From Burkholderiaceae bacterium (lineage in GTDB: Bacteria > Pseudomonadota > Gammaproteobacteria > Burkholderiales > Burkholderiaceae_C), in assembly GCA_041905785.1 (NCBI GenBank), contig JAYRKJ010000005.1:188319-252318 (forward strand): a stretch of DNA of 64,000 nt, in the 5' to 3' direction. A program made the translations under genes and the position numbers. Shown piece by piece: positions 1 through 64,000 of this stretch. The notes under the pieces are model-generated. The model had not been told where the DNA came from. It made no database searches and was given only the letters and a program-made list of their open reading frames with translations. Numbering within the stretch: the first letter of the stretch is position 1; every line of letters starts with the position of its first letter.

Positions 1-2
1 GC

Positions 3-548
3 GCCGAGGTCGGCTTCGAAGTCACCAAGGCCGACTGGGACTTCAGCGCGGTGCTCTTCCACAACAAGGTCCGCGACCTGATCGTCGCGGTCTACCAGCC
101 GGCCGGTCCCTCGCGCGAGTGGCAGAACGTCGCGCAGGCCAAGACCCATGGCATCGAACTCAACGGCAGCTGGAACCTGAACCGTGCCTGGAGCCTCAAG
201 GGCAGCCTCACCGCGCTCAAGGCCGATTTCACCGACGCCGGCGGCCAGACCGTGAAGCTGGAGTTCCGTCCGGAGCAAAAGCTGATGCTCGGGCTGAACT
301 GGGCGCCCACCGAAGCGCTCAAGCTCTTCGTCGACCTGAACTACGTGGGCAAGCAGTACTTCGAGACCAAGCAGCTGCCTGGCTATGCGCGCGTCGATCT
401 GGGCGCTTCCTGGCGCCTGAGCCAGCCCTGGACGCTGCGCGCAGGCGTCAAGAACCTCGGCGATGTCCGGCTGAAGGACAAGAACGAGAACTTCGTGGCC
501 GCTGAGCTGGGGCGCAATCTGTATCTGGCGGCGAACTACGGCTTCTGA
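3..548 (+). CDS. TonB-dependent (siderophore) receptor, C-terminal part; 5' end outside window
   Basis: Open frame from window edge; beta-barrel pattern, DLGASW and GVKNLGD motifs, ends GRNLYLAANYGF with C-terminal Phe. Confidence 0.9.
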   Translation, partial: AEVGFEVTKADWDFSAVLFHNKVRDLIVAVYQPAGPSREWQNVAQAKTHGIELNGSWNLNRAWSLKGSLTALKADFTDAGGQTVKLEFRPEQKLMLGLNWAPTEALKLFVDLNYVGKQYFETKQLPGYARVDLGASWRLSQPWTLRAGVKNLGDVRLKDKNENFVAAELGRNLYLAANYGF

Positions 549-611
549 GCAGCGCCGTGAGGGCTGGCGTGCACCCGAGCTTGGGGTGCACGTCGGATGG
601 GGAGAAAAAAA

Positions 612-896
612 GTGAGCGTGCTGTTCTATCTCGGGCTCTGGGCCGCCATGGGGCTGGTCTACCTGTCCAATGCGCACCAGCGCCTCCTGGCACTGCCGCT
701 GCCCGCGCGCGGCGCACGCATGGGCGCTGCGGGTCTGGCGAGTCTCGCGCTGGCGGGCGGCTGGCAGACGATGGGAGCCGCGGTGACCTGCTTTGGCGGC
801 TTGGCCTGGACCCTGCTGTGGGCTGGGCTGTGGCCGCTGGCGGGCACGCTGCTGAGCCTGGTCCACGATGGCCAATGGGGAGGGCTGGAACCATGA
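612..896 (+). CDS. small membrane protein (DUF3325-like) of PepSY-TM iron-release operons
   Basis: Hydrophobic ~94 aa ORF; GTG at 612 follows GGAG RBS; sits between receptor and PepSY gene. Confidence 0.6.
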   Translation: MSVLFYLGLWAAMGLVYLSNAHQRLLALPLPARGARMGAAGLASLALAGGWQTMGAAVTCFGGLAWTLLWAGLWPLAGTLLSLVHDGQWGGLEP

Positions 897-1183
897 AGCC
901 ACTCATCCGGCGGGACTGGTGGCTCAAGAGCCTGTCCGGCACCGTGCTCGGCGCGACCCTGGCCCTGGCGCTGGCCGGCCTTTGGGCCTGGTGGGGTCCG
1001 GGCGGCATTCGCGCGCAGGACAAGGTGCAGTTCACGATGTGGATGATTGCGCCGCTGTGGATGCTGGCGCTGTCGGCCGTGTACTTCATGCGCTCCGGCG
1101 CGCGGGCGCTGCTGCTGCTGCTGGTCCTGAACGGGCTGGCTCACGGCGCCCTGCAGTGGACAAAACAGGCGGCGGGCGCATGA
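893..1183 (+). CDS. small 3-TM membrane protein of PepSY-TM iron-release operons
   Basis: ATGA overlaps with both neighbours; MKPLIRRDWWLKSLSGTVLG..., hydrophobic. Confidence 0.65.
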   Translation: MKPLIRRDWWLKSLSGTVLGATLALALAGLWAWWGPGGIRAQDKVQFTMWMIAPLWMLALSAVYFMRSGARALLLLLVLNGLAHGALQWTKQAAGA

Positions 1184-2808
1184 AGGTCTCCAGCGATCTG
1201 ATCAAGGTGCACAAGCGCCTGCACACCTGGGTCGGCATCACGGCCGGCTGGCTGTTGTTCGTGGCCTTCTTTGCGGGCGCTTTGACCATGTTCAAGGAAC
1301 CCCTGGACCGCTGGGTCCGCGCCGGCAGCGAACCCGTTCGCGAGGCCTGGGCGCAGCCCCTGGACGATGGGCTGATCCCCGAAATGCTCGCCCGCCAGCC
1401 CAAGGCCGGGGCCGAGTTCACCGTGCATCTGCGTCCGGCCGAGCACCGCCCGGCCCCCATCAGCGGGCCGCACCAAACCGATCCAGAGGGCCCCGGCGCG
1501 TCCGTCGCGCCCTGGGTGGCTGGCCGCAACACTGCCGGCCGGCTGCAGATCTGGCAGCAGCCGCCTTCGGTGCTGGGCGAGCTGGTGGACCTGCTCCACC
1601 GCACCGGCGGCGTGCCCGGCACCCTGGGCGACGAGCATCTGGGCGTCTACCTGATGGGCGTGGCCGCGGTGCTCTACTTCCTGGCCCTGGTGTCCGGCGT
1701 GGTGGTGCTGCTGCCGACCCTGGTGAAGGACTTCTTCGCCATCCGGCCAGGCGCCAACCGCAAGCGCTTCTGGCTGGACTTTCACAATGTGCTGGGCATC
1801 ACCAGCCTGCCCTTTCACGTGGTGATCAGCCTGACCGCCATCGTGTTTGCCTTTCATGACCAGTTCTATGGCGCCCTGCGGGAGGTGGTCTATGGCAGGC
1901 AGCCGATGTTTTCGCCGCCGGCGCTGAGCCTGCCGGTGCAGCCCGGTGCACCCCTGCTGCCCCTGTCACAGCTGCTGAAGCGCGTCCAGGACGAGGCGCC
2001 CGGCTTCGAACCCACCGAGCTGCTGTTCATGCGCAGCACCGGTCCGCGCGCCATGGTCCGCGTGGCCCTCTCGCATCCCGACGCGCTGGTCCACGGGCCG
2101 CGCAGCGCCTACCTGCTGCTGCAGCCGCAAACCGGCGAGCTGCTCAACAGCAGCATGCTGCCCGGCCGGGAAAGCCCCTGGAGCCTGCCCGTCAACACCT
2201 TTTTTGCCCTGCACTTCGGCAGCTACGGCGGCGAGACCATCCGCTGGACCTATTTCGTCATGGGGCTGATGGGCGCCGCGCTGTTCTACACCGGGAACCT
2301 GTTGTGGCTGGAGTCGCGGCGCAAGCGCCAGCCGGCCGGCCAGCCGCAGCCGGAGCAGGCCCGCAGCGTGCGCTGGCTGGCGGCCGGCACGGTGGGGACT
2401 TGCCTGGGCTGCCTGCTGGGCGTGCTCGCGGCGCTCGCGGTGGGCAAGCTGAGCCGGGGCGGCGGTGCGCATGCCGAGCCGCTGTACCTGTGCGCCTATT
2501 ACGGCACCTGGCTGGCCTGCCTGGCCTGGAGCTTCTGGCGCGGAGCGGCGCGCGCAGCACCGCTGCTGTTGAGCGCCTGCACGCTGGGCGCCTCGCTGCT
2601 GCCGGTGCTGTCGCTGCGCAGCGGCAGCGGGCTGCTGGCAGGCCTGACGGGCGGGCACTGGGGCCTATGGATGGTGGACGTCGTCGCGCTGCTGGCAGCC
2701 CTGGCCTTTGCGGCGATGGCCTGGCGGACGCGGCAGCGCGTGCGGCTGGCGGCTCCGGACACGATCTGGTCCCTGGCCGGCCCGGTGGCGCAAGCCCAGA
2801 GGACTTGA
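1180..2808 (+). CDS. PepSY-associated TM helix protein (FoxB-like ferrisiderophore reductase)
   Basis: LHTWVG, LHRTGG, WLDFHNVLG and LHFG His-bearing TM motifs; ATGA-coupled start at 1180. Confidence 0.85.
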   Translation: MKVSSDLIKVHKRLHTWVGITAGWLLFVAFFAGALTMFKEPLDRWVRAGSEPVREAWAQPLDDGLIPEMLARQPKAGAEFTVHLRPAEHRPAPISGPHQTDPEGPGASVAPWVAGRNTAGRLQIWQQPPSVLGELVDLLHRTGGVPGTLGDEHLGVYLMGVAAVLYFLALVSGVVVLLPTLVKDFFAIRPGANRKRFWLDFHNVLGITSLPFHVVISLTAIVFAFHDQFYGALREVVYGRQPMFSPPALSLPVQPGAPLLPLSQLLKRVQDEAPGFEPTELLFMRSTGPRAMVRVALSHPDALVHGPRSAYLLLQPQTGELLNSSMLPGRESPWSLPVNTFFALHFGSYGGETIRWTYFVMGLMGAALFYTGNLLWLESRRKRQPAGQPQPEQARSVRWLAAGTVGTCLGCLLGVLAALAVGKLSRGGGAHAEPLYLCAYYGTWLACLAWSFWRGAARAAPLLLSACTLGASLLPVLSLRSGSGLLAGLTGGHWGLWMVDVVALLAALAFAAMAWRTRQRVRLAAPDTIWSLAGPVAQAQRT

Positions 2809-2811
2809 CCG

Positions 2812-4137
2812 ATGCCCGTCGACGTCCCCTCGTCCGTCATGGCCTGCCTGCAGTCCGTGGCCCCGGCGCATGAGCCCGGCTCTGCGCCCTGGTGGCAGGC
2901 CGTCTCGCGCGTGGGCACACCGCTGCGATGGGCCGGCGAGCCTGGCGAGCTTGGGCAGAGGGAGCTGCTGTTCCTTTGGCGCCAGCCACCCAGCGCGCCG
3001 GCGCCGGCCGTGGTTTGTATCGACGTGGACGGGCATACGCCCCATCCCACCGCGGGGGCCACCCGCATGCGGCGGCTGCCGGGGACCGATGTCTGGTACT
3101 GGCCCACCCGCTTGCCCGAGAACTGGCTGGGCAGCTATGCCTTCATGCCGATCGCCCCGAACTGGCCAGCCGAACCCGCCACGGCCCCCGAGCGGCGCGC
3201 ATGGTGGATGGCATCCATGCAGGCGTTTGGCCAGGCTGATCCCTTCAGCCCGCATCCCGCCGCGGCGGATGGCTGGGGGCAGCCCAGGGCGGTGCTGCGC
3301 GAGGGCGTCGGCCTGTCGGTGCTGAGCGGGCAGGGCGGCCCCGACAGCGGCGGCATCCCCGCCGGCCGCCTTCGCCAGTGGACCTGGGCCAGCCGCCTGC
3401 TGGGCTGCACGCGCTCGGTCTGGCTCCATCAGACCGTGGGCCCCGCGCCAGCGTCCGGCCAGCGCGCGTGGGTGCTGCTGCTGGATGGCCAGGCCTGGGC
3501 CGGTCCCCTGCAGCTCTTCCCCTTGCTGGACCGCATGACCGCACGGCGGCAGCTGCCCGCCGCGAACTACCTGGCCATCGACGCCCGGGACCCGGCGTCG
3601 CGTCGGCAGGACATGGCCTGCCAGGACCGCTTCTGGCAGGCCCTTCATGAGGAGGCCTGGCCTGCCGCCTGGCGCGTCGCGCTGCAGGACGGCTCGGTGT
3701 CGGGGCCCTCCGCCTGCGAAACGCCCTGCCTGGTGGCCGGCCAGAGCCTGGGCGGTCTGGCGGCCAGCTACGCCGCCTTGCATTGGCCGCGCCGCTACCC
3801 GGCACTGCTGAGCCAGTCCGGCGCCTTCTGGTGGCCCGAGCTGGACGAGGGGCCGGAACACGCCTGGCTGATCCGGCAGGTCCGCGGCGGGCTGGGACGG
3901 CGGCTGAACCTGCGGGCACGCTTCCAGTACGGCGAGCGCGACCCCGAGGACATGCAGCGCTTGAGCCGGCAGATGGCCCAGGCCCTGCGTTCCCAAGTGC
4001 TCAGCCCGGCGGCGGTGCGCGCCCAGCAAGTGAAGGGCGGTCACGACTGGACGTGCTGGCGCGAGGCGCTGCTGGCAGGTCTGGCCGACTTGCTGCCGAC
4101 CCTGTGCGAGCCTCGCGGCCCCTGCCGCACTGAATGA
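2812..4137 (+). CDS. fes: ferric catecholate (enterochelin) esterase
   Basis: GQSLGG nucleophile motif, SQSGAFWW, GGHDWTCW; DUF3327-like N-terminus; directly upstream of mbtH and NRPS. Confidence 0.88.
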   Translation: MPVDVPSSVMACLQSVAPAHEPGSAPWWQAVSRVGTPLRWAGEPGELGQRELLFLWRQPPSAPAPAVVCIDVDGHTPHPTAGATRMRRLPGTDVWYWPTRLPENWLGSYAFMPIAPNWPAEPATAPERRAWWMASMQAFGQADPFSPHPAAADGWGQPRAVLREGVGLSVLSGQGGPDSGGIPAGRLRQWTWASRLLGCTRSVWLHQTVGPAPASGQRAWVLLLDGQAWAGPLQLFPLLDRMTARRQLPAANYLAIDARDPASRRQDMACQDRFWQALHEEAWPAAWRVALQDGSVSGPSACETPCLVAGQSLGGLAASYAALHWPRRYPALLSQSGAFWWPELDEGPEHAWLIRQVRGGLGRRLNLRARFQYGERDPEDMQRLSRQMAQALRSQVLSPAAVRAQQVKGGHDWTCWREALLAGLADLLPTLCEPRGPCRTE

Positions 4138-4182
4138 ACACCGCCCAGGACTGCGCGCCTGGGCTCATCCAAAGGACATGCC

Positions 4183-4401
4183 ATGACATCCCAGAGCTCG
4201 GGAACGATCAACCCATTCGACGACGAAAGCCACCGCTTCACGGTCCTCGTGAATGCACGCGGCGAGCACAGCTTGTGGCCTGAATTCGCCGCTGAGCCAA
4301 TGGGTTGGCTGCGCGCTCATGGGCCGGATTCGAGAGACGCCTGTCTGCGCTGGGTGGATACCCACTGGACGGCCATGCAGAACGCTGCGGCGTCGCGCTG
4401 A
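4183..4401 (+). CDS. MbtH-like protein (YbdZ-type)
   Basis: NPFDD...VLVNARGEHSLWP...P.GW...W..HWT signature. Confidence 0.95.
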   Translation: MTSQSSGTINPFDDESHRFTVLVNARGEHSLWPEFAAEPMGWLRAHGPDSRDACLRWVDTHWTAMQNAAASR

Positions 4402-4410
4402 GGGATGGCC

Positions 4411-7400
4411 ATGAACAACCGCGCTCCCTCGCTTGAGCTTCGATCCAAGGATCATCCGCGCAGTGCAGCCCGGGAAGTACCGCCGTTGCCTGCCAGCAGT
4501 GCCCCTCAGCCCAGCGACGGGACGCCGCAGGAAGCAGCACTCGCGCTGCCGCTGGTCGCCGCCCAGCCTGGCATCTGGATGGCCGAACAGGTGGCTGACC
4601 AGCCCGGGTCGGCCTACACCATCGCACATTGCGTCGAGCTGAGCGGGCCGCTTGATGCGGCCGCCATGACGCAGGCCATGCGCCAAGGCCTGGCACAAGC
4701 GCAGACCCTGCATGCGCGCTATGAAGACCGTGGCGACGGCACCGTGCTGCAGCACCTGCCCTCGGCCGTGCATCCGGATGAGGTGCGGGTGCCCGATCTG
4801 ATCGATCTTCGCGACTCGCCCGAAGCCGCGGCCCAGGCGCAGGCCCAGGCCTGGATGGCGCAGGACATCGGACAGGCCAGGGCGCTGAGCGACCCGCGAC
4901 AGGCCTACCGCCACGCCCTGATCCGCATGCCGGATCGCCAGGGGCAGGCGTGCTGGTGGTGGTACCTGCGCTGCCATCATCTGGCGCTGGATGGCTACAG
5001 CCTCAACGCCGTGACGCGACAGATCGCGGCGCTTTACAGGCGCGGCATGGGCGGTGGAGAACCGGACGCCGCGCCCTGGGTCGGCACCGAGGCCGTGGTG
5101 CAGGAATACCAGGCCTACGAGGCGTCGCCAGCCTTCGACGCCGACCGGCGCTTCTGGGCTGAGTACGGCGCAGCGCTCCCCGCTGCGCAGGGGCTCGCGG
5201 CGCGCCCGCTGGGCGATGACGCGCCCACACCGCAGGTGCTGCTGCAGGACCTGGCACTGCCGCTGGAGCGCATGGAGGCCCTGCGCGGCCTGATCGAGTC
5301 CGATGAGCGGGCCCGCAAGGCGCGGCTGACAGCCGCCGACCTGATCCAGGGCGCCATGGCCGCCTACCTGGGGCGCTGGATCGGCCTGGACCTCGTGCTG
5401 GGCGTTCCTTTCATGCGGCGCCTGGGCTCGGTCGCCCTGCAGGCGCTGGTGCCGGTCGTCAACGTCCTGCCGGTACGCGTGCAGCTCGACGCCGGCATGG
5501 ACTGGGTGGCCGTCGCCATGACCATGAAGCAGGCGCTGCAGGTCGTCCGCCCGCACCAGCGCTATGCGGCGGAGCAGATCCAGCGCGACCTGCATCGCCT
5601 CGGAGCCGGCCAGCGCCTTTACGGGCCGGTGCTGAACCACAAGCTCTTCGATCTGGAACTCGACCTGGGCGACGTGCGGGGCAGGGCCCGGCATCTGGCC
5701 ACCGGCCCGGTGGACGATATCGAGATGAGCCTGATGGTGCACGCGGACCGCGTTCAGCTGGAACTGCGGGGCGCCGTCGGCCGCTACGACGCGGCCGAGC
5801 TGGCGGCCCATGCGCAAAGGCTGTCGCAATGGCTGGACGCCTGGGGCAGGCAGCCCGATCTGAAGCTGCGGGACTTGCCCTGGTGCACGCCGCAGGAGCT
5901 GGTGCGCATCCAGCATTGGTCTACCGGGCCGCAAGTCGACGCGCCTGAGTCCTGGCATTTCACGCGCCGGCTGGAAAGCCAGGCCGCGGAGCACCCGCTG
6001 GAGACGGCGGTGGTCTTCCGCGACGAAGCGCTGAACTACGCCGAGCTGCTGGCCCGCGTGCGCACCCTGGCCGACTGGCTGCGCGGCCAAGGTGCCCGGC
6101 GCGGCGAGGTGGTGGCGCTGGCGCTGCCGCGCAGCATCGACGCGCTGGTCGGCCTGCTCGCCGTCATGGACAGCGGCGCCGCCTTGCTGCCCCTGGACCT
6201 GGACTACCCGGCCGAACGCCTGGGCTGGATGTGCGACGACGCCCGGCCGCGCATGGTGCTCACGCACAGCGCCGTGCCTGCGGTGTCCCCGGAAGGCCTG
6301 CGCCGCGTGGACCTGGATGACCCGCAACTGCTGCGGCAACTGGCGGCGCGCGCCGGCGCAGGCGACGCCGGCAGTAGCCGCGAGGGCGACGGCCCCCGGC
6401 CGGAGGACGTGGCCTACATCATCTTCACCTCCGGCAGCACCGGGCGTCCCAAGGGGGTGCTCAACACCCACGGTGCGCTGATGAACCTGCTCGAGGCGCA
6501 CCGCGCAAGTTTGTATGAGCCCGCGCTGAGCGCAGTGGCGCAACGGCACGGACGGCGCCTGCGTGCCGCCCACACGCACTCCTTCTCCTTTGACTCGTCC
6601 TGGATCCAGCTGCTGTGGCTCACCCAAGGGCAGGTGCTGCACCTGATGGACGAAGACACCCGGCGCGACGCGCACGCCCTGGTCGCCGACATCCGCCGGC
6701 ACGCGCTGGATGCGCTGGACCTGCCGCCGTCCTTCCTGGCTCAGATGATGAGCGAGGGGTTGTTCGAGCCGGGAGCGCACCATCCCACCCTGGTGCTGAT
6801 CGGCGGCGAGGCTGCGCCCGCGGCGCTCTGGCAGCAGTTGCGCGCCGTGCCGGCGCTGCAGGCGCACAATCTTTACGGCCCGACGGAAAACACGGTGGAC
6901 ACGCTCAGGGCCGATGTGGCGAGGCATGAGTCCCCCGTCGTTGGCCGCCCCATCGCAGGGGTGCAGGTCCGGGTGCTGGACGCCTGGCTGCGACCCGTGG
7001 CGCAAGGCGCTGTGGGCGAGCTGTACATCGCCGGCGCCGGCTTGGCGCGCGGCTATCTGGCGCGTCCGGGGCTCACGGCCAGCCGCTTCGTGGCGGATCC
7101 CTTCGCAGCTGCGGGCTTGGCCTCGCGCATGTACCGCACCGGAGACCTCGTGCGCTGGAACGCGCAGGGCCAGCTGGAATACCTCGGCCGCAGCGATGAC
7201 CAGGTCAAGGTGCGGGGCTACCGCGTCGAACTGGGCGAGATCGAGAGCGCATTGTCGCTGCTGCCCGGCGTGCAAAGCGCCGTCGTCCTGCCGCAGACCC
7301 TGCATGCCACCCAGCGCCTGCTGGCCTACTGCGTGGTGCCGGGGCTGGACGACGCGCAGCGGCTGCGGCGCGCCGCGGAGCTGCGCGCGCAGCTGCGCGA

Positions 7401-10400
7401 ACGCTTGCCCGAGTACATGGTGCCCGCCGCCTTGACGGTGCTGGACAGCTTCCCTCGCAACGTCAGCGGCAAGATCGATCGCCAGCGCCTGCCGGCGCCG
7501 CAGTTCGAATCCTCTGTGTCCCAGCCTGCGACGCCGCATGAAGCGCTGCTCTGCGCTGCGATGGCGCAGGTCCTGCAGCGCGAGGCCATCGGCCCGGAGG
7601 AGGATTTCTTCCAGCAGGGTGGCGACAGCATCTCGGCCATCATGCTGTGCACGGCCTTGCGCCGCCAGGGATGGGTGCTGACGCCGCGCCAGGTCTTCAT
7701 GCACCCGCGGCCGCAGGCCTTGGCCACGCTGCTCCAGCCCCTGGACGCGGAAGCGGATGCCACGCCGGGCCAGGCCTGGTCGCCAGCCGCCGAGCTGCGC
7801 GAACGGCTTGCCGCACGGCATGGCGACTTCGCTGCCGCGCTGCCCCTGCTGCCGCTGCAAAAAGGCATGCTCTTTCACACCCTGCTGGCCCTGGACCAGG
7901 CCGCGGGCGCCCATGCCACACATGCCATCCATGGCGCCTACGCCGCATTCACCCGGCTGCGCCTGGAGGGCCCGCTGGACATCGACCGGCTGCGCCAGTC
8001 CCTGGATGCCGCACTGCGCCGCCATCCCCAGCTCGCCGGCCTGTTCGACGTGCAGGCGGACGCCGAGCCCGTATTTCTGATGCCTGCCCAGGCCGACGCC
8101 CTGCACTGGCCCTGGCAGCTGCACGACCTCAGCGGTCTGCCCGACGATGCGCAAGCGCCGGCGCTGGCGGCGCTGCAGGGACGGCTGCTGAGCCAGGGCT
8201 ACTCCCCGCTGCGTTGGGGCGGCATGATCCAGGCCGCCCTGGTCCGGCATGGCGCGACGCGTCACAGCCTGCTGATGATGGTGCACCACCTGGTCATCGA
8301 CGGCTGGTCCAGCCCCGTGCTGCTGCGCGACCTGCTCGACGCGTATCGCGCCAACACGGCACGGCTGCCGGCCCTGTCGCGCAGCTATGCGGACGTGATG
8401 GTCCAACTGGCGGGAAGAACGCTGGACGAGAGCCGGGCCTGGTGGCGCGAGGCCGTGCCAAAGCTGACACCCACGCTGCTGTGCGAAGGCAAGCCGCCGC
8501 AGGGTGCGGTGCGGGAGCACAGCCTGCGCCTTCCCGAGCCGCTGGCCGAGTCCCTGCGCCAGGCCCTGCGCGAGCGCGGCCTCACCCTGCATGTGCTGAT
8601 GCAGGGGCTCTGGGCGCTGGCCCTGTCGGCCATGACCGGACGCGACAGCGTGGTGTTCGGCACGCCGGTGTCCGGGCGCAGCACTGCCGTGGAGGGCATT
8701 GCGGAGCAGGTCGGTCTTTTCCTCAACACGCTGCCGGTGGAGGTCTCGCTGCGCCAGGACCAGGCGCTGTGGCCCCAGCTGGAGGCCCTGCAGCGCAGCC
8801 ACGCCGAGCGCATGGCGCACGATGGCGTGGGGCTGGCCGAGATCCAGCAGATGGCCGGCGGCCCGCTGTTCGACACCTTGCTGGTCGTGGAGAACTACCC
8901 GGACAGCGACTACCTGACCGAGGCACTGCCCGGCGCCGGCGCCGCGGCAGGTGAAGAGGGTCAGGTCTTGCGCGTGACCGAGGTCCACAACCGCGGCACC
9001 AGCCACTATCCGCTGGCGCTGCTGGTCCTGCCGGGCGATGGGCTGACCCTGCTGCTGGAGGACCGTGGCGTGCTGACCGACGGTCAGGCGCTGCTGGAGC
9101 GGCTGGCTCGGTGGATCGGCCTGCTGCTGGAGCAATCGTCGCTGCCGCTGTGTCGCTATCCGCTGCAGGTGTCGCGTGAAGGCCGGCTGCTGCAGGCCAT
9201 CAATGACACCGACCATCCCGTGCCCCGCCACACGCTGCGCTCCTGGCTGGACGAGCAGGCCCGGCGCAATCCGGACGCCCCGGCCCTGATCGACGAGGCC
9301 CAGCGCCTGAGTTACGCCGAGGTCCGTCACCAGGTCCGCGTCCTGGCGGGCGAGCTGCAGGCCAGGGGCGCAGGCCCCGGCGGCATCGTGGCCGTGGCCC
9401 TGCCGCGTTCGGTGCGCCTGAGTCTGGCCCTGATGGCCGTCATCGAGGCCGGCGCGGCCTATCTGCCCCTGGATCTAAGTTATCCCGACGAGCGCCTGCG
9501 CTTCATGCTGGAGGACGCCGCGCCGGCGGTGCTGATCGCCGGCAGCGAGCAGCTCGCGCGCCTTCTTCCGGCGCCGCCGGACAGCCGCCCCGCGCTCCAG
9601 CCGCTGGTCTACGACGCCCTGCGGCCCGGCCATGAGGCGCCGGCGATCACCGTGGCGCTGCGCGCCGACGATCCGGCCTACCTGATCTACACCTCGGGCA
9701 CGACCGGCCGCCCCAAGGGCACGCTGGTGAGCCACCGAGCCATCGTCAACCGCATTGCATGGATGCAGGACGCCTACCCCTTGGGCCCTCAAGACGTGGT
9801 GCTGCAGAAGACGCCGTGCGGCTTCGACGTCTCCGTGTGGGAATTCTTCTGGCCGCTGCTGGTGGGCGCACGCCTGGTGATGGCGCCGCCGGACAGCCAC
9901 AGGGATCCGGCGGCCCTGCAGCAGTTGATCGAGCGGCACCGCGTCAGCTGCCTGCATTTCGTGCCGTCGATGCTGGCCGTGTTCAACGAGCATCTGGGCA
10001 CCCAGGACACCACCCGTGTGGCGCAGGCCTGCGCCAGCCTGCGTCTGGTGTTCTGCAGCGGCGAGGCCCTGCCGACAGCCCTGGCCCGGGAGGTTTCGCT
10101 GCGGCTGCCGGCAGCGCTGCACAACCTGTATGGCCCCACCGAAGCCGCCGTGGACGTCAGCTACCACCCGGCTCACGCTGAGGGGCTGGCGCAGCAGGGT
10201 CCCGGCGTTCCCATAGGCAGGCCGGTGTGGAACACGCAGCTGCTGGTGCTGGACCGCTGGCTGCGGCCGGTACCGCTGGGTGCCGTGGGCGAGCTCTATC
10301 TTGGCGGTGTGCAGCTGGCCCTGGGCTATCTGGGGCGCCCGGCACTCACGGCCAGCCGCTTTGTGGCCAGCCCCTTCGGCGATGGCGAGCGCCTCTACCG

Positions 10401-11880
10401 CACCGGCGACCTGGTGCGCTGGCTGCCCGGCGGGGCGCTGGAGTACCTGGGCCGCGGCGACGACCAGCTCAAGCTGCGCGGCCAGCGCATCGAACTGGGT
10501 GAGATCGAGCAATGCCTGATGGCCCAGCCCGGGGTTGCGCAGGCGGCCGTTCAGGCCATGGTGCTGTCATCGGATGCGGCCAGCGGCGATCAGCGCCAGC
10601 TGGTGGCCTATCTGGTGCCCGAGGGCGATGCGCTGCCGGACGCCGAAGTCCTGCGCCACGCGCTCAGCCGCGCCCTGCCGGCCCACATGGTGCCGGTGAG
10701 CTACCAGTGCCTGGCGGCCTTGCCGCTGAGTCCCAACGGCAAGCTGGACCGGCGCGCGCTGCCCAGGCCGGTCCTGGCGGCGGGGCCAGGTCTTGCCTCC
10801 CGCGCACCGGCCCTCGGACTGGAAAGCCGGCTGGCCGAGGCCTTTGCCCGTGTCCTGGGTCGCGAGGCCATCGGTGCCGACGACGACTTCTTCGCACTGG
10901 GCGGCCATTCCCTGATGGCCATGCGCCTGGCCGCCGAGATCCGCCGCACCCTGCAGCGGCCGGTGGCCGTGGGCCAGATCATGCTGACGCCGACCATTGC
11001 CGGCCTGGCGCAAGCGCTGCAGCAGGAAGTGATGCTCAACGACTTCGGCAGCGACGGCTTCGCCCCCGTGCTGCGCCTGCGTGAAGGAAGCACGGGGGCG
11101 GAGGCGCCGCTGTGGTGCTTCTATCCGGGCTCTGGCTTCGCCTGGCAGTACGCGGTGCTGGCCCGTCACATCCGCAGCGGCCAGCCGGTGCTGGGCCTGC
11201 AGTCGCCGCGGCCCGCCGGCCTCATCGCCAGCAGCCGGGACATGGACGAGCTGATCACGGCCCAGTTGGCGCTGATCCGCGAAATCCAGCCGCAAGGCCC
11301 CTACGACCTGCTTGGCTACTCGCTGGGCGGCACCGTGGCCTATGGCGTGGCGGCAAAGCTGAGGGAGGCCGGCGAGACGGTGCGCTTCCTCGGGCTGCTG
11401 GACACCTATCCGGCCGAGGTGCACGACTGGTCCGACCCCCAGGGCGCCGAAGCGGCCCTGGGCGCCGAGCGCGAGCAGACGCAGGTGCTGGACCAGGCCT
11501 TCGCGGGCGAGCCTTTGGGTGACGAGGACCCGGCGGAGGCTGCCGAGCTGCAGGCCCTGATGCAGCGCGAGAAGCAGGCCATGCTGGCGCAGATCTTCGC
11601 CAACTACCAGGACGCCGTGCGCCTGCTCTCGCGCGCACGCACCCCGCGCTATGACGGCCGGGTGACGCTGTTCGTCGCCGAGCGCTCGCTGCCGGCCTAC
11701 ATCCACCCCGAGCGGGACTGGTCCGGCCTCGCCGCGCAGCTGGACCTGCACCGGCTGCCCGACTGCAGTCATGAGGACATTCTTTCCCCGCAGCGGCTGC
11801 AAACGCTGGGCCCCTTGATCGACCGCCTGCTGCACGACGCCCACGCCCAGCCGGCAACTCAGAACCGCAAGGACAACTGA
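4411..11880 (+). CDS. two-module siderophore NRPS, C-A-T-C-A(Ser)-T-TE (EntF/TnbF/FreF-like)
   Basis: HHLALDG and HHLVIDG C motifs; two A domains; GGDS and GGHS T domains; GYSLGG TE; A2 code reads DVWHFSLVDK (Ser); start 4405 or 4411. Confidence 0.95.
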
Positions 11881-11881
11881 T

Positions 11882-13159
11882 ATGAGCAACGCTTCTTCCA
11901 AGCCACGGACCGGCCTGGACTGGGGACTCCTGGCCAGGAATCCCCATTTCCGCCACGTCTTCATCGCCCGCACCATCTCGCTGCTGGGACTGGGCTTCCT
12001 CTCGGTGGCCGTGCCCTTGCAGGTCTTCCAGCTCAGCGGCGACAGCGCTGCCGTCGGGCTGGCGATGGCGCTGGAGGGCGCCGGCATGTTCGCGGGCCTG
12101 CTGGCGGGCGGCGTGCTGGCGGACCGCCACGACCGCAAGCGCCTGATCCTGCTGGCCCGCGCCGCCTGCGGCCTGGGATTCCTGGGCCTCGCGCTCAACG
12201 CCTGGGCAGCCAGCGCCTGGCCCCGGCCGCTGGTGCTGGCCCTGGTGTACGGGCTGGCGGCCTGGGATGGGCTCTTCGGCGCCATCGGCGTGACCGCGCT
12301 GTTGGCGGCCATGCCCCAGCTGGTCGGCCGCGAGAACTTGCTGCAGGCCCGCGCCATGAGCATGCTGAGCATGCGCCTGGCCACCGTGGCATCGCCGGCG
12401 CTGGGCGGCCTGCTGATCGCCGCCTGGGGCGTGGGCTGGAACTACCTGCTGGCCGCCCTGGCCACCGGCCTGACGCTGCTGCCGCTGCTGCGCCTGCCGC
12501 CCATGCGCCCGCCTGCCGCGGACGACAGCCATCCGCTGCGCGCCCTGGCTGACGGCCTGCGCTATCTGGTGCGCAACAAGGTGGTGGCCAGCGTGGTGCT
12601 CGTGGGCAGCCTGGTCAGCTTCACCACGGCGGTGCGCGCCCTGTTTCCGGCCCTGGCGCAGCAGGCCTATGGTGGCGGCGCGCTGGAGCTGGGCTTGATG
12701 TACTCCGCCGTACCGCTGGGCGCGGCGCTGTCCGCCGCCCTGAGCGGCTGGGCTGAACGGCTGGAGCGCCCGGGCCTGGCCCTGCAGTGGCTGGGGCTGG
12801 CCGCATTTGCCTGCCTGCTGGCCCTGGGCCTCAACGGTTCCTTCGTCCTCGCGCTGCTCCTGCTGGCGCTGTTCGGTGGCCTGGTGTCGCTGGCCGGGCT
12901 GCTGCAGTACGCGCTGGTGCAGGGGCACACGCCGGATGCCTACCTCGGCCGCGTCAACGGTCTGTGGAGCGCGCAGGACGCCTTGGGCGACTCCATCGGC
13001 ACCGTGGCCATCGGCCTGCTGGCCCAGACCCTGTCGCCCCTGGGCGGCGTGGCCGCACTCGGCGGCGCAGGCCTGGCGCTCGGACTCTGGGCGCTCACCA
13101 GCCTGCCCCGGCTGCGCAGGGCTGCTGCCGAAGACACCGCGCTCCAGGCGCAACCCTGA
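11882..13159 (+). CDS. entS: catecholate siderophore MFS exporter
   Basis: HFRHVFIARTISLLGLG, GGVLADRHDRKRLILLAR, YLGRVNGLWSAQ; 12-TM pattern. Confidence 0.9.
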   Translation: MSNASSKPRTGLDWGLLARNPHFRHVFIARTISLLGLGFLSVAVPLQVFQLSGDSAAVGLAMALEGAGMFAGLLAGGVLADRHDRKRLILLARAACGLGFLGLALNAWAASAWPRPLVLALVYGLAAWDGLFGAIGVTALLAAMPQLVGRENLLQARAMSMLSMRLATVASPALGGLLIAAWGVGWNYLLAALATGLTLLPLLRLPPMRPPAADDSHPLRALADGLRYLVRNKVVASVVLVGSLVSFTTAVRALFPALAQQAYGGGALELGLMYSAVPLGAALSAALSGWAERLERPGLALQWLGLAAFACLLALGLNGSFVLALLLLALFGGLVSLAGLLQYALVQGHTPDAYLGRVNGLWSAQDALGDSIGTVAIGLLAQTLSPLGGVAALGGAGLALGLWALTSLPRLRRAAAEDTALQAQP

Positions 13160-13177
13160 TCCGAAAGAAGGTAAGCC

Positions 13178-14413
13178 ATGTTGACTCCCACCCGAAGGAC
13201 CGAGGCCGTCAGCCCGTCCGGTACCCGACGCGTCGAGCAGGACGCAGCCGGACTGAGCGCCGAGTTCGTGTTCAGCTCGCCCCACCGCAGTCTGCTGGCT
13301 CGAGGCTGCCTGGCGCGCATCGAAAGCCCCGTGCATGAGCGGGCGCGAGAGGACGATGCCAGACAGTCGGCGTTTCTGAAGACCGTGCAGGCCGCACTGG
13401 ACCTGGCGCGCAAGAAGGGCCAGCGCCATCCGGTCGTCCTGGGCGCCATTCCCTTTGACACGCGCCAGCCTTCGGCCCTGGTGGTGCCGCAGGAGGTCGA
13501 GTTCATCGACCGCGAGGCCTTGATGGCGCGGGCACGGGTCTCGCCTCTGCAGGCACGCGTCGCAGCCGCGCGCAGCATTCCCGACCAGCAGTGCTTCAAG
13601 CAGGGCGTGCGGCAGGCCATCGCCAACTTCCAGCACAGCTGCATCCGCAAGGCCGTGCTGTCGCGTCTGTGCGAGATCGAGCTGGAGCAGCCCGTGGACA
13701 TCGAGGGGCTGCTGGCCAACCTCATGGTGCAGAACCCAGCGGCCTACCACTTCAGGCTGCCCATGGGCGACGGCTCGGCGCTGCTCGGCGCCAGCCCCGA
13801 GCTGCTGCTGCGCCTGCAGGGCCGGCAGGTGGAGACTTTTCCGCTGGCCGGCACCGCGGCGAGGCAGGCATCGGCCGCCGATGACGAGGCCGTGGCGCAG
13901 CGGCTGCTCGCTTCAGGCAAGGATCTGCACGAGCACCGCCTGGTGGTGGAGGACATCCAGCAGCGCCTGCGACCGCTGTGCGACGCGCTGGAGGTGCCGC
14001 CCGGGCCGGCCCTGGTGTCCACGCCCCATCTGTGGCACCTGGGCACGCCCATCGCCGGCCAACTGAAGGCAGGCGCCACCGCGCCGCTGGCCGCGCTGGA
14101 CCTGGCCTGCCTGCTGCATCCCACGCCCGCGGTCTGCGGGTTCCCGCGCCTGCAGGCCAGCAAGCTGGTGCACCTGATCGAACCTTTCGAGCGCGGCCCT
14201 TTCACCGGCATCGTGGGCTGGTGCGACGCCGAAGGGCAGGGCGAATGGGTGGTCACCATCCGCTGCGCCACCGTGCTGGCGCGCCGGCTGCGGCTCTTTG
14301 CAGGCGTGGGCGTGGTGGAGGCCTCCTGCCCCGATGCCGAGTGGGCGGAAACGCAAGCCAAGCTGGGCACCATGCTGCGCGCCATCGGCCTCGGTCCGGA
14401 GGTGCTGGCATGA
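13178..14413 (+). CDS. entC: isochorismate synthase
   Basis: KAVLSR, GASPELL, PLAGT, KDLHEH, LHPTPAVCG, FTGIVGW, FAGVGVV MST-family motifs. Confidence 0.93.
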   Translation: MLTPTRRTEAVSPSGTRRVEQDAAGLSAEFVFSSPHRSLLARGCLARIESPVHERAREDDARQSAFLKTVQAALDLARKKGQRHPVVLGAIPFDTRQPSALVVPQEVEFIDREALMARARVSPLQARVAAARSIPDQQCFKQGVRQAIANFQHSCIRKAVLSRLCEIELEQPVDIEGLLANLMVQNPAAYHFRLPMGDGSALLGASPELLLRLQGRQVETFPLAGTAARQASAADDEAVAQRLLASGKDLHEHRLVVEDIQQRLRPLCDALEVPPGPALVSTPHLWHLGTPIAGQLKAGATAPLAALDLACLLHPTPAVCGFPRLQASKLVHLIEPFERGPFTGIVGWCDAEGQGEWVVTIRCATVLARRLRLFAGVGVVEASCPDAEWAETQAKLGTMLRAIGLGPEVLA

Positions 14414-16107
14414 GCGCGACACCATGCGTGACGCAGGCGAAGCAGCCGTCGCGTCGCATCGAGTTCACGCCCTGGCCGGCCGAGCTGGCGCGCCGCTACC
14501 GCAGCGAGGGTTACTGGCTGGACCGGCCACTGCTGGCGCTGCTGGAGGACGGCCATGCCGCTCAGGCGGGGGTGGCATCGGCCGCGCCGGCGCTGATCTG
14601 CGGCGATCGGCGGTTCAGCTATGGCGACATGGCCGCGGCCGTCGAGCGCCTGGCCGCCAGCCTTTGGGCGCGCGGGCTGCGTGGCCATGACACCGCACTG
14701 GTCCAACTGCCCAACGTGGCGGAGTTCTACCTCGTCTTCTTCGCCCTGCTGCGCATCGGCGTGGTGCCGGTCAACGCCCTGTTCAGCCACAAGCGGCATG
14801 AACTCAGCGCCTATGCCGCGCAGGTCCGCCCGAGCCTGCTGATCGCCGACCGCAGCCATGACTTGTTTGCCGATGAGGGCTTTGCGACCTCGCTGCGGCA
14901 GGAGAACCCGCAACTGCAGCACCTGCTGCTGCGCGGCGAGCCCACGGGACCGCACAGCCTGGACGAGGCAATGGCAGCGGCGCTGCCGGCGAACTGGCCC
15001 GGCGATGCCGCGCCGACGCCGCCTGAGGATGTGGCTTTCTTCCAGCTCTCCGGCGGCAGCACCGGCACGCCCAAGCTGATCCCGCGGACCCACAACGATT
15101 ACGACTACAGCGTGCGCCGCAGCGCGCAAATCTGCCGCTTGAACCCGCAGACGCGCTACCTCTGCGCCTTGCCGGCCGCGCACAACTTCCCGCTGAGCTC
15201 GCCGGGCGCGCTGGGCGTCTTTCACGCCGGCGGCTGCGTGGTGCTGGCCGGCAGCCCGGAGCCCCTGGCCTGCTTCGAGCTGGTCGAGCGCCACCAGGTG
15301 ACGATGACGGGGCTGGTGCCCTCGGCCGTGTCGCTGTGGATGCAGACCGTGCAGGGCGATCCGTCGCGGCGCTCCCAGCTGCGGACGCTGGCGCTGCTGC
15401 AGGTGGGCGGCGCCAGCTTCGCCGAGTCGCTGGCGCGGCGCGTGCCCGAACTGCTGGGCTGCCGGCTGCAGCAGGTCTTCGGCATGGCCGAAGGGCTGGT
15501 GAACTACACGCGGCTGGACGATGACGAGGCCCGGGTCATGGGCACGCAGGGCCGGCCCATGAGTCCGGCCGACGAGGTCGAGGTGCGTGATGCCGATGGT
15601 GTCCCGCTGCCGCCGGGAGAAGTGGGCCTGCTGGCCACGCGCGGCCCTTATACCTTTCGCGGCTACTACCGCAGCCCGGAGCACAACCTGCGCGTTTTCG
15701 ACGCCCGCGGCTTCTACAGCTCCGGCGACCTCGTCCGGCGCCTGCCGGACGGCTATTTGTGCGTGGTCGGTCGGGTCAAGGACCAGATCAACCGCGGGGG
15801 CGAGAAGATCGCCGCCGAGGAGATCGAGGAACTGCTGCTGCGCCATGCCGACATCCAGCAGGTGGGCGTTGTCGCGCTGCCCGACGAGCGCCTGGGCGAG
15901 AAGAGCTGTGCCTGCTTCGTGAGCGACAGGGCGGATCTCAGCGCCGCGCAGCTGCGCCGTTTCCTGCGCGAGCAGGGCGTGGCGGACTACAAGGTGCCGG
16001 ACCGCTTCGAACGCCTGCAGGCGCTGCCGCTGACCGCCGTCGGCAAAGTGGACAAACAAGGCCTGCGTGCCCTCGTTCTGGCCGAGCCATTCCCTTCCAA
16101 GACCTGA
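14410..16107 (+). CDS. entE: 2,3-dihydroxybenzoate-AMP ligase
   Basis: FQLSGGSTGTPKLIPRTHNDY, HNFPLSSPG, QQVFGMAEGL; ATGA overlap with entC. Confidence 0.95.
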   Translation: MSATPCVTQAKQPSRRIEFTPWPAELARRYRSEGYWLDRPLLALLEDGHAAQAGVASAAPALICGDRRFSYGDMAAAVERLAASLWARGLRGHDTALVQLPNVAEFYLVFFALLRIGVVPVNALFSHKRHELSAYAAQVRPSLLIADRSHDLFADEGFATSLRQENPQLQHLLLRGEPTGPHSLDEAMAAALPANWPGDAAPTPPEDVAFFQLSGGSTGTPKLIPRTHNDYDYSVRRSAQICRLNPQTRYLCALPAAHNFPLSSPGALGVFHAGGCVVLAGSPEPLACFELVERHQVTMTGLVPSAVSLWMQTVQGDPSRRSQLRTLALLQVGGASFAESLARRVPELLGCRLQQVFGMAEGLVNYTRLDDDEARVMGTQGRPMSPADEVEVRDADGVPLPPGEVGLLATRGPYTFRGYYRSPEHNLRVFDARGFYSSGDLVRRLPDGYLCVVGRVKDQINRGGEKIAAEEIEELLLRHADIQQVGVVALPDERLGEKSCACFVSDRADLSAAQLRRFLREQGVADYKVPDRFERLQALPLTAVGKVDKQGLRALVLAEPFPSKT

Positions 16108-16115
16108 GAGATTCC

Positions 16116-17000
16116 ATGAGCATTCCTGCCCTTTCTTCTTATCCCATGCCGGCCACCGCGGACTTTCCGAAGTCCAAGGTGTCCTGGCCGCTCCAGTCCT
16201 CGCGTGCCGTACTGCTCGTGCATGACATGCAGGACTACTTCCTGCGCAGCTACGGCGAGCAAAGCCCGCTGCGCGACACCCTGCTGCAGCGCTTGCAGGC
16301 CCTGCGCGACTGGGCCCATGCGCGACAGGTGCCGGTGGTCTACACCGCGCAAGCCGCGGAGCAGGCCCCGCAGGACCGTGCCCTGCTGAACGACATGTGG
16401 GGGCCGGGCCTGACCGCCGCCGACCCGGCGCTTGCGGCGATCGCCGCCCCTCTGGCGCCGGCCGCCAGCGACGTGGTGCTATGCAAATGGCGCTACAGCG
16501 CCTTCCAGCGCTCGGACCTGGCCGCGCTGATGCGTCGGTGGGGCCGCGACCAGCTGCTCATCGGCGGCGTGTATGCGCACATCGGCTGCCTGATGACGGC
16601 GGTCGAGGCCTTCATGCAGGACATCCAGCCCTTCATGGTGGGAGATGCGGTGGCGGACTTCTCGCTCGAGGAACATCAGATGGCGCTTCGCTACGTCGCC
16701 GGGCGCGCGGGCCGGGTGATCAGCAGCGCGGATGTCCTGGCGCTCGACGCCGAGCCCCTGAGCTGGGAACGCTTCAAAGCCAGCGTGCTGGAGCGCCTTC
16801 CCGAAGGGCAGGGTGGCCTGCAGGACGACGACAACCTGCTGGACTTCGGGCTGGACTCCGTGCAGCTGATGGAGCTGATCGCCACCTGGTCGCGCCAGGG
16901 CGTGAAGCTGAGCTTCGAAGCCCTGGCCCGCAGCCCCAGCCTGCGCGCCTGGCGGGCGCTGCTCAGGCAGGTACAGGCGCCTGCAGGGGAGCCGGCATGA
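16116..17000 (+). CDS. entB: isochorismatase / aryl carrier protein
   Basis: [25 protein letters not shown]; C-terminal Ar[14 protein letters not shown]. Confidence 0.95.
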
Positions 17001-17767
17001 ACGCCTCTGGCTTCAAGGGCCGCGTGGTCTGGGTGAGCGGCGCGGGCAGCGGCATTGGCCGTGCCGCGGCACAGGCCTTCCACGATGCCGGCGCGCGCGT
17101 GCTGGGACTGGATCGCCGCTTCGACGAAAGCGGGCCTGAAGGCCAGGCACCCGCTTACGAGACCCTGGTGCTGGACCTCAGCCAGCCCGAGGCCGTGGCG
17201 CGCTTGTGCCGTGATCGGCTGGCGGCTCAAGGGCGCATCGACGTGCTGGTGCATGCCGCGGGCATCCTGCGCATGGGGCGCACGGACGAGTTGAGCCTGG
17301 ACGATTGGCAGCAGAGCCTGCAGGTGAACGCCTCGGCGGCATTCCATCTCTTCCATGCGTTGGTGCCGCAATTCAAGAAGCAAGGGCAGGGCGCCATCGT
17401 CGTGCTCGGCTCCAATGCGGCCCATGTTCCGCGCGTGGGCATGGCGGCCTATTGCGCGTCCAAGGCGGCCCTTCGAAGCCTCAGCCAGTGCGTGGCACTG
17501 GAGCTGGCACCCTTTGGCGTGCGCTGCAATCTCGTGTCACCCGGCACCACGCGCACGCCGATGCTGCAGGCCATGGGCATGGACGAGGCAGGCATCCAGC
17601 GCACCATCGAGGGCCTGCCGGTGCAGTACAAGCTGGGCATTCCGCTGGGCAAGATCGCCGAGACCCGGGACGTGGTGGACGCTGTCCTCTTCCTGGCCTC
17701 GGAGAACGCCGGACACATCACCCTGCACGACCTGCTCGTGGACGGTGGCGCCACCCTGGGAGCATGA
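16997..17767 (+). CDS. entA: 2,3-dihydro-2,3-dihydroxybenzoate dehydrogenase
   Basis: SDR GAGSGIG and YCASK; SNAAHVPR; KLGIPLGKIA; DGGATLGA. Confidence 0.95.
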   Translation: MNASGFKGRVVWVSGAGSGIGRAAAQAFHDAGARVLGLDRRFDESGPEGQAPAYETLVLDLSQPEAVARLCRDRLAAQGRIDVLVHAAGILRMGRTDELSLDDWQQSLQVNASAAFHLFHALVPQFKKQGQGAIVVLGSNAAHVPRVGMAAYCASKAALRSLSQCVALELAPFGVRCNLVSPGTTRTPMLQAMGMDEAGIQRTIEGLPVQYKLGIPLGKIAETRDVVDAVLFLASENAGHITLHDLLVDGGATLGA

Positions 17768-18901
17768 ATGGACACCAAGCTCAGAACGGACCGGCCCGAG
17801 CGGCCGCCGGCGCAGGACCGGTCGATGCGGCCGCCGCAGGTCCTGCCATCACCGCTTCAGCTGCGCCAGCAGACAGACGCCCCGGATCGCGAGGGGCTGG
17901 CTCTGATCGGCACGAGCCGCGCCCGCATTCGCCAACTGCTGCAGGGCCAGGATGACCGGCTGCTGGTGGTCATGGGCCCGTGTTCCATCCATGACCCACG
18001 CGCTGCGCTGGAGTACGCCAAGCGCCTGGCGCGTGAGCGCGACCGGCGCGGCGGCGAGCTGGAGCTGGTCATGCGCGTCTACTTCGAGAAGCCGCGTACA
18101 ACGGTGGGTTGGAAGGGCCTGATCCAGGACCCCTGGCTCGACGGCACGGGACAGCTGCACGAAGGGCTGTTCCTGGCCCGCCAGCTGCTGGTCGACATCA
18201 ACCGCCTGGCGCTGCCTGCCGCGACGGAATTCCTGGATCCCTTGGTGGCGCCTTTCGTGGAGGACCTGGTGAGTTGGGGCGCCGTGGGGGCGCGAACGAC
18301 CGAAAGCCAGACCCATCGCGAGATGGCTTCGGGTTTGCCCATGCCGATCGGATTCAAGAACGGCACGGACGGGAACGTGCGCATTGCCTGCGACGCGATC
18401 GAGGCGGCCTCCGTGCCGCACCACCGCCTGGCCCTGCATCCTGCCGGCAGTGTGGTGGCCCTGCGCACCAGGGGCAATCCCGACGGCCACCTGATCCTGC
18501 GCGGCGGACTGGAGCCCAACTACCAGGCCGGTCCCGTGGCGCAAGCTTGCGAGGCCTTGAGGAAGCGGGGGCTGCCGACGCGCCTGGTGGTGGACTGCAG
18601 CCATGGCAACAGCAGCAAGCAGCATGAACGGCAGCGGCTGGTGGCGGCAGACGTTGCTGCGCGCATCGCGGCAGGCGAGCGCCATGTTTGCGGCCTGATG
18701 GTGGAGAGCCACCTGAAGGCCGGCAGCCAGCCCTTCGTCGCCGGCCTTCACAAGGCCGATGCGCTGGTCTACGGGCAAAGCATCACCGATGGCTGCCTGG
18801 ACTGGCCATCCAGCCTGGAGCTGCTGGACGAGCTGCAGACGGCGGTGATCGCCCGCCGTTCGCTGCGCCGGACGCAGGGTCTGAACTTGACGGGCGCATG
18901 A
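17768..18901 (+). CDS. DAHP synthase, class I-alpha (siderophore-cluster copy)
   Basis: GPCSIHD, YFEKPRTTVGWKG, GARTTESQTHR, GFKNGT, DCSHGNS, SITDGC. Confidence 0.93.
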   Translation: MDTKLRTDRPERPPAQDRSMRPPQVLPSPLQLRQQTDAPDREGLALIGTSRARIRQLLQGQDDRLLVVMGPCSIHDPRAALEYAKRLARERDRRGGELELVMRVYFEKPRTTVGWKGLIQDPWLDGTGQLHEGLFLARQLLVDINRLALPAATEFLDPLVAPFVEDLVSWGAVGARTTESQTHREMASGLPMPIGFKNGTDGNVRIACDAIEAASVPHHRLALHPAGSVVALRTRGNPDGHLILRGGLEPNYQAGPVAQACEALRKRGLPTRLVVDCSHGNSSKQHERQRLVAADVAARIAAGERHVCGLMVESHLKAGSQPFVAGLHKADALVYGQSITDGCLDWPSSLELLDELQTAVIARRSLRRTQGLNLTGA

Positions 18902-18964
18902 CGGAGCAAAGCATGGCCATGTGATTTGCTTTGCATCTAATGCCAGTTTCTCAATTGCCGTAAC

Positions 18965-18979
18965 TGAGGCTCAATCTCA
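18965..18979. promoter_or_regulatory. candidate Fur-like 7-1-7 box upstream of second DAHP synthase
   Basis: TGAGGCT-C-AATCTCA; 9/14 to TGATAAT-N-ATTATCA and similar to the ftrA box; 45 nt before ATG. Confidence 0.33.
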
Positions 18980-19024
18980 TTCACTCGCTGGCCTGGAGGA
19001 CAGCGATGCTGAAGGAGATGTGAC

Positions 19025-20110
19025 ATGACCGTCGAAGTCGCCCGTTCCGCGCCCGGCTTTGTGGCCGAGCTGCTGACGCCAGGACAACTCAAGCGCCTGA
19101 TCCCCTGCAGTGCGGCCTCTGCCGCCACAGTGCAGCAGGCGCGCAAGAACATTCGGAGCATTCTGCAGGGGGGCAGTAACCGGCTGCTCGTCCTGATCGG
19201 CCCTTGCTCGATCCATGACTGCATGGCTGCCCGCCACTATGCGCGGCGCCTGCTGCGCATGCGAGAGCAGTGGGGTCAGGAGCTCGAAATCGTGATGCGT
19301 GCCTACCTGGAAAAACCCAGGACCACGCTGGGCTGGACGGGGCTGCTCAACGACCCCTTTCTAGACGGCAGCGGCCTGATTTCCCATGGGCTGGAGATCG
19401 GCCGCAGCCTGCTGGAGGAGCTCAACGCCATGGGCGTGCCGGTGGCCCACGAGATCGTGGCACCGGCCTCCTTGAGCTACCTCGATGACCTGCTGTCCTG
19501 GGTGGCCATCGGCGCTCGTACATCGGCGTCGCCGGTGCATCGTCAGCTTGCTTCGGGGCTGGACATCCCTGTCGGATTCAAGAATGGCGTGGAAGGGCAG
19601 GTGCAGGTGGCGGTGGAAGGCATCTTGTCGGCGCGGCATCCCCACAGCTATCTCGCGGTTCGACCGCAGGGGTCGCTCGGGATCTACAACAGCAGCGGCA
19701 ACGTCGACGCCCACCTGGTGATGCGCGGCGGCAAGCATCCCAATTTCGACGCCCAGAGCCTGGCCGAGGCAGCGTCCCTGCTGCGTGCGGCCGGCCTTGC
19801 CGACACCCTGGTGGTCGATGCCAGCCACGGAAACAGCCAGAAGGACCATCGCCGCCAGGGATTCGTGTGCGCTGACCTAGCAGGGCAGATCAGCGGCGGC
19901 AACCGTTCCATTGCCGGCGTAATGATTGAGAGCAACCTGCAGGCCGGCCGGCAGGACATCAAGCCTGGCAAAGTGCCGGATCCCGAGCTGAGCGTCACGG
20001 ATGCCTGCATAGGCTGGGATGAAAGCGCCGAGATCCTGGGCATGCTCGCGCAAGCGGTGAAGGCACGACGTCAGCGCAACCGGGCGCCTGCTTCCGAGGT
20101 CACTTTCTGA
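19025..20110 (+). CDS. DAHP synthase, class I-alpha (second, divergent copy)
   Basis: GPCSIHD, YLEKPRTTLGWTG, AIGART, GFKNG, DASHGNS, GVMIES, SVTDACIGW; AAGGAG RBS. Confidence 0.9.
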   Translation: MTVEVARSAPGFVAELLTPGQLKRLIPCSAASAATVQQARKNIRSILQGGSNRLLVLIGPCSIHDCMAARHYARRLLRMREQWGQELEIVMRAYLEKPRTTLGWTGLLNDPFLDGSGLISHGLEIGRSLLEELNAMGVPVAHEIVAPASLSYLDDLLSWVAIGARTSASPVHRQLASGLDIPVGFKNGVEGQVQVAVEGILSARHPHSYLAVRPQGSLGIYNSSGNVDAHLVMRGGKHPNFDAQSLAEAASLLRAAGLADTLVVDASHGNSQKDHRRQGFVCADLAGQISGGNRSIAGVMIESNLQAGRQDIKPGKVPDPELSVTDACIGWDESAEILGMLAQAVKARRQRNRAPASEVTF

Positions 20111-20154
20111 GGCCACTGTCTGAGGCCACTGTCTGAGGCCACTGTCTGAGGCCA
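20106..20154 (+). repeat. 13-bp tandem repeat, 3.8 copies
   Basis: TCTGAGGCCACTG x3 plus TCTGAGGCCA; first copy contains the DAHP synthase stop codon. Confidence 0.95.
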
Positions 20155-20302
20155 ATTCTCGAGGAACGCCAGGCCAGCCGCGCGTGGCAGCCCCCCCCTG
20201 ACGGCACCCACCCGGCCGGACGGGCCGCACCGCCTTCTCTTCATTCGAACGCCCCCCCGACGCGATCACCCTCGGGAAGCGCCCATTTCAAGGACTTGCA
20301 CC

Positions 20303-22300
20303 ATGAACGCCCCTCTGGACACCCCGCTGCTGCGGGAATCGGCATCGGAAGCCGACGCCGACCGCGCGTTGGAGCGCCCATCGCTTCCGGCACAGACGCA
20401 TGCGCCCAATCCCTCGGTGCAGCTCGCGCTCGGCCTCGGCAGCTTGCGCCAGGCCGCCGCGAGCCTGCATGCACAAGGCGGATTCGCGACGCGCGCCCGC
20501 CAGTTGCTGCAGCTTTGCGAGCATCTGCAACTGCATCGCGAATCGCTGATGCATGCCGGCTGGCTGGTGGGCTACGCGCCCTGGGACCAGCACCTGGACT
20601 TCGACGCCGGCCTGCTCGCGGTGCGCAGCATGGCGCAGCAGGTGGCCAACGAATGGCCCGATTCCATGCTGGTGCCGAAGTCCGAGCCGCATGCGCTGGA
20701 CAAAGAGGGCCGGTGCTGGACGGCCGAGGTGCTGGGCCGCGCCGCGGGCGTGGACGTGTTGATCCTGGGCCTGCACCGGCCCTGCGCACACCTGCTGCTG
20801 GGTTTCGCGAGCGCCTGGCTCGCCGGCCGATCCTGCCTGGTGCTCAGTCCGGAAGAGCATCCCCTGCTGGACTCCCTGCTGCTGGCGCTGCGCAGAGGTC
20901 TGCCGCACGGCGGCGCAGCGCTGCGCTGGATGGTGGGCGTCGACACGGCCCATGCCTTGGCGCAGCTGGAGTCGGCCGATCACGTGCAGGTCTGGAGCAC
21001 CCCGGTCGCAGGCGAGCTGCGCTGGGAAGGCATGCAGAGCTGTGCAGCCGATCGCACATTGCATCTGGCCGCCCCCGGCCTGGCGGTGCTGGATGATGCC
21101 GTCGCGGCGGGCAGTCCGATGTTCGAGAGAGTCGTCGACCTCGTGGCTTTGGGCGCCATGGCCGTCCACGGCCTGCATGAACATGCGGTGCGCACCGTCT
21201 GGCTGCCGCGCGAGCTGTCGACGGCCTTTGAAGCCGCCCTGCAGCAGCGTTGGCAGGCCTGGCACGGCAGCCGTCCCTCGCAGCACTGGCAAGGCAGCGC
21301 CGCGGCCGTGCAGCGGCTCGCCATGCAGTCGTGGATCCAGGACAGGCTGCACCAGGGTGCCACCCTGAGCGGTGCGACCGCGCAGGGGCCTGCCGTCCTC
21401 CGGCTGGCATCGCCCCATGACGCCGACGAGCGGGGCTTGGCGGCCCCGCCCCTGGGGCCGGTGCTCGCGCTCTGGGCCTATGACGACGTGGCGGCGTTGA
21501 GGCAAGCCCTGGAGGACAGCCACAGCGGCCGTCGTGCCGGCCTGGCCGTGCTGGCCTGCGGCGCTGAAGCGTGCAGGCGGCAGTGGGGCGCAGCATTGGC
21601 CCGCCGGCATCGCGCGCTGCACATCGTCGCAAACCCGCCCACGGTGCCGGCGGACCCCGACGATGCCTTGCGCCATGCCTGGGAATTGCTGGCCTCCCTG
21701 GACAAGGTCAGCGCCGAAGCGTCCCTCAAGGCATTGCTTCCTTCGTGCGCCGTGCTGGCCGCGCCGGCCGAACTCGGCGAATGCCTCCAGCAGTACCTGC
21801 CCGGCAGCCCGGTGCGCGAACTGGACCTCCACCCCTTTCGCTGCCACTTCGAAGACTTGCGCGTCGGCGACTCGCTGCTCACGCATCGCCGCACGGTCAC
21901 CGAGGCCGATATCGCGGCCTTCGGCGGGGTGTCGGGGGACTACTTCTACATGCACTTTGACGCGGAGGCGGCTGCCGCGTCTCCGTTCGGGCGCCGCATC
22001 GCCCACGGCTATTTCGTGCTGTCTGCAGCGGCCGGCCTGTTTGTCTGGCCCGGCGAAGGGCCGGTGCTGGCGAACTATGGCCTGGACAATCTGCGCTTCA
22101 TCCAGCCTGTCGGGATCGGCGACACCATCCAGGCTCGCCTGACCTGCAAGCGCAAACTGGACAAGGCACGCGCTGGCGGCAAGCGCGGCCAGGGGGTGGT
22201 GGTTTGGGACGTGCTCGTCTGCAATCAGCGTGGCGAAGCCGTGCTGCGCTACGACATCCTGACGCTGGTGGCCCGGCGAGGGCCGGAGGGGCAGGCATGA
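20303..22300 (+). CDS. PaaZ-like oxepin-CoA hydrolase with degenerate aldehyde dehydrogenase domain and intact MaoC hydratase domain
   Basis: C-terminus matches PaaZ closely ([53 protein letters not shown]); GQKCTAIRR-equivalent reads GLHEHAVRT. Confidence 0.85.
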
Positions 22301-22326
22301 GCAGCAGGCCGGCTCGCGCCTGGCGT

Positions 22327-23157
22327 TCACCGGCTGGGGGCCCGCTTGGCGAAGTAGTGAGCGGGTGAGTCGCCAAAGCAGCGGCGGAACATCGCGATGA
22401 AGTTGCTGGGCGTCGCGTAGCCCAGCGCATCGGCCACATTGGCCACGCTGTCGCCGCGGGCCAGCCGCTCCAGGGCATGGGTGAGCCGCGCCTGCTGACG
22501 CCACTGCGCAAAGCTGACCTGAGTCTCGGCCATGAACAGCCGGCCCAGAGTGCTCGGCGACAGACCCGCCCATTGGGCCCAATCGTCCATGGTGCGCTTG
22601 TCCTCGGGCTGTTCCAGGATGGCGTTGGCGATGCGCAGCAGCCGGCGGTCCTCGGGCATGGGCAGGTGCAGGGGCTCATGCGGTGCGTGGCGCATCTCGT
22701 CCAGCAGTACGGCCAGCATGCGCTCCTGTTCTTCGTTGAGACGCTCTTGCAGGGTCCAGGACACCGCCCGCCGAACCAGCGCCCGCATCAACTCGCTGAT
22801 GCCGATCACGCAAGGCGTGTCCGGCAGCGCCTGGCAGACCGAGGGAGCGATCACCACACTCCAGCCGCTCATGGCGCCGCTGATGCTGACCTTGTGAGCA
22901 ACGCCGGGCGGGATCCAACCGGCGCGATGGGGCGGCAGCAGCCAGGAGCCATGGGGGGTGCGCACATGCACGAGACCGTTTTCCACGCAGAACACCTGCC
23001 CGCGCAGATGGCTGTGCCAGTCGATTTCACGCGTGCCGAGACGGTACTCCGCCTTTGCATCGTCCTCGCCCCATATGGCGATCAGCGGCGGCCCGTCGGC
23101 ACGCTCGCTGAGATCGGGGAGGGCGTCGAGCCCCTGGGGAAATGCGGCATTGGCCAT
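22327..23157 (-). CDS. AraC-family regulator with cupin sensor (NimR-like)
   Basis: DWHSHLRGQ cupin, WLLPPHRAGWIPPG, C-terminal HTH LGYATPSNFIAMFRR; divergent from efflux operon. Confidence 0.92.
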   Translation of the reverse strand: MANAAFPQGLDALPDLSERADGPPLIAIWGEDDAKAEYRLGTREIDWHSHLRGQVFCVENGLVHVRTPHGSWLLPPHRAGWIPPGVAHKVSISGAMSGWSVVIAPSVCQALPDTPCVIGISELMRALVRRAVSWTLQERLNEEQERMLAVLLDEMRHAPHEPLHLPMPEDRRLLRIANAILEQPEDKRTMDDWAQWAGLSPSTLGRLFMAETQVSFAQWRQQARLTHALERLARGDSVANVADALGYATPSNFIAMFRRCFGDSPAHYFAKRAPSR

Positions 23158-23247
23158 GACTGAAATTCAGTATTTTTAGATCGAACAACGCTATCACGCT
23201 TTTCCGGCTTCGACCAAGAATTCCTGCCAGGGAAAGGCAACATCACC

Positions 23248-24729
23248 ATGAAGCGCCATACACGCAGACCAGAAGCAGTACCTCAGCAGGACCATCGCGC
23301 CGCGGCTTGGCGGCGCAGTCGGACGGCCGCAGGCGCATGCCTGCTGGTCTTCGCTGCCCAGCTGAGCGGCTGCGCCAGCATGGGCCCGGAAACGCCGCGC
23401 GTGGCCTTGCTGGACGCCCAGCAGCTGAAGCTCTCGGACGCCCCTGCGGCGGCGCCCAGCCCCTGGCCCCGCCTGGACTGGTGGCAGGCGCTGGGCGACC
23501 CGCAGCTCAATGCCCTGATCGATGATGCCCTGTCGTCTGCTCCCGACCCCATCGCGGCCGACGCGCGTCTGCGCCAGGCACGCGCCGCCGCAGGCATCGA
23601 CGCAGCCGCGCTGCAGCCGCAGCTGACGGCCAGCGTCGGCTGGCAGGGGGTTCGGCAGTCCTCGCAAGCCGTCCCGCCCAGCGAAGGCGGGGGGCAGTTC
23701 AAGCGGAAGTGGGAGGGCAGCCTGGGTCTGGACTGGACGCCGGACCTGTGGGGCGGTCGCCGCGCCGCCTGGACGGCCGCGCTCGGCGCCGTGCGCGCCG
23801 CGGAGGTGTCGGCACAGGACGCCCGCATCCAGCTGACGGTGGCGGTCGCCCAGGCCTATATGCAGCTGGCCTATGCCCATGTGCAGGGTGACATCGCCCG
23901 CGCCGAGCAGGAGCGCGTGGCCGAAGTCCAGCGGCTGACCCAGCAGCGCGTCAGCAGCGGCCTGGGCACGCAGGCACAGTTGCGCCAGACGGACAGCGAC
24001 ATGGCCAGCGCCGCCCAGCAGCGCCTGATGGCCGAGCGCCTGGTGTCCATGGCCCAGACCACGCTGTCGGTGCTGCTGGGCAAGGGTCCGGACCGAGGTG
24101 CCGCCGTGGGACGGCCGGCCTGGCCATCCGGCCCCGTTCTGGCCGCTCCCGGGTGGCTGCCGCTGGAGTTGCTCAGCCGCAGGGCCGACGTCGTGGCCGC
24201 GCGCTGGCGGGTGGAGTCCACCATGCAGCACATCACGTCGGCCAAGACCGCCTTCTTGCCCAATCTGAACCTGGCGGCCCTGGTCGGCGTGGCCGCGACG
24301 CAATGGAGCGACCTGCTTCGCCACGGCTCGGGCGTCTACTCGCTCAGCCCGGCGCTGAGTCTGCCCATCTTCGATGCCGGCAGACGCAGCGCCGAGCTGG
24401 CCGTGCAGGAAGCGCGGTACGACGAGGCGGTCGCTCAATACAACCAGACCTTGGTCAGGGCGGTGAACGAGGTGGCCGACCAGATCCAGGCGCAGCGCTC
24501 GCTCGCCGAGCAGCTGGAACAGCAGCAGCGTGCCAGGGACGCCGCACATGACGCCTGGCAGATGGCTGAGCAGCGCTACAAGGCCGGCGTCGGAAGCTAC
24601 CTGGATGCCCTCTCGGTCCGCCAGCAGCTGCTGCAGGCGGAGCAGCGCCTGGCGGCACTGCAGGCGCAGCGCATCCAGGACGGCCTGCTGCTGGTCAGGG
24701 CATTGGGCGGCGGATTCCGTGCGGAATAA
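23248..24729 (+). CDS. efflux outer-membrane lipoprotein (NodT/OprM family)
   Basis: LSGC lipobox, WWQALGDPQLNALI, ELLSRRADV, LVRALGGG. Confidence 0.92.
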   Translation: MKRHTRRPEAVPQQDHRAAAWRRSRTAAGACLLVFAAQLSGCASMGPETPRVALLDAQQLKLSDAPAAAPSPWPRLDWWQALGDPQLNALIDDALSSAPDPIAADARLRQARAAAGIDAAALQPQLTASVGWQGVRQSSQAVPPSEGGGQFKRKWEGSLGLDWTPDLWGGRRAAWTAALGAVRAAEVSAQDARIQLTVAVAQAYMQLAYAHVQGDIARAEQERVAEVQRLTQQRVSSGLGTQAQLRQTDSDMASAAQQRLMAERLVSMAQTTLSVLLGKGPDRGAAVGRPAWPSGPVLAAPGWLPLELLSRRADVVAARWRVESTMQHITSAKTAFLPNLNLAALVGVAATQWSDLLRHGSGVYSLSPALSLPIFDAGRRSAELAVQEARYDEAVAQYNQTLVRAVNEVADQIQAQRSLAEQLEQQQRARDAAHDAWQMAEQRYKAGVGSYLDALSVRQQLLQAEQRLAALQAQRIQDGLLLVRALGGGFRAE

Positions 24730-24792
24730 GGGACTCAGTAGTGCGCCTGAGGCTTGCAAGCCCGGGCATCGAAGACAAAAGGGGAAGCAATC

Positions 24793-26064
24793 ATGAGTGC
24801 AGAGAAAAGCGTGCAGACACCCGGTGCGGCGGCCACGCCCACCGATCCGGCGGCAGGCGCCACGAACCGTCGGCGCAACTTGCTGCTCAAGGCCTTGCTC
24901 GTCGGGGCTGGCCTAGGCGGGGCCCTCTGGGCCTTGTGGTACCAGCAGATTGGCCGTTGGCACGAGGAAACCGACAACGCCTATGTGCAGGGGAACCTGG
25001 TCCAGATCACGCCTCAGACGGCGGGGACGGTGGTGTCCATCGCGGCGGATGTCGGCGAGCCCGTGGGGCTGGGGCAGACGCTGATCTCCCTGGATCGCAC
25101 CGACAGCGAAGTGGCGCTGGCCTCTGCCATGGCCGATCTCTCGACGGTCATGCGCAAGGTCAAGGGTCTCTACACGCAGGAGCGCGGACTGCGCAGCACC
25201 ATCCAGGGAGCCGAAGCGGATGTGCAATCCCGCCGCGTCACCCTGGACAAAGCGCGCGCCGACTACCAGCGCCGCAAGGAACTGGCACGCTCGGGCGCGA
25301 TCTCGGATGAAGAGCTGGCCCATGCAAGAGACACGCTGTCCGCCGCGCAGAGCGCCTTGAACGCGTCGCAGAGCGCGGTGGCAAGCCTGGAGCAGCAGTA
25401 CCAAGGGAGCAAGGCCTTGGTCGACGGCACCGTGGTGGTCTCTCATCCCGAAGTCCAGAAGGCCGCCGCCACGCTGCGCTCCGCCTATCTCGACCAGGTG
25501 CGGACAGCACTGATCACGCCGGTCGCGGGGCATGTGGCCCAGCGCTCCGTGCAGCTGGGTCAACGCGTGGCCCCGGGCAGCAGCCTGATGTCCGTGCTGC
25601 CGCTGGACCAGGTCTGGGTGGAGGCGAATTTCACCGAAACGCAGCTGGCTCACATCCGGATCGGCCAGCCGGTGGAGCTGCGTGCTGACGCCTACGGCGA
25701 CGCTGTGAGCTACTCCGGCCGCGTGGTCAGCCTGGGGCTGGGAACCGGCAGCGCGTTTTCACCGCTGCCAGTCCAGAACGCCACCGGCAACTGGATCAAG
25801 ATCGTCCAGCGCCTGCCGGTACGGATCGAGCTGACCGATCGCAAGCAGCTGGTCCAGCATCCGCTTCGCCTGGGCTTGTCCATGCACGTCAAGGTCGATG
25901 TGCATGACGAAAGCGGCCCCATGCTGGTCGAGCAGCCACGGGCCAAGCCCAAGCTCAGCACGGACGTGTACAGCAAACAGGTCGACGCTGTGGACAGCCT
26001 GATCGATCGCATCGTCCGCGGCGCGCCGATCGGCACGCCCGCGGTCCGCGGAGCCCAGCGATGA
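24793..26064 (+). CDS. emrA: EmrA-family membrane fusion protein
   Basis: ETDNAYVQG, GTGSAFSPLP.QNATGNWIKIVQRLPVRI. Confidence 0.92.
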   Translation: MSAEKSVQTPGAAATPTDPAAGATNRRRNLLLKALLVGAGLGGALWALWYQQIGRWHEETDNAYVQGNLVQITPQTAGTVVSIAADVGEPVGLGQTLISLDRTDSEVALASAMADLSTVMRKVKGLYTQERGLRSTIQGAEADVQSRRVTLDKARADYQRRKELARSGAISDEELAHARDTLSAAQSALNASQSAVASLEQQYQGSKALVDGTVVVSHPEVQKAAATLRSAYLDQVRTALITPVAGHVAQRSVQLGQRVAPGSSLMSVLPLDQVWVEANFTETQLAHIRIGQPVELRADAYGDAVSYSGRVVSLGLGTGSAFSPLPVQNATGNWIKIVQRLPVRIELTDRKQLVQHPLRLGLSMHVKVDVHDESGPMLVEQPRAKPKLSTDVYSKQVDAVDSLIDRIVRGAPIGTPAVRGAQR

Positions 26065-27659
26065 GCAGCGCATCCGCGACCGCCACCCTGGGGCCGGGCG
26101 AGCCCCGCGGCGGGCCACCCGCGCCGCCAGCGCCAGCGCCGGCGCCGGGCGCTGCGGAATTCCTGCCGCAAAGCGTGCCGCTGACCACCGTGGGACTGGC
26201 CCTGGCCGTCTTCATGCAGGTGCTGGACGGCACCATCGCCAACGTGTCGCTGCCCACCATCGCGGGCAACCTGGGCGTCAGCACCAACCAGAGCGCCTGG
26301 GTGATCACCACCTTCTCGGTATGCAACGCCATCGCCCTGCCATTGACCGGATTCCTGGTCCGTCGCGTGGGGCAGGTGAGGCTTTTCATCTGGTCGACGC
26401 TGCTGTTCACGCTGGCCTCGCTGCTGTGCGGGCTGGCGCAGAGCCTGGGCGCCCTGGTGCTGTTCCGCGCACTGCAAGGCGCCGTGGCGGGTCCGATGAT
26501 CCCGACCACGCAAGCTTTGATGCTGTCCATCTATCCGCCACACCGGCGAGGATTCGCCCTGTCCATGATCGCGATGGTGACGGTGGTGGCGCCGATCGCT
26601 GGACCCTTGCTCGGCGGATGGATCACCGACAGCTACTCGTGGCAGTGGACCTTCCTCATCAACGTACCGATTGGGCTGTTCGCCGCTGCCGCGATTTCCA
26701 ATCAGATGCGAAGCAAGCCGGAGAAGACCGAGGCCGTCAAGGTCGACCACATCGGCCTGGCCACGCTGGTCCTGGGCGTTGGCGCGCTGCAGGTGGTCCT
26801 GGACAAAGGCAATGACGAGGACTGGTTCCAGTCGCCCTTCATCGTGGTCATGTCGCTGGTGGCCGCCATCAGCCTGGCGGTCTTCCTGATCTGGGAGCTG
26901 CACGAGCGCAACCCCATCGTCAACCTCCGGCTCTTTGCCAATCGCAACTTTGCGGCGGGCACGGTGACGCTCGTGCTGGCCTATTCCGCCTTCTTCGCGG
27001 TCAACGTCATCGTGCCCCAGTGGCTGCAGCGCACCATGGGCTACACGGCCATCTGGGCGGGGCTCGCGGCAGCGCCCATGGGCATCCTGCCGGTGCTGTT
27101 GACGCCCTTCATGGGCAAGTACGCGCCGCGCTTCAACATGCGCTGGATGGTCTGCAGCGCCTTCGCGATCCTGGGCGCGGCGTCCTTCATCCGGTCTGGC
27201 TTCTTTCTCGGCGTGGACTTCCAGCATGTGGCGGCGGTCCAGTTGCTGCAGGGCCTGGGGCTGGCCCTCTTCATCATGCCGATCAATGCCATCCTGCTGT
27301 CCGACCTGAAGCCACAGGAGATCGCCGCAGCGTCCGGGCTCTCGACCTTCAGCCGCACCCTGGGTGCCAGCTTTGCCGTCTCGATCACCGCGCTGGTCTG
27401 GGACCGTCGAGCGGTGCTGCACCACGCCCATCTGGCCGAAGGGCTGCCACCCGGCACGCTTGGGCAGCCGGCCCTGCCGCTGGCGCCGGGCGACCAGGCC
27501 TTTGCATTCCGGCTCGACCACTACCTGGACCAGCTCGCCTACCAGATGTCGTTCAACGACGTGGCCTACGCCCTGGGCTGGGTCTTCATGCTGGCCATCG
27601 CCGTGGTGTGGCTGGCCAAGCCGCCCTTCACCCCCAAGGCGCCGCCAGGCAAGCGCTGA
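26061..27659 (+). CDS. emrB: EmrB/QacA (DHA2) MFS efflux pump
   Basis: MQVLDGTIANVSLP, GPLLGGWITDSYSWQWTFLINVPIG, LDKGNDEDWF; 14-TM pattern. Confidence 0.92.
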   Translation: MSSASATATLGPGEPRGGPPAPPAPAPAPGAAEFLPQSVPLTTVGLALAVFMQVLDGTIANVSLPTIAGNLGVSTNQSAWVITTFSVCNAIALPLTGFLVRRVGQVRLFIWSTLLFTLASLLCGLAQSLGALVLFRALQGAVAGPMIPTTQALMLSIYPPHRRGFALSMIAMVTVVAPIAGPLLGGWITDSYSWQWTFLINVPIGLFAAAAISNQMRSKPEKTEAVKVDHIGLATLVLGVGALQVVLDKGNDEDWFQSPFIVVMSLVAAISLAVFLIWELHERNPIVNLRLFANRNFAAGTVTLVLAYSAFFAVNVIVPQWLQRTMGYTAIWAGLAAAPMGILPVLLTPFMGKYAPRFNMRWMVCSAFAILGAASFIRSGFFLGVDFQHVAAVQLLQGLGLALFIMPINAILLSDLKPQEIAAASGLSTFSRTLGASFAVSITALVWDRRAVLHHAHLAEGLPPGTLGQPALPLAPGDQAFAFRLDHYLDQLAYQMSFNDVAYALGWVFMLAIAVVWLAKPPFTPKAPPGKR

Positions 27660-27703
27660 GCGGCAAGACCATGAGACCCATACACAAACTGAAAGGAGCA
27701 GCC

Positions 27704-28102
27704 ATGGACATGGCCATTGAAACAGCCCAAGTGTTTGAGATGAGCAATTTCCCCATCGTGACCTTCCGCAATGCGGCCATCCGGCCGGGTTATGCGGCGC
27801 GATGGGCGCGGGAGATGGAGGCCCTCATGGCGCGCGGCGAACCCTTCGTCATCGTCTTTCTTCCGAACCGTCCCGAAGAGGATCAGGAAGATCGCAAGCT
27901 GCGCGCCGTCTGGCTGAAGACCCACAAGCATGAGCTGTCCGAGGTGTGCCGCGCCCTCATCACCGTGGAGCCGGACGCCATCCAGCGCGCCGAGGCGGCC
28001 AAGGAAGCGCAAGCCATGCAGAAGGCCTTTGGCCTCCTGTTGGTGAGCGTGGCGACGCAAGAGGAAGCATGGGATCTGGCCACCACCCTCGTGGCGGCCT
28101 GA
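27704..28102 (+). CDS. hypothetical protein, 132 aa (possibly STAS/SEC14-like)
   Basis: AAAGGAG RBS, typical codon use, FPIVTF...RGEPFVIV segment; within operon. Confidence 0.6.
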   Translation: MDMAIETAQVFEMSNFPIVTFRNAAIRPGYAARWAREMEALMARGEPFVIVFLPNRPEEDQEDRKLRAVWLKTHKHELSEVCRALITVEPDAIQRAEAAKEAQAMQKAFGLLLVSVATQEEAWDLATTLVAA

Positions 28103-28180
28103 CCCATGTCGGGCTGCGCGCGGCGCTTCATCGGCGCCGCGACGAACTGATCATCACCTTTGAACCAGAAGGAACTCGAC

Positions 28181-29083
28181 GTGAGTCAAGCGAAGCGAAA
28201 AGTACCGGCCCTGCGCCGCTCGTGGCTGTTTCTTGCCGGCGCCGACCGGCAGGCGCTGCTCGATGGCATCCACTCAGGGGCCGATGTGCTGGTCCAGGAG
28301 CTGGAGACCTTCACGCCACCGGCCCGACGTCCGGAAGCCCGGCAACTGAGCGGGGAGGTCATCCACGGCTGGCGTGAGGCTGGCATCCTCAGTTCGGTTC
28401 GGGTCAATCCGCTGGAAAACGGCGGCATGGAGGACCTCGCGGCCGTGATGCACCATCGGCCCGACATCATCATGATGTCCTACATCTCCACGCCGGAGCA
28501 GGTCGTCGCCCTGGACCAGGCCGTCTCCCACTTCGAGCGGGAGTACGGCATCGAGGCCGGCTCGACCGAGCTGGTGCCCAATATCGAAAGCACCCTGGGC
28601 GTGGTCAACACCATGGCCATCGGCAAATGCAGCCCGCGCGTCAGCGCATTGCTGGTCGCCACCGAAGACATGGTGGCGGACCTGGGTGCCCGCCGCACCC
28701 GGGCCGGCCATGAGCTGGACTACGTGCGCTCGCGATTCCTCGTGGAGTGCGCGGCCATTGGCATGCCGGCCATCGACTGCCCCTACAGCTACTCGGACAA
28801 CGAAGGGGCGGAGCTGGACATGCAGCGCTGCCGCGACCTGGGCTTTCGGTCCAAGGCCATCGTGAACGCCCAGTTCACGTCCGTGGTCAATCGCTGGCTC
28901 ACGCCCTCGGCCGCGGAGCTGGCACTGGCTCGGCGGGTGATCCAGGCCTTCGACCTCGCTCGCAGCCAGTCCGGCGGAAAACGGGTGCCGGCCGCCGTGG
29001 TGGACGGCTTCCTGGCTGAGATTCCCGACTACCTCGCGGCCCAGCGCCTGATCGCACGGGCCCTTCAATTCGGCATGGAGTAA
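28181..29083 (+). CDS. CitE/HpcH-HpaI aldolase-lyase family protein
   Basis: RRSWLF, SGADV...ELE, VRVN, IES, EDM.ADLG, AIDCP, GFRSK; GTG after AAGGA. Confidence 0.82.
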   Translation: MSQAKRKVPALRRSWLFLAGADRQALLDGIHSGADVLVQELETFTPPARRPEARQLSGEVIHGWREAGILSSVRVNPLENGGMEDLAAVMHHRPDIIMMSYISTPEQVVALDQAVSHFEREYGIEAGSTELVPNIESTLGVVNTMAIGKCSPRVSALLVATEDMVADLGARRTRAGHELDYVRSRFLVECAAIGMPAIDCPYSYSDNEGAELDMQRCRDLGFRSKAIVNAQFTSVVNRWLTPSAAELALARRVIQAFDLARSQSGGKRVPAAVVDGFLAEIPDYLAAQRLIARALQFGME

Positions 29084-29090
29084 GAACGGC

Positions 29091-29744
29091 ATGGAATCCC
29101 TGATTCAAAAATTCAAATCGCTGCCCGTCCTGACCGGGCAGTTGTCAGACTTCGATACCGCGGCGGTGCCCAGCAATCCGCAGGCGCTGTTCATGCAGTG
29201 GCTCGATGAAGCCCTTGAGCATGGCATCTGTGAGCCGCATGTAACGACCTTGTCTACGGTGGATCAGGACGGCGCGCCGGACGCCCGCTCGGTGGTCCTT
29301 CTCGACGTGGGCGAGGACGGCTGGCATTTCGCCGCCAATGCGGCCAGCCCGAAGGGCCGCCAACTGGCGAAGCAGCCGCAGGCCGCGATGACCTTCTACT
29401 GGGCCGGCCTGGGGCGCCAGATCCGCTTGCGGGGCGAAGTGAAGGCGCTGGCCCGCGAGGCCGGGCTGGCTGACTTCCGCAGCCGCCCCGAGAAGTCGCG
29501 CGCGGCCATTCTGGCCGCACGGCAAAGCGAGGTGCTTGAGCAGGCCGCTGACCTGGACAGCGCGCTGGCCGTGCAGCTGGCACGCCTCCAGGAAGATCCC
29601 GAGCTGGCCTCGGCGCACTGGACGATGTACGCACTCAAGCCCTTGGACGTCGAGTTCTGGCAGTCCAACGGCCAGCGCCGCTTCACCCGTCTGCGCTACC
29701 GGCGCCAGGGGCAGCAGTGGACACGACAGCTGCTGTGGCCATGA
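29091..29744 (+). CDS. pyridoxamine 5'-phosphate oxidase-like FMN protein (PdxH/PhzG family)
   Basis: TLSTVD..G.PDARSV, SPKGRQL, FYW..LGRQIRLRG, VEFWQ, RLRY. Confidence 0.88.
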   Translation: MESLIQKFKSLPVLTGQLSDFDTAAVPSNPQALFMQWLDEALEHGICEPHVTTLSTVDQDGAPDARSVVLLDVGEDGWHFAANAASPKGRQLAKQPQAAMTFYWAGLGRQIRLRGEVKALAREAGLADFRSRPEKSRAAILAARQSEVLEQAADLDSALAVQLARLQEDPELASAHWTMYALKPLDVEFWQSNGQRRFTRLRYRRQGQQWTRQLLWP

Positions 29745-30967
29745 GCAAGAACGTCGAGCTGAAACCGCAAGAGGGGTCGCACCCCTGGCAGCCCGACCAG
29801 GGGGTCGGCACGCGGCTGGTCCATGCCGGTCGCAATCCGGCGGCCTACCATGGCTTCGTCAACACCCCCGTCTTTCGCGCCTCGACAGTGCTGAGCCCCA
29901 CGGTCCGCGAGCTGCTGGGGCGTACGCAGCCCTACATCTACGGGCGCCGGGGCACCCCAACCTCGCAGGCCCTGGAGCGCGCCGTCTGCGAGCTCGAGGG
30001 CGGCGTTGGCGCCGTGCTGTGCCCCTCGGGGCTTTCGGCCTGCACGCTGGCGCTTCAGTCCTGTCTCAGGCCCGGCGACCATGTGCTGGTCACCGATGCC
30101 GTCTACGGTCCTGTCCGCCATGCCTGCGAGGGTCTGCTCAAGCGCATGGCCATCGACGTGAGCTACTTTGCGCCAATGATGGGCGCTGAGCTGGCCTCGC
30201 TCGTTCGACCGAACACCCGGGCCGTTTACCTGGAGTCGCCGGGTTCGCACAGCATGGAGGTGCAGGACATTCCGGCGATCGTCTCGGTCGCCAGGGCGCA
30301 TGAGCTGACGGTGATCGCCGATTGCAGCTGGGCCACGCCCTTGTTCCTCCCGGCGCATGAGCTCGGCGTCGACCTGTCCATCCAGGCGGGCACCAAGTAT
30401 CTGTTGGGCCATTCCGACGGGATGCTGGGCACGGTGTCGGCGTCGTCCCGCGCCTGGCCCGCGCTGAAGGCACTGCATGGCGACCTGGGCTTGTGCGTGG
30501 GTCCGGACGACGTGTTCCTCGCCTTGCGTGGTCTGCGTTCCCTGCAGGTGCGCCTGCGCCAGCACGAGCAGGGTGGCCTGCAGGTGGCGCGCTGGCTCAA
30601 GCAGCAGAAGGAGGTGGCACGTGTGCTGCACCCGGCGCTGGAGGACTGCCCGGGACATGCGTTCTGGAAACGCGACTTCAGAGGTTCTTCCGGCCTTTTC
30701 ACCGTGGTGCTGAAGCCGGCACCGTTCGCAGCGGTCGAAGCCTTTCTGGATGGTCTTCGCCTGTTCGGCCTCGGCTATTCCTGGGGTGGCTTCGAGAGCC
30801 TGGCCTTGCCGCTCGATGCCTCGAGCGGGCGGCTGACCGAGCTTTGCGAGCCGGGCAGTCAGTGCGTTCGGCTGCACATCGGGCTTGAAGACCCACAGGA
30901 TCTCATCGACGACCTGCGGGCCGGCCTGGATCGCCTGCAGAACGTATGCATGGAATCGTTGAGCTAG
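29741..30967 (+). CDS. metC: cystathionine beta-lyase-like PLP C-S lyase (MetC type)
   Basis: VNTPVFRAST, YGRRGTPT, YLESPGS, QAGTKYLLGHSD (PLP Lys), GYSWGGFESL; ATGA overlap. Confidence 0.88.
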   Translation: MSKNVELKPQEGSHPWQPDQGVGTRLVHAGRNPAAYHGFVNTPVFRASTVLSPTVRELLGRTQPYIYGRRGTPTSQALERAVCELEGGVGAVLCPSGLSACTLALQSCLRPGDHVLVTDAVYGPVRHACEGLLKRMAIDVSYFAPMMGAELASLVRPNTRAVYLESPGSHSMEVQDIPAIVSVARAHELTVIADCSWATPLFLPAHELGVDLSIQAGTKYLLGHSDGMLGTVSASSRAWPALKALHGDLGLCVGPDDVFLALRGLRSLQVRLRQHEQGGLQVARWLKQQKEVARVLHPALEDCPGHAFWKRDFRGSSGLFTVVLKPAPFAAVEAFLDGLRLFGLGYSWGGFESLALPLDASSGRLTELCEPGSQCVRLHIGLEDPQDLIDDLRAGLDRLQNVCMESLS

Positions 30968-30977
30968 AAGGGAGAGC

Positions 30978-31661
30978 ATGGACATGTTGACCGTATGGGG
31001 GCGGCGCAGCTCATTCAATGTTCAGAAGGTGATGTGGCTGATCGGTGAGCTCGGACTCCCGCATCGCCACATCCCGGCCGGCGGCGACTTCGGCGGCTGC
31101 GATACGCCGGCGTTCGAGCGGCTCAATCCGCACCAGCGTGTGCCCGTGATCGAGCATGACGGCGAGGTGGTGTGGGAGTCCCACGCCATCCTTCGCTACC
31201 TTGCCGCCAAAGCCGGCCGCGAACCCTTCTGGTCCGCGGACGCTCACCGACGCTCGCTGAGCGAGCGCTGGATGGATTGGAGCCAGAGCTCGCTGGAGCC
31301 CGATCTCATGCTGGGGCTCTTCTGGGCCCTCGTGCGAACGCCGGCAGAGCAGCGAGACGAGGCGCTGATTCGGACCAAGCTGGCCCTGAGCGTGCGGCAC
31401 TTCCAGCGCCTGGACGGCATCCTGGCCCGACAGCCCTACCTCAGCGGCGATGCCCTCGGGCTGGGCGACATCCCTGCCGGTGCCACGCTGTTTCGCTACT
31501 ACTCGATGGACATCGACAGGCCACGACTGCCGCACGTGAACGACTGGTACCGACGGCTTTGCGCCCGCCCGGCCTACCAGGAGCACGTGATGGTGTCCTA
31601 TGACGAACTGCGGGGCCGCCCAGACCGCAGCGCGCTCGTCCTGGACTGGGAGCTGCCATGA
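30978..31661 (+). CDS. glutathione S-transferase (GstB/YliJ-like)
   Basis: WGRRSSFNVQKV, LNP..RVPV, WESHAILRYL, WYRRLCARP. Confidence 0.93.
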   Translation: MDMLTVWGRRSSFNVQKVMWLIGELGLPHRHIPAGGDFGGCDTPAFERLNPHQRVPVIEHDGEVVWESHAILRYLAAKAGREPFWSADAHRRSLSERWMDWSQSSLEPDLMLGLFWALVRTPAEQRDEALIRTKLALSVRHFQRLDGILARQPYLSGDALGLGDIPAGATLFRYYSMDIDRPRLPHVNDWYRRLCARPAYQEHVMVSYDELRGRPDRSALVLDWELP

Positions 31662-32350
31662 AGCCGCCCGTGCTGCTGATCCTGCACCGGCCGCAGTCAT
31701 CGCCAGGTCGCGTCGGACGCCTGCTGAAGCAAAAGGGCTACGAGCTGGACATCAGGCGGCCGCCCCTGGGCGACACGCTCCCACCGACGCTGCGGGCGCA
31801 CAGTGGGGTGGTGGTGTTTGGCGGCCCCATGAGCGCCAATGATCCGGATCCCTGGCTGCGAACCGAGACGGACTGGCTTCGCGTCCCCTTGAGGGAGCAG
31901 GCGCCGCTTCTGGGCATCTGCCTGGGTGCCCAGCTGCTGGCACGCCATCTCGGTGCCGCCGTGCGCCCAAGGGCCGACGGCCGCGTCGAGATCGGCTACT
32001 GGCCGATCCGGCCCACGTCCAAGGGACGGCAGCTGGGGCACTGGCCCGAGCGCGTCTATCACTGGCATCGCGAGGGCTTTGATCTGGTGGACGGGATGCA
32101 GCGGCTCGCCGTCGGCGAGGTCTTCGAAAACCAGGCCTTCCATTACGGCAGGAAGGCCTATGGCCTGCAATTCCACCCCGAGGTCAGCTACCAGACCATG
32201 AACCGCTGGGCGCTGTCCGCACCCGACAAGCTGCACGCTCCCGGCGCTCAGCTGCTGGCGACGCAGCGTCATCAGGGCGGGCGGCATGACCGCGCCGGGA
32301 AAGCCTGGCTCAGCGCCTTTCTGGATGGCTGGCTCGCACCGGCCGCCTGA
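31658..32350 (+). CDS. class I glutamine amidotransferase-like protein (possible gamma-glutamyl peptidase)
   Basis: FGGPMSAND, LGICLGAQ (nucleophile Cys), GLQFHPE (His-x-Glu); ATGA overlap with GST. Confidence 0.88.
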   Translation: MKPPVLLILHRPQSSPGRVGRLLKQKGYELDIRRPPLGDTLPPTLRAHSGVVVFGGPMSANDPDPWLRTETDWLRVPLREQAPLLGICLGAQLLARHLGAAVRPRADGRVEIGYWPIRPTSKGRQLGHWPERVYHWHREGFDLVDGMQRLAVGEVFENQAFHYGRKAYGLQFHPEVSYQTMNRWALSAPDKLHAPGAQLLATQRHQGGRHDRAGKAWLSAFLDGWLAPAA

Positions 32351-32604
32351 GTGCCAGGTGGGTGGCACGCCCCACCCTGTCACCTGATTGCGGGATGCTT
32401 ATGCGCCGGGGCGTGCCATGTCGCCAGCCTTTGGAATTGTAAAATGCACAGAAACTCGCATTTCACGGCCCATGCCACATGGGGGCGCCCAGGGTCGCGC
32501 GGCCATGGAATGCCCAAGCAGTTCAGGATAGTTGCTCAACGCAGAGCAGGGTTCCGCTGCAGCCGCATGCAGCAGTCCAGAGGCTTGTTTCAAGCAAAAA
32601 CGCG

Positions 32605-33225
32605 ATGTCCAACCAGCAAGCAGGTCCGCGCAAGATTCCGAGCCAGGCTCGGTCGCGCCGCATGGTCGATTCGATTCTAGAAGCAGCGGCCGGCGTGCTG
32701 GCCGAGCGCGGCTATGCCGGGACGAGCACCAACCTGGTCGCCGAGCGGGCCGGCGTGAGCGTCGGGTCCGTCTATCAATACTTTCCCAACAAGGACTCGC
32801 TGGTCGCGGCCCTGCATGAGCGCCATGCGGGCCAGATGTACCAGGTCATCGATGCCGTGTTGGGGACCGGCCATCGAGGCAATCTGCGCAGCCAGATTGA
32901 AGCCATGGTGCGGGCACTGATGGCCGCGCACATGGTCGAGCCCCGCTTGCATCGTGTCCTGGAGCAGGAACTTCCCTTCTTCGAGATCCCCAAGGCGAAC
33001 GACAGCCCCTCGGACAAGGGCATCTTCTCGCGCGTGCAGCTGCTGCTGGAGCAGCACCGCGCCGAGATCGTGCCGCAAGACGTTCCGCTGGCCGCCTGGG
33101 TGATCCAGCGCATCATCGAATCCATGGTCCATGCCGCCGTCATCGACCCGCCGCCTGGATTCTCCATGCCGGAGATTGAGCGCGCGATCGTCGATGCCGT
33201 GCTGGGTTTTCTGGGCGCGCGCTGA
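32605..33225 (+). CDS. TetR/AcrR-family regulator
   Basis: PSQARSRRMVDSILEAA...VAERAGVSVGSVYQYFPNK HTH. Confidence 0.93.
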   Translation: MSNQQAGPRKIPSQARSRRMVDSILEAAAGVLAERGYAGTSTNLVAERAGVSVGSVYQYFPNKDSLVAALHERHAGQMYQVIDAVLGTGHRGNLRSQIEAMVRALMAAHMVEPRLHRVLEQELPFFEIPKANDSPSDKGIFSRVQLLLEQHRAEIVPQDVPLAAWVIQRIIESMVHAAVIDPPPGFSMPEIERAIVDAVLGFLGAR

Positions 33226-33349
33226 GCCATAGCCGGCGCCGGACCTGACCTTTGTCCGCCTGAAGGGCGCCGGCGCCGCAGGCGCCGGGCATGTGCATTG
33301 CCAGCAGCGAAGACCCACCCGAGGGGCAACTGACTTTGCGGAGAATGCC

Positions 33350-33679
33350 ATGGCTCATGACACCCACCCATCCTGTATCCAGGCCTGTGAAGCCTGCGCC
33401 AACGCCTGCGATCACTGCGCCGTTGCCTGCCTGCATGAGCAGGACGTCAAGATGATGGCCCGCTGCGTCGCACTGAACATGGACTGTGCGGCGATCTGCC
33501 GCCTGGTCGTCGGATGCATGGCCCGCGGCAGCGAGCTCAGTGTGCTGCTCTGCCGCGCCTGCGCGCAGGTCTGCGAAGCCTGCGGCGAGGAATGCGCCAG
33601 ACACCTCCACGATCACTGCGAGCAATGCGCCGAAGCTTGCCGGCGATGCGCCGAGCAATGCCGGCAGATGGCGGCCTGA
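33350..33679 (+). CDS. four-helix-bundle copper storage protein (Csp3/DUF326-like)
   Basis: 20 Cys in 109 aa in CxxC/CxxxC repeats; no signal peptide. Confidence 0.88.
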   Translation: MAHDTHPSCIQACEACANACDHCAVACLHEQDVKMMARCVALNMDCAAICRLVVGCMARGSELSVLLCRACAQVCEACGEECARHLHDHCEQCAEACRRCAEQCRQMAA

Positions 33680-33789
33680 ACCTGCTGCGCGCGCAAGGAC
33701 TGGCCTGCGGCCAACCCCGCCCGGCTGCGTGCGGCAGGCAGCACCCACCACTGCGAAAGGGCAAGCATGCATGGTGGCATGCGCCGGCT

Positions 33790-34509
33790 TCAGAAGAGCA
33801 TCCCCAGCACGGCCGCCTTCAGCACCGCCTGCGTCTTGTTTGTCGAGTTCAGCTTCATCGTGGCCTTGGCCACATGAAAGTTGACGGTGCGCTTGGTCAA
33901 GCCCAGGATCATGGCGATCTCTGATGACGTCTTGCCGTCAGCCGTCCACTGAAGGATGGTGCGCTCCCGCTCGCTCAACCGGGAATCAGGCCGGTGGAAC
34001 AGTTGCGGGAGGCGGCGCTTCAGCACGCCGTCATGCAGACGCTGGCAAAAGCCGGCCAGCTCAGCCGCCTTCTCATCAAACTCCCCCAGCGACACGCCCC
34101 CATGTGTCCGGGCAAAGGTCATGGCGCCAATGATGCCGTGCTCGGTCCGCGCGGGCAGCGTGCAGCCGTAGTGCATGCCGCAGCTCAGCGCGGTCCGCCA
34201 GAAGAGGATGGGCGTCTGCTGGCCGGCCGCCGCCCACAGCCATGGGCTGCTGCTTCCCTGGGCGTGCCGAATCCACGGGTCTTGCACCGCGAAGTCCTGG
34301 CCCGCATAGGCTTCAAGCCATTCACGAGGCGCGTTGCCGGTCTGAATGACCGCCGGACGGGTCATTGGCGGATAGACATGCGCCTGGTACAGGCAATGAT
34401 CAAAGCCCAGCTTCTTCGCGAAAGAAGACATCAGCCGCTCGCATTCTTGCTCCTCAAGTTCGTGGCCGCATCGCGGAACAACCCCGCCATCAATAACGCA
34501 ATCCTGCAT
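33790..34509 (-). CDS. LuxR-family autoinducer-binding regulator (apparent solo)
   Basis: W-x3-Y, DP, W, G ligand-pocket pattern (EWLEAY..QDFAVQDPW..SPWLW..GMHYG); HTH WTADGKTSSEIA...TVNFH; alternative start 34560. Confidence 0.9.
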   Translation of the reverse strand: MQDCVIDGGVVPRCGHELEEQECERLMSSFAKKLGFDHCLYQAHVYPPMTRPAVIQTGNAPREWLEAYAGQDFAVQDPWIRHAQGSSSPWLWAAAGQQTPILFWRTALSCGMHYGCTLPARTEHGIIGAMTFARTHGGVSLGEFDEKAAELAGFCQRLHDGVLKRRLPQLFHRPDSRLSERERTILQWTADGKTSSEIAMILGLTKRTVNFHVAKATMKLNSTNKTQAVLKAAVLGMLF

Positions 34510-34919
34510 GCTTGACTCCCTGGTTCGTCGAGTGCCCACCATCAATAAATATTCAATCACTCGCGTTTCTCTGCATTCTCTTGGGTCGTTCTGACATGGA
34601 CGTTACCAACCGTGTCAGTCATGCCGGCGTGATCCTGCCAACGCCCAGAATCACCAGCAATCAAGCCACATTTGGCAAGTTTCATTTGCTTACATGCAAT
34701 GGGCGAACCCTCGCAAAATGCACAAACATGGAGCAAATGCCCACGCTATTGGCATGCACATTGACGTCAATATGCGAGTAACAAGTCGCGTGTTGTCGTG
34801 ATGCATAGGCCGGTATGGCCATGAGGACGCGACGACAGCGCCCAATTGCCAGCACGGCCGAGACGCGCCGGGATACGAGACCGGGCGAAGGGACGGCCGA
34901 CCTACGCCGAGTCCAGGCC

Positions 34920-35525
34920 TTAGGCGCGAACCGCGCTTCGATAGCGGCCCAGCACCCTCAGTTCGCAGGCCAGAGCAGCAGCGTCCTGCAGGGCCAGCCT
35001 GACGTCTTCGCGGTCGGGAGGGGCGGCGATGGTGAAATGGAAGCGATAGTGCCAGCCCGCGACGCGCGCCGGCCGCGAGCACCAATGCTCGACGGACAGG
35101 CGACGTCGCGCCAGCGGCGACAGCAGCTCCAGCATGCTGCCGGTGCGCTGCGCAAGGGACACCGCGATCATCAGGCGGTCGTCATCTTCACCCGGTGGAT
35201 GGCCCTTGCCTGCGATGACGCCATACCTGATGCAGGAGGTGCCACCCAGCGGGGTCGGCGGTGTTGGCGTGCCGGGCACCAGCACTTCGCCCACCATGCT
35301 GACTGCGCCCGAGTAGAGAAGATCGAGGCTGCGGTTGACGGGGCCATCCCTGCTGCATTCCAGCGGCATGACACCGTAGCGGCATGCTCCTTCCGCTACG
35401 GCGGCATGGATGGCATCCAGGCTTGCAAAGGGCAGACGCGGCGGCTCAGGTCCGAAGTACCTGGCCGCGGCGAGCTCGCCGGCGGATCCCTGCGGGCCCG
35501 GATAGGCGATGCCGGCATCCGCCAT
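34920..35525 (-). CDS. shortened prephenate dehydratase-like protein with ACT domain (TdaC-like)
   Basis: IAYPGPQGS, YGVMPLECS..GPV..SLDLL, then ACT (GSMLELLSPLA...SRP); only 201 aa. Confidence 0.72.
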   Translation of the reverse strand: MADAGIAYPGPQGSAGELAAARYFGPEPPRLPFASLDAIHAAVAEGACRYGVMPLECSRDGPVNRSLDLLYSGAVSMVGEVLVPGTPTPPTPLGGTSCIRYGVIAGKGHPPGEDDDRLMIAVSLAQRTGSMLELLSPLARRRLSVEHWCSRPARVAGWHYRFHFTIAAPPDREDVRLALQDAAALACELRVLGRYRSAVRA

Positions 35526-35553
35526 GGCTACAGCCCCGATTCCCCAAGCGGCA

Positions 35554-36717
35554 TCAGGCCGCCTGGGGCGCCGCCAGCGGGCGGGTCACGGCCTGCGCGG
35601 TCAGCGGCCGGATCATCTGGTTGAAGATGTTCTTGCGATGCATCTCCTCGGTGCCGCCCACGCTGGCGAAGCCCAGGGCGTCACGCATCAGGGTCGCGAT
35701 CGGTCCTTCATGGTAGCCGCGGCTTCCATACAGCCGGACCAGATCCAGCGCGCTCTTGATGAGGTCTTCCGATCCCACCAGCTTGGCCACCGAGCAGGCC
35801 AGCAAGGCGTCGGGCTGCTCGCCCAGCAGCCGACCGAGCGCGCCGAGCGCCGTCCAGCGGCTGCGCTCCATGCCGATGCGGATGTCCGTCAGGCGACGCT
35901 GCACATACTGGTGGTCGATGATGGGCTCGCGGAAGCTGTGCCGCGCCTGGGCATAACGCAAGGCGTCATCAAGAAAGGGCGCAGCCAGCGCGGCGGCCAC
36001 CAAGCCGTAATATGCGCGCCCCAGCGAAATGATGTCGATGAGCTGACGCAAGCCGCGCTTGGGATCGCCCAAGACCTGGGCGTGCGGCACGAAGACGTCG
36101 TGGAACTCCAGGCTGCCCGTGGGAAGATCCGCGTTGCCCAGCTTGTGATCACTCGGGCCGGTCACCAGGCCATCAGCGTCTCGGTCCACGAAGACCAGGC
36201 CCACCGCCTCCGGCGCGTCGGCATACCGGCAAACAACCAGCGAGAACGCTGCCATGGGGGCATGCGCAATGTTGTATTTGCTGCCGTTCAGCAGATAACC
36301 CTCGGCGCAGGGCGTCAGTGTGCTGCCCAGGCTGCGCACGTCTGTACCGGTACTGGGCTCGGCGATTCCCGTGGCGCACAGCTCCCCGCGCGCCAGCGCG
36401 GCCAGATACTTGTCCTTCTGTGCCACCGTGCCGTAGCGCTGCAGCCCGCGGACCATGCCCGCCTGCGCAATGGCCGACAGCAACAGGGCAGGGGAGCGGA
36501 TGGAGAGCGACAAGCCCTCCAACGCTGCCGTGAAGTCCCACCAAGCCGGCGTACTGCCCTCCCGCTGGCCGATGAGCTGCCAAAGGCCCTCCTGGCGCAG
36601 GCGGCCCCAGCGGCACGCGTCAAAACCCGGCTGCGCGCCCATGGCGGCGAGCTGCTCACCCAGCCCGCGAAAGCGGTGGTGCAAGGCCAGTTGGTGTTCA
36701 GACCACTGCATCATCAT
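35554..36717 (-). CDS. acyl-CoA dehydrogenase-fold flavoprotein (TdaE-like candidate)
   Basis: TGIAEPSTGTDV, LNGSKYNI, KLG, AKL, GSRGY, GGTEEM; AAGGAG RBS. Confidence 0.85.
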   Translation of the reverse strand: MMMQWSEHQLALHHRFRGLGEQLAAMGAQPGFDACRWGRLRQEGLWQLIGQREGSTPAWWDFTAALEGLSLSIRSPALLLSAIAQAGMVRGLQRYGTVAQKDKYLAALARGELCATGIAEPSTGTDVRSLGSTLTPCAEGYLLNGSKYNIAHAPMAAFSLVVCRYADAPEAVGLVFVDRDADGLVTGPSDHKLGNADLPTGSLEFHDVFVPHAQVLGDPKRGLRQLIDIISLGRAYYGLVAAALAAPFLDDALRYAQARHSFREPIIDHQYVQRRLTDIRIGMERSRWTALGALGRLLGEQPDALLACSVAKLVGSEDLIKSALDLVRLYGSRGYHEGPIATLMRDALGFASVGGTEEMHRKNIFNQMIRPLTAQAVTRPLAAPQAA

Positions 36718-36739
36718 GGCGCTGCTCCTTGCCTTCGGC

Positions 36740-37153
36740 TCAGACGCTGCCCTGGAAATCCAGGATCTTGGCCTTGAATTCTTCGGTGACCGGCGTGGTC
36801 TTGTTCGTGGCGTAGTCAAACATCACATGCTTCGAGTAGCCGCGTGCCACCACGGTGTCCTGCTCATCCTGGCGATGCATCACGTGCTCGATCTCGAAGC
36901 TCTTGGTTCCGAAGTTGCTGACCCGACTGCGAACCACCAGGCTGTCGCCGAACATGGCCGGCTGCACATACTCGCAGGCAGTTTTCACCATGATGTGAGG
37001 CAGCTTCTCATGCTTGGGGATGGACAGCACCTTGAACATGAACTCGAGGTAGGCATGCTGAAGATAGTCGTAGTAGACCGGGCTGCTGACATGACCCATT
37101 GAATCAGTGTCCCGATATTTCACCTGGATGGGCGTTTCAAAGTTCCTGCTCAT
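36740..37153 (-). CDS. hotdog-fold acyl-CoA thioesterase (4-HBA-CoA/YbgC type, TdaD-like)
   Basis: IQVKYRDTDSMGHV...YYDY, FGTKSF; AAGGAG RBS. Confidence 0.88.
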   Translation of the reverse strand: MSRNFETPIQVKYRDTDSMGHVSSPVYYDYLQHAYLEFMFKVLSIPKHEKLPHIMVKTACEYVQPAMFGDSLVVRSRVSNFGTKSFEIEHVMHRQDEQDTVVARGYSKHVMFDYATNKTTPVTEEFKAKILDFQGSV

Positions 37154-37248
37154 GGCTTCTCCTTTAGAAGTGCTTGGGTGTTTTTCACCCTCCAGGCACC
37201 GGTCGCTGAAGGGCGAGCGCCAGTGTTCCGGTCTTGGCGTCGGATGGC

Positions 37249-37268
37249 TACTGTCACCAATCACAGTC
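37249..37268. promoter_or_regulatory. candidate lux-type box upstream of thioesterase operon
   Basis: TACTGTCACCAATCACAGTC fits NNCTG-N10-CAGNN with ACTGT/ACAGT arms; ~96 nt upstream of ATG 37153. Confidence 0.35.
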
Positions 37269-37400
37269 CACTGCGTCTGCCGATTCCGAAAAGTGCCATC
37301 TTTCCTGAAGCTTTTGCGATGGCACCTTGCCCGCGGCCATTCCGGGATGTCGCGACGCGCATCCAGCAAGCTCGCCTGGACTTGATGTAGCTCATATGAA

Positions 37401-37415
37401 TGAGAATTGCTCTCA
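37401..37415. promoter_or_regulatory. Fur-like box upstream of ftrA
   Basis: AA-TGAGAAT-T-GCTCTCA-TT, 7-1-7 inverted repeat 33 nt before ATG of an iron-uptake gene. Confidence 0.72.
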
Positions 37416-37448
37416 TTTACGATGCGCCGACTTTCACTCGGAGGCATC

Positions 37449-38006
37449 ATGACTTTGACTCGCTGGCAGCAAGCCTGCATCCTCAGCGCGGGCCTGTGCT
37501 GGAGCGCACTCGCGGGCGCGGCGGAGATTCCCATCGGAACGCCACAGAACCTCGCAGGCATGGAAATCGCGGCGGTGTATCTCCAGCCGGTCGAGATGGA
37601 GCCTGACGGCCATATGCGCCCAGCCGCTGACAGTGACATCCATCTCGAGGCCGACATCCACGCCCTGGCCAGCAACGCCAACGGCTTTGCCGAAGGCATG
37701 TGGATCCCCTATCTGCACATCCGCTATGAGCTGCGCAAGGTGGGCAGCAGCGATGTGATCAGCGGCGTCATGATGCCCATGGTCGCCAGCGATGGCCCGC
37801 ACTATGGCGACAACGTCAAGCTGCGCGGCCCCGGGAAGTACCAGGTCCGCCTCACGGTGTATGCGCCCAATGCGCCCGAGAACGCCATGGGCAAACACTT
37901 CGGGCGCCATACCGACCGTGCCACCGGCGTGCGCCCCTGGTTCAAGCCGCTGACCGCCGAATGGGAGTTCAGCTACGCAGGCATCGGCAAGAAGGGCGGG
38001 TATTGA
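37449..38006 (+). CDS. ftrA: periplasmic Fe2+-binding protein, P19/FtrA family
   Basis: Signal peptide; EIAAVYLQP, DIHLEADIH, M.PMVASDGPHYGDN, HTD..TGV..WFKP. Confidence 0.93.
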   Translation: MTLTRWQQACILSAGLCWSALAGAAEIPIGTPQNLAGMEIAAVYLQPVEMEPDGHMRPAADSDIHLEADIHALASNANGFAEGMWIPYLHIRYELRKVGSSDVISGVMMPMVASDGPHYGDNVKLRGPGKYQVRLTVYAPNAPENAMGKHFGRHTDRATGVRPWFKPLTAEWEFSYAGIGKKGGY

Positions 38007-38007
38007 G

Positions 38008-39456
38008 ATGAAGCTGAGCAAGGGTACGCTGCTGGGCAGCGTCCTGCTGGCGCCAGCGCTGGCCATCGCCCAGGGCAGCACGGCGGCGCAGCCCTCTCTC
38101 AAGGACGTTCTTGAGCGCCTGCAGCGCTTGGAAAACGAAAACCAAGCCTTGCGAGCCCGTCTGGACGCTGTCGCCCCCGACACGGAGAAGCGGATCCAGG
38201 CACTCGAGTCCGCGCAGCAGCAAACCGACAAGGCGCTGAACACGGAGCGGCTCAGCGAGAAGGAGCCGGAGCTCGTGACGCGGCTCAAGGCGGTGGAGTT
38301 CCAGACCCTGGCCATGCAGAAGCAGGCGCGCCAGATCGAGGCCCTGGAAGGCGTGAGCGTGTCGGCCTCGCTGGCCAGCGTGCTGCAGGCGGCCGATGCG
38401 GCGTCCACGCCCGACGGCCGGCGCCAAGCCCGCCTGAACTACCGCGGCGACGTCTCCATCGGCGCACCCGGTGGTTCGCTGGGCGATATCGAAGGCCGGC
38501 TGTTCGCCCATGTCCGACTGGGCCAGGGCGAAGGACTGCCGCTGCGCGACAGCCATGCCGGCGGCAGCAATGCAATCGCCTTCCAGACGCAGGCAGGCGC
38601 CTCGGACTCCTTCGCGGTGCTGGCGCAGGCCTGGTACCAACTGACCATCCCGCTGCCGCGCGATCACGGGCAGGCCAAGGCTCGCGAGCAGTTGGAACTG
38701 ACCGTCGGCAAGATGGACCCCTTCCTGTTCTTCGATCAGAACGCCATCGCTGACGACGAGACCACGCGCTTCCTGAACAAGGTCTTCGTGCACAACCCCA
38801 TGCTGGATGCAGGCGGGGACATCGGCGGTGACGCCTATGGATTCACACCGGGCGTGCGCCTGGCCTACACCAGCCGGCCCGATCGCACGAGCAGCTGGAG
38901 CGCGTCACTGGGACTGTTTGCTGCCGGTGATGCGGCAAGCTTCGGTGGCGGGCTCAGCAAACCCCTGCTGCTGGCACAACTGGACACCAGCCGCCGGCTG
39001 TGGGACGGGCTGCCCGGCAGCTACCGCGTCTATGCATGGCGCAATGCGCAGGCAAGCGACCACGATGGGACGAGCGCCGTTCATGCGGGCTGGGGCGCCT
39101 CGATCGACCAGCGGCTGTCCGACAGCTATACCGGCTTCTTGCGCTACGGCCAGCAGGCCAAGGGATCGCCGCGCGTGGACCGCGCCCTGACCCTAGGCAT
39201 GGAGCTCGACGGCCGCCATTGGGGCCGCGGAGCCGATGGCCTTGGCCTGGCACTGGGTTGGCTGCACAGCGGCGCTGCCTATCGCGCCGCACAGGGCACG
39301 GGCGCGCAGGAACAAGTCTGGGAGCTCTACTACCGCTATCAGCTCAACGACAAGGTGCAGATCACGCCGGACCTGCAGTGGATACGGCATCCGCTGGCGC
39401 TGGCCGGCAGCCCGGCGATTCGCGTGCTGGGCATCCGCGCCAAGGTGGGTCTCTGA
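38008..39456 (+). CDS. OprB-like porin with N-terminal coiled coil
   Basis: Signal peptide, heptad segment, GKMDPF.FFDQN, WELYYRYQL, ITPDLQWI, LGIRAKVGL. Confidence 0.8.
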   Translation: MKLSKGTLLGSVLLAPALAIAQGSTAAQPSLKDVLERLQRLENENQALRARLDAVAPDTEKRIQALESAQQQTDKALNTERLSEKEPELVTRLKAVEFQTLAMQKQARQIEALEGVSVSASLASVLQAADAASTPDGRRQARLNYRGDVSIGAPGGSLGDIEGRLFAHVRLGQGEGLPLRDSHAGGSNAIAFQTQAGASDSFAVLAQAWYQLTIPLPRDHGQAKAREQLELTVGKMDPFLFFDQNAIADDETTRFLNKVFVHNPMLDAGGDIGGDAYGFTPGVRLAYTSRPDRTSSWSASLGLFAAGDAASFGGGLSKPLLLAQLDTSRRLWDGLPGSYRVYAWRNAQASDHDGTSAVHAGWGASIDQRLSDSYTGFLRYGQQAKGSPRVDRALTLGMELDGRHWGRGADGLGLALGWLHSGAAYRAAQGTGAQEQVWELYYRYQLNDKVQITPDLQWIRHPLALAGSPAIRVLGIRAKVGL

Positions 39457-39797
39457 TGCGTCGCCTGGCACGCTCCTGCGCCGCCGCCGCCGCCGCGCTC
39501 CTCATGCTGGCCCATGGCGTGGCCCAGGCCGAATTGCCCGGCGCACTGCTGGTGCTGCAAAACGGCCGCATCACGCCGTCGCAGCTCGAGCTGCCGGCCG
39601 GGCAGCGCATCAAGCTGCGCTTGCAGAACAAGGGCCCTGGGCCCATCGAGTTCGAAAACCTCGACTTGCGCATCGAGAAGGTGCTGGCCGAAGGCGGGGA
39701 GTCCTTCGTCGTGCTGGCCCCGATGCGCCCGGGACGCTATCGCTTCATCGATGAGTTCCATCCCGACACCGGCGTCTTCGAACTCGTGATCCGATAG
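39456..39797 (+). CDS. ftrB: cupredoxin-domain protein
   Basis: PIEFEN..LRIEKV, PGRYRFIDEFH; TGATG coupling to porin gene. Confidence 0.88.
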   Translation: MRRLARSCAAAAAALLMLAHGVAQAELPGALLVLQNGRITPSQLELPAGQRIKLRLQNKGPGPIEFENLDLRIEKVLAEGGESFVVLAPMRPGRYRFIDEFHPDTGVFELVIR

Positions 39798-40619
39798 GTG
39801 GGCAGCATGCTGGCATCCTTCATCATCGTCTGGCGGGAAAGCCTCGAGGCCCTGCTGGTGCTGGCCATCCTGCTCGCCTGGGTGGCCGAACAACCGCAGG
39901 CGGATCAGCTGCGCCGCCGCATCGGTTTGGGCGCATTGTTGGGGCTCGCGCTCTCCGTCCTGCTGGCCGGGCTGACGCTGAGCGCCAGCCGGTGGATGCA
40001 AGGCGAGGCTCTGGACGCCTTCCAGGCCGGCGCCGCCTTGTTCGCCGCGTTCCTGGTTTTGCAGATGCTGGCCTGGATGCGTCGGCATGCGGCAGGGCTG
40101 AAGGCATCGCTGCGCTCACAGGCCGGTGCTGCGGCACAGGGCGGAAGCCTCGTGCTGATGGTGAGCCTGACCATCGCTCGCGAAGGCTGTGAAGCCGCCA
40201 TCTTTCTCGCCGGGCAGCTTGGCAGCGCATCGTCGCTGCTGCCGGCGATGGGTGGGGCCGCCCTCGGTCTGGGGTTGGCCCTGGCCTGCCTGATGCTGCT
40301 GGAGCGCGGTGCGCGCTGGCTGCGCGGGCCTCTGCTGTTTCGGGTGGCCGAGCTGCTGCTGCTGATGCTGGCGTTCTCAATGCTGGTGCAGGGCGTGGAA
40401 CGGCTGCTGACGCTGGACTGGCTGCCCACGGGTCCCGATCCGCTGTGGGACAGCTCGGCCTGGCTGCCGGACGCTCGCGGGGCAGGGCGCTGGCTCGCGC
40501 AGTTGTTGGGCTATCGCGACCGTCCCAGCGCCTGCCTGGTTGCGGCATACCTGGGCTTTGCGCTGCTGGCGACGCTGGCCTTGCGGCGTCCGCGCCTGCG
40601 CTCGGGAGCGCAGCGGTGA
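39798..40619 (+). CDS. ftrC: FTR1-family iron permease
   Basis: Two RExxE motifs (WRESLEA, AREGCEA). Confidence 0.92.
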   Translation: MGSMLASFIIVWRESLEALLVLAILLAWVAEQPQADQLRRRIGLGALLGLALSVLLAGLTLSASRWMQGEALDAFQAGAALFAAFLVLQMLAWMRRHAAGLKASLRSQAGAAAQGGSLVLMVSLTIAREGCEAAIFLAGQLGSASSLLPAMGGAALGLGLALACLMLLERGARWLRGPLLFRVAELLLLMLAFSMLVQGVERLLTLDWLPTGPDPLWDSSAWLPDARGAGRWLAQLLGYRDRPSACLVAAYLGFALLATLALRRPRLRSGAQR

Positions 40620-42028
40620 GACAGGCCGTCATCCCCATCGTCAGCAGCACGCGGGTCCGCTTGGAGCGGCCAGCACGCTGGGGTGACGCGCTGCGGCGCC
40701 ATCGTGGCGTGTTGATCGGACTGCAATGGGTCATCGTGGCGCTGTACCTCGCGCTGGTGATCCTGCCCGCGCTGCTGCCGCCGCCGCCAGAATCGGCGCA
40801 CATTCTGGGGAACCTGACGCTGCTGGCGCAGTTTCTGTTCTGGGGCATCTGGTGGCCCTTCGTCATCCTCAGCGTGCTGTTGTTCGGCCGACTGTGGTGC
40901 GGCACCCTGTGCCCCGAGGGCGCGCTCAGCGAATGGGCCAGCCGGCACGGCCTGGGACGCAGCATCCCGCGCTGGCTGCGCTGGGGCGGCTGGCCGTTCG
41001 TAGCTTTTGTCTGGACGACGGTCTGGGGGCAGCTGATCAGCGTGTACGAGTATCCGCGCGCCACCTTGCTGATCCTGGGCGGTTCCACCGTGCTGGCTAT
41101 GGCCATCGGATGGGTGTATGGGCGCGGCAAGCGGGTCTGGTGCCGCTATCTATGCCCCGTCAGCGGCGTGTTCGGCCTGCTCGCTCGCCTTGCGCCGCTG
41201 CACTACAGCACCGACGCCAGGGCCTGGCGCTCTTACCCGGGCCCCACGCCACGCGTGGATTGCCCCACCTTGCTCGATCTTCGTCACCTGGACGCCGCCG
41301 CCGACTGCCATGCCTGCGGGCGCTGCAGCGGGCACCGCCAGGCCATCGCTTTGCGCGTACGCTGGCCAGGCGCGGAAGTGCTGTTGCCTGCGCGCGATTC
41401 GCGCGCACAAGGGCGTGCCGCGGTCTTGCTGGTTTACGGCCTCTTCGGCGTTGCCTTGGCAGCCTTCCAGTGGAGCGCCAGCCCCCTTTGGCAGGCACTG
41501 AAGCAGCGGGCGGTGGAGGCCGTCCTGGACGGTGGTCAGGCACTCTGGCTGCTCGAAGATACGGCGCCCTGGTGGCTGCTGACCCATGAACCGCAGGCGC
41601 ACGACGTCTTCCTCTGGTTGGATGGCCTTTGCATCCTCGGCTACATCGGCGGCGCCACGCTGCTGCTGGGCGGCGCGCTGCACCTGCTGCTGCGACTGGC
41701 CTCGGCGCTGAGCGGCCTGCCATGGCCCCGCCTGGCCCTGACCCTCAGCCCGCTGGCGGCCATGACCTTGTTCGTCGGTCTGTCGCAGATGACACTGAGC
41801 CAACTGCGGTCGGCGGGCTACGTCTGGCCCCAGTTCGTCCTCTGGGCTCGCATCGGGCTGCTGGGCGGCAGCACGCTGTGGAGCCTGTTCCTGGCCGCAA
41901 GGATGTTGCGCATGGGTGCAGCGACGCCGCCCACCCGCCAGGCCGCTCGCAACCTGGCTGTCCTGCTGCTGGCGCTATGCATGGTCGTGGTCAACGGGGT
42001 CTGGTGGGTTCACTTTCGGCATGCCTGA
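40616..42028 (+). CDS. ftrD: membrane polyferredoxin (4Fe-4S binding)
   Basis: GRLWCGTLCPEG, WCRYLCP, CHACGRC; GTGA overlap with ftrC. Confidence 0.9.
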   Translation: MRQAVIPIVSSTRVRLERPARWGDALRRHRGVLIGLQWVIVALYLALVILPALLPPPPESAHILGNLTLLAQFLFWGIWWPFVILSVLLFGRLWCGTLCPEGALSEWASRHGLGRSIPRWLRWGGWPFVAFVWTTVWGQLISVYEYPRATLLILGGSTVLAMAIGWVYGRGKRVWCRYLCPVSGVFGLLARLAPLHYSTDARAWRSYPGPTPRVDCPTLLDLRHLDAAADCHACGRCSGHRQAIALRVRWPGAEVLLPARDSRAQGRAAVLLVYGLFGVALAAFQWSASPLWQALKQRAVEAVLDGGQALWLLEDTAPWWLLTHEPQAHDVFLWLDGLCILGYIGGATLLLGGALHLLLRLASALSGLPWPRLALTLSPLAAMTLFVGLSQMTLSQLRSAGYVWPQFVLWARIGLLGGSTLWSLFLAARMLRMGAATPPTRQAARNLAVLLLALCMVVVNGVWWVHFRHA

Positions 42029-42152
42029 ACCGCGAATATTGAGGCACCATGCGCTAAGGGGCGTGCTACGAGACGGGTTGCTGGATCAAGAGCCCTCCTG
42101 CCCCGGTTTTTCAGGGAGCCTTGAATCGGGACTACTCGCGTTGATCTGACTT

Positions 42153-42897
42153 GTGCCAATGGGAATCGCCACGTTTGGAGAGCTCCGGGCGGGCTATATC
42201 GGTCCGCTGCGGCAACACAAGTTGCACGAGCACATGGCCAAGCAGATTGCGGTCGGCTTGTCAGGCGCGGTCCGCATCCAGACACTGACGACGCTTGTTT
42301 GCGCCGACGGCGTCATGGTGGGCCCACGCATCGACCACATCGCCTGCTCGACGACCGGGGGCCTCGTCGCATTCCTCTATATCGCTCCACATGCGTCCCT
42401 GGCTCGCACACTGGGTTGGCGCCTGGGCGTAACGGGGCGTCGCTGCCATGGATCGGCGCCTGGTCGCCTGCTTCAGGAACCGCGAGCGCGTCCAGGACAT
42501 GGTCGACGCCTTGTGCACTGAGCTCGGAATCGCGGCCGATCGCGCCTCCTTTGATCGCCGTCTGCTGTGCGCCCTGGATGAGTTGGCAGGCGATGCGGGA
42601 GACCGAGGCGCCATTGAGCGCGCGACAAAGGCGAGCGGCCTGTCGGAAGCCCGCCTGCGCGCACTGGCCAAGGAAGAAATGGGCGTTCCGCTGTCGCAAT
42701 GGATGCTGTGGCGCAAACTCGAGCGCGGCATGCGGGCTATTGCGGCGGGGCAGCGTTTAGCTTCAGCCGCCAGTCATGCCGGTTTTGCAGACCAGGCACA
42801 CTTTGCCCGCACCATGAAGCGCATGTTCGGTGTCACCTTGAGCGACGTGAGTCCGTCACTGCAAGAGTCAAGCGCTTTGTTCAAGACACCCGCCTAA
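42153..42897 (+). pseudogene. frameshifted AraC-family regulator
   Basis: Sensor half (HEHMAKQIAVG, FLYIAP) in 42153..42521; HTH half (AGFADQAHFART.KRMFG) in another frame, 42448..42897. Confidence 0.72.
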
Positions 42898-43047
42898 CGA
42901 AGACTCAACATGAGTAGGCGCCAAAGTGGCGCTAGCTGCTGCCTTGGCTGCCAGATGTCGCCGCGCGCGATGGCAGCGCAGCGCCTCATGCCCGCCCGGA
43001 ACCCGTGGCCAGCCTGCTGCGCAGCTCTCGGGGACTGGAGGAGAACC

Positions 43048-44124
43048 ATGTCGAAGTCAATGGGCAAACAATGGGTCCCGCTCGTGCTGGGCCTTTCCAT
43101 CGTGGCCAGCGCTGCGGCCTACGGTGTGCAACGCTGGCAGCACCGCCAGAGCTTCGTGTCCACTGACGACGCGCAGGTGGGAGGCGTCATCATCCCGATT
43201 CGAGCGCGAGTCTCCGGTCTTGTCGAACGCGTGCCCGTCGAGGACAACCAGGCCGTTCCTGCAGGCGCCGAGCTCGTGCAGCGCATGGCTCAAGCGGGAA
43301 GCGCCACCCTGCCCGATGTCGAGGAGGCACAGGCCCGCGTGGACCATGCGCGCGCTCTGTGGCTGGCTGCGAGGAGCGACCGTGAGCTGCAGCTCGCGTC
43401 CTTGCGTCTGGCGGCCGGGCCTGAGTTTTCCCCGAGCACCGCGCTGCACGCAGATGCAGAGCTGCAGCCGCTTCAGCCGAACTCCATCGAACAGTGGGTG
43501 GACGCAGCGCGGCAGGACAAGCTGGAGCTGCGGACAGCGCTTCTCTTGTCGCGCCAGGCCTCGCGGGAAATTGACAAGCAACGGGCCGCTGCCATGCCCA
43601 CCATTCAGCTGTACGGACTGCATGGCCATCTGAGCCAGCATGGGGGCATCATCTTCGGCATGCCGGTGCCTTCCAACCGGGTCACGCAGACATCGGTCGG
43701 GCTGCAATTGACCCTGCCCTTGGCGACAGGCGGCGCGATCGATGCGCGCACCCGACAGGCCGTAGCCCAGCGCCAGTTCAGCGAGGATCTGGTGGAAGAA
43801 GCACGCCGCCAGGCGGCCCTGTCGGCGCGCCAAACCTATCTGGGCGTGAGCATGGGGCTTGAGCGGTCCCGCGCCGAGCAGCGCGCCATGGCCTCCGCGC
43901 AAGCGACCCTGCGCTCCACCCAAGCGGCCTTCGAGGTCGGCAAGCGCTTGAACAGCGATGTGCTGAATGCCCAGCAGCTGCTGGCCAGCGCCGAACAGCG
44001 ATGGCAGCAAGCCCGCTATGACACGCTGCTTGCGCAGCTGCAGCTCAAGGCCACGGTCGGCGCACTCGACGATGCCGAACTGGCGCGCATGAGCAGGCTA
44101 CTCTTGCCCGCTGGAGTGCCCTGA
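43048..44124 (+). pseudogene. in-frame chimera of EmrA/HlyD N-terminus and TolC C-terminal half
   Basis: TM + STDDAQV..ARVSG..DNQ.V..G..LV, then TolC-type DVEEAQAR and FEVGKRLNSDVLNAQQ.L. Confidence 0.7.
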
Positions 44125-44140
44125 GCAAATCGCCGCAATG

Positions 44141-44815
44141 TCAATGCAGGCTGAAGCGCACCGGGTACTCAATCCAGGCCACCAGGCGTTCATCGCCGCG
44201 CCTTGCTGCGACATAGGGGCATGCCGCGGCCACCTGCCTGGCCGCTTCATCGAGCAGGCGCCAGCCGCTGGGACCTTGCACCAGCACTTCCGCAGCCCGC
44301 CCGTCTTCATCCACCTTCACCCGCACGACAACCCGTCCCTCGATCCCGCGGTCACGGAGAAGGGCCGGGTAGTGCCGCGCCACCTGGCGGTCGTTGCAGG
44401 CCTGATGCTCGGGCGGCAAGGTCACCGGGACCAAGGCCGCTGGTGCCGCTGCCAGTGGCGCCCGGGCGACGAGTGCAGCAGGAGGCGGGGCCGCCAGCTG
44501 CGCGTCGCCGGCCAGCGTCGGCGCAGGGATGTCTGCAGGCGAGGCGGGCAACTCCTGCGCTCCCCATGCGTGCGGCAGGCTGATGCCGGGCAGCACTGGG
44601 GCATGCAGCTGCAGGGGCAGGCTTTGCCTTCGCAGGCTGGCCGCGGCATCCCGTGCGGGGTTGCGGGCAATCAGGCGTACGCCAATGCTGGTGTGCGTCC
44701 TGGCCTCGACGGCGGCCGGCGCGCGATCCGTTCCCTGCATGGCGGCCCCCACCCGCAGCATGAGCAGCAGCACGCAGTGCAGGAGGAGCGTTGAACAAAG
44801 GGCCGTACGGTTCAT
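44141..44815 (-). CDS. tonB: TonB energy transducer
   Basis: N-terminal TM, Pro/Ala linker, YP..LR..GIEGRVVVRVKVDEDG, SGW.LLDEAA. Confidence 0.88.
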   Translation of the reverse strand: MNRTALCSTLLLHCVLLLMLRVGAAMQGTDRAPAAVEARTHTSIGVRLIARNPARDAAASLRRQSLPLQLHAPVLPGISLPHAWGAQELPASPADIPAPTLAGDAQLAAPPPAALVARAPLAAAPAALVPVTLPPEHQACNDRQVARHYPALLRDRGIEGRVVVRVKVDEDGRAAEVLVQGPSGWRLLDEAARQVAAACPYVAARRGDERLVAWIEYPVRFSLH

Positions 44816-45612
44816 GGCGCCGGCTCGAGAGAAGCCGCCGGCCGGCTGACATGCACGGGAAGAATGGCCACGCCGTGTGCATCCTTGAGCATCCGCAGAC
44901 GCAGTCCATAGAGCTGCTCCAGCAGCGGGAGCGTCGCGGGCACGGCGCCGCAGTCCGCGAGAACCCGTCCATCCTGGATCATCCAGAGCCGCTCGAAATG
45001 GTTCAGGGCCAGATTCAGGTCATGCAACACCGCCACGATGGCATGCCCACGCTGTGTCGCGTAGACGTCCATCGCCTGCATCAGCGAAAGCACGAGACCG
45101 GGATCCAGCGCGGCCACCGGCTCGTCAAACAGCAGCAGGCCGTCACGTTCGTCCCACAGCTGTGCAAAGACGCGGGCGAGCTGAACGCGCGCCTGCTCGC
45201 CCCCCGACAGGGTGTCGAACCGGCGCCCCATCAGATGCAAGGCCTCGGCACAGGCCAGCGCCTGCTGCACGATCTGTCGCTGCCTGGGATCGCTGCGCAG
45301 CGCCACCCGGCCCAGCGACACCACCAGCTCGACCGGCAAGCCAAAGGCCACGCCGTGGGACTGCGGCAGAACGGCGCGCCGACGGGCGAGTTCCGCAGTC
45401 GCCCAGTCCGCCATCGGACGACCCTGGAGCCGCACCTGCCCGCTGGCCGGCTTGAGCTCACCGGCCATCAGCCTCAGCAGGGTCGATTTCCCAGCGCCGC
45501 TGGGCCCCAGTACGGCCACCCGTTCCCCGGTCCGGATGGCCAAGGGCAGGGGCCCCAGCAGCCGCGGCCCCAGCCGTGCGGTGACTTGGTCCAGGCGCAT
45601 CAGCTCGCGCAT
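44812..45612 (-). CDS. hmuV: heme ABC transporter ATP-binding protein
   Basis: GPSGAGKST, LSGGEQARVQLARVFAQ, DEP, LHDLNLA. Confidence 0.9.
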   Translation of the reverse strand: MRELMRLDQVTARLGPRLLGPLPLAIRTGERVAVLGPSGAGKSTLLRLMAGELKPASGQVRLQGRPMADWATAELARRRAVLPQSHGVAFGLPVELVVSLGRVALRSDPRQRQIVQQALACAEALHLMGRRFDTLSGGEQARVQLARVFAQLWDERDGLLLFDEPVAALDPGLVLSLMQAMDVYATQRGHAIVAVLHDLNLALNHFERLWMIQDGRVLADCGAVPATLPLLEQLYGLRLRMLKDAHGVAILPVHVSRPAASLEPAP

Positions 45613-45613
45613 C

Positions 45614-46711
45614 TCAGGCCCCTCCCATGCGCCGCAGGCTGCCGCGCAGCAGGACCAGGAACCAGGGCGCCCCCAGCAAGGCACTGAAGACGCCCACCGG
45701 AACCTCAGCCGGCATGGCGACCGTGCGGCCCAGCGTGTCCGCCGCGAGCAGCAGCAAAGCCCCGCAGACCATGGACATGGGCAGGGTCTGGCGCAGGTCC
45801 GCCCCCACCAGCTGGCGCGCCAGATGGGGCGCCATCAGTCCCACGAAGCCGATGCTCCCGCACCAGGCCACGGTCAGGGCGCCAAGCAGCGCGACCAAGA
45901 CAACGACACGCGTGCGCAAGCCGGAAACGTCCACCCCGACGTGGGACGCCGCCGCTTCGCCCAGGGCCAGGGCGTTCAGCGCCTGCGCCATTTGCCTTGC
46001 ATTCCATGCGGCCAGCACCAGGGCCAGCAGCATCACGCCAGCCATGGTCCAGTTGGCGCCAGCCAGCGACCCCAAGGTCCAGAAGCTGATGGCGCGCAGC
46101 TGCTCGTCGCTGGCGAGATGGCTGCAAAGGCCAACCAGCGCACCGCACAGCGCCTGCAAGGCCAGTCCAGTCAGCAGCAGACCGGCGATCGAGCCCGGTG
46201 CCAGCCAGCGCGCACAGCGCTCCAGCGTGAAGCACACCAGCAGCGCACCGCCAAAGCCCGCGGCAGGCAGCAACCAGAGCCGTGCCACCGGCGGCAGGGC
46301 GGCTGATGCAGCCGAGAACAAAGTCAGGCAAAGCGCGACGGCCGCTGCTGCACCGCTGCTGATGCCCAGCAGCGCCGGGTCGGCCATGGGATTGCGAAAC
46401 AGGCTTTGCGCCAGCACGCCGCCCAAGGCCAGGGATCCGCCCACCGCCAAGCACAGCAGCAGCCGCGGCAGGCGCAGCTGCCACAGTACATACGCCGAGC
46501 CGCTGCGCTGGGCAGCGTCGCTGATCCAGGGGGGCTGCAGCCAGTCGTCCAGCCGGGCCGGCAGCGCGCCGAGCTGTGCACAGGCCAGGGCGGCGCACAG
46601 GGTCAGCAGCAAGAGCAGCAGCAGGCGTTTGCGCGGATCAGCGCGCCGCAGGCGTGCCACCACGGACAGGGGGTGAGAGCCTCCATGCCCTAGGGTCAGG
46701 TCTTGCCGCAT
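45614..46711 (-). CDS. hmuU: heme ABC transporter permease (FecCD family)
   Basis: LRLPR, FRNPMADPALLG, FWTLGSL, IGFVGLMAPH, EVPVGV. Confidence 0.9.
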   Translation of the reverse strand: MRQDLTLGHGGSHPLSVVARLRRADPRKRLLLLLLLTLCAALACAQLGALPARLDDWLQPPWISDAAQRSGSAYVLWQLRLPRLLLCLAVGGSLALGGVLAQSLFRNPMADPALLGISSGAAAAVALCLTLFSAASAALPPVARLWLLPAAGFGGALLVCFTLERCARWLAPGSIAGLLLTGLALQALCGALVGLCSHLASDEQLRAISFWTLGSLAGANWTMAGVMLLALVLAAWNARQMAQALNALALGEAAASHVGVDVSGLRTRVVVLVALLGALTVAWCGSIGFVGLMAPHLARQLVGADLRQTLPMSMVCGALLLLAADTLGRTVAMPAEVPVGVFSALLGAPWFLVLLRGSLRRMGGA

Positions 46712-46718
46712 GGTGGCT

Positions 46719-47573
46719 TCACCGCTGATGCAGGGCCTCCGCCAGGCGCGGAAGCAGCTGGGGAAGGCGGGGGCCAAAGCCCAGCAGGGCCAGGGCATCA
46801 AAGCTTGCCACGCGGCGGACGCGGCCGGCCGGCGTCTGGGCAAGACCTGGCACCTGGAGCAGGCGGTCGATGCCGCCGGCGGTCTGCAGCCCCTCCGTCG
46901 TCGTCAGGATGACCTCGGGCGCTGCCGCCACCGCCGCCTCCGGGGTGAGCTGCTTGTAGCCTTGCGCCTCCGCCAGGGCATTGCGGGCGCCAGCGTAGCC
47001 GATGACAGCATCCGCCGCGGTGGCACTGCCGGCGATGCGCAGCTGCGCCATGTTGTGCGCCAGCACGAACAGCACGCGCGGCGGGCGCTGTTCTCCCATG
47101 CTCAGTTGCCGAACCCTGCTCAGGGCCTGCTGCCAGTCGGCGCGCAGGGTTCGAACCAGCGCCTGCGCCGCGGACTCCCTGCCGAGCAGTGCGCCGATGC
47201 GTTCGACGCGAGCGAGCAAGCCTTCGAAGCGATGCTCGGAACGCAGGGTGTGCAGCGCAATGCCCGCGGCCTCCAGCTGCCTAAGCGCTGCCGGGGGACC
47301 GGCATCCTCGGTGGCCAGGACCAGGGTGGGCGCCAGTGACAGCAGGCCCTCGGCCGACAGCGTCCGCATATAGCCCACATCCGGCAGCGCCATGGCTGCC
47401 GGGGGAAACACCGACGTGCTGTCCCGCCCGACGAGCAAGGATTCGCAGCCCAGGGCGTAGACGATTTCCGTGAGCGCTCCGCTGACGCAGACCACGCGCG
47501 GCGCAGTCGCCGCGTCGGCCAAGGGCGGCAGTCCGAGGGCACATGCGGCCAGCAGGTGACGCCGGCTCAGCAT
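46719..47573 (-). CDS. hmuT: heme ABC transporter periplasmic binding protein
   Basis: LTEIVYALG..LVGRDSTS, VGYMRTLSAEG, LLGFGPR. Confidence 0.92.
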   Translation of the reverse strand: MLSRRHLLAACALGLPPLADAATAPRVVCVSGALTEIVYALGCESLLVGRDSTSVFPPAAMALPDVGYMRTLSAEGLLSLAPTLVLATEDAGPPAALRQLEAAGIALHTLRSEHRFEGLLARVERIGALLGRESAAQALVRTLRADWQQALSRVRQLSMGEQRPPRVLFVLAHNMAQLRIAGSATAADAVIGYAGARNALAEAQGYKQLTPEAAVAAAPEVILTTTEGLQTAGGIDRLLQVPGLAQTPAGRVRRVASFDALALLGFGPRLPQLLPRLAEALHQR

Positions 47574-48655
47574 GCGCCAGCCTCCGCCGCGACGTCGCGC
47601 AGGCTCTCCAGCAACTGCCGCCACTCGCAGCGTTCGGCCTGGCCGGGCTTGCGCTCGCCGAAGAACTGGGCGATCAGGGCGTTCTGTTCGTCGAACAGTT
47701 CCAAGGAGCACACCAGCCCGTCCACTGTCGGCTTGCGCACCAGCCATGCCGAGGCGATGTGGTCCTCGCGCAGATGCAAATTGAAGCCCTCGTCGAGCAC
47801 GTTCAGCCACGGGCCCATGACGGCCACCCGGCTCACCGGTCCGCTGTGGATCTGGATCATGCCGGGGTTGCCCACGAAGCACATGATGGGCACCGCTTCC
47901 TGCGCGGCCCGTGACAGCAGTTCCTGGGCGCTGGCACGAGGCAACCGATCGACGAACTCCGGAGCCGCCAGGCGCAAGGCCTGCGTGCGGCTCAGCCCAA
48001 AGCGTTTGAGCAGGCCGAAGAACTCGTGGGTGTCGCGCAGCGAGGCCCAGGCCCTGCGGAATGCGGTCAGATCCACGCTGGCATCCGCTGGCTCGGGCGG
48101 TTCGCGCCAGGCCTCGCCGGGCGTCATGCCGGGTTGCTGCTCGTTGGACGCAAAGGTCAGCACCAGTTGCTCGTAGGCCTCCAAGGCACTGTCGGGGCGC
48201 AGGAACACCTTGTGCAGGGCCTGCCCGGCGGCGTCGAAGAACTGGAGGCTGCGCTGCACAGCGCCGTCGGCCAGACGCTCGGAGACGGCAAAGCCGTGAG
48301 CCCACTGCGCATAGAAAGCCCGCAAATCGATCGCGCCGCCCAGCACCAGGCCCACAGGCCCCTGGTGACTGGCCCTCGCGTAGACGCCGACCTTCTCATG
48401 GACGCAGCTCTCATTGCGGGTCAGCGCCATCAAGGGGCCCAAGGGCTCGAGGGACTCGATGAGGGTGCTCCAGTCCTCCCTCAGCCGCCTGGCCTGCAGG
48501 GGAGACTCCTGGCTGGCGAAAGCGCCGCAGTGCGCGGCGATCAACTCAGCCTCGCTGATCTGCAACTGCCTGGCGATGTCCCGATGGCGCTCGGGGCGTG
48601 CTTGCTGACGCGCCGCGGCGAAGGCCTGGCGCAGCTGCTGGTGGCTCGCTTGCAT
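47567..48655 (-). CDS. hmuS: heme trafficking/degrading protein (HemS/ChuS family)
   Basis: ALTRNESCVHEK, RSLQFFD..G.A.HKV, FVGN.G.IQIH, FNLHLRED. Confidence 0.93.
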   Translation of the reverse strand: MQASHQQLRQAFAAARQQARPERHRDIARQLQISEAELIAAHCGAFASQESPLQARRLREDWSTLIESLEPLGPLMALTRNESCVHEKVGVYARASHQGPVGLVLGGAIDLRAFYAQWAHGFAVSERLADGAVQRSLQFFDAAGQALHKVFLRPDSALEAYEQLVLTFASNEQQPGMTPGEAWREPPEPADASVDLTAFRRAWASLRDTHEFFGLLKRFGLSRTQALRLAAPEFVDRLPRASAQELLSRAAQEAVPIMCFVGNPGMIQIHSGPVSRVAVMGPWLNVLDEGFNLHLREDHIASAWLVRKPTVDGLVCSLELFDEQNALIAQFFGERKPGQAERCEWRQLLESLRDVAAEAGAC

Positions 48656-48674
48656 GATGGGTTCGCTCCTGGGG

Positions 48675-50852
48675 TCAGTAGTCGGCGCGCAGGGAGACCT
48701 GCAGTTGGCGCCCCGGCGCCGTGAAGGCGTCCAGGGTCGGGCTGCTGGCGGCGATGCCGCGCACATCGCTCCAGCGCCAGTACTTCTTGTTGCCGACGTT
48801 GCTGAGGAATGCCGCTGCGCGAAGCGTCGTACTCAGGCGGCAGCTCAGGCCGAGGTCGAGCACGTCGTGGCTAGGTGGCAAGAAATTCGCGGCACTGCTG
48901 CTGCGGCCGGCCTTCTTGGCCGCCACATGCTGCCAGGCGGCCTGCAGCTCCCAGTCGCCCCGAGTCCAACGCAGCGCGGTGCTCAAGCGCGTCGGCTGCA
49001 CCGTGTCCAACGGCGTGTCCACGCCGGCCCGCGTGCTGTCGCCGCGCGTATCCGCCAGGGCGGCGCTGAGCGACAAGCCATTCGTCGGCTGCCAGATCAG
49101 CCGCGCATCAAAGCCGCGGATGCGCGCCTGCGTCAGGTTGATGTACTGGAACACCAGCGGGTCTGCCGGCGTGCCGCTGCCCTTGACCACCTCCTGGCTG
49201 ATGAAGTCTCGGTAGCGATTGCGGTAGACGCTGAGCTGCCAGCGCAGCTGCTCGTGAAGCGTCCCGCGCAGCCCGATTTCCACGCTGTTGGCATGCTCCG
49301 GTCTGAGCTCCGCATTCCCGATGCTGCGGTAGCCCTGCGCTGGATTCGCGAAGCCGTTGTTGACCTGGTCGGGCCTTGGTGCCCGAAAGCCCTGCGACCA
49401 CTGCAGGTAGGGCTGGAATGCCGCATGCAAGCGCCAGATCAGCCCCAGCCGCGGCGTCACCGCACGGTCAGACAGCGACACCACGGGGCCCGCGGTAAAG
49501 CCCTCCGGCGAGGGCTTGAGGGCGTAGTGCTCCAGACGCAGGCCGGGGATCAGGCTGAAGTCCGCGAGCTCGATTTCGTCCTGCACAAAGGCGCCCGCGA
49601 GTCGGTAGCGGGTGTCCGGGAAGGGCTTGTTCGGGAAACTCTCGCCGGGCGGCGGCACGGTGCCGTCTCGCAGCGCGGTGATTTTGTTGCTGCTCATCTC
49701 CAGCCCATAGCTCAGGCGCTGCCCCGGCAGTTGCGTCTGCGCCAGCGCGGCAAAGCCCAGCAGCTGTTCCCTGTAGAAGCCATCGCGGGTGCGGTCCGCC
49801 GCGCTGTAGCGGTCTTCTGTGGAGAGCTGGCGGGTCTTGGACGCCTGCACATAGACCTGGGTGCTCAGCGTCTGCAGCCAAGGCGCGTTCAGGTCTTCGT
49901 AGCGGTGCTCGATGGACAGACGCGCGCGGTCCAGCTCGTCCTGGGCTTGCAGGCCGATGACGGCGGTGGGCGTGGTCTTGTCGACCACCGCAGCGTTGGC
50001 ACTCAGGACCTGTGTGTCGGTGACACGGTGGCGCGCCTCCAGCGTGATTTGCAGCTGCTGCTGTTCATTGATTTTCCGGCCCAGCTTGCCCAGCACGCTG
50101 TGCGAGCGGATGTCTGCAGGATTGGCTGCCGTGCGGCCGACGTTGGCCGCCTCATTGCGCCCCATGTTCTTGAGCTCATGGCCCCGGCGCGCCACGCCAG
50201 CCAGCAGGCCCTGCCAGGGTCCGGACGCCGCAGCCACGCCCGCACTGAGCTTGATGGATCGATCGACCGAGGAGACCGACGCCGCAGCAAAACCGCCCAG
50301 CGAACTGCCTTGCAGCAGCAGGTCTTCGGGCGCCAGTGTGCGCAGGACCAGCGCCCCTCCCAGGCCATCGCTGCCGAACTGCGCGGAAGCCGGGCCGCGC
50401 AGGATTTCCGCACCGGCCAGGAGATCCATGTCGATGTAGTCGGCACGCCCGCTGGCAAACGCGCCAAAGCTGAAGCTCTGCGGCAGACGGATGCCGTCCA
50501 GGCTCATCAACACCTGGTTGCCCTCCAGGCCGCGGATATTGATGCCCTCGTTGCCCGCTCGGCCCGTTGACGCGCCTGCAGCAGTAAAGCGCGAGGCGCT
50601 CGCGCGCACGGCAACGTCGACTTCCTGGTCCAGCAGGTCCTTCAGGTCGCGAGCATCACGCTGCTGCAGGCGCTTGCGCTCATAGACGGTGACCGTATTG
50701 GGCACGGCCTCCGTGCTGCGCTCAGTGCGCGTGGCGCTGACGGTGAGTTCACCGAGCCGGCTCGGTTCGGCCGGTGTCGCCAGCGATGAGGCCGGCGCGA
50801 GAAGGAATGGGAGCGCGGAAAGCGCCAGCGCGACCGGGGTCTTGCGCAGCAT
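48675..50852 (-). CDS. hmuR: TonB-dependent heme/hemoglobin receptor
   Basis: TVSATR TonB box, NIRGLEGNQV, GFRAP and NAELRPE (FRAP/NPNL-type) motifs. Confidence 0.92.
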   Translation of the reverse strand: MLRKTPVALALSALPFLLAPASSLATPAEPSRLGELTVSATRTERSTEAVPNTVTVYERKRLQQRDARDLKDLLDQEVDVAVRASASRFTAAGASTGRAGNEGINIRGLEGNQVLMSLDGIRLPQSFSFGAFASGRADYIDMDLLAGAEILRGPASAQFGSDGLGGALVLRTLAPEDLLLQGSSLGGFAAASVSSVDRSIKLSAGVAAASGPWQGLLAGVARRGHELKNMGRNEAANVGRTAANPADIRSHSVLGKLGRKINEQQQLQITLEARHRVTDTQVLSANAAVVDKTTPTAVIGLQAQDELDRARLSIEHRYEDLNAPWLQTLSTQVYVQASKTRQLSTEDRYSAADRTRDGFYREQLLGFAALAQTQLPGQRLSYGLEMSSNKITALRDGTVPPPGESFPNKPFPDTRYRLAGAFVQDEIELADFSLIPGLRLEHYALKPSPEGFTAGPVVSLSDRAVTPRLGLIWRLHAAFQPYLQWSQGFRAPRPDQVNNGFANPAQGYRSIGNAELRPEHANSVEIGLRGTLHEQLRWQLSVYRNRYRDFISQEVVKGSGTPADPLVFQYINLTQARIRGFDARLIWQPTNGLSLSAALADTRGDSTRAGVDTPLDTVQPTRLSTALRWTRGDWELQAAWQHVAAKKAGRSSSAANFLPPSHDVLDLGLSCRLSTTLRAAAFLSNVGNKKYWRWSDVRGIAASSPTLDAFTAPGRQLQVSLRADY

Positions 50853-50938
50853 GTGCGTGTCCTTGAAGAAACGGCACGGGCTGGCAGGGGCTGGCTGGCT
50901 GGTGCAGATGCAGAAAGAGGGTGAATCTGCATTGTAAA

Positions 50939-50953
50939 TGCAAATGATTTGCA
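50939..50953. promoter_or_regulatory. Fur-like box upstream of hmuR
   Basis: Perfect 7-1-7 inverted repeat TGCAAAT-G-ATTTGCA, 86 nt upstream of hmuR ATG. Confidence 0.75.
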
Positions 50954-51008
50954 ACTGCAATGCGAACCCAGGGACGGTCGCAGCCAGGGCCGGGCATTGG
51001 CAAGGTGT

Positions 51009-52412
51009 TCAGGCTTCGCCGGTCAGTTGGGACGGATCCAGCAGCACTTCGAGGGTGGCGCGCGGAATGTCGGTCTGTTCCGCGGCGACGTCGAGCACGG
51101 AGCGGCCCTCGCTGTAGGCCTTCTTGGCAATCTCTGCCGCGCGCGCATAGCCGATCAGCGGATTGAGCGCCGTCACGAGCACGGGATTGCGCGCCAGCAT
51201 TTCCTGCAGCCGCGGCTCGTTCACCCTGAAGCTGGCAATCGCCTTGTCCGCCAGCAGCGGCAGCACCCGGGCCAACAGCTCGATGCTCGCCAGCAGATTG
51301 CGAGCCACCAGCGGCAGCATCACGTTGAGCTCGAAGTTCCCGGACTGCCCAGCCACCGTGATGGCGACATCGTTGCCCATGACTTGCGCGGCCACCATCG
51401 CCGCGGCCTCGGGGATCACGGGATTGACCTTGCCGGGCATGATCGAGGAACCGGGCTGCAGCGCTTCGAGTTCGATCTCGGCCAGGCCGGTGAGGGGACC
51501 GGAGTTCATCCAGCGCAGGTCATTGGCCACCTTCGTCAGGACTACGGCCAGGACCTTCAAGGCTCCCGAGGCGGCCACCGCGACGTCCTGCCCCCCCATC
51601 AGTGCAAAGCGATTCGCCCCGGGCATGAATTCGAGGCCGGACAGCGTGGAAAGCACCCGGCAGCATTCACCGGCAAAGCGCGGGTCGGCGTTGACGCCCG
51701 TCCCCACCGCCGTGCCACCGAGGGCCAGGCGCTGCAGCGCAGGCTGCACTGCTTCCAGATGCGCACGGGCACCCAGCATTTGCGCCGCCCAGCCTTCCAG
51801 CACCTGGCTGAGGCGTACCGGCAGCGCGTCCATCAGATGGGTGCGTCCGGTCTTGACATGGTGATGCACGGTGGCCGCCTTGGCATGCAACACCTGGACC
51901 AGGTGGTCCAGCGCCGGCAGCAGTCGCCCATGGATCGCGAGGGCTGCGGCCACATGGATCGCGCTGGGAACGACATCGTTGCTGCTCTGTCCGGCGTTCA
52001 CATGGTCGTTGGGGTGGAGGGTGCGCCCCAGCTTGCGGGAGGCCAGCGATGCGATCACCTCATTGGCGTTCATATGGCTGCTGGTCCCTGAGCCGGTCTG
52101 GAAGACGTCGACGGGGAAGTGCAGCATCAGCTGCGCATCCTCCCTGCCCACCAGCTCCTGGCAGGCGTCGGCGATGGCGCGAGCCTCCGTGTCAGCAATG
52201 ACGCCCAGCGCGCCGTTGGTGTGGGCCGCTGCAGCCTTGATCAGCAGGAGCGCGCGGATGAAGGACGGCGGCATCGTCTCCCCGCTAACCGGAAAGTTGA
52301 GCACCGCCCGCTGCGTCTGAGCGCCGTACAGCGCTTCGGCTGGCACGAGCAGGGGGCCCATGGAGTCGCGCTCCTCGCGCTGGGCCGGCATGGGGGGCGT
52401 GCGGGCTGTCAT
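51009..52412 (-). CDS. fumC: class II (iron-independent) fumarate hydratase
   Basis: LYGAQTQRA, VFQTGSGTSS.MNANEV, GRTHLMDA, GSSIMPGKVNP. Confidence 0.88.
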   Translation of the reverse strand: MTARTPPMPAQREERDSMGPLLVPAEALYGAQTQRAVLNFPVSGETMPPSFIRALLLIKAAAAHTNGALGVIADTEARAIADACQELVGREDAQLMLHFPVDVFQTGSGTSSHMNANEVIASLASRKLGRTLHPNDHVNAGQSSNDVVPSAIHVAAALAIHGRLLPALDHLVQVLHAKAATVHHHVKTGRTHLMDALPVRLSQVLEGWAAQMLGARAHLEAVQPALQRLALGGTAVGTGVNADPRFAGECCRVLSTLSGLEFMPGANRFALMGGQDVAVAASGALKVLAVVLTKVANDLRWMNSGPLTGLAEIELEALQPGSSIMPGKVNPVIPEAAAMVAAQVMGNDVAITVAGQSGNFELNVMLPLVARNLLASIELLARVLPLLADKAIASFRVNEPRLQEMLARNPVLVTALNPLIGYARAAEIAKKAYSEGRSVLDVAAEQTDIPRATLEVLLDPSQLTGEA

Positions 52413-52545
52413 GGCTGTCCGGCTCCATGGTTGAAAGAAAAGGGAAGGACCGCGCGGCGAGGGGATCTGTCTTCACATATACGCGCTTGCGCGCCCGCAG
52501 GCAACTCGGCAGGAGCGGGCAGGGTTCACGGGAGGCCATCGCGGC

Positions 52546-53193
52546 TCATGCGCGGGGCGAGGTACTTGCCAGCAGCGCGCACACCTCCTCGTCGCTGGTT
52601 TGCTCGAAGTGCTCGTACCACAGGCTCACGGCCCTGAAGGGCTCTGGGGTCGACAGGCACAGCACGTCATCGGCAGCACAACGCAGGGCCTCGCAGGCCG
52701 CTGCGGACGCCACAGGCACGGCCACCACGACCCGCTCCGGCGCCAGCCGGCGCACGGCCTGGACGGCTGCGCGCATCGTGCAGCCGGTGGCCAGGCCATC
52801 GTCAACCAGGATCGCCACGCCGCCCTTGAGCTCAGGAAAGGGCCGTTCGCCTCGGTACAAGCGCTCGCGGCGGCGCAGCTCCTCGAGCGCCGTTTGCGTC
52901 ATGGCCTGCACGGCGCCGTCAGAGACTGCCGCGCTGCGCAGCAGTGGCTGGTCCAGCACCCGCAGCCCCGGGCCGGCAAGGGCGCCGACAGCGTACTCGG
53001 GATGGCTGGGCAGGGCCAGCTTGCGCACCACCAGCACGTCCAGCGGCAGCTGCAGCTCGCGCGCAGCCTCATAGGCCACCGGCACGCCGCCGCGCGGCAG
53101 CGCGAGAAGGAAGCTTGCCGGCCGGTTCGCATAGGCGCTCAGCAGGCCTGCCAACTCCCTGCCCGCCTGCCGACGATCCTGGAATCGCGCCAT
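52546..53193 (-). CDS. phosphoribosyltransferase-family protein
   Basis: FQDRRQAGRELA, LALPRGGVPVA, ILVDDGLATG PRPP motif. Confidence 0.88.
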   Translation of the reverse strand: MARFQDRRQAGRELAGLLSAYANRPASFLLALPRGGVPVAYEAARELQLPLDVLVVRKLALPSHPEYAVGALAGPGLRVLDQPLLRSAAVSDGAVQAMTQTALEELRRRERLYRGERPFPELKGGVAILVDDGLATGCTMRAAVQAVRRLAPERVVVAVPVASAAACEALRCAADDVLCLSTPEPFRAVSLWYEHFEQTSDEEVCALLASTSPRA

Positions 53194-53202
53194 GGACGTC
53201 CC

Positions 53203-53361
53203 CTAGTGCCGGGTGCTCTGGGTGCTCCCGGTGCTCGTCTGGGAGTGCATCCCGCCCGGCGTCGAGATGCAGTACATCACCTCCCTGGACATCACTTCCT
53301 CGATCTTGGCGTCCGGCCCTCGGCCCGCCGCCACGGCACGCATCACTTCAGAAACTTGCAT
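53203..53361 (-). pseudogene. internally deleted CBS-domain protein remnant (52 aa; not in supplied ORF track)
   Basis: AAGGAG RBS then MQVSEVM/RAVAAGRGPDAKIEEVMSREVMYC and an unrelated tail. Confidence 0.6.
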
Positions 53362-53889
53362 GGTTCACTCCTTTGTCGGGTCAAGCTGCTTGATCCGCGA
53401 GGAAGTCGGCAAGCCACGTACCGAACACCGCCGTGGGATTGCCATGCGCCAAATTCAGCGACGCCCGCTGCGCGCCGGCCCGGCCTGGCATCCCTGCGCA
53501 CAAGCCGCGCTAGGCTGAGGCAGGAGCGGCAGCCATTGCAGCACTGTTTTCACCATAGCACCGCAGGCGTCGCTTTCCAGTTCGAAGGCCAGAGCACGGA
53601 CGCGGTGCCCACCGCCTGATGCCCAAGCCGTGTCCCGGCAGGTGGCCGGCCCGCTCAGCGGCCATCGGCTGCGATGATCCCAGAAGCCTCATGGCAATGC
53701 CCGTGGCCTGCGACGTTTCGAGGCCGGCTTGTCGTCTGCGCATGCTTGTCGCCGAGAACATGGACATTCCGGATTCGCCAGGGGCCGTTGGATCTATGCT
53801 TTGCGCCATAGCTGCCGCCTGATGCGGTCCGTCCCGGACGACTCGTTCGCCAGGCCACGGACGCACAGAGCGCAGCAAGGGAGCGTTCT

Positions 53890-54570
53890 ATGGACTCATT
53901 GCCCCAGCCTGCCCGCATCGACCGTTGGCAGAAGAGCCGCCAGAAGCTGTTCAAGACCGTACCCGAGGGCGGCAAGGTCATTCAGTACCTGGGCAAAGAG
54001 TTTCTGGTCTACCCGAATACCTTCTGGCCCTTTGCCGACAGCCAGCCGCTGGTGCGCAGCATGCGTGTCAATGCGGGCGAGAGCGTGCTCGACGTGGGCA
54101 CCGGATCCGGGGTCATCGCGATCTTCGCGTGCTACCGCGGCGCCTCCAAGGTGACGGCGGTGGACATCAACCCGGCGGCGATCAAGAGCGCAAGGCACAA
54201 CTCGCGGCTGCACGGCTTCGAAAGAATCATGACGGTGAAGCGATCCAACCTCTTCGACGAGCTCGATGGCGAGCAGTTCGATGTGATCACCGCCAATCTG
54301 CCGTTTCGCAACAAAGCTGCCCACGATGTGGTGGCCCAGTCCCAGTGGGACACCGATTTCCAGACCAACACGCGCTTCTTCCAAGAGGTAGATCGGCATC
54401 TGAAGCCGGGCGGGCGCATCTACTTCGCGCACGCCAATTTCGGAGCCGTTGAAGAGGTGCGAAAGCTGGCCAAGTCGGCCGGATTCACGGTGCGCGCCCT
54501 GGCCCGTTCGCCCATGGCCCAGGCGGGAGGCAAGCAGTTCCTTGCCTTCGTCATGAAGAGGTCTTGCTGA
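53890..54570 (+). CDS. class I SAM-dependent methyltransferase (HemK/PrmC-like)
   Basis: VLDVGTGSG, VDINP, FDVITANLPF (NPPY/F-like). Confidence 0.9.
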   Translation: MDSLPQPARIDRWQKSRQKLFKTVPEGGKVIQYLGKEFLVYPNTFWPFADSQPLVRSMRVNAGESVLDVGTGSGVIAIFACYRGASKVTAVDINPAAIKSARHNSRLHGFERIMTVKRSNLFDELDGEQFDVITANLPFRNKAAHDVVAQSQWDTDFQTNTRFFQEVDRHLKPGGRIYFAHANFGAVEEVRKLAKSAGFTVRALARSPMAQAGGKQFLAFVMKRSC

Positions 54571-54594
54571 TAGTCGCTGTCAGGACGGCGTCCC

Positions 54595-55845
54595 ATGAGC
54601 GAGCTGCTGGCCACCATCAGGCGCTTGCGCAAGGTACAGCGTTCGGACTTGAGGCTGCGCGTGCGACGCGTGGCAGTGATGCTGACCAGCTCGCGCTCCG
54701 GCTCGACCTTGCTCAAGGACGTGCTGAGCCGACATCCGGACATCGCCTCACTGGACGGCGAACTCGAGCCCTTGCTGGTGCTGACCGAGAATGGCTTCCG
54801 CTTCAACTCAAGCAGCGATGCCATTGCCGAGCTTGCCAATCACGAGGAGTTGGGCGACCAGCTGATGGGCGACCTGACCCTGCCCAGTACGCAGCTGCCG
54901 ACCAAGGCGGAACTCAGACAGCGCTGGGAACGCCGCTTGCTCCTGCAGTTTCCGAGCTTGTTTGCCGAGCCGGCGAGCTATCGACGCCTGGGCCGGGCCC
55001 TGGACACGGCGCTGGCGCGGATCGCCGGCTGCACTGCGCACGACGAGGACGCGCTGCAACGCATGATGCTGGACGCGGTCTTCCGCCAGGCGTTTCGCCA
55101 AGAAGCCTGGCGCATGCGCTACTACGACGGGCTCGGCGGTGCGGGCCCAGGGCAGGGCTTTGACGAGCCTTGCAAGATCGAGGAGCCGCCCTTCGTGCTG
55201 CCTCGTTTTTTCCGCCGACCTTTCGCCGAGGAAGATGTGCAGAGCAAGGTGCTGCTGTTCAAGACGCCCTCCGATGCCTATCGCATCGGCATGTACGAAC
55301 AGTTGTTTCCCAATGCCCGGATTCAGTACCTGCACCTGACGCGGGGCTACGCGCAGTCGGTCAACGGGCTGATGGACGGCTGGCTGTCCGCCGTCGGCTT
55401 CTTTGCCCACGACCTGGCGCGCAGTGGCGTGCAGCTGGCGATTGCGGGCTACTCGGACGCCTGCGCCTTTGGCAGGCGATGGTGGAAGTTCGACCTGCCG
55501 CCCAACTGGCACGACTTCACGCGCGCCAGCCTGGAGGAGGTGTGCCTGAATCAATGGCTGTCCGCGCACCGGGAAATCCTCGCCAGCGGCGTGAGTGCCC
55601 TGCGCATCGCCTTCGAACAATTCCTGGCGCAGCCGGCGCGCGTGATGGATGCCATCACGGATCACCTGGACCTGCCGCCGTTGCCCGTCCCCGCCAAGCT
55701 GCCGGTCAAGATGGCCACCGAAGCGCCTTCCGAAGGACGCTGGCGCAAGCGTGAGGGGCAATTGCTGGCGCTGGCCCGCCGCGAAGAGGTTCGAGGCATG
55801 ATGGAGAACCTGGGCTATCGCATGCAGGCGGAGGATTGGCGATGA
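54595..55845 (+). CDS. sulfotransferase-family protein
   Basis: SSRSGSTLL (5'-PSB), LHLTRGYAQSVNG (3'-PB R..S), LLFKTP. Confidence 0.78.
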   Translation: MSELLATIRRLRKVQRSDLRLRVRRVAVMLTSSRSGSTLLKDVLSRHPDIASLDGELEPLLVLTENGFRFNSSSDAIAELANHEELGDQLMGDLTLPSTQLPTKAELRQRWERRLLLQFPSLFAEPASYRRLGRALDTALARIAGCTAHDEDALQRMMLDAVFRQAFRQEAWRMRYYDGLGGAGPGQGFDEPCKIEEPPFVLPRFFRRPFAEEDVQSKVLLFKTPSDAYRIGMYEQLFPNARIQYLHLTRGYAQSVNGLMDGWLSAVGFFAHDLARSGVQLAIAGYSDACAFGRRWWKFDLPPNWHDFTRASLEEVCLNQWLSAHREILASGVSALRIAFEQFLAQPARVMDAITDHLDLPPLPVPAKLPVKMATEAPSEGRWRKREGQLLALARREEVRGMMENLGYRMQAEDWR

Positions 55846-56660
55846 ACCGTCGATTGGTGGTCCCCTTCCTGATGGGGCAGCGACGCGAGGGTCTGGCCCG
55901 AGTCAGCGAGCTGGACGATCAGCGCTGGGAAGTGCTCGCTGTCCCCGGCTGCGAGGCCGCGCGGATCGACGACACGAATGAGAAGATCAGCTGCATGGCC
56001 GCGATCTACGCCAAGCTGGCTTGCCGGGTCAAGGCTGCCATCGAGCGCGACGAAGTGCCCATCTGCATTGCCGGCGACTGTGTGTCGACACTGGGCATGC
56101 TCGGCGGCCTGCAGCAGGCGGGCAAGGCGCCGGAGCGCATTCTCTGGCTCGATGCCCATGGCGATTTCCACACCTGGGCCACGACCCAGACCAAGTACGT
56201 AGGCGGCATGCCGCTGGCCATGCTGGTGGGGCGGCCGGATCGGCGCCGCGGTGGCCGGGACGCGAGCGAGGCGATGCGCTGCACGATAGGCGTGAGCCCC
56301 TATCCCGAGCCCCAGATCGTGCTCAGCGATGCACGGGACCTCGACCCGGGGGAGAAGGAGGCCCTCAGCGAATCCGGCATCGTCTGTTGCCCGTTTGACG
56401 AGATATTGCAGCACCTCCGGCCCAGCGAACGGCTGTACATCCATTTCGACACCGACGTGCTGGACGCGGAATCCGAGATGCCAGCGCTCAAGTACCACGT
56501 CAAGGCCGGGCCACGGGTGGCCGATGTGGCCGAGCTGTTCCGGCAGCTGCGCGACCACAACATCGTGTCGGTCTCGGTGTCGGCCTGGCATGAAGAGCTG
56601 GACGAAGGCAACCGTGCCGCGATGACCTGCCTGAGGCTGCTGAATCAATTGATCAACTAG
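55842..56660 (+). CDS. arginase/ureohydrolase-family protein (GDC variant)
   Basis: AGDC, WLDAHGDF, IHFDTDVLD metal motifs; ATGA overlap with sulfotransferase. Confidence 0.85.
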   Translation: MNRRLVVPFLMGQRREGLARVSELDDQRWEVLAVPGCEAARIDDTNEKISCMAAIYAKLACRVKAAIERDEVPICIAGDCVSTLGMLGGLQQAGKAPERILWLDAHGDFHTWATTQTKYVGGMPLAMLVGRPDRRRGGRDASEAMRCTIGVSPYPEPQIVLSDARDLDPGEKEALSESGIVCCPFDEILQHLRPSERLYIHFDTDVLDAESEMPALKYHVKAGPRVADVAELFRQLRDHNIVSVSVSAWHEELDEGNRAAMTCLRLLNQLIN

Positions 56661-56898
56661 CCCCGGATCGTGGCGGTGCAGGCTCCAAACCAGCAGACCT
56701 GAGTCGGCAGACCTCGGTGGGGACTTCGAGACATCGGTGTGTCCCCCGCCCCCGTCGTCAGGCATCAGCCCGGGTCACTGCGGCCCTCCCTGCCGGTTCA
56801 TTTGCCTTGGATCAGCTCTTTGCAGGACTTCACTTGCGGATGCTGCACTGCAACATCAACATGACAGGACAGTGTCGAAGCACGTGGAGGCGCAAGTC

Positions 56899-57123
56899 AT
56901 GGGCACCATTTCCAAAGAACTTTTTCTTGAGTCCCGCATCGGCGAGCTGGTCGAACTACCTCGCTGCGGCACCGCCCTTGAGCTGCCCTGGGTCTACGAC
57001 AGGGTGGCCGAAGACATCTGCGCCATGGCGAGTTCCGGCAAGGTGGAGGTGATTGCGCGCCAGGTGCAGCAAGTTCAGGGCGAGCCCTTGATCACGCATC
57101 TGGCATTTCGTCGACTGCTCTGA
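56899..57123 (+). CDS. hypothetical protein, 74 aa
   Basis: GGAGG RBS before ATG; protein-like composition. Confidence 0.6.
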   Translation: MGTISKELFLESRIGELVELPRCGTALELPWVYDRVAEDICAMASSGKVEVIARQVQQVQGEPLITHLAFRRLL

Positions 57124-57274
57124 CGGCTGCAGCGGCGATCGCGGTCGGCAGCTGACGTTCGCGCCGACCCGCGAGCTTGACGCCCTCGTCGGTGCGTGCG
57201 GCCTGGCTGCGTCATTCCCGCTTCACGCCAGGATGGTCTGATGGAGGGCTGACCTTCAACTCAGCATCCACGAA

Positions 57275-57718
57275 GTGCATTCCCTTCTTGTACCCCAAGC
57301 GCTTGCTCAGCCTGAGGAAGCCAGAAAGCATGAGCGCGTGAGCTTCTTCCTCCTGCCTGTCAGACGCGAACAGATCCCGGTGTGGATCTTCGTTCCGCCG
57401 GGACTTGCCCATGGCGTGGCCGCGCTGGTCATGAACTTGAGCGAGGGCGGCGTCCAGGTGTTTGCACCCGGCGGCGTGGCATGGGGTACCGGCCCCTTGA
57501 TGCTGCACCTGCTGGACGGTGCAGAGGAGGCGACCGCCAGCCGACACTTCAGCACCCGCGTGCGGCGTCTCTGGAAGAAGACCGTCTCCCACAGCGGGGA
57601 TCTGCATGGCCTGGCCTTTGACGACGAGAACCCAGCCGTTCGCGCCTTTCTGGCGCGGCGCCGTCCCGACCCCCTGGCCGGCCAGTGGGTCCGGTGCATC
57701 ATCGAACCCATCGTCTGA
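57275..57718 (+). CDS. PilZ-domain protein
   Basis: RKHER (RxxxR) and NLSEGG (D/NxSxxG) motifs; start uncertain. Confidence 0.72.
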   Translation: MHSLLVPQALAQPEEARKHERVSFFLLPVRREQIPVWIFVPPGLAHGVAALVMNLSEGGVQVFAPGGVAWGTGPLMLHLLDGAEEATASRHFSTRVRRLWKKTVSHSGDLHGLAFDDENPAVRAFLARRRPDPLAGQWVRCIIEPIV

Positions 57719-57744
57719 CACGGACCTCCGGTCCAGAGGGCCGG

Positions 57745-58758
57745 TCAGCGCTCCATGTGGTGCAGGTGGGCATGCGGCAGCACGAGCTCCACCAACTGCC
57801 CAAGCTCAGGGGCATCGTCGCCCAACTCCAGCCAGACTTTCAGGGCGTGCCCATCGGCGGTAGTGCCCGTCAGCAGTTGGCGAGCCGAGCTGCGCGCCAC
57901 ATCGGTCACGCGCACGGGAAGGCTCCAGTCCTGGTCCTGCAGGGCTTTGGCCCGAGACTTGAGCATGGAGCGCGCCACCGGCACCGCCCACCAGCCGGCT
58001 TGCGGCATGCCAGGCCGCTGGTCAGCGGGCAGGAGATTGAAGGCCCCCAGGAACTGAGCGACTTCCGTGCTGGCCGGGCGCGTCCACAAGTCAGCGGGCG
58101 CAGCGCATTGTGCGATCTCGCCCTCAATCATGAGCGCCACGCGGTCCGCCAGTTCGTAGGCCTCGTCGCGGTCATGGGTCACGATGAGGCAGCTCTGCTG
58201 CAATTCCTTTTGCAGCTGGCGGAACGAGCGCCGCAGCGGCGCACGGAAGTGCTCGTCCAGCGCCGAAAACGGCTCGTCCATCAAGAGCAGGGCCGGATGC
58301 CTGGCCAAGGCTCGGGCCAGGGCCACCCGCTGGCGCTGCCCGCCGGAGAGCTGGGAGGGCCGATGTCCAGCCCAGTTGGCCATGCCCACCATCGCCAGCA
58401 GGGCCCTGGCCCGTTCGGCTGCAGCGGCCGGCGCGAGCCCGTCCGCCAGCGGGCCGAACTCGACATTGGCTCGCACGGTGAGGTTGGGGAACAGCGCATA
58501 GTTCTGGAACACGAAGCCGAGGCCGCGCGCCTGAACAGGGCGTGCGCTCAAGTCGCACCCCTCCAGGAGGAGGCTGCCGCGGTCCAGGGGTGCCAGGCCC
58601 GCGACGCAGCGCAGCAGGGTCGTCTTGCCGCAGCCGGATGCACCGAGCAGGGCCAGGACCTCGCCTCGTTGAAGGGACAGATCCACCCCGCGCAGCACAT
58701 GGCGTGCGCCCAGGCGCACATGGGCCCCTTGAAGACTCAAGAGCGGCGTGCGTTCCAT
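57745..58758 (-). CDS. ABC transporter ATP-binding protein (PotA/FbpC-like)
   Basis: GASGCGKTT, FQNYALFP, LSGGQRQR, DEPF, VTHD; TOBE-like C-terminus. Confidence 0.92.
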   Translation of the reverse strand: MERTPLLSLQGAHVRLGARHVLRGVDLSLQRGEVLALLGASGCGKTTLLRCVAGLAPLDRGSLLLEGCDLSARPVQARGLGFVFQNYALFPNLTVRANVEFGPLADGLAPAAAAERARALLAMVGMANWAGHRPSQLSGGQRQRVALARALARHPALLLMDEPFSALDEHFRAPLRRSFRQLQKELQQSCLIVTHDRDEAYELADRVALMIEGEIAQCAAPADLWTRPASTEVAQFLGAFNLLPADQRPGMPQAGWWAVPVARSMLKSRAKALQDQDWSLPVRVTDVARSSARQLLTGTTADGHALKVWLELGDDAPELGQLVELVLPHAHLHHMER

Positions 58759-59534
58759 GACATCAATCCTTGAACCAGTGTGGCCACGAGGGCCACGACA
58801 ATGAAGCTGACCGCCACCAGCGCTGCCACTTGATGGCCGTTGGTGTTGCGCATGCTGTTCATCAGGGGCTGCAGCAGCTCCATCTGCGCGCCCAGCAGCA
58901 AATTGGCGATGGCAAACTCCATCGCAGCCATCACCCAGGTCAGCAGCCAGCCGGCGAGCAGCTGCGGGGCCAGCAGCGGCAGCAGCACCTGACGCATGAA
59001 GCGCCCGTCGCCCGCGCCGAGGGTGCGCGCGGCCTCCAGCAGCGGGCCCACATCCAACTGTGACCAGGCCGCGGTGACCGCCTTGTGCACCACGGGCAGC
59101 AGCAGGGGCGTTGCGCACAGGACATAGATCGACCACAGCGGCGCGGCACCGGACCAGCCGCGTCCGATGAAGACATCCAGCGCACCCACGGCGATGACGA
59201 CGGCGGGGAGGGCGTAGGGCAGCAAGTCCAGAAGGCTGAGGAGCCGCGCAAGCCGGCGCGAAGCCATGAGGGCCGCCAACGCCGCCGCGGTGCCGGCCAC
59301 TACAGCCAGCGTCGCGCATGCACCGGCGAGCAGCAGCGTGCGCAGGATGGCGTCGACGGTGCGGGCATCGTCTGCCAGCAGGGCGAACCAGCGCAGCGTC
59401 AGGCCCTCCGGCCAGAGGCCGCGGTCCCAACGCTCACTGAACCCATAGGCCAGCGTGGCGAGCCAGGGCACCAGCAGCGTCAGCAGCACCATGCACAGGT
59501 ACAGCTTGCTCAATGAAGCGCCTCGCCCCCTCAT
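58737..59534 (-). CDS. ABC transporter permease
   Basis: LLEAARTLGA EAA loop; TGATG coupling. Confidence 0.88.
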   Translation of the reverse strand: MRGRGASLSKLYLCMVLLTLLVPWLATLAYGFSERWDRGLWPEGLTLRWFALLADDARTVDAILRTLLLAGACATLAVVAGTAAALAALMASRRLARLLSLLDLLPYALPAVVIAVGALDVFIGRGWSGAAPLWSIYVLCATPLLLPVVHKAVTAAWSQLDVGPLLEAARTLGAGDGRFMRQVLLPLLAPQLLAGWLLTWVMAAMEFAIANLLLGAQMELLQPLMNSMRNTNGHQVAALVAVSFIVVALVATLVQGLMSWNARRS

Positions 59535-60391
59535 CACGAACTCCCGCCGTCGAGACGCTGCCGGGCGACGCGCGCGGCCCAATGCCCGAGCCCGAGAGCC
59601 GCCCCCAGCAGCAGGAGCAGCATCAGCGACAGTTGCTGCGGCAGGCTCGGGTCCTCGAAGATATCGCCGCTGACCGCCGCCGCGATGCGCACCGCGAGCA
59701 CATTGGCCGACGTGCCGCTCAAGGCGAAAGGCGTGGCGTACGCGGCGGCTGCGTTGGCGAACAGGAGGCTGGCGGCCTCGATCAGGCTGGGGGTGAGCAT
59801 GGGCAGGCCGACCCGCCACCAGAATCGCGTCGAGCCGGCGCCCAGGGTCCAGGCGGCTTCTTCGATGTGCGCGTCGAGCTGCGCGACCGGCGCGGCCATG
59901 ATCATCATCGCCAGGGGCAGTTGGAACAGCAGATAGGCCAGCAGCAGCCCGGACCGTCCATACAGATCCAGCGGCAACGCCAGCCCCACCGGACGCAGGA
60001 GGCCGGGCAGCCATCCCTGCGATCCGAGCAGCAGGATGAGTGCACTGGCCAGGGGAACGCCCGCGAAGTTGGCACCCAGGCTTCCCATCAGGTTCATGAG
60101 CCGACGCCAGCCCGGATGGCGCCGCATCGCGATGGCCGCCAGCGTGCCCAGGCCCAGTCCCCATGCCGTGGACAGCCCGGACATCCAGGCCGTGTCGAGC
60201 AGGGCGTCAAGGTAGTAGCGATCGCTGAACGGGCTTCCTGCCGGCCACTCACCTGCGTGCAGCACGGCCAGCAGGAAGTCGCCGGTCCGCAGGGCAAAGG
60301 GGAGCAGCACACCCAGGGTCAGCAGGGCAAGCGCGGGCGCCGCCAGCAGCCAGGCGATGGCCGCAGCACGTCGGTTCGGCAGGCCTTGCAT
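59534..60391 (-). CDS. ABC transporter permease
   Basis: IEEAAWTLGA EAA loop; FQLPLAM; FANAAAAYAT. Confidence 0.88.
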   Translation of the reverse strand: MQGLPNRRAAAIAWLLAAPALALLTLGVLLPFALRTGDFLLAVLHAGEWPAGSPFSDRYYLDALLDTAWMSGLSTAWGLGLGTLAAIAMRRHPGWRRLMNLMGSLGANFAGVPLASALILLLGSQGWLPGLLRPVGLALPLDLYGRSGLLLAYLLFQLPLAMMIMAAPVAQLDAHIEEAAWTLGAGSTRFWWRVGLPMLTPSLIEAASLLFANAAAAYATPFALSGTSANVLAVRIAAAVSGDIFEDPSLPQQLSLMLLLLLGAALGLGHWAARVARQRLDGGSS

Positions 60392-60392
60392 G

Positions 60393-61184
60393 TCAGTCGC
60401 CAAGGCCCAGGCGCTTCAGCACGAAGCCGGGCACCTCCGGTTGGGATTGCGGCCAGCCCGGTGGCGCCAGCGCCTCTTTCGCGGGCAGCGGGACCCAGAT
60501 GAGTGGCACCAGGCGCTCCGCATCAAGCGGCCCGCCGTGCATGCGGTCGCTGTTCATGCCGTGATCGCTGCACAGCAGCAGCTCGTAGCCGGCGGCCTGC
60601 CAGCGCGGCAGCCACAGGGACAGCAGGTGGTCCAGACGCCGCGCTGCGAGCGCATAGCCGGCCGTGTCGGCACCGTGCACATGGCCTGCGTGGTCCGGCC
60701 CCATCGGGTGCAGGAACAGCAGATCGGGGGCATGCAGGCGGCGCAGCTCATCGGCGTCTGCAAAGAGATGGGAGTCGGGGTACTCGTCCTCCCAGTACCA
60801 GCGAGCGGCCAGCACCGAGGCGGGATCGGGCCGCGCGGCGCGGTCGAGCAGGGCGTCGAAGGTCCTTCCGGACAGCAGCTCGAAGAACCAGTGGTAAGCA
60901 GCCAGGCAGGCGGTCCGTCCGCTGCCGTCCATGGCGTCGAACACTGTTTTCTGCAGGCGCTGGCCGGCCTGCTGGTTGCTCAGGATGCCGTGCTCGAGCG
61001 GCGTCTGCCCATTGATCAGGGTCGCGTACAGCGGCCGTGACAGGCTGGGAAGCTCGCTGCGCAGCGTCGTGGCCACCGCCCGGCCTTGCTCGAGCAGAGC
61101 GGCCAGATAGCCCATGTACTGGCGCGCGGTGTCGTCGCGCAGGCCGTCCGCCAGCAACCAGACCAGCTTTCTGCCTTCGCTCAC
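60393..61184 (-). CDS. alkaline-phosphatase-superfamily (NPP-like) hydrolase without signal peptide
   Basis: LADGLR, PSLSRP, DHAGH, SDHGM metal/nucleophile motifs. Confidence 0.88.
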   Translation of the reverse strand: MSEGRKLVWLLADGLRDDTARQYMGYLAALLEQGRAVATTLRSELPSLSRPLYATLINGQTPLEHGILSNQQAGQRLQKTVFDAMDGSGRTACLAAYHWFFELLSGRTFDALLDRAARPDPASVLAARWYWEDEYPDSHLFADADELRRLHAPDLLFLHPMGPDHAGHVHGADTAGYALAARRLDHLLSLWLPRWQAAGYELLLCSDHGMNSDRMHGGPLDAERLVPLIWVPLPAKEALAPPGWPQSQPEVPGFVLKRLGLGD

Positions 61185-62281
61185 CTGGCGCTCCCCATGA
61201 CCTCGCGCTGCCAGCTGCGGCCCAGCTTCTTGACCTCCTCGGTCCAGAGCACCGGACGCAGCGCACGGGCCTTGGCGTACTGCTTGCTGTCCAGCAGCTG
61301 GCCCTGCAGCTCAGTGGGAAGCGTCAGGGCGTTGATGCGGATCGGGCGTGCATGGCCGCGCGCCAGGTTCAGCTGGCCCGCATCGCTGAGAATGAACTCC
61401 CGCGCCAAGCGGGCGGCCTGCGGGTGCGGCGCGTTTTTGTTGATCAGCGTGCTGTACCCGCTGGTGATGGAGCCATCCGCGGGGATCAGCACCTCGTAGT
61501 CCGCCTTGTTGGGCAGCTTGGCGCGAAAGGAGAGGGCGTTGAAGTCCCACAGCAGGAAGACATCGGCCTCGGCGCGCTCCATCAGCGCCGGCGACGGGTT
61601 GACCAGCAGCAGATCCCGGCGCTGCGCCAGCCCGGCAAAGGCCTGCAGGGCGGGCTGCAGCCTTTGCTCGTCCCCGCCCAGCGCCACCGCCGCGGCCAGC
61701 ACGGCCGCATTGGCCTGGGACGCCCGGCCGACTTCGCCGATCATCACGCGGTACTTGCCCTTGAAGAGCTCCACCCAGCTGCGGGGCACGGCGCTCACCT
61801 TGCGGGTGTTCACCGCGAAGGCCATGGTGCCGGTGTAGGCCAGCACCCAATGCCCGTCGGGATCCTTCGCCCATTCGGGGATCTGCTGCCAGGTGCTGGG
61901 CTTGAAGGGCGCGGTGATGCCGCGGGCCTTGGCAATTGCGCCGAACTCGAAGCCGACATCGCCGAGATCCACCGTGGCCTGCGAACGTTCAGCCTCGATC
62001 TTGGCGATCTGCTCGGCACTGCTCATGTCGGTATCGACATGCTGCAGCCCATGCTGGCGTGCCAGGTCTTGCCAGGTCTGACGCCAGTTGGCCCAGTCGT
62101 CAGGCATGCCGACCGTCTGCAGCCGGCCCTCATGCGCGGTGCTTTGCCTAGGCGCTCCGCCGTCGACAGTGACGGCAACAGCGAGCTTCGCCAGGCCGAG
62201 GAGTCCTGCCGTCAGCAGGGTTCTGAATGCCGGCGCCGCAGCGCGCGCGAGGGGCCGAGTCTTGCGGGGGGGTGCCGTCAC
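61181..62281 (-). CDS. ABC transporter substrate-binding protein (PotD/AfuA fold)
   Basis: GMPDDWANW, DTDMSSAEQIAK, GDVG..FG, YTGT.AF.VN; GTG after AAGGAG. Confidence 0.9.
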   Translation of the reverse strand: MTAPPRKTRPLARAAAPAFRTLLTAGLLGLAKLAVAVTVDGGAPRQSTAHEGRLQTVGMPDDWANWRQTWQDLARQHGLQHVDTDMSSAEQIAKIEAERSQATVDLGDVGFEFGAIAKARGITAPFKPSTWQQIPEWAKDPDGHWVLAYTGTMAFAVNTRKVSAVPRSWVELFKGKYRVMIGEVGRASQANAAVLAAAVALGGDEQRLQPALQAFAGLAQRRDLLLVNPSPALMERAEADVFLLWDFNALSFRAKLPNKADYEVLIPADGSITSGYSTLINKNAPHPQAARLAREFILSDAGQLNLARGHARPIRINALTLPTELQGQLLDSKQYAKARALRPVLWTEEVKKLGRSWQREVMGSAR

Positions 62282-63447
62282 GGTTGACGCTCCTTCTTGA
62301 GCTGCAGTTGGGCCAGCGGCACGTTCTGGCGCAGGCGCACGCGACCCTGGATGTCGCAGATGCCGAACTCCAGCAGCGGCTGTTCGAGATCCCAGCGCAG
62401 GTCCAGCAGGCCAAAGTTTTCGGCCGCCAGGACTTCCGAACGCCGCCGGCGGTTGGGGGTCGGGATGTCCCAGACTTCCGTCAGGCCCGAGGAGGTGGCG
62501 TCCCACAGGGGGTACAGATCCGGTTCCTCGCGGCAGCTGATGTCGCCGTAGTGCATGTCGCCGCTGATGAACACAACCCCGGCTGCTTGCTTGTCGCGCA
62601 GGAGCGTCACCAGGCGCCGCTGCTCATGAGGAAAATTCGCCCAGCCTTCCCAGCCCGTGCCTTCCGCAGCGAACTGGATGCTCGACGCGATGATGCGGAC
62701 GTCAGCGGGCTGCTCCAGCGTTTGCGCCAGCCACGCCCACTGCTCCTCACCAAGAAGCGTCGCCGCGGGGTCCTGCTCGGGCTGGTACCAGCCGGCCATC
62801 GGCTGCCCCGAAATCCGGGCTTGGAGAACGAGCGCGCCGTAGCTCTTCTTCTGCGCCGCGTCGGCCTGCAGCGGGCTGCGATTGAAGCGCAGATCGGGCA
62901 GGATGATCTGGACGCGGCGCTGCCCCACCTGGATGTAGCGGACGTCGTAGATGCCGCTGCGGCGGCGGCGCGGTGAATCCGGGGCCTCGCCCCAGGCATC
63001 GCAGAACAGCTGCTGCGAAAGCCGCTTGAGCGGATAGTCGGCACCGGCGTCGTCGGTGCCGTAGTCGTGGTCGTCCCAGATCGCCAGGTGCGGCAGCTCG
63101 CGCCGAAAGGCCTGCAGCGGCGCCACCTCGGCGAACTCGCGGTAACGCTGGCGCAGCGTGGCCTCGTCCTCGGCGTCACCATAGAAGTTGTCGCCGAGGA
63201 AGATGAACAGGTCCGGCCGGCTTTCCCGGATGGCTTGCCAGATGGGCTGCGGCTTGGACTGCTTGGCGCAGGAGCCGAAGGCGATCCGCAGGCGCTGGGC
63301 CTGGCCGGCGCCCATCGACCCATCCGCGGGGCTCGTGAGGACGGGAGCCTCCAGGGCCGCGGTGGAGCCTCCGGAAGCAGCGGCCATGGCGGAGGCTGCG
63401 AGCCAGCGTCGGCGCGAGGGGTTGGCGAGATGGGAGGGCATGTCCAA
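62278..63447 (-). CDS. phoD: PhoD-family alkaline phosphatase/phosphodiesterase, Tat-exported
   Basis: SRRRWL twin-Arg; FGSC, LGDNFYGD, WDDHDYG, SGDMH. Confidence 0.9.
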   Translation of the reverse strand: MDMPSHLANPSRRRWLAASAMAAASGGSTAALEAPVLTSPADGSMGAGQAQRLRIAFGSCAKQSKPQPIWQAIRESRPDLFIFLGDNFYGDAEDEATLRQRYREFAEVAPLQAFRRELPHLAIWDDHDYGTDDAGADYPLKRLSQQLFCDAWGEAPDSPRRRRSGIYDVRYIQVGQRRVQIILPDLRFNRSPLQADAAQKKSYGALVLQARISGQPMAGWYQPEQDPAATLLGEEQWAWLAQTLEQPADVRIIASSIQFAAEGTGWEGWANFPHEQRRLVTLLRDKQAAGVVFISGDMHYGDISCREEPDLYPLWDATSSGLTEVWDIPTPNRRRRSEVLAAENFGLLDLRWDLEQPLLEFGICDIQGRVRLRQNVPLAQLQLKKERQP

Positions 63448-63508
63448 TCGGTTCGGGCAAAGGGTGTGGTGCGCCCAGGTCCAGCCTGGGCGCCATGGCC
63501 GCTGCGTG

Positions 63509-64000
63509 TCAGAGCTTGGCCGAGAAGCTGACGAAGAACTGGCGCGGGGCGCCGGTCAGTAGGGTCTGGCCCGTCCCCTTGGGGTCGTCGTTGGTGAAGC
63601 CGTTGCTGCCCACCGTCGAGATGTACTTCTTGTCCGTCAGGTTGTTCACGCCCACGGTGAAGGTGCCTTCCGAGACAAAGCCCAGGGACTTGCTGCGATA
63701 GCCGGCACTCAGGTTCAGCAGCGTGCGGGCGCCGACGCTTCCGTCATTGAGATAGGTGTAGTAGCGCTTGGACATGTGGTCGAGGCCGAGGCTGCCGAAC
63801 AGCGATCCCCGGTCATAGCCGAGGATGGACTTGAACATGGTGTCCGGTGCGTCGACCACATGCTTGCCCTTGGTGGCGACCACGATGTCCTTGTTGTTCG
63901 CGTCCTTGCTCACCACGTCATCACGATAGGTGGACTTGCTCAGGCTCAGGCTGTTGTACCAGCTGAAGCCAGGCGCCAGTCGGAAGGACAATGCAGCCTC
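63509..64000 (-). CDS. TonB-dependent receptor, C-terminal part; 5' end outside window
   Basis: LNLSAGY, VNNLTDKKY, GAPRQFFVSFSAKL. Confidence 0.88.
   Translation of the reverse strand, partial: EAALSFRLAPGFSWYNSLSLSKSTYRDDVVSKDANNKDIVVATKGKHVVDAPDTMFKSILGYDRGSLFGSLGLDHMSKRYYTYLNDGSVGARTLLNLSAGYRSKSLGFVSEGTFTVGVNNLTDKKYISTVGSNGFTNDDPKGTGQTLLTGAPRQFFVSFSAKL

Follow-up and report, generated by a model that had tools for sequence, protein, structure and literature searches.

The locus described here raises the question of which amino acid, and in which configuration, a two-module nonribosomal peptide synthetase (NRPS) places between 2,3-dihydroxybenzoate (DHB) and serine, and whether the resulting siderophore would be new. 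The window, that is, the whole 64,000-nucleotide stretch of DNA that was analysed, contains an intact catechol siderophore gene cluster for iron scavenging. As judged from the sequence, this cluster very probably encodes a (DHB-Orn-Ser)n siderophore core of the turnerbactin/pseudodubactin type in a betaproteobacterium of the Roseateles/Mitsuaria group. In GTDB, the host genome shares its genus with Roseateles sp. DB2 and Mitsuaria sp. WAJ17, and it is therefore betaproteobacterial, as the preliminary description of this DNA had proposed. The cluster is present in four of the eight congeneric Roseateles/Mitsuaria species. As the product most likely consists of DHB, ornithine and serine, like turnerbactin, what is most likely new here is the host and not the chemistry, the pathway being a known one. 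The genes are listed below with their window coordinates; tnb and pdb refer to the turnerbactin cluster of Teredinibacter turnerae T7901 and the pseudodubactin cluster of Pseudoduganella sp. D-3-1, respectively.

3..548, +, TonB-dependent siderophore receptor (TBDR), 3' end (Pfam TonB_dep_Rec_b-barrel)
597..896, +, small hydrophobic ORF 1, 99 aa (no Pfam match; position as in tnb/pdb)
893..1183, +, small hydrophobic ORF 2, 96 aa (ATGA overlaps with its neighbours)
1180..2808, +, PepSY-associated TM protein, 542 aa (Pfam PepSY_TM, 1.8e-53)
2812..4137, +, Fes-type enterochelin esterase, 441 aa (PRK10439, 275.6 bits; Pfam Enterochelin_N and Esterase)
4183..4401, +, MbtH-like protein, 72 aa (Pfam MbtH, 5.5e-22)
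4405..11880, +, NRPS, 2491 aa, Cstarter-A1-T1-C2-A2-T2-TE (Pfam domains, motifs and codes)
11882..13159, +, EntS-type MFS siderophore exporter, 425 aa (NCBIfam PRK10489, 495.8 bits)
13178..14413, +, isochorismate synthase, EntC/DhbC (Pfam Chorismate_bind; TIGR00543, 291.7 bits)
14410..16107, +, 2,3-dihydroxybenzoate-AMP ligase, EntE (NCBIfam PRK10946, 851 bits)
16116..17000, +, isochorismatase and aryl carrier protein fusion, EntB (Pfam Isochorismatase and PP-binding)
16997..17767, +, 2,3-dihydro-2,3-DHB dehydrogenase, EntA, an SDR (Pfam adh_short and adh_short_C2; position as for EntA of DB2)
17768..18901, +, DAHP synthase, final gene of the operon, precursor supply (Pfam DAHP_synth_1, 9.9e-79)

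The NCBIfam cut-offs were 222 bits for PRK10439, 324 for PRK10489, 224.75 for TIGR00543 and 783 for PRK10946. The complete receptor gene, which starts 1411 bases ahead of the window (6590-8548 of the extended sequence L082), encodes 652 aa with Plug and barrel domains, and the receptor of Roseateles sp. DB2 is likewise 652 aa long. No Pfam family was found for either small ORF (597..896 and 893..1183); the position of the first is occupied by genes of 93, 82 and 87 aa, and that of the second by genes of 96, 98 and 100 aa, in DB2, P. violaceinigra and T. turnerae, respectively. Judging from its family, the PepSY_TM protein probably acts at the inner membrane, either in ferric-siderophore reduction or in uptake. 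The EntE code is PLPGQGVVNK, the published TnbE code being PLPAQGVVNK (PMC3795760). A DAHP synthase gene also directly follows entA in DB2. Thus, the accessory set (MbtH, Fes, EntS, TBDR and PepSY_TM) and the DHB supply genes, entCEBA, are all present at the locus, and two PPTases of Sfp/EntD size are encoded elsewhere in the genome. An inverted repeat (8-7-8), which is a candidate operator, lies about 40 bp upstream of the receptor gene. Searching with the E. coli consensus 19-mer yielded no Fur box with six or fewer mismatches in the window, where 7-mismatch matches occurred only at position 37402 or beyond, and none with seven or fewer mismatches across the 8 kb upstream of the window. We infer the iron regulation, as well as the oligomer size of the product.

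The NRPS is encoded by a single ORF (4405-11880, +) with an alternative start at 4411, which is the start of the database copy (2489 aa). It contains two Condensation, two AMP-binding and two PP-binding stretches and one Thioesterase stretch by Pfam, and all of its catalytic motifs are intact. It has HHxxxDG motifs at residues 191 and 1294 and nowhere else. Longer relatives (2853-2890 aa) served as positive controls for an epimerization (E) domain; they have three stretches of the Condensation family, and their HHxxxDG motifs number three, the additional one representing the E domain. In the window NRPS, GGDSI of T1 (starting at residue 1072) and HHLVIDG of C2 (starting at residue 1294) are approximately 220 residues apart, leaving no space for an E domain. 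This agrees with the C-A-T-C-A-T-TE architecture without an E domain that had been proposed earlier.

The A-domain codes were taken from the core motifs and then verified by alignment, and both codes given in the preliminary description were confirmed. The A1 code is DSIDLGLVDK (residues 730, 731, 734, 772, 798, 800, 823, 831, 832 and 1023) and the A2 code is DVWHFSLVDK (Ser). The latter is the EntF code and the published code of TnbF module 2, and an identical extraction from an Enterobacter EntF, carried out as a control, also yielded DVWHFSLVDK. The Asp residues noted earlier at positions 278 and 331 of A1 were found, without exception, in the 128 A1 rows that were aligned. Contrary to what had been claimed, however, the A1 code is an ordinary one for its family, because 118 of the 127 two-module homologues carry DSLDLGLVDK, from which the window A1 differs by one conservative change (L239I). 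Carriers of this code are found among the Beta-, Gamma- and Alphaproteobacteria, including three Pseudoduganella species and four Azospirillum brasilense sequences. The notion that the family is mainly gammaproteobacterial was therefore overstated, as it is common in Betaproteobacteria and a characterised example (pdb) exists in the Burkholderiales.

In the A-domain tree, the window A1 falls inside a strongly supported 18-row clade (100/95) of E-less synthetases, including those of Pseudoduganella, Azospirillum, Microbulbifer and Cellvibrio, with the codes DS[L/I/V]D[L/A]GLVDK. A wider cationic A1 clade (100/100) also takes in E-containing synthetases of Serratia and Sphingomonas. A search of genome contigs with motifs common to NRPSs ([16 protein letters not shown]) gave at least 600 matches, those listed being mostly actinobacterial NRPSs, and the loci from Methylocystis, Microbulbifer, Azospirillum, Serratia and Sphingomonas were taken from that list. 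When proteins were searched with the Cellvibrio homologue as the query, Teredinibacter was not among the matches listed; no A-domain codes were found in the supplements of the Butler-lab papers, and a full-text literature search for DSLDLGLVDK gave no match. A 2848-aa NRPS of Roseateles sp. DB2, considered as an E-containing catechol relative, was rejected, as the piece fetched carried a Gln-like DAQDLGVVDK code and the protein is an unrelated multi-module NRPS.

The comparison of A1 with TnbF suggested in the preliminary description was made with the TnbF code as published (DSDDGGLVDK, PMC3795760), and the two codes are identical at eight of ten positions, having the DS-D-GLVDK skeleton in common. 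They differ at positions 239 and 299 (I and L in the window, D and G in TnbF), and these two positions are therefore not fixed for ornithine; position 239 itself is Ile in the window A1 and Leu in nearly all relatives. The tnb synthetase, like that of the window, is a C-A-T-C-A-T-TE enzyme without an E domain, and in both C2 is DCL-like and A2 reads DVWHFSLVDK (PMC3795760). Both clusters contain a TBDR, two small ORFs, PepSY_TM, an esterase, MbtH, the NRPS, EntS and entCEBA, with the PPTase located elsewhere. On the other hand, an RND pump pair is present in tnb but not in the window, the DAHP synthase gene is present in the window but not in tnb, entCEBA follows the NRPS gene in the window but precedes it in tnb, and the tnb host is a marine gammaproteobacterial symbiont rather than a betaproteobacterium.

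A closer comparison is offered by pdb, which, like the window cluster, comes from the Burkholderiales and resembles it in architecture and accessory genes. Its DHB-Orn-Ser oligomers were established by HR-MS/MS, knockout and heterologous expression; dimers and DHB-Orn-Ser-Ser were observed, and a trimer was not seen (PMC13442633). PdbF of strain D-3-1 was compared via congeneric Pseudoduganella orthologues, the P. violaceinigra locus having exactly the published pdb gene set. These orthologues carry DSLDLGLVDK (nine of ten positions identical to the window A1 code), and their protein identity to the window NRPS is about 52-57% overall and 59-62% for A1. The block of two small ORFs, PepSY_TM, Fes, MbtH, NRPS and MFS genes is collinear between pdb and the window, whereas RND pumps and the PPTase lie inside the pdb cluster only. 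The two-module NRPSs of A. brasilense, an alphaproteobacterium, have DSLDLGLVDK plus the Ser code, and their A1 domains are 57-58% identical to that of the window. On the secondary account in PMC3795760, which cites Bachhawat and Ghosh 1987, DHB, Orn and Ser occur in equimolar amounts in the siderophore of A. brasilense; spirilobactin of this species is, in the accounts available, partially characterised, with a structure that was never solved. The link between these genes and spirilobactin is one that we infer. The basic spacer residue predicted in the preliminary description can thus be upheld and narrowed to ornithine, as A1 clusters (100/95) with relatives whose products contain ornithine and matches the TnbF code at eight of ten positions. 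Homology to these characterised relatives makes ornithine the most likely substrate.

The pathway may then be pictured as follows. EntC, EntB and EntA would convert chorismate to 2,3-DHB, with the dedicated DAHP synthase feeding the pathway, and EntE would charge the aryl carrier domain of EntB with DHB. In the NRPS, the starter C domain would couple DHB to whichever residue A1 activates, most likely L-ornithine, with A1 probably needing its MbtH partner; C2 would join DHB-Orn to the L-Ser that A2 has loaded; and the TE domain would iteratively oligomerise DHB-Orn-Ser via serine ester bonds, releasing a dimer or trimer, linear or cyclic. EntS would export the product, and iron recovery would involve the TonB-dependent receptor, the two small membrane proteins, the PepSY_TM protein and the Fes esterase.

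When C2 was compared with solved structures, DCL-type domains ranked best (McyB, 163 bits; TycB1, 99 bits; SrfA-C, 92 bits), while classic LCL domains reached at most 58 bits, and by this ranking C2 is placed in the DCL-like clade even though no E domain precedes it. It is also 43-45% identical to the post-E C2 domains of the E-containing relatives. GGDSI is the motif of carrier domains serving E domains, and so a DCL-like C2 together with a GGDSI motif in T1 implies, on paper, a D-configured donor. The DCL-clade C2 and the GGDSI carrier motif may be relics of an epimerase-containing ancestor. The Pseudoduganella paper assigned D-Orn on bioinformatic ground like that given here (PMC13442633). 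It is nevertheless quite unlikely that the product is DHB-Orn-Ser with D-Orn, as in mediterraneabactin, formed by cryptic epimerization in C2 or by a trans-acting enzyme. TnbF, which also has a DCL-like C2 and no E domain, makes turnerbactin with L-Orn as determined by NMR and Marfey analysis, the latter detecting solely L-Orn (PMC3795760). In triscatechol synthetases, spacer chirality is set by the presence or absence of an E domain: the E-less FreF and RucF give L-Lys and L-Arg, and CbsF and VabF, with an E domain, give D-Lys and D-Arg (PMC8480324, PMC11912440). In addition, no racemase gene was found within the cluster by Pfam/NCBIfam annotation and comparison with DB2. Dual E/C domains, as reportedly defined by Balibar in 2005 and Rausch in 2007, have an N-terminal HH[I/L]xxxxGD motif besides HHxxxDG. 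In C2, whose N-terminus reads [13 protein letters not shown], residues 1141-1600 contain a single HH and thus lack the additional N-terminal motif; a dual E/C function of C2 was therefore rejected. As TnbF with the same DCL-like C2 still makes L-Orn, and given the FreF and RucF precedents, the L configuration is predicted for the window product.

That A1 instead takes another cationic residue within the same scaffold (Lys, Arg or a shorter diamino acid, for example Dab), so that the product would resemble frederiksenibactin or ruckerbactin or be new, is very unlikely. FreF, RucF, CbsF and VabF build the same DHB-cationic amino acid-L-Ser oligoester scaffold. The window A1 does sit within the wider cationic clade (100/100), and D278 and D331 are common to it and the A1 domains of the E-containing Serratia and Sphingomonas enzymes. 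Moreover, L/I239 and L299 in place of D239 and G299 of TnbF would make the pocket smaller, so that a shorter side chain could be favoured, and one automated JGI annotation calls a homologue an L-arginine ligase. However, position 239 is Glu, and position 236 is A or S, in the E-containing relatives and those from Ruegeria (DSEDMGYVDK, DAEDLGYVDK and DAEDLGAVDK), all of which fall outside the 18-row subclade. Indeed, the likely representatives of FreF, RucF, CbsF and VabF (Serratia, Sphingomonas and Ruegeria) all conform to DxEDxG[Y/A]VDK, and organisms with DSLDLGLVDK have products that contain ornithine.

A neutral residue is highly improbable. The classical Gln code, DAQDLGVVDK, is the nearest classical Stachelhaus code and matches A1 at seven of ten positions, and A1 finds its best single-domain solved-structure match in the DhbF-like 5u89, the A1 of which presumably takes Gly. 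The synthetase of methylocystabactin, (DHB-Gly-L-Ser)3, from Methylosinus/Methylocystis shares the C-A-T-C-A-T-TE architecture, an orthologous C2 (44%) and GGDSI in T1, and its A1 is unpredictable (PMC12435222). Yet the acidic D278 and D331 are invariant across the A1 alignment, and the relatives' products contain ornithine. As for Gly, the A1 of Methylocystis silviterrae (DVGNFIVVEK, 38% identical to the window A1) is a duplicate of, and sister to, its own Ser domain, at a great distance from the clade of the window A1; as the known Gly-spacer type thus has an unrelated A1, a Gly spacer is very unlikely, and this candidate was rejected on the A-domain tree and the code.

Apart from the DCL-type C2 and E-type carrier motif, the cluster is ordinary. 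With ornithine in the L configuration as the preferred reading, there is a small chance that the enzyme, unlike TnbF, makes D-Orn without an E domain, or that L239I shifts A1 to another diamino acid; if so, the product would be a new stereochemical or constitutional variant of the triscatechol suite, made by an undescribed route to spacer chirality or identity. The analysis bears on the family as follows: for NRPS enzymology, E-less enzymes can retain a condensation domain of the DCL type along with a carrier motif of the E type; regarding spacer chirality, D-Orn was inferred in one recent paper, whereas the sole Marfey data, those for the TnbF product, gave L; the turnerbactin/pseudodubactin family now extends to Roseateles/Mitsuaria; and a single code, DSLDLGLVDK, occurs in well over a hundred synthetases from three classes of proteobacteria, and taking it as a code for ornithine is reasonable and helps to annotate such clusters.

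The cluster adds another member to the turnerbactin/pseudodubactin family. Its NRPS gene lies within one dense operon on the + strand, with intergenic gaps of at most 48 bp.

Genes of the operon, in order
begins 1411 bases before the window, +, TonB-dependent receptor (gene 1)
+, small hydrophobic ORFs of 99 and 96 aa (genes 2-3)
+, PepSY_TM protein (gene 4)
+, Fes esterase (gene 5)
+, MbtH-like protein (gene 6)
4405-11880, +, NRPS (gene 7)
+, EntS (gene 8)
+, EntC, EntE (code PLPGQGVVNK), EntB and EntA (genes 9-12)
+, DAHP synthase (gene 13)

The same gene set is present in the tnb cluster of Teredinibacter turnerae (TBDR, hypothetical proteins of 87 and 100 aa, PepSY_TM, tnbCEBA, esterase, MbtH, TnbF and EntS) and in the pdb cluster of Pseudoduganella sp. 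D-3-1, although the window operon lacks their RND pumps and carries an extra DAHP synthase. The gene order in Roseateles sp. DB2 is exactly that of the window operon, and P. violaceinigra, whose locus agrees with the published pdb gene list, has a collinear block (small ORF, small ORF, PepSY_TM, Fes, MbtH, NRPS, MFS). Two PPTases of Sfp/EntD size are encoded outside the cluster, just as the T. turnerae PPTase is encoded away from tnb.

Neither the cluster nor the 8 kb upstream of it yielded a canonical Fur box, judged by the E. coli Fur consensus. About 40 bp ahead of the receptor gene start, and about 1.4 kb before the window, there is an 8-7-8 inverted repeat, CAAATGCG-TATGATT-CGCATTTG, whose AT-richness contrasts with the 70% GC of the genome (positions 6538-6560 of L082, the locus with the upstream end of the operon). 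This repeat, distinct from a canonical Fur box, is a candidate operator that would control the entire operon. At the other end, the DAHP synthase is also the last gene of the operon in Roseateles sp. DB2, and beyond it (compared region L090 24451-27398) come a 96-aa ORF, a PNPOx-like gene, TetR, Csp and a LuxR-type gene; at the same point in the window (18902-20110 onward) a second DAHP synthase follows. Compared with DB2, this arrangement suggests an insertion or expansion in the window downstream of the operon.

The NRPS is a single long ORF of 2491 aa, whose entry in the protein collection begins two codons downstream at 4411, the start used in the preliminary description. Pfam recognized two Condensation, two AMP-binding and two PP-binding stretches and one Thioesterase, while NCBIfam aligned module 1 with MxcG and module 2 plus the TE with EntF. 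All catalytic motifs are present (two HHxxxDG, A3/A7/A8/A10, GGDSI, GGHSL and GYSLGG). Two related synthetases, from Serratia montpellierensis (2853 aa) and Sphingomonas folli (2890 aa), served as positive controls for an E domain, and both have three Condensation-family stretches with a third HHxxxDG between T1 and C2. Unlike these controls, the window NRPS carries just two HHxxxDG motifs, at residues 191 and 1294; with its T1 motif beginning at residue 1072, there is no space for an E domain. The E-less C-A-T-C-A-T-TE architecture described previously is thereby confirmed. The N-terminus of C2 (window 7870-7905, residues ~1156-1167) carries a His-rich stretch that exceeds the family consensus, LFHAQLxxGxxAGxYNAF, by about nine residues.

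When the ten Stachelhaus positions were taken from the core motifs, the codes reported earlier, DSIDLGLVDK for A1 and DVWHFSLVDK (Ser) for A2, were reproduced exactly; as a control, the same columns gave DVWHFSLVDK for an Enterobacter EntF. The A1 code had been called unusual, yet it departs from the norm of the family by only a single conservative substitution. Two protein searches yielded 127 two-module homologues of 2000-2600 aa, and 118 of them carry DSLDLGLVDK. DSIDLGLVDK occurs in the window, which enters this set both as P0001 and as its database copy P0002, and in one unrelated metagenomic sequence, DSVDAGLVDK in three Microbulbifer, and DSVDVGLVDK, DSADGGLMDK and DSLDLGMVD- once each; positions 235, 236, 278, 301 and 331 are invariant. 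The code family spans three classes: Betaproteobacteria (Roseateles, Mitsuaria, Zoogloea, Janthinobacterium, Duganella, Pseudoduganella, Rugamonas and Massilia-like strains), Gammaproteobacteria (Cellvibrio, Microbulbifer, Marinomonas, Acinetobacter and Solimonas) and Alphaproteobacteria (many Azospirillum species). In the A-domain tree, the window A1 falls within a starred clade of 18 rows (100/95) made up exclusively of E-less synthetases of this family, with the E-containing Serratia and Sphingomonas domains and those of Ruegeria (DxEDxG[Y/A]VDK) just outside.

Within the host genus (Roseateles/Mitsuaria) the orthologue is patchy, being present in four of eight species, and it was absent from the 33 further genera of the order that were sampled. 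All three congeners with an orthologue (Roseateles sp. DB2, Mitsuaria sp. WAJ17 and one 82% homologue) have Leu at A1 position 239, so Ile239 is private to this strain within the genus. Additional NRPS A domains, with 47-49% identity to the pocket region of A1, are encoded in Roseateles genomes other than this one (contigs G002:C21, G006:C6 and G004:C145); one that was fetched has the Gln-like code DAQDLGVVDK and is part of a different multi-module NRPS. The DSLDLGLVDK and Ser codes also occur in Acinetobacter nosocomialis (P0229, representing a cluster of 886 member sequences) and A. corruptisaponis (locus L005). This widespread two-module NRPS implies that a DHB-Orn-Ser type catechol may be made in that genus; the best database match of TnbF in 2013 was an A. 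baumannii protein.

Published chemistry supports a link between this A1 family and ornithine in three ways: TnbF, with code DSDDGGLVDK, makes turnerbactin, in which NMR and Marfey analysis identified L-Orn and L-Ser (PMC3795760); the pdb cluster yields DHB-Orn-Ser oligomers, as established by HR-MS/MS, knockout and heterologous expression (PMC13442633), and all three readable Pseudoduganella orthologues have DSLDLGLVDK; and the A. brasilense siderophore, as mentioned in the turnerbactin report, contains DHB, Orn and Ser in equimolar amounts (PMC3795760), this species having four NRPSs with DSLDLGLVDK. The basic spacer proposed earlier is thus supported and narrowed to ornithine.

The configuration of this ornithine needs consideration, as C2 best matches DCL-type solved structures (McyB, 163 bits; TycB1, 99; SrfA-C, 92), far above classic LCL domains (TycC6, 58; FscG, 52; LgrA, 40), and shares 43-45% identity with the C2 that follows E in the E-containing relatives. 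The carrier motifs also differ, T1 having GGDSI (window 7618-7632), typical of carrier domains serving E domains, and T2 GGHSL; the C2 HHLVIDG is at 8284-8304. These features would favor D-ornithine, which was assigned in the Pseudoduganella paper based on the DCL label alone (PMC13442633). However, the TnbF C2 is likewise placed as DCL, yet turnerbactin holds only L-Orn (PMC3795760), making the D-form unlikely. The E-less FreF and RucF incorporate L-Lys and L-Arg, respectively (PMC8480324, PMC11912440). Moreover, the second HH motif that marks dual E/C domains is missing from C2, and no racemase gene lies near the NRPS in the cluster. Given these precedents and absences, L-Orn is the best prediction. 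GGDSI and a DCL-clade C2 are kept by the E-less synthetases of the window, Azospirillum, Rugamonas, Microbulbifer and Methylocystis. Both features look like remnants of an ancestral enzyme that contained E, which suggests that the E-less forms might descend from a CbsF/VabF-like synthetase that lost its E domain.

Another cationic spacer (Lys, Arg or Dab) is quite improbable given the ornithine chemistry. A neutral one, Gln or Gly, is very improbable: the classical Gln code, DAQDLGVVDK, agrees with A1 at seven of ten positions, but the chemistry of relatives speaks against Gln. As to Gly, the best single-domain solved-structure match of A1 is a DhbF-like protein, and methylocystabactin, (DHB-Gly-L-Ser)3, comes from a synthetase of the same architecture with an unpredictable A1 (PMC12435222). 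However, A1 of the presumed methylocystabactin synthetase of Methylocystis silviterrae (locus L008, 5926-13158) reads DVGNFIVVEK, is only 38% identical to the window A1, and is the sister of its own Ser-activating A2. The Gly solution would therefore be a different, independent invention, whose domain seems to have arisen by Ser-domain duplication.

The turnerbactin/pseudodubactin family to which this predicted L-Orn-type cluster is assigned was already known from Burkholderiales in 2026 (PMC13442633), and the novelty of the cluster is accordingly low.

Follow-up and report, generated by a model that had tools for sequence, protein, structure and literature searches.

A tropolone-type biosynthetic gene cluster, probably for a sulfur-containing product, in a Roseateles/Mitsuaria-group betaproteobacterium

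Duan et al. 2021 (JACS, PMC8283759, Table S3) described a "tda" cluster in Burkholderia cenocepacia Bp8974 as putatively encoding ditropolonyl sulfide, a link made by bioinformatics only, and marked its cystathionine beta-lyase (CBL) and GST "PatB?" and "TdaB?". [quoted passage not shown] In the published model of tropone sulfur incorporation, PatB-made S-thiocysteine is added by TdaB before TdaF acts, and glutathione conjugates are not used. TdaR3, a gamma-glutamylcyclotransferase, confers resistance to tropodithietic acid (TDA). TDA production has also been documented for a member of the Burkholderiales, and the Janthinobacterium TDA cluster holds a GATase, PaaZ2, and a C-S lyase (PMC13163973). 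The Pseudomonas tpo cluster yields 7-hydroxy- and 3,7-dihydroxytropolone (mBio 2024, PMC11481866).

Within the window, i.e., the whole 64,000-nucleotide stretch analysed, 18 genes spanning 18 kb were found at 19025-37153. Pfam and NCBIfam assignments recovered, each in its place, all genes listed in a preliminary description of this DNA, and added one conserved 132-aa gene which that list had overlooked (27704-28102, + strand). The 18-gene order was kept in five related genomes, hence the cluster is no chance grouping. A second DAHP synthase (17768-18901) is part of an adjoining catecholate siderophore operon, outside the tropolone cluster. The locus genuinely encodes the biosynthesis of a tropolone-type (seven-membered-ring) compound, an antibiotic or metal chelator that probably contains sulfur. 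The reading we regard as probable is that the putative Bcc ditropolonyl-sulfide cluster is its ortholog, and that it most likely makes a sulfur-containing product in a Roseateles/Mitsuaria-group host. Two genes stand at its left end:

19025..20110, + strand: DAHP synthase, class I AroF/G/H type (Pfam DAHP_synth_1 1e-69; TIGR00034 above cut-off)
20303..22300, + strand: PaaZ2, MaoC oxepin-CoA hydrolase intact, ALDH dead (Pfam: MaoC domain only)

The DAHP synthase, one of four in the genome, adjoins PaaZ2 in three relatives too (81-89% identity) and is a dedicated copy, presumably for precursor supply. Compared with E. coli PaaZ, PaaZ2 carries E256 to A, C295 to E, N158 to H, and K181 to L, and retains the hydratase residues D561 and H566; the loss of ALDH Glu256 and Cys295 bears out the earlier label "ALDH-dead PaaZ". 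PaaZ2 orthologs adjoin the cluster in five relatives. The paaK, paaABCE, and paaG genes had been expected elsewhere in the genome, and a complete paa set (paaK, paaABCDE, paaG, and a canonical paaZ whose product is 57.5% identical to E. coli PaaZ) was indeed located on contig C31, away from the cluster.

At the opposite end lie the tdaD-tdaE-PDT operon and a palindrome upstream of it:

36740..37153, - strand: TdaD/TpoD ortholog, hotdog thioesterase (Pfam 4HBT_2)
35554..36717, - strand: TdaE ortholog, ACAD-fold flavoprotein dioxygenase (reciprocal best match)
34920..35525, - strand: truncated prephenate-dehydratase-like protein, PDT N-subdomain plus ACT (Pfam PDT over positions 1-79 only)
37250..37267, no strand: palindrome ACTGTGATTGGTGACAGT, lux-box-like CTG-N10-CAG, ~97 nt upstream of tdaD

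TdaD (ATG at 37153, RBS AAAGGAG) shared 61% identity with Phaeobacter and Janthinobacterium TdaD and 60% with Pseudomonas TpoD, and the best plasmid matches of TdaE were Phaeobacter TdaE (50-51%). The TdaE reciprocal best match scored 387 bits, whereas the next ACAD reached 98 bits, and in the tree the protein formed its own clade within the TdaE family, distant from ordinary acyl-CoA dehydrogenases. Its catalytic EGT reads GGT. What had been called TdaD-like and TdaE-like are therefore orthologs and, along with a phenylacetate branch via ALDH-dead PaaZ2, they support the assignment as a troponoid cluster. For the third protein, "short prephenate dehydratase" held whereas "TdaC-like" did not, as no similarity to Phaeobacter TdaC was detectable. 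Profile comparison with PDB (2qmx) aligned residues 1-84 with PDT 4-83 and residues 108-194 with ACT 192-278, leaving the middle of the catalytic domain missing. The ACTGT-N8-ACAGT palindrome occurred once in the window and was kept at -103 to -127 in five of five relatives, where the surrounding intergenic DNA had diverged. Judging from this conservation, the tdaD-tdaE-PDT operon is probably controlled via the lux-box-like palindrome, with the orphan LuxR as presumed binder.

Export and regulatory genes lie on both sides of the central enzymes:

22327..23157, - strand: AraC-family regulator, transcribed away from the efflux operon (Pfam HTH_18)
23248..24729, + strand: outer-membrane efflux channel, NodT family (Pfam OEP; TIGR01845 above cut-off)
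24754..26064, + strand: EmrA-like periplasmic adaptor (Pfam HlyD families; EmrA/EmrK subfamily match)
26061..27659, + strand: EmrB-like DHA2 MFS efflux permease (Pfam MFS_1; TIGR00711 above cut-off)
32479..33225, + strand: TetR regulator, TetR_C_15 (Pfam); its true start is probably later
33350..33679, + strand: Cys-rich four-helix-bundle Csp/DUF326-like protein lacking a TAT leader (Pfam DUF326)
33790..34560, - strand: orphan LuxR, autoinducer-binding plus GerE (Pfam; SdiA-like)

The NodT-EmrA-EmrB efflux module spans 23248-27659 (+ strand). AraC was 81% identical to the regulator adjoining efflux genes in the TdaE cluster of Paraburkholderia sp. D15 (91-93% among relatives), and TetR was 46% and 57% identical to the Pseudomonas tpo and Pseudoduganella regulators (84-93% among relatives). 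The orphan LuxR shared only 29% identity with that of Bcc; two luxI/luxR pairs are encoded elsewhere, on contigs C13 and C25. The supposed Cu-storage protein is Csp/DUF326-like, although its match to the TIGR04401 Csp1 family (33.5 bits) fell below cut-off; it was 51-73% identical among relatives (a partial match in one) and absent from the Bcc locus.

Between these lie six further genes:

27704..28102, + strand: conserved 132-aa protein, "hyp143" of the Burkholderia cluster (ORF in an apparent gap)
28160..29083, + strand: HpcH/CitE-like CoA-ester lyase, TpoB-like (Pfam HpcH_HpaI 6e-29)
29091..29744, + strand: PNPOx/PhzG-like FMN oxidase, dedicated paralog (Pfam PNPOx_N and PNP_phzG_C)
29741..30967, + strand: MetC-type PLP cystathionine beta-lyase (C-S lyase), dedicated paralog (Pfam Cys_Met_Meta_PP 4e-96; TIGR01324 above cut-off)
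30978..31661, + strand: cytosolic GST, classical GST_N/GST_C (Pfam; best PDB match 6nv6, 1.6e-57)
31658..32350, + strand: stand-alone class I GATase-like protein (Pfam GATase; NF005072 above cut-off)

The block HpcH-PNPOx-CBL-GST-GATase has the identical order in a Bcc genome. Identities to that genome's proteins were 73% for HpcH and the MFS permease, 66% for CBL and GST, 65% for GATase, 61% for the adaptor, 57% for TdaE, 53% for PNPOx, 49% for the outer-membrane channel, and 46% for the 132-aa protein, whose counterpart is a 143-aa hypothetical. The preliminary description had considered the gene set unfamiliar and possibly an undescribed variant; this view was not supported, as the extra enzymes and transporters are those of the published putative Bp8974 cluster (46-73% orthologs, same order). 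Hence, the locus is a known kind of cluster in a new host and a mosaic, not a new pathway. The 132-aa protein (70-79% among relatives) had no Pfam match and no PDB sequence match, and its AF2 model (pLDDT 89.7) gave no significant fold match. HpcH and GATase are single copy in the genome, while PNPOx, CBL, and the DAHP synthase are dedicated paralogs, with housekeeping PdxH, MetC, and DAHP synthase encoded elsewhere (PNPOx on C23 and MetC on C1, each 38% to the cluster copy). PDB matches of PNPOx were PdxH and PhzG, and the PLP-Lys motif of CBL (GTKYLLGHSD) is intact. CBL was rejected as a PatB-family member (Cys_Met_Meta_PP; PatB is Aminotran_1_2), as was the GST as a TdaB ortholog (21-25%, E 0.003-0.02; true TdaB carries GST_C_7).

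That the product is TDA (= thiotropocin), with a GstB-like GST replacing TdaB, the MetC-type CBL replacing PatB, and PNPOx, an FMN oxidase like TdaF, replacing the latter, is very improbable, even though TdaD, TdaE, and PaaZ2 are common to TDA clusters, the Janthinobacterium TDA cluster has a related GATase, and a TDA producer exists in the Burkholderiales (PMC13163973). No TdaA, TdaB, TdaF, PatB, or TdaR1/R2 orthologs were found in the whole genome, so the lack of tdaA and tdaF noted earlier extends beyond the locus. All betaproteobacterial TDA-type clusters examined retain TdaF, GST_C_7 TdaB, and Aminotran_1_2 PatB together, and the sulfur cassette here has its orthologs in the Bcc type, from producers of ditropolonyl sulfide rather than TDA (the cluster link being bioinformatic). 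By gene content, the locus falls outside the TDA type.

The claim of a sulfur-containing product, judged plausible, turns on GST, GATase, and CBL. The GATase has an intact Cys/His/Glu triad (GICLGAQ / HPE) and is a candidate gamma-glutamyl hydrolase. In Janthinobacterium, the gene for its homolog (51%) comes after those for the TdaR1 and TdaR2 homologs, at the place of TdaR3 in Phaeobacter, which supports a gamma-glutamyl-cleaving activity; it could also mean that the enzyme serves resistance, not biosynthesis. Extended to the whole cassette, the latter would have the locus make a plain tropolone or hydroxytropolone, with GST-GATase-CBL, the Csp-like protein, and the pump as self-protection or detoxification, through mercapturate-like disposal of a reactive epoxytropone or TdaR3-like turnover of glutathione to counter a protonophore or chelator. 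The TdaE product turns to tropolone spontaneously, and HpcH, TetR, TdaD, TdaE, and a tripartite MFS pump form the core of sulfur-free Pseudomonas tpo. We nevertheless consider this improbable. The sulfur-free B. plantarii tropolone cluster and the Pseudomonas tpo and Pseudoduganella loci lack GST, CBL, GATase, and PNPOx, which among Burkholderia have been reported from a cluster whose host strain makes a sulfur-bridged tropolone (PMC8283759), and a dedicated PLP C-S lyase translationally coupled to GST better suits thiol release.

Alternatively, sulfur could enter as cysteine persulfide (S-thiocysteine). Cystathionine lyases generally cut cystine to cysteine persulfide, as known from enzymology. 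The MetC-type lyase would form it and GST would add it to the epoxytropone; glutathione would reduce the mixed disulfide, making TdaF unnecessary, and GATase would have no direct role. This route follows the published PatB/TdaB model for TDA, and the labels given by Duan et al. follow S-thiocysteine logic (PMC8283759). It is unlikely but deserves some weight: the GST is of the classical conjugating type, unlike beta-etherase-like TdaB; the GATase is conserved, its start overlapping the stop codon of the GST gene in all clusters of the Bcc/host type examined; and genes for glutathione synthesis lie within other betaproteobacterial sulfur-tropone clusters.

Under the favoured Bcc-type reading, the dedicated DAHP synthase would lift shikimate flux towards phenylpyruvate and phenylacetate, and PaaK, PaaABCDE, and PaaG from contig C31 would deliver oxepin-CoA. 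By chemistry taken from the literature, PaaZ2, with a hydratase site and without the ALDH Glu and Cys, would leave the ring-opened semialdehyde unoxidised for Knoevenagel condensation to 2-hydroxycyclohepta-1,4,6-triene-1-formyl-CoA. TdaE (with TdaD thioesterase where needed) would dehydrogenate this, remove CoA, and epoxidise, giving a reactive epoxytropone-2-carboxylate that would decay to tropolone if untrapped (PMC8283759; PMC11481866). The translationally coupled cassette may then install a thiol, GST adding glutathione, the GATase-like enzyme taking off gamma-glutamate, and the lyase cutting the C-S bond, and the resulting thiotropolone could couple to a second tropolone unit. The HpcH/TpoB-like lyase, PNPOx, and the 132-aa protein would provide further steps, and by family the EmrAB/NodT-type pump would export the product under AraC control. 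Several points count against this reading: these three conserved genes fall outside the assigned steps, the cluster contains no Cys-Gly dipeptidase, the published S-thiocysteine model uses no glutathione conjugates, the Bcc link is bioinformatic, and no product was found in the searchable literature for this organism or any member of its genus.

The proposed sulfur steps resemble those of gliotoxin (GliG, GliK, GliJ, GliI) and of glucosinolates and camalexin (GST, GGP1, SUR1), where sulfur insertion is glutathione-based: a GST conjugates an electrophile, gamma-glutamate is removed, a step that in plants falls to a class I GATase-like peptidase, and a PLP C-S lyase frees the thiol. The likeness would be one of enzymatic logic, and the host cluster differs in lacking the dipeptidase and in its proposed substrate, an epoxytropone carboxylate. 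With Pseudomonas tpo and Pseudoduganella the cluster shares TpoE/TdaE (57-60%), TpoD/TdaD (60-70%), the TpoB-like HpcH lyase (54-56%; 56% to Pseudomonas, 54% to Pseudoduganella), and TetR_C_15 (46-57%), and with Pseudomonas tpo tripartite MFS efflux; those clusters also lack PaaZ2, using TpoF/TpoG or an HpaB-type hydroxylase plus SDRs instead. TDA clusters (Phaeobacter inhibens; Janthinobacterium, PMC13163973; Hydrogenophaga) have in common with it TdaE (51-60%), TdaD (55-61%), ALDH-dead PaaZ2 (38% to Janthinobacterium), and the need for a paa catabolon, but differ in TdaA, TdaF, PatB, TdaR1/R2, GST subfamily, C-S lyase family, and TdaC. The Bcc cluster shares TdaE, TdaD, HpcH-like lyase, PNPOx, MetC-type CBL, GST, GATase, LuxR, the small hypothetical, an AraC-type HTH, DHA2 MFS, adaptor, outer-membrane channel, and DAHP synthase. 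Of the two, the Bcc cluster has in addition a glutamate-cysteine ligase and a 337-aa hypothetical, and the cluster described here an ALDH-dead PaaZ2, the PDT-N plus ACT protein, the TetR_C_15 regulator, and the Csp-like protein. Their efflux modules are turned in opposite senses with respect to the enzymes, and their hosts belong to different families. Its TdaE clade showed no specific sister relation to Bcc TdaE, so the cluster is a mosaic whose product may differ. New here are the host, a Roseateles/Mitsuaria-group genus with the cluster in six of eight species (rare elsewhere), and a mosaic with added PaaZ2, PDT-ACT protein, Csp-like protein, and conserved lux-box-like operator.

The locus at 19025-37153 is a genuine, well-bounded troponoid cluster. 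Because the window is ~68% G+C, genes were picked by third-position GC and then checked against Pfam and NCBIfam. Every gene named in the preliminary description was found between 19025 and 37153, together with a 132-aa ORF that had been overlooked.

Features of the tropolone cluster and its flanks in the window
2812-18901: complete DHB-type catecholate siderophore cluster, immediately upstream of the tropolone cluster, with an enterochelin esterase, a 2491-aa NRPS, an EntS-like MFS protein, EntC, EntE, EntB (isochorismatase-ArCP), EntA and its own DAHP synthase
Within 19025-37153: a DAHP synthase and a PaaZ-like protein in which the MaoC hydratase domain alone was recognized
Within 19025-37153: an AraC regulator and a NodT/EmrA/EmrB-type tripartite efflux system
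27704-28102: 132-aa ORF filling what looked like a gap after the MFS pump and before the lyase
Within 19025-37153: HpcH/CitE-like lyase (HpcH), PNPOx/PhzG-like FMN protein, MetC-type cystathionine beta-lyase (CBL), glutathione S-transferase (GST) and stand-alone class I amidotransferase (GATase)
Within 19025-37153: a TetR regulator, a Cys-rich DUF326/Csp-like protein and a LuxR regulator
Within 19025-37153: short prephenate dehydratase (PDT)-like protein, ACAD-fold protein and 4HBT_2 thioesterase
37250-37267: perfect palindrome
37407-42028: iron-uptake operon beyond tdaD and divergent from it, with an Fe2+ transport (Iron_transport) protein, an OprB-like porin, an FTR1 permease and a Fer4_5 protein

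The order TdaD-TdaE-PDT-like-LuxR-Csp-like-TetR-GATase-GST-CBL, continuing as PNPOx-HpcH-132-aa protein-MFS-adaptor-OMP-AraC-PaaZ2-DAHP synthase, is kept in five related genomes. The left border proposed earlier, 19025, is right, since the neighboring siderophore cluster is a separate unit and, among the relatives, lies beside the tropolone cluster in the closest one alone; on the right, the cluster is bounded by the start of tdaD at 37153. Assigning both DAHP synthases of the window to the tropolone cluster was rejected, as the one on the left travels with the siderophore operon, a neighbor in the closest relative only. That relative (locus L023) also has the same iron-operon neighbors, plus a cupredoxin gene, and the chelator-type cluster is flanked by two metal-acquisition systems. 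G+C falls to 62 to 65% at 32000-38000, spanning the regulators, the tdaCDE-like genes and the start of the iron operon, vs. 68 to 72% elsewhere in the window, and this stretch, with the patchy distribution of the cluster, fits horizontal acquisition.

Among 72,556 plasmids, the best matches to the ACAD-fold protein were the TDA (tropodithietic acid) plasmids of Phaeobacter inhibens (~50% identity), where the matched gene is tdaE, inside the tdaA-E locus. The relationship was reciprocal: with Phaeobacter TdaE as query, the window gene scored 387 bits, against 98 bits for the runner-up ACAD of the genome. In a maximum likelihood tree, the window protein groups with its relatives in a separate clade (support 100/99) nested in the TdaE family, apart from the alphaproteobacterial, Pseudomonas tpo, Burkholderia cepacia complex (Bcc) and TDA-type betaproteobacterial branches. 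Ordinary acyl-CoA dehydrogenases lie far off on branch lengths of ~8 to 10, and the protein is thus a TdaE, as first proposed, and not one of them. Its EGT motif reads GGT, replacing the canonical catalytic Glu; a search for a solved TdaE structure returned classical ACADs only. The adjacent thioesterase, 22 nt from tdaE, is 55 to 70% identical to TdaD/TpoD of Phaeobacter, Janthinobacterium, Hydrogenophaga, Pseudomonas, Pseudoduganella, and Paraburkholderia, including 61% to both the Phaeobacter and Janthinobacterium TdaD and 60% to Pseudomonas TpoD.

PaaZ2, the PaaZ copy of the cluster, differs from Escherichia coli PaaZ in the ALDH domain at E256 (A), C295 (E), Asn158 (His) and Lys181 (Leu), while the hydratase residues aligned with Asp561 and His566 are retained. 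The upper phenylacetate pathway, expected elsewhere in the genome, was located as a complete paa cluster on another contig (C31) comprising paaZ, paaABCDE, paaK, paaI, paaG and paaY, with paaJ and paaH on a further contig (C18). PaaK, PaaABCDE and PaaG are 45 to 69% identical to their E. coli counterparts, and the PaaZ encoded there is normal, being 57.5% identical to E. coli PaaZ with all four residues intact. Of the two genomic findings named at the outset as arguing against a troponoid cluster, a missing paa pathway and an ACAD of the ordinary type, neither was observed.

PaaZ2 with its inactive ALDH domain is a feature in common with the canonical TDA cluster. Nevertheless, a TDA cluster reading was rejected, as the genome encodes no ortholog of TdaF, TdaB, PatB, TdaA or TdaR1/TdaR2. 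The absence of tdaA and tdaF had been noted from the outset and stands: the cluster has no LysR gene, and the LysR matches in the genome are generic (27 to 32%). The sole genomic match to Janthinobacterium TdaF (25%, E 7e-9) lies outside the cluster, on contig C9, and is taken to be a housekeeping flavoprotein. No match to TdaB was retrieved from the genome at 1e-6. The GST was rejected as a TdaB (21 to 25% identity, E 0.003 to 0.02); it is a classical GST_N/GST_C protein whose nearest solved relative is 6nv6 and lacks the GST_C_7 domain carried by TdaB. Similarly, searches of the genome for PatB retrieved only generic aminotransferases elsewhere (27 to 33%), and the C-S lyase of the cluster belongs to the Cys_Met_Meta_PP family, PatB to Aminotran_1_2.

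In Hydrogenophaga, which belongs to the family of the window, a TDA-type cluster was found in Hydrogenophaga sp. RWCD_12 (L029, GCA_046604225.1; 1778-12148). This cluster encodes ChaC, an MFS protein, TdaF, a methyltransferase, TdaD, serine acetyltransferase, PatB, a 136-aa hypothetical protein, a GST_C_7 TdaB, TdaE and GshB. Its methyltransferase points to a methylated derivative of TDA, and no report on this cluster was found in the literature.

The label "TdaC-like" given to the short PDT-like protein had to be dropped. It consists of the N-terminal subdomain of prephenate dehydratase and an ACT domain, with ~105 residues of the catalytic domain missing. Both BLAST and hhalign were negative against Phaeobacter TdaC, in its 142-aa annotated form as well as at its full length of 200 aa, the profile of the family scoring a probability of 0.2% (E 0.36) against the latter. 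The two proteins resemble each other in size and family alone, both having ~200 aa and an N-terminal PDT-like stretch; the PDT signal of TdaC itself is below threshold. The PDT-like family is tiny and restricted to the clade of the window, and its members are possibly regulatory or ligand-binding remnants rather than working dehydratases. In Phaeobacter, RefSeq tdaC (L001 7942-8544; P. inhibens 2.10 plasmid pPGA2_239) is annotated at 142 aa; the annotated start appears to be too far downstream, because the ORF reaches 200 aa, the length listed for strain DSM 17395.

As Duan et al. (2021, PMC8283759) showed, TdaE acts as a dioxygenase whose product is a reactive epoxytropone carboxylate. The published sulfur model for tropones uses S-thiocysteine. 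In the window cluster, the GST, GATase and CBL families are all present, tightly coupled, and with intact catalytic residues, including the Cys-His-Glu triad of the GATase and the PLP-lysine motif of the CBL. The PNPOx, CBL and DAHP synthase of the cluster are extra copies, with housekeeping versions elsewhere in the genome, and the GATase, HpcH and 132-aa genes are single-copy. The sulfur-free tropolone cluster of Burkholderia plantarii lacks the GST, CBL, GATase and PNPOx, which supports a link of these four genes with sulfur. In Janthinobacterium lividum (L022 5392-7356), a class I GATase homologous to that of the window sits immediately after homologs of TdaR1 (42%) and TdaR2 (61%); in that position, Phaeobacter (L001 10256-12161) has the gamma-glutamylcyclotransferase TdaR3, linked to TDA resistance. 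The GATase is an apparent nonorthologous replacement for this glutathione-cleaving enzyme and, from this position, would cleave glutathione, or a conjugate of it, at the gamma-glutamyl bond. Genes for glutathione synthesis (GshB, Glu_cys_ligase or GCS2) occur in or beside the TdaE clusters of the Bcc (L021), Janthinobacterium (L022) and Hydrogenophaga (L029) loci and of L031. Neither these genes nor a dipeptidase gene was found in the window cluster.

Given the dedicated copies, the intact residues, the replacement of TdaR3 and the glutathione genes of related clusters, we favor a route, predicted from gene content, in which the GST would form a glutathione conjugate, the GATase would remove the gamma-glutamyl group, and the CBL would perform PLP-dependent C-S cleavage. 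A combination of a GST, a gamma-glutamyl-cleaving enzyme and a PLP C-S lyase underlies sulfur insertion in gliotoxin and glucosinolate biosynthesis. The facts listed for the window cluster also fit a resistance role for the GST, GATase and CBL, and delivery of sulfur via S-thiocysteine, as in the published model, is a rival to the glutathione-type route. Only tentatively do we propose the full reading, in which the translationally coupled GST, GATase-like gamma-glutamyl hydrolase and CBL would put sulfur into the TdaE-made epoxytropone via a glutathione conjugate and the product, given PaaZ2, the PDT-ACT protein and the Csp-like protein, would be derived from thiotropolone, being neither TDA nor necessarily ditropolonyl sulfide. 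If true, such gliotoxin- or glucosinolate-like chemistry would be new for bacterial troponoids and would differ from the S-thiocysteine/TdaB/TdaF model.

Two further proteins accompany these enzymes. The 132-aa protein belongs to a very small family and had no Pfam match and no PDB sequence match; its AF2 model is a confident alpha/beta fold (pLDDT 89.7), for which Foldseek retrieved no significant match in the PDB (best E 0.07, TM ~0.5, Sec14/STAS-like folds). The Csp-like protein is clade-specific, scores below the Csp family cut-off, lacks a TAT leader and, speculatively, might handle copper around a thiol or tropolone chelator.

The LuxR regulator is a third, orphan copy, since both luxI genes of the genome have their own luxR on other contigs. 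At a distance of ~97 nt, tdaD is preceded by the perfect palindrome ACTGTGATTGGTGACAGT (37250-37267), the single occurrence of ACTGT-N8-ACAGT in the window. It is kept at -103 to -127 in five of five relatives, with the spacer around it diverged. A CTG-N10-CAG core is typical of lux boxes and is present in the palindrome, and LuxR is presumably the protein that binds it.

When representative genomes were searched with the cluster ACAD, close relatives were confined to Roseateles flavus, Mitsuaria sp. WAJ17, Roseateles subflavus, and a Burkholderiaceae MAG, which places the window in this group of the Burkholderiales. TdaE orthologs occur in six of eight species of the genus, and in 4 of 301 genomes (2 of 201 genera) of the family. 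An order-wide sample of 401 genomes yielded TdaE in that of the window and in none of the other 400, a rough lower bound given that few candidates were scored per genome. A survey with the GST retrieved nothing but GstB-like proteins (45 to 52%), from genomes lacking TdaE, and was uninformative. No paper in the searchable literature tied Roseateles, Mitsuaria or Pelomonas to tropones, nor did the text and supplements of a 2024 BGC survey mention them. TdaE-type clusters are thereby extended to a genus without a reported troponoid, with no new kind of pathway revealed. The clade shares the compact putative sulfur cassette of the Burkholderia-type cluster but belongs to a non-pathogenic genus of freshwater and soil, and it has a dedicated dead-ALDH PaaZ2 and a clearly footprinted operator. 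It is thus a convenient system for comparing glutathione and S-thiocysteine routes, for assigning functions to the recurrent TpoB-like lyase (HpcH), PNPOx and 132-aa protein, and for studying quorum-sensing control of troponoid production.

Much of the gene set, first described as unfamiliar and perhaps an undescribed variant, has a published counterpart. For Burkholderia cenocepacia Bp8974, which produces ditropolonyl sulfide, a putative "tda gene cluster" has been listed (PMC8283759, Table S3). It comprises a 337-aa hypothetical protein, TdaE, a CoA ester lyase (300 aa), a PLP synthase/PNPOx (217 aa), a cystathionine beta-lyase (412 aa, "PatB?"), a GST ("TdaB?"), a glutamine amidotransferase, an autoinducer-binding regulator and a hypothetical protein of 143 aa. 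The list further includes a DHA2 MFS protein, an adaptor, an OMP, an HTH regulator, glutamate-cysteine ligase, DAHP synthase and TdaD. In a protein comparison with the equivalent block of one Bcc genome (L021), HpcH-PNPOx-CBL-GST-GATase were contiguous in the same order and on the same strand (73, 53, 66, 66 and 65% identity), accompanied by the MFS protein (73%), adaptor (61%), OMP (49%), small hypothetical protein (46%; 132 vs. 143 aa), TdaE (57%), and LuxR (29%). Unlike that of Bp8974, the window cluster has no glutamate-cysteine ligase, homologs of this enzyme and of GshB being encoded on contigs C36 and C31, respectively.

Other modules recur in further tropolone clusters. The Pseudomonas tpo and Pseudoduganella clusters encode an HpcH lyase (56 and 54% identical to that of the window) and a TetR_C_15 regulator (46 and 57%); this lyase, termed TpoB-like in a 2024 mBio study, is conserved and has no known function (PMC11481866). 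The AraC-pump module of a Paraburkholderia TdaE cluster is 51 to 81% identical, the upper value being that of the AraC-type regulator beside the pump, whose Bcc homolog lies outside L021. The GATase is 51% identical to that of the Janthinobacterium cluster, for which TDA production was reported in 2026 (PMC13163973). Judged from these sequence comparisons, the window cluster is a mosaic, because a Bcc-type block is joined to modules recurring in the tpo, Pseudoduganella, Paraburkholderia and Janthinobacterium clusters. Since its genes match those of the published Bcc-type putative sulfur-tropolone cluster, together with known tda and tpo modules, the novelty first claimed is largely gone and now lies in the host genus and in this combination of modules.

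Follow-up and report, generated by a model that had tools for sequence, protein, structure and literature searches.

The gene examined here, encoded in a stretch of 64,000 nucleotides (the window), is probably a PaaZ paralog whose sole activity is oxepin-CoA hydrolysis and which feeds the tropone synthesis of the cluster in which it lies, with the fold of its N-terminal aldehyde dehydrogenase (ALDH) half likely serving as a scaffold. The substrate, the product, and the scaffold role are those that we infer for the dead PaaZ; the proposal of an earlier note on this DNA, a dedicated shunt enzyme feeding tropone synthesis, is supported at the level of sequence by the lost ALDH residues, the intact hydratase, a PaaZ1 elsewhere in the genome, and the surrounding tropone-type cluster. 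As an idea, the ALDH-dead shunt PaaZ is already known, with Phaeobacter inhibens PaaZ2 (Cys to Arg) being the textbook case, and the earlier note overrated the novelty in this respect. What does appear to be new is an independent betaproteobacterial origin of an ALDH-dead PaaZ, represented by the window family, together with the degree to which its ALDH domain is eroded, the greatest among the proteins compared, and signs that such copies arose repeatedly.

The 665-aa frame, previously described as intact, is indeed so, with an AAGGA Shine-Dalgarno sequence ~8 nt upstream and no break in any of the 7 genus genomes that carry the gene (Table 1); a promoter and terminator scan over 18800-23300 yielded nothing usable. 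The alignment of the protein with E. coli PaaZ runs over the full length (phmmer against 6jql, E = 5e-72, residues 48-659), and its score with the NCBIfam PaaZ equivalog model TIGR02278 stays under the curated cutoff. The start of the N-terminal tail (MNAxxD/MTVHAD) is conserved across the family.

Table 1. Features of the PaaZ2-like gene and the surrounding cluster (positions in the window).
Feature	Position	Strand	Basis or remark
DAHP synthase	19025..20110	+	immediately precedes the PaaZ2-like gene in every case
PaaZ2-like CDS, 665 aa (stop included)	20303..22300	+	TIGR02278 290.7 bits vs cutoff 562.8
N-terminal tail, residues 1-47	20303..20443	+	poorly conserved, omega ~0.25-1.5; low model confidence, pLDDT 28-58
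Degenerate ALDH-like domain, residues 48-470	20444..21712	+	hhalign 98.2% to canonical PaaZ; Foldseek; omega
His158 codon at the oxyanion Asn158 position (GLHRP vs AFNFP)	20774..20776	+	invariant in family
Glu293 codon GAA at the catalytic Cys295 position	21179..21181	+	alignments; invariant in family
MaoC (R)-hydratase domain, residues 509-660	21827..22282	+	Pfam MaoC E = 1.7e-29
Catalytic Asp546	21938-21940	+	D561 of E. coli PaaZ
Catalytic His551	21953-21955	+	H566 of E. coli PaaZ
AraC-family regulator	22327..23157	-	75% identical to L045 counterpart
OEP / HlyD-EmrA / DHA2-MFS efflux pump	23248..27659	+
132-aa hypothetical, CitE/HpcH-like, PNPOx, Cys/Met-PLP C-S lyase, GST, GATase	27704..32350	+	46-73% identical to Burkholderia cluster
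TetR regulator	32479-33225	+	74% identical to TetR of L041
LuxR-type regulator	33790-34560	-
tdaC-like PDT	34920-35525	-
tdaE-like flavoprotein	35554-36717	-
tdaD-like thioesterase	36746-37150	-

The genomic context is that of a PaaZ2-type second copy. A canonical PaaZ1 (TIGR02278, 987 bits) is encoded together with paaABCDE/K/I/G/Y on another contig of the same genome, and both copies, the dead and the canonical one, are found in 7 of the 8 genus genomes. The dead copy sits in a conserved cluster of ~18 kb, the synteny around it is conserved in 6 loci, and the linkage to tdaE/tdaD-type genes that marks the PaaZ2 type is physical, with TdaD-, TdaE-, and TdaC-like genes 13-15 kb downstream. Of the 7 genomes carrying the dead copy, 6 also have TdaE, in 5 cases on the same contig at a distance of 13-15 kb. 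The window TdaE and TdaD are 51% and 61% identical, respectively, to the P. inhibens proteins; BLASTP with P. inhibens TdaA, TdaB, TdaC, and TdaF detected no homologs within the window, where Pfam later revealed the PDT-type TdaC-like gene, and the window GST belongs with the Burkholderia 'TdaB?' type rather than with that of P. inhibens.

Comparison with E. coli PaaZ by alignment and structure modeling, which the earlier note had named as a check, recovers an ALDH fold stripped of its catalytic residues. The claimed replacement of the catalytic Cys by Glu at residue 293 is borne out: the 13-residue window stretch pairs with GQKCTAIRRIIVP in HMMER, MAFFT, and profile-profile hhalign, and this same pairing puts Glu293 in the place of Cys295. 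The loss of the general-base Glu, also claimed, stands as well, but His as its named replacement does not, being alignment-dependent: the counterpart of Glu256 is His254 in HMMER and L-INS-i, Ala in MAFFT-auto, and Asp250 in hhalign, and because all three candidate positions vary within the family (H/Q/A; D/E/Q), Glu256 is not conserved, and its exact replacement cannot be named. The peptide LHLAAPG singled out in the earlier note begins at residue 253. The FTGS nucleotide motif is gone as stated, with VWST aligned in its place, and there are further losses beyond those originally listed, namely, those of the oxyanion Asn158 (to His) and of the NADP motifs Lys181 (to Leu, LVLSPE) and EAFGPV (to PPLGPV). 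Among the CoA-channeling residues, Lys69 is replaced by Leu (L/I in the family), the R116 position is variable, and R613, K631, and K636 on the MaoC side are retained. The protein carries neither the full channeling set of PaaZ (K69/R116/R613/K631/K636) nor its ALDH catalytic residues (Cys295/Asn158/Glu256) and NADP+ motifs. Pfam Aldedh (PF00171) does not match the N-terminal half at E <= 1, and no such match is precomputed for any family member. With 20 of the 123 canonical-invariant ALDH columns kept, the window ALDH domain is the most eroded of those compared.

In the light of these losses, there is next to no chance that the protein is still a bifunctional PaaZ oxidizing the aldehyde via other residues; the acidic Asp250 opposite Glu256 in the hhalign alignment might be taken as a hint of such activity, but there is no Cys nucleophile, Asn158, FTGS/Lys NADP site, or EFGPV Glu to go with it, the score is below the TIGR02278 cutoff, there is no Pfam Aldedh match, and a functional PaaZ1 is present in the genome. 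The MaoC domain, in line with the high conservation reported for it earlier, keeps 45 of the 46 columns that are invariant in 19 canonical PaaZ proteins, including an Asp561/His566/Gly584 set that is invariant throughout, so that the replaced Cys is combined with intact ECH residues as in the PaaZ2 type. It is also 73% identical to the MaoC domain of PaaZ1 from the same genome. Such conservation, the adjacency of the family to canonical Burkholderiales PaaZ in the tree, and the location of its distant relative P0243 directly after paaKABCDE (locus L041) all make it very unlikely that the hydratase acts not on oxepin-CoA but on another enoyl-CoA of the pathway, for example, a later tropone-CoA intermediate, even though, over the same genome pairs, the MaoC dN is ~20-fold that of PaaZ1-MaoC, and the family has a signature of its own (FVWPGEGP vs FVSPAPGP).

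The N-terminal half is under purifying selection. The per-domain dN/dS comparison, likewise envisaged in the earlier note, gives omega of 0.21-0.37 for the ALDH-like domain vs 0.04-0.09 for MaoC; the bootstrap upper bounds for the former are at most 0.54, and 0 of 1000 bootstraps reached 1. A pseudogene or ongoing decay was rejected on these grounds, omega being well below 1 and the frame intact in 7 genomes. The possibility that this half is a decaying relic, with only the hydratase selected and the frame open by chance or because truncation disturbs expression, could draw on its being less conserved than any other protein part of the cluster, on a dN ~19 times and an omega ~3 times those of the PaaZ1 ALDH domain in the same genome pairs, and on P0244, from which ~110 residues are already gone. 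We nevertheless consider it quite improbable, given that there are no stops or frameshifts, that 34% of columns are invariant within the family, and that the model shows a confident ALDH fold (pLDDT mostly 80-93, as opposed to low pLDDT in the MaoC part) with Foldseek matches to PaaZ, BoxD, and ALDHs. The unbroken frame, the modeled fold, and the omega values together vindicate the suggestion that the dead domain is kept. Whether it is kept for a new job is a separate matter: a pocket of Arg108, His158, Arg159, His292, and Glu293, family-invariant charged residues at the old active-site positions, might bind the CoA-semialdehyde and catalyze or steer ring closure, deliver the product to TdaE, or act as a ligand sensor. 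We regard this as unlikely because the literature reports a fast, spontaneous cyclization (PMC8283759, PMC11110157), Lys69, which would anchor CoA, is gone, the residues at these positions in other dead PaaZ lineages are quite different (R, G, H, S, V), and the charged residues could merely be salt bridges filling the old tunnel. Purifying selection, however, speaks for a new job, as do the 36 of the 123 canonical-invariant ALDH columns that have been swapped for another, family-invariant residue and that cluster in the Asn, Cys, and EFGPV loops, and the His-Glu at positions 294-295 that is common to the family and P0243 (GQHED). The new invariant charged residues could reflect a new function rather than mere scaffolding, and if the ALDH tunnel has indeed been rebuilt to aid ring closure, a reaction so far considered spontaneous would have help from an enzyme.

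Under the preferred reading, that of a PaaZ paralog restricted to oxepin-CoA hydrolysis, PaaK, PaaABCDE, and PaaG, encoded on the other contig, would make oxepin-CoA, and the aldehyde arising from it would be neither channeled nor oxidized by the N-terminal domain, for want of a Cys nucleophile, an oxyanion Asn, an NADP site, and the Lys69 CoA anchor. The aldehyde would then undergo Knoevenagel condensation, spontaneous according to the literature, to 2-hydroxycyclohepta-1,4,6-triene-1-formyl-CoA, a compound that the TdaE-like dioxygenase and the TdaD-like thioesterase of the cluster would turn into tropone or tropolone, with sulfur probably added by the products of the GST, GATase, and C-S lyase genes. 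The ALDH fold is most likely retained to hold the domain-swapped dimer whose two hydratase domains form the active site; the existence of stand-alone ECH proteins (Pseudomonas donghuensis Ech, Streptomyces TrlA) shows that such a scaffold is not generally required.

In the MaoC tree, the window family belongs to the beta/gamma PaaZ clade, where it adjoins canonical Burkholderiales PaaZ. Common descent with P. inhibens PaaZ2 was rejected (AU p = 1.6e-8 for one clade). The dead PaaZ of L045, a homologous gamma-type cluster, was likewise rejected as an ortholog (AU p = 0.00024, for a group named after the tree was seen), whereas the test did not reject a common origin with the Janthinobacterium copy (AU p = 0.30-0.41). 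Across the dead PaaZ lineages overall, the Cys position is occupied by Arg, Gly, Glu, Val, His, or Ser. Among 400 evenly drawn Burkholderiales genomes, with two candidates scored per genome, no further sub-threshold full-length PaaZ was detected, and a literature search for tropones in Roseateles or Mitsuaria, or for tdaE in Burkholderiales, found nothing.

The synthesis of tropone and tropolone antibiotics begins where phenylacetate catabolism leaks, and what is known of how the producers open this leak on purpose has been inferred from P. inhibens PaaZ2 alone. TrlA, from the Streptomyces trl cluster, is the sole natural shunt hydrolase to have been assayed in vitro, and it was inactive (PMC11110157). 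The Roseateles/Mitsuaria family appears to have reached the PaaZ2 kind of solution independently and to have taken it further. Seen alongside the other dead PaaZ lineages, it suggests that inactivation of the ALDH half in a duplicated PaaZ is a path to tropone biosynthesis that has been taken repeatedly. A PaaZ lacking the Cys could, accordingly, serve as a simple marker for genome mining and, possibly, as a natural substitute for PaaZ-E256Q in studies of the pathway in vitro.

Among the closest known systems is PaaZ2 of P. inhibens DSM 17395 (PGA1_262p00800, on plasmid pPGA1_262 beside tdaF/tda genes), described earlier as ALDH-dead and adjoining the tda genes and proposed to raise the output of the shunt product (PMC7497051, PMC8283759); a paaZ2 transposon mutant makes no roseobacticide (PMC4807370). 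Both proteins are full-length second copies beside a catabolic PaaZ1, with the Cys replaced, the ECH intact, and a tropone cluster (TDA in P. inhibens) adjoining. However, their identity is only 30% over the whole length and 18% within the ALDH part, and P. inhibens PaaZ2, which lies inside the alphaproteobacterial PaaZ clade and not with the window family, has Cys replaced by Arg and Asn by Asp, is still basic at position 69, retains 49 of the 123 canonical ALDH invariants against 20 in the window protein, and continues to be matched by Pfam Aldedh. E. coli PaaZ (P77455; 6jql) has the same two-domain architecture, fold, and hydratase catalytic pair, with 22% identity in the ALDH part, but is a channeling bifunctional catabolic enzyme, whereas the window protein lacks Cys295, Asn158, the NADP motifs, and Lys69. 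Experimental proof that an ALDH-dead PaaZ yields the tropone precursor comes from the engineered PaaZ-E256Q, which releases the shunt product that TdaE uses (PMC8283759). The PaaZ-like gene of the Janthinobacterium TDA cluster (L039:1681-3735), suspected earlier to be ALDH-dead (PMC13163973), shares with the window gene the setting in a betaproteobacterial, tdaE-containing cluster and is predicted to be catalytically dead too (Cys295 to Gly, Glu256 to Gly), but it retains Asn158, Lys181, FTGS, EAFGPV, and 96 of the 123 invariants and branches among canonical Burkholderiales PaaZ, apart from the window family. TrlA and Ech have the same proposed role, non-oxidizing oxepin-CoA ring opening for tropolone synthesis; unlike these ECH-only, single MaoC-domain proteins, the window protein keeps a ~460-aa ALDH-fold domain under selection.

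The cluster itself is homologous to a cluster of Burkholderia cenocepacia Bp8974 put forward for ditropolonyl sulfide (Duan et al. 2021, Table S3) and its B. cepacia-complex counterpart (locus L047). The two have in common TdaE, TdaD, the CitE-like protein, PNPOx, a cystathionine-lyase-type PLP enzyme, GST, GATase, a small hypothetical protein, the MFS/EmrA/OEP pump, an HTH regulator, and DAHP synthase, with 51-74% identity over 10 proteins, a five-gene block in the same order, and a weaker match (29%) for LuxR. The dead PaaZ, the TdaC-like gene, and TetR are extras of the window cluster; Table S3 lists no PaaZ-like gene for the Burkholderia cluster, which makes the dead PaaZ an accessory rather than a core part. 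In Burkholderia paa catabolism, ALDH and ECH are separate proteins. A need for dead copies may arise in hosts whose catabolic PaaZ is fused and channeling, but not where, as in Burkholderia, the two activities are already apart.

The dead copy, a PaaZ2-like paralogue preceded by a ribosome-binding site (AAGGA, ~8 nt 5' of the start), is open over all of its 665 codons. In a Pfam search of the protein, a MaoC dehydratase near the C-terminus (residues 522-622, E = 1.7e-29) is the sole domain recovered, and no aldehyde dehydrogenase (ALDH) domain is found; the full-length match to the PaaZ equivalog TIGR02278 scores 290.7 bits, far under the cutoff of 562.8 bits, and phmmer against PDB sequences aligns residues 48-659 with E. 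coli PaaZ (6jql, E = 5e-72). Because HMMER, MAFFT and hhalign (profile-profile, 98.2% probability over 376 columns) all pair GLHEHAVR with GQKCTAIR of E. coli PaaZ, the position of the catalytic Cys295 is occupied by Glu293 (GAA), as the earlier note had proposed; its claim that the FTGS motif is gone also holds, with VWST in that place. The note had further read the general base Glu256 as replaced by His: the Glu is indeed lost, but the methods disagree on what takes its place, with His254 there according to HMMER and L-INS-i, Ala according to MAFFT-auto and Asp250 according to hhalign, and all of these positions vary among the orthologues that make up the window's family. The oxyanion Asn158 is His (GLHRP), Lys181 is Leu, Phe159/Trp162 are Arg/Ala, and EAFGPV is PPLGPV. 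The family keeps 20 of the 123 ALDH columns that are invariant in 19 canonical PaaZ proteins, varies at 67, and carries a different but itself invariant residue at 36.

In the MaoC half, 45 of the 46 columns invariant in the same 19 proteins are kept, and the hydratase residues Asp561, His566 and Gly584 are invariant, in agreement with the conservation that had been noted for this domain. The suggestion that the dead half is retained is likewise borne out. An AlphaFold2 model built on a 13-sequence alignment reaches a pLDDT of mostly 80-93 over residues 40-480, with ALDH-like secondary structure that includes the oligomerisation-subdomain strands, and the top Foldseek match is PaaZ 6jql (E = 7.8e-39), followed by BoxD-type ALDHs (TM 0.69-0.70 on target) and then ordinary ALDHs. 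Over the same seven genomes (Nei-Gojobori), omega of the ALDH domain is about 0.10 in PaaZ1, the canonical PaaZ of the same genome (mean dN 0.018), and 0.21-0.37 in the dead copy (pairs with dS < 0.5; mean dN 0.34), the corresponding MaoC values being about 0.016 (0.003) and 0.04-0.09 (0.065). In codon bootstraps of the ALDH-like domain, the upper 95% limits of omega are at most 0.54 and no replicate reached 1. This domain has been relaxed about three-fold, yet is clearly under selection; only the first 47 residues look free of constraint. Across G000, the genome of the window, and orthologues in 6 genus genomes, dS is ~0.18 for PaaZ1 and about 0.6-0.7 for the dead copy in the same genome pairs; this would mean a far greater age of the cluster or its exchange between lineages, or else homogenisation or strong codon bias of PaaZ1.

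PaaZ1 (987 bits, every motif intact) is encoded on another contig beside paaE/D/C/B/A, paaK, paaI, paaG and paaY, with paaJ/H elsewhere, so that, judging by its genes, the organism can make oxepin-CoA and normal catabolism would be served by a separate enzyme. Both proteins occur together in 7 of 8 genus genomes, the remaining one having PaaZ1 only; named relatives are Roseateles flavus, R. subflavus, Mitsuaria sp. WAJ17 and Burkholderiaceae MAGs. No further sub-threshold full-length PaaZ was found in 33 other relatives or in an even draw of 400 Burkholderiales genomes, with two candidates scored per genome in that draw.

The dead copy lies in a conserved cluster: DAHP synthase, dead PaaZ, AraC (opposite strand), OEP-HlyD-MFS pump, a 132-aa hypothetical protein, CitE/HpcH-like protein, PNPOx, Cys/Met-PLP lyase and GST, an order kept in 6/6 related loci. 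After GST come GATase, TetR and LuxR and then, on the minus strand, genes for a TdaD-like thioesterase (61% identity with P. inhibens TdaD), a TdaE-like flavoprotein (51% with TdaE) and a PDT-type TdaC-like protein. TdaE is present in 6 of 7 dead-copy genomes, in 5 of them 13-15 kb off on the same contig. The cluster matches, gene for gene, the Burkholderia cenocepacia "tda gene cluster" proposed for ditropolonyl sulfide (Duan et al., Table S3; PMC8283759): ten proteins of a Burkholderia cepacia-complex locus show 51-74% identity, and the order of the CitE-PNPOx-lyase-GST-GATase block is common to both. The window cluster has in addition the dead PaaZ, the TdaC-like gene and TetR; no PaaZ-like gene is listed in that Table S3 (PMC8283759), and in Burkholderia paa catabolism ALDH and ECH are separate proteins. 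The 132-aa protein, without a Pfam match, has counterparts in the Burkholderia (46%) and L045 (44%) clusters, always beside the MFS pump gene. The flanks are iron-related, and the adjacency to the siderophore cluster is kept in only 2/6 related loci. Tropolones bind iron, and these surroundings fit that property.

Coordinates of the dead copy, its surroundings and the compared loci
Feature	Location	Strand	Content
Dead copy	window 20303-22300	+	
Glu293 codon	window 21179-21181	+	
Cluster compared with Burkholderia	window 19025-37153		
132-aa protein	window 27704-28102		
Catecholate siderophore NRPS cluster	window 856-18901		enterochelin esterase, C-A-T-C-A-T-TE NRPS, EntC/E/B/A-like genes, second DAHP synthase
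Ftr/P19-type iron uptake operon	window 37407-42028		
PaaZ1	G000 C31:113099-115120		
P0243 locus (metagenome contig, 63% GC)	L041:1-21995		paaK-paaABCDE, PaaG-like ECH, dead PaaZ, DAHP synthase, indolepyruvate-type oxidoreductase, HpaB-type monooxygenase, SDR, CitE-like gene, RND pump, TetR
P0245 locus (metagenome contig, 50% GC)	L045:1-10696		PNPOx, CitE-like, TdaD, TdaE, two AraC genes, small hypothetical, MFS, EmrA, dead PaaZ
P0254 (metagenome contig)	L046:10001-12055		
Janthinobacterium lividum cluster copy	L039:1681-3735	-	

Read together, the ALDH losses, the intact hydratase and the tda-type cluster support the view, put forward in the earlier note, of a dedicated shunt enzyme. Quite probably, the protein acts as an oxepin-CoA hydrolase that sets the semialdehyde free; the latter would cyclise to a tropone precursor to be handled by TdaE/TdaD and the sulfur-adding enzymes. 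The main rival, a new function of the rebuilt former ALDH pocket, draws on the invariance of Arg108, His158, Arg159, His292 and Glu293, and we consider it improbable. For a shunt hydrolase, a structural need for the dead half is plausible because the ECH-only TrlA is inactive in vitro (PMC11110157), but the active ECH-only Ech of P. donghuensis (PMC10454607) argues against a universal one. From a comparison of few cases, we hypothesize that a dedicated non-channelling hydrolase may be needed where the catabolic PaaZ is fused and channelling, as in Roseateles and Phaeobacter, and may be dispensable in organisms with ALDH and ECH as separate proteins; Burkholderia is such a case, and its homologous cluster is without the gene.

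Searching 1.84 billion representative proteins with a dead-domain profile gave only three matches at E <= 1e-30; besides the family representative and a fragment, there was P0243, whose GQHEDAIR has His for Lys294 and Glu for Cys295, as in the window's family. P0243 forms one clade (100/97) with that family and P0244 (Cys to Val, shortened). Its gene directly follows its own paaK-paaABCDE set, in a cluster with DAHP synthase, CitE-like (53% identity) and TetR (74%) genes that would constitute a self-contained route from shikimate to the tropone core, TdaE not being in view on the contig. Weaker matches were enriched in other dead copies: P0245 (Cys to His, Glu to Thr, gamma-type hydratase domain), P0246 (Cys to Ser) and P0254 (Cys to Arg, Asn to Ser), the last in a different context, with KS/CLF/ACP/KR genes like those of type II PKS, a P450 gene and a zinc ADH gene around it. 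The P0245 cluster is of the window type (AraC 75%, MFS 67%, CitE-like 66%, TdaE 51%), which, given the distinct residues and hydratase type of P0245, suggests independent recruitment of this dead PaaZ. A clade joining P0245 with the window's family is rejected (AU p = 0.00024), this grouping having been chosen once the tree was known. It thus seems that among homologous clusters a dead PaaZ was gained or exchanged on more than one occasion.

Dead PaaZ proteins have precedents. PaaZ-E256Q, without ALDH activity, yields 2-hydroxycyclohepta-1,4,6-triene-1-formyl-CoA, the shunt product and TdaE substrate (PMC8283759). In P. inhibens, a second paaZ adjoins the tda genes; the ALDH domain of its product "shows low similarity" and has Cys to Arg, and this copy is regarded as driving precursor formation (PMC7497051), its transposon mutant lacking roseobacticide (PMC4807370). 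The P. inhibens protein is 30% identical to the dead copy, and the ALDH parts share 18%. For the TDA cluster of Janthinobacterium, a 2026 paper suspected an analogous role of a paaZ-like gene, with "functionally relevant differences" (PMC13163973). The J. lividum copy is predicted to be dead as well (Cys295 and Glu256 both to Gly; GQDGAAIR, VSLGAASL), but is otherwise near-canonical, with Asn158, Lys181, FTGS and EAFGPV intact. A maximum-likelihood tree built on the hydratase region groups the window's family in a single clade (100/100) within beta/gamma PaaZ, where its neighbours are canonical Burkholderiales PaaZ; PaaZ2 of Phaeobacter/Cribrihabitans forms a clade within alphaproteobacterial PaaZ, and the Janthinobacterium copy branches amid canonical PaaZ. 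A single clade of all dead copies is rejected (cost 93 log-likelihood units, AU p = 1.6e-8); an origin shared by the Janthinobacterium copy and the window's family is compatible with the data (AU p = 0.30-0.41). The canonical ALDH invariants left form an erosion series, 96/123 in Janthinobacterium, 49/123 in Roseobacter and 20/123 in the window's family, and among these three lineages only the last has lost Lys69, the mutation of which slowed growth of E. coli on phenylacetate most strongly in a channelling study (PMC6739347). Thus, the idea of the earlier note is the accepted explanation of an already known kind of protein; what is new here is an independently evolved, unusually eroded member of that kind, in a relative of the Burkholderia ditropolonyl-sulfide cluster.

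Follow-up and report, generated by a model that had tools for sequence, protein, structure and literature searches.

A five-gene block proposed as the sulfur-incorporation module of a ditropolonyl-sulfide-type tropone cluster in a Burkholderiaceae bacterium

In the 64,000-nt stretch analysed here (the window; contig JAYRKJ010000005.1 of a Burkholderiaceae bacterium, positions 188,319 to 252,318), genes for a MetC-like C-S lyase, a glutathione S-transferase (GST), and a class I glutamine amidotransferase-like (GATase) protein follow one another on the forward strand. The question is whether these genes put sulfur into a tropone and, if so, whether they do it by attaching glutathione and trimming the adduct to a thiol. 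A preliminary description of the sequence had suggested this and had taken the three coupled genes as the unit; the coupling holds, but the extent does not, the trio being the last three genes of a block of five.

The order of the block, read 5' to 3', is CitE-like, PdxH-like, MetC-like, GST, and GATase, all on the forward strand. The CitE/HpcH-HpaI-like CoA-ester lyase gene comes first in the sequence (28160–29083; PF03328, 5.6e-29; "CoA L" of Duan et al. 2021; TpoB-like) and is separated by 7 nt from the gene for a PdxH/PNPOx-like FMN protein (29091–29744; PF01243 and PF10590; "PLP-synthase" of Duan et al. 2021). The latter ends in ...CCATGA at 29744, and the ATG of the MetC-type PLP C-S beta-lyase gene (29741–30967; PF01053, TIGR01324), a cluster-specific accessory copy, lies at 29741, which gives an ATGA overlap that the preliminary description did not mention. 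The lyase gene closes with TAG at 30967, and an RBS-like spacer of 10 nt (gaagggagag, 30968–30977) leads to the ATG, at 30978, of the GstB-family GST gene (30978–31661; GST_N/GST_C), a dedicated cluster paralogue. The TGA stop of the GST gene (31659–31661) is overlapped, again as ATGA, by the ATG at 31658 of the gene for the stand-alone class I GATase-fold protein of the PRK06490 family (31658–32350; PF00117). All five genes are therefore coupled, every junction being an overlap or a gap of at most 10 nt, and the 10-nt gap and ATGA overlap described for the trio can be read directly from the sequence.

The genes around the block are those of a tropone cluster. Upstream on the forward strand are two DAHP synthase genes (17768–18901 and 19025–20110; PF00793), assigned to precursor supply, with two further copies elsewhere in the genome, and the gene for PaaZ2 (20303–22300), a PaaZ paralogue whose MaoC hydratase domain is intact (and is the sole Pfam match) and whose aldehyde dehydrogenase (ALDH) domain is dead. 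PaaZ2 is 36% identical to E. coli PaaZ, with E256 replaced by A and C295 by H; the genome also has a canonical paa locus elsewhere, and its canonical PaaZ, on contig C31, keeps E256 and C295. An AraC-family regulator (22327–23157, reverse strand; PF12833) shows 75–93% identity among the cluster loci. The tripartite efflux system that follows (NodT-type outer membrane protein (OMP), EmrA, and EmrB; 23248–27659, forward strand) is conserved with the cluster, and the block lies directly downstream of it on the same strand. Between the two is a conserved 132-aa hypothetical protein (27704–28102, forward strand) with no Pfam match, the homologues of which (43–80% identity) adjoin EmrB in most cluster loci; it corresponds to the 143-aa hypothetical in Table S3 of Duan et al.

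Downstream of the block there is a TetR-family regulator (32479–33225, forward strand; PF00440 and PF17918), found in Roseateles-type loci only, and a LuxR-type regulator with an autoinducer-binding domain (33790–34560, reverse strand; PF03472 and PF00196), which the Burkholderia version of the cluster has as well. Three more genes on the reverse strand encode a TdaC-like short prephenate-dehydratase-like protein (34920–35525; partial match to PF00800), an orthologue of the ACAD-fold flavoprotein dioxygenase TdaE (35554–36711), and an orthologue of the hotdog thioesterase TdaD (36740–37153; 61% identical to TdaD of P. inhibens, its ATG at 37153 preceded by an RBS). The start of TdaE was set at 36711 by alignment, in a reading frame that stays open as far as 36819, and the protein is 50.6% identical to TdaE of P. 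inhibens, 61% to that of J. lividum, and 55–57% to those of the B. cepacia complex loci.

A putative ditropolonyl sulfide cluster in B. cenocepacia Bp8974 was described by Duan et al. (JACS 2021, PMC8283759; Fig. 2 and Table S3), who labelled genes in it "PatB?", "TdaB?", and "GAT"; ditropolonyl sulfide (C14H10O4S) is produced by several strains of the B. cepacia complex (PMC7912996). By sequence comparison, the block in the window is orthologous to the one in that cluster, in which the CoA-ester lyase, PdxH-like, cystathionine beta-lyase, GST, and GAT genes are likewise contiguous (51–74% identity to Burkholderia loci). Also common to both are TdaE, the LuxR-type regulator, the small hypothetical protein, EmrB/EmrA/OMP, the AraC-type regulator, a DAHP synthase, and TdaD, and the whole common gene run is 51–81% identical to the B. 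cepacia complex loci. The window adds PaaZ2, the short TdaC, the TetR regulator, a DUF326 protein, and a second DAHP synthase, and it lacks a GCS2 Glu-Cys ligase gene, which is present in every one of the eight Burkholderia loci whose flanks are long enough, and also in Paraburkholderia; its TdaC/E/D genes lie downstream on the opposite strand, whereas TdaE heads the operon in the Burkholderia cluster. The genetics of ditropolonyl sulfide are also the subject of Depoorter et al. (AEM 2021). Since the same genes were listed by Duan et al. in 2021, the gene set is not new; what is new here is a member, in a Roseateles/Mitsuaria-like genus, of a cluster type already noted in Burkholderia.

The grouping goes beyond chance: the block genes occur together in at least 22 loci, with gene order preserved and overlaps alike in most of them. 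These loci come from Roseateles/Mitsuaria, the Burkholderia cepacia complex, Paraburkholderia, Herbaspirillum, Undibacterium, Serratia, and Buttiauxella. The genes also stay together where their order is rearranged, and the block remains one unit in four different cluster architectures and in seven or more genera. The tropolone cluster of B. plantarii, which is sulfur-free, contains none of the five genes. The trio lies in a tropone cluster and is the evident candidate for putting sulfur in; the Burkholderia orthology and this absence agree with that.

The MetC-like protein belongs to Cys_Met_Meta_PP (PF01053, 3.6e-96; Pfam) and scores 462.7 bits against the NCBIfam model for cystathionine beta-lyase (TIGR01324, cutoff 365.9). 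It shares 44% identity with E. coli MetC and retains K210 (the PLP-binding lysine), D185, Y111, R58, R59, R372, S339, and W340, with the substitutions D116H and Y238G. It is, as had been stated, a MetC-type lyase unlike PatB (PF01053 versus PF00155, with no meaningful similarity between them). A core role in methionine biosynthesis was considered and rejected: among eight genomes of the genus, the cluster MetC is present in all six that bear TdaE and missing from the two that do not, and a different MetC paralogue (40% identity) is found in all eight. Because the cluster copy tracks TdaE across the genus, it is not the housekeeping lyase, and the possibility, raised in the preliminary description, that these genes only supply methionine is contradicted. 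Of the two leading genes of the block, the CitE-like gene is single copy in the genome and kept in all cluster loci; the PdxH-like protein scores 165.8 bits against PRK05679 (cutoff 129; NCBIfam), and a second PdxH paralogue (38% identity) is encoded elsewhere.

The GST aligns over its full length with E. coli GstB (YliJ), at 37% identity over 206 residues, and matches PDB entries 6nv6 (1.6e-57) and 4kh7 (1.4e-44). It was also considered as a TdaB orthologue, an assignment rejected in favour of the GstB type given an identity to TdaB of 25% over only about 100 residues; no TdaB homologue is present in the genome. Nineteen cluster GSTs form one clade (support 100/99), separate from 56 stand-alone copies, and even the stand-alone copies of the same Burkholderia genomes fall outside it; on this branching, the cluster GSTs share a single origin.

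The GATase-like protein matches PF00117 (1.7e-15; Pfam) and scores 341.4 bits against the PRK06490 glutamine amidotransferase model (cutoff 339; NCBIfam). Its Cys/His/Glu triad is intact, as had been noted (C88, H173, and E175, unchanged in 45 homologues), and no gene for a synthase partner lies close by. The AF2 model (pLDDT 94.7) is placed by Foldseek closest to TM1158 and DnfC and then to GGP1 (TM 0.77–0.80, probability 1.0); among the structural neighbours with a characterised function, GGP1 comes next and stands before the GMP synthase subunits. The closest solved structures are those of DnfC (PDB 8khs) and TM1158 (1o1y), with TM 0.86–0.88 and 32–33% identity. In sequence, the similarity to GGP1 is marginal (E=0.005, versus 1.7e-30 for TM1158), Pfam gives no PF07722/Peptidase_C26 match for the window protein, and faint matches to Peptidase C26 appear in some homologues only. 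The description of the protein as GGP1-like is thus right for fold and triad and wrong for sequence membership of Peptidase C26/GGP1.

Members of the GATase family at 51% (J. lividum) and 62% identity occur in TDA-type clusters. The neighbours of the gene there are a TdaB-type GST and a lyase of the PatB type (PF00155), neither homologous to the GST or lyase of the window, and the gene is ATGA-coupled to that of the lyase. In J. lividum, a hypothetical-M23 gene pair is followed by the GATase gene; in P. inhibens, the same pair is followed by a gene for a ChaC-family gamma-glutamylcyclotransferase. Relatives at 55–57% identity occur alone, in unrelated contexts, in Alphaproteobacteria, and because the family is so widespread, membership leaves the substrate unfixed. 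We propose that the protein is a gamma-glutamyl hydrolase. This trimming role, also put forward in the preliminary description, gains from the recurrence beside a non-homologous GST and lyase, from its taking the place of ChaC, and from the Glu-Cys ligase or GshB-like genes of sister clusters.

We put the probability at roughly 0.6 that the block serves to incorporate sulfur in a ditropolonyl-sulfide-type tropone cluster that starts from phenylacetate, and that it works through GST, GATase, and lyase. The paa catabolon, together with the ALDH-dead PaaZ2, would provide a seven-membered CoA-bound precursor, which TdaE would convert to epoxytropone-2-carboxylate; TdaE orthologues yield this electrophile, and Duan et al. 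regard it as predisposed to attack by sulfur nucleophiles (PMC8283759). The GST would then add glutathione or gamma-Glu-Cys to the electrophile, and the GATase-fold enzyme, having no synthase partner, would hydrolyse the gamma-glutamyl bond. If glutathione is the donor, Gly would have to be removed by a housekeeping peptidase, the cluster offering no candidate; if it is gamma-Glu-Cys, this step would be unnecessary. The MetC-type beta-lyase would cleave the S-cysteinyl conjugate to thiotropolone, pyruvate, and ammonia, after which the thiol may react with a second electrophile to form a sulfide-bridged tropolone, or the thiotropolone may persist, and the product would be exported by the EmrAB-OMP pump. 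The preliminary description had conjugation first, then loss of the gamma-glutamyl group, then the C-S lyase, an order that departs from what has been assumed in print.

Comparison with related clusters favours glutathione attachment followed by trimming to a thiol, although it falls short of proof. Counted for trimming by the GATase is that the product of this cluster type, C14H10O4S, is nitrogen-free; counted as thiol supply are the GCS2 ligases of Burkholderia and Paraburkholderia, the GshB-like gene of J. lividum, and the GshA and GshB encoded in this genome. Counted against the mechanism are the lack of both a Gly-removing dipeptidase and a Glu-Cys ligase in this cluster (GCS2 has no match in the window or the whole genome), the wide spread of the GATase family, the marginal similarity to GGP1, the assignment of the Phaeobacter ChaC protein to self-resistance (PMC9075582), and the TDA working model, which gives the lyase another role, the conversion of cystine to S-thiocysteine (PMC7497051).

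That other role leads to the best of the alternatives, which we consider unlikely but worth keeping in mind: as for TDA, the MetC-type lyase might be a functional PatB that makes S-thiocysteine or another persulfide from cystine, the GST would transfer this sulfur to the TdaE product, and the GATase would be accessory or unrelated. PatB of P. inhibens does make S-thiocysteine from cystine in vitro and is required for TDA (PMC7497051), and the labels "PatB?" and "TdaB?" of Duan et al. follow this logic (PMC8283759); MetC-type enzymes are promiscuous C-S lyases, and PDB entry 21kb is titled cysteine-S-conjugate beta-lyase. However, a persulfide donor leaves unaccounted for a strictly conserved GATase whose gene shows translational coupling in the one cluster type as in the other, the displacement between ChaC and GATase, and the clustered Glu-Cys ligase and GshB-like genes, and the GST itself falls in the GstB family of glutathione-conjugating enzymes.

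Self-protection is a more doubtful explanation. Here, the three enzymes would detoxify the reactive epoxytropone or the tropolone end product in a mercapturate-like manner, or the GATase would be a functional analogue of TdaR3 driving a gamma-glutamyl cycle that gives resistance, with the sulfur of the product coming from elsewhere or being absent. GstB-type GSTs are in general detoxifying enzymes, and an efflux pump directly upstream of the block would suit such a role. In Phaeobacter, the corresponding position is taken by the ChaC gene tdaR3, to which a part in self-resistance to TDA, and not in biosynthesis, has been assigned (PMC9075582). Yet the B. plantarii cluster, with the same reactive TdaE product, does without the block, which is found in a cluster assigned to a sulfur-bridged product; this genome has no homologues of tdaR1/tdaR2, and a beta-lyase step would yield a reactive thiol, atypical of detoxification. 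Primary metabolism (MetC for methionine, PdxH for PLP, glutamine-derived nitrogen, all next to a tropone cluster by chance) would fit the scores above the TIGR01324 and PRK05679 cutoffs and the full set of core catalytic residues, but it is highly improbable and is excluded by distribution within the genus, with second copies of MetC and PdxH elsewhere in the genome, the cluster MetC absent in exactly the TdaE-less congeners, the block and TdaE kept together in distant genera and in rearranged loci, and a cluster GST clade distinct from the stand-alone copies of the same Burkholderia genomes.

Among known systems, the tda clusters of Phaeobacter inhibens and Janthinobacterium (PMC7497051, PMC13163973) have TdaC/D/E and PaaZ2 orthologues in common with the window (50–61% identity, with P. 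inhibens PaaZ2 at 30%) and the same functional types, a GST and a PLP C-S lyase; the Janthinobacterium cluster also has the GATase and a GshB-like gene. The enzymes that fill these types differ, the tda GST being TdaB-type (GST_C_7, beta-etherase-like) and the lyase PF00155, whereas those of the window are GstB-type and PF01053. Of the two cluster types, only that of the window has the CitE-like and PdxH-like genes; unlike the tda clusters, it has no TdaF, TdaA, tdaR1/tdaR2, or ChaC genes; for TdaF and the PatB-type lyase, the genome holds no orthologues, the best matches being generic paralogues at 25–29%. DnfC and TM1158 are, like the window protein, stand-alone PRK06490-like GATases, and DnfC needs no synthase subunit to hydrolyse either glutamine or glutamate gamma-hydroxamate (PMC11440038). 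DnfC of Alcaligenes belongs to another pathway (dirammox) and another genomic context, and its physiological substrate is debated.

Parallels to the proposed logic also lie further afield. In gliotoxin (GliG, GliK, GliJ, and GliI) and in glucosinolates and camalexin (GST, GGP1, and SUR1), GST conjugation is followed by gamma-glutamyl removal and then by a PLP C-S lyase, and the plant gamma-glutamyl step likewise uses a class I GATase fold. These genes are not orthologous to those of the window, their lyase comes from another PLP family, and the dipeptidase GliJ has no equivalent in the window cluster. Mycobacterial ergothioneine is made with a Glu-Cys ligase (EgtA), EgtB, a gamma-glutamyl hydrolase (EgtC), and a PLP C-S lyase (EgtE). 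Although its C-S bond is formed oxidatively by EgtB and not by a GST, EgtC is a class II (Ntn) and not a class I amidotransferase, and the window is without a clustered ligase, this route, with a clustered ligase that makes a gamma-Glu-Cys donor, Glu removal by an amidotransferase fold, and a PLP lyase, parallels the GCS2-bearing version of the cluster in Burkholderia and Paraburkholderia.

The MetC-like C-S lyase gene runs on the forward strand from an ATG at 29741 to a TAG at 30967, as read from the sequence, and is separated by a purine-rich spacer of 10 nt from the GST gene (30978-31661), whose stop codon overlaps the start of the amidotransferase-like (GATase) gene (31658-32350) in an ATGA. 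The preliminary description had placed and coupled these three genes correctly, but a three-gene cassette is too small a unit. Two genes upstream are coupled in the same manner, a CitE/HpcH-like lyase gene (28160-29083) ending 7 nt before a PdxH/PNPOx-like gene (29091-29744), whose own stop overlaps the MetC-like start in an ATGA; the unit therefore comprises five genes, all on the forward strand. This block lies directly downstream of an efflux system (OMP-EmrA-EmrB) and a small conserved gene for a hypothetical protein, all on the same strand. The product of that small gene (27704-28102), a 132-aa protein with no Pfam match, is encoded beside EmrB in almost every version of the cluster, and its identity across these versions, Burkholderia and Serratia included, is 43-80%.

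The window has a G+C content of about 68% and belongs to a genome of 4.84 Mb whose nearest named relatives are Roseateles and Mitsuaria. The neighbours of the block are two DAHP synthase genes, a PaaZ paralogue, AraC, TetR, and LuxR regulators, and a DUF326 protein, with TdaC-, TdaE-, and TdaD-like genes nearby on the opposite strand (34920-37153). Compared with the proteins of Phaeobacter inhibens, the TdaE-like protein shows 50.6% identity to TdaE, which has been characterised biochemically, and the TdaD-like protein 61% to TdaD. The mechanically called TdaD ORF (36740-37699, 319 aa) is over-extended, overlapping an Fe2+ transport gene on the other strand (37404-38006); its real start is the ATG at 37153, which is preceded by an AGGAG site. 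The PaaZ paralogue, PaaZ2 (20303-22300), is full length with a conserved MaoC hydratase domain, and both of its ALDH catalytic residues are substituted (E256 to A and C295 to H, E. coli PaaZ numbering); both are intact in the canonical PaaZ of the same genome, which adjoins paaA on contig C31. Such a PaaZ2 arrangement has been described as a diversion of phenylacetate catabolism to the tropone precursor (PMC8283759). The likeness to TdaE and TdaD, together with the ALDH-dead PaaZ2, marks the region as a tropone biosynthetic cluster.

Iron-acquisition loci flank the cluster on both sides. The upstream side (1-16107) holds a TonB receptor, a PepSY protein, an enterochelin-esterase-like gene, an MFS exporter, an isochorismate synthase, a DHB-AMP ligase, and a 2492-aa NRPS (C-A-T-C-A-T-TE); the downstream side (37404-51008) holds an Fe2+ transport protein, an OprB-like porin, an FTR1 permease, a HemS/ChuX haem-utilisation gene, a TonB receptor, and FecCD/ABC genes. 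Since tropolones chelate iron, co-regulation of the tropone cluster with these loci is possible. The DUF326 protein (33293-33679), a Cys-rich, copper-storage-like four-helix bundle, is, like the TetR regulator, confined to the Roseateles/Mitsuaria version of the cluster. Farther along, a three-gene unit of methyltransferase, sulfotransferase, and arginase-fold genes (53812-56660) has no relation to it.

The whole block is present in 21 of the 80 loci retrieved with the GST (Roseateles/Mitsuaria type, nine species of the B. cepacia complex, Undibacterium, Serratia fonticola, and Buttiauxella), and a search with the GATase adds Paraburkholderia bryophila and Herbaspirillum rubrisubalbicans. Its genes stay together across four architectures; they are divided between both strands in Undibacterium and form a compact seven-gene operon with 4-nt overlaps in Herbaspirillum (TdaE-TdaD-CitE-PdxH-MetC-GST-GATase). 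In a GST tree, the input of which omits four Undibacterium sequences, 19 cluster GSTs form one clade (100/99) separate from 56 stand-alone relatives, and several Burkholderia genomes carry one GST of each kind. Within the window's genus, TdaE is found in six of eight genomes and a cluster-type MetC (78-86% identity) in exactly those six, while another MetC paralogue (40% identity, PRK07050-like) is found in all eight; in the genome of the window, PdxH likewise has a second copy (38% identity), and there are two more DAHP synthases. The distribution identifies the block as an accessory one that passes between lineages and is tied to TdaE, not to primary metabolism, and housekeeping supply of methionine or PLP was rejected on the paralogue and distribution data. 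A sample of 400 other genomes from the order contained no TdaE, which shows that the cluster is rare there and no more than that. The TdaE genes of two congeners (G405, contig C41, 41410-42666; G402, contig C115, 12109-13281) contain in-frame stops, one TGA in one gene and one TGA plus one TAG in the other, reflecting either cluster decay or assembly error.

The gene set of the block is not new and has been published before as a gene list. A search for tda homologues across Burkholderia genomes led Duan et al. (JACS 2021; PMC8283759) to a cluster in B. cenocepacia Bp8974 that putatively makes ditropolonyl sulfide, a dimer bridged by sulfur. Its genes, as given in Table S3 of that paper, are TdaE, a CoA-ester lyase, a "PLP-synthase," "PatB?" (cystathionine beta-lyase), "TdaB?" (GST), "GAT" (glutamine amidotransferase), an autoinducer-binding regulator, a 143-aa hypothetical protein, three efflux proteins, an HTH regulator, a glutamate-cysteine ligase, a DAHP synthase, and TdaD. 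The window matches this cluster gene for gene, with 51-81% identity to B. cepacia complex loci, whereas all five block genes are absent from the sulfur-free tropolone cluster of B. plantarii (PMC8283759). Several B. cepacia complex isolates make ditropolonyl sulfide (PMC7912996). A role of the block in incorporating sulfur into tropones is well supported. Depoorter et al. reportedly carried out a genetic study of ditropolonyl sulfide biosynthesis in 2021. As the gene set has been known since the work of Duan et al., the window is a further member of this cluster type from another genus, which extends it to freshwater/soil bacteria that are non-pathogenic and would be convenient as an experimental host. 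Membership of the TDA clusters was rejected, there being no TdaB, TdaF, or PatB orthologues. Given the PaaZ2 and TdaC additions and the absence of TdaF, candidates for the product are ditropolonyl sulfide, a thiotropolone, or a related compound.

The lyase (PF01053) scores 462.7 bits against TIGR01324 (cutoff 365.9; Pfam, NCBIfam) and is a genuine MetC-type enzyme of fold type I, 44% identical to E. coli MetC, that keeps the PLP lysine and core residues. Two differences from E. coli MetC, D116H and Y238G, occur throughout the cluster clade (position 116 is Met in Herbaspirillum), and titles cited in PMC5025676 present both positions as active-site or specificity residues studied in the E. coli enzyme. 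The pocket of the cluster clade could be adapted to an aryl-cysteine conjugate, but the signal is weak since the housekeeping-type paralogue of the genome also differs at 116 and 238. The GST (GST_N/GST_C, Pfam) belongs to the GstB (YliJ) family, with 37% full-length identity to E. coli GstB, and its closest solved structures are 6nv6 and 4kh7; orthology with TdaB was rejected (25% identity across ~100 residues).

The TDA-type cluster of Janthinobacterium lividum has the order PaaZ2, GshB-like, TdaD, hypothetical, M23 peptidase, GATase, PatB-type lyase, TdaF, TdaB-type GST, TdaE, and LysR. Its GATase is 51% identical to that of the window over the full length and overlaps the lyase gene by 4 nt, whereas its lyase (PF00155) and GST (GST_C_7-type) are both unrelated to those of the window; a metagenomic contig repeats this pattern, and its GATase shares 62% identity with that of the window. 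The GATase, kept here beside a non-homologous GST and lyase, is thus the constant partner, and the other two have been swapped for enzymes that are not homologous but of like function. The J. lividum GATase (CP048832.1, locus L115, 6151-9332) comes after a hypothetical-M23 pair whose members are 42% and 61% identical to a pair found behind TdaE in P. inhibens (pPGA2_239, locus L090, 16256-18161); there the next gene, tdaR3, encodes a ChaC-family gamma-glutamylcyclotransferase. ChaC enzymes cut the gamma-glutamyl bond of glutathione. The same slot is held by two unrelated enzymes predicted to cleave gamma-glutamyl bonds.

The preliminary description had proposed that the GST would conjugate glutathione, the GATase would remove the gamma-glutamyl group, and the lyase would then cleave the C-S bond. 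Its tropone assignment is well supported; the specific mechanism, not found published for these genes in the literature searched, is partly supported, by comparative observations. In the published working model, the lyase instead makes a sulfur donor (S-thiocysteine from cystine) that the GST then adds; PatB has been shown to carry out this reaction (PMC7497051), and MetC-type enzymes are promiscuous and could also make a persulfide. Four comparative observations favour the conjugate-trim-cleave order instead: the constancy of the GATase, the slot shared with ChaC, the clustered thiol-supply genes, and the nitrogen-free product known for this cluster type. The thiol-supply genes are a GCS2 Glu-Cys ligase, which each of the eight Burkholderia loci with sufficient flank carries, as does Paraburkholderia, and the GshB-like gene of the J. 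lividum cluster, a gene also recorded from the Janthinobacterium TDA-type cluster in PMC13163973. In the window, no clustered Glu-Cys ligase or glycine-removing peptidase or dipeptidase was found, and GshA and GshB are present in the genome. As for the electrophile, the TdaE product, an epoxytropone carboxylate predisposed to nucleophilic sulfur addition (Duan et al., PMC8283759), is plausible.

The role of the GATase may also be protective and not biosynthetic, as the Phaeobacter ChaC gene has been assigned to self-resistance (PMC9075582). The shared slot suggests that tdaR1-3, reported as "resistance" genes, may be involved in gamma-glutamyl thiol processing.

The GATase (PF00117; PRK06490 at 341.4 bits, cutoff 339; Pfam, NCBIfam) belongs to the stand-alone PRK06490 group, and its Cys/His/Glu triad, correctly called intact at the outset, is invariant across 45 homologues (Cys88-His173-Glu175). 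The solved structures nearest in sequence are TM1158, 9xfs, and 3m3p, and the match to Arabidopsis GGP1 is marginal (E=0.005). The best folds for its AlphaFold model (pLDDT 94.7) are TM1158 and DnfC (TM 0.86-0.88), followed by GGP1 (0.77-0.80), with GMP synthase glutaminase subunits behind at about 0.6; membership of GGP1/Peptidase C26 by sequence was rejected, the resemblance being at the fold only. DnfC alone hydrolyses glutamine and glutamate gamma-hydroxamate (PMC11440038). PRK06490 is a large family whose alphaproteobacterial members (55-57% identity) stand alone in unrelated neighbourhoods, so membership by itself does not fix the substrate. A true amidotransferase is unlikely, as there is no gene for a synthase partner nearby and the product known for this cluster type (C14H10O4S, PMC7912996) contains no nitrogen; for both reasons a hydrolytic role would fit better than amide transfer.

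Sulfur entry into tropodithietic acid, roseobacticides, and ditropolonyl sulfide has been described as unresolved (PMC8772269). The comparison yields a concrete, testable model of a GST, a GATase-fold gamma-glutamyl hydrolase, and a C-S lyase, backed by two independent gene displacements, in which the GATase stands beside a non-homologous GST and lyase and in the place of ChaC. If true, the PRK06490 "glutamine amidotransferase" family, widespread and uncharacterised, would gain a first defined role in biosynthesis, and parts for engineering thiolated tropolones would become available; the GATase/ChaC displacement may also bear on TDA biosynthesis. More tentatively, with a probability of roughly 0.3, conjugation and trimming of a gamma-glutamyl thiol would be a general sulfur entry route in bacterial tropones, tropodithietic acid included. 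The PRK06490 GATases of the Janthinobacterium, Burkholderia, and Roseateles types and the ChaC-type TdaR3 of Phaeobacter would then be interchangeable biosynthetic enzymes removing the gamma-glutamyl group, and lyases of MetC or PatB type would cleave S-tropolonyl-cysteine conjugates with no free persulfide donor; the current TDA model would be revised and a "resistance" gene reassigned. With gamma-Glu-Cys as the donor, no glycine-removing step would be needed, and the conjugate-trim-cleave scheme would parallel the mycobacterial ergothioneine pathway; the exchange of GATase and ChaC in one slot mirrors that of GliK and GGP1 in eukaryotic pathways.
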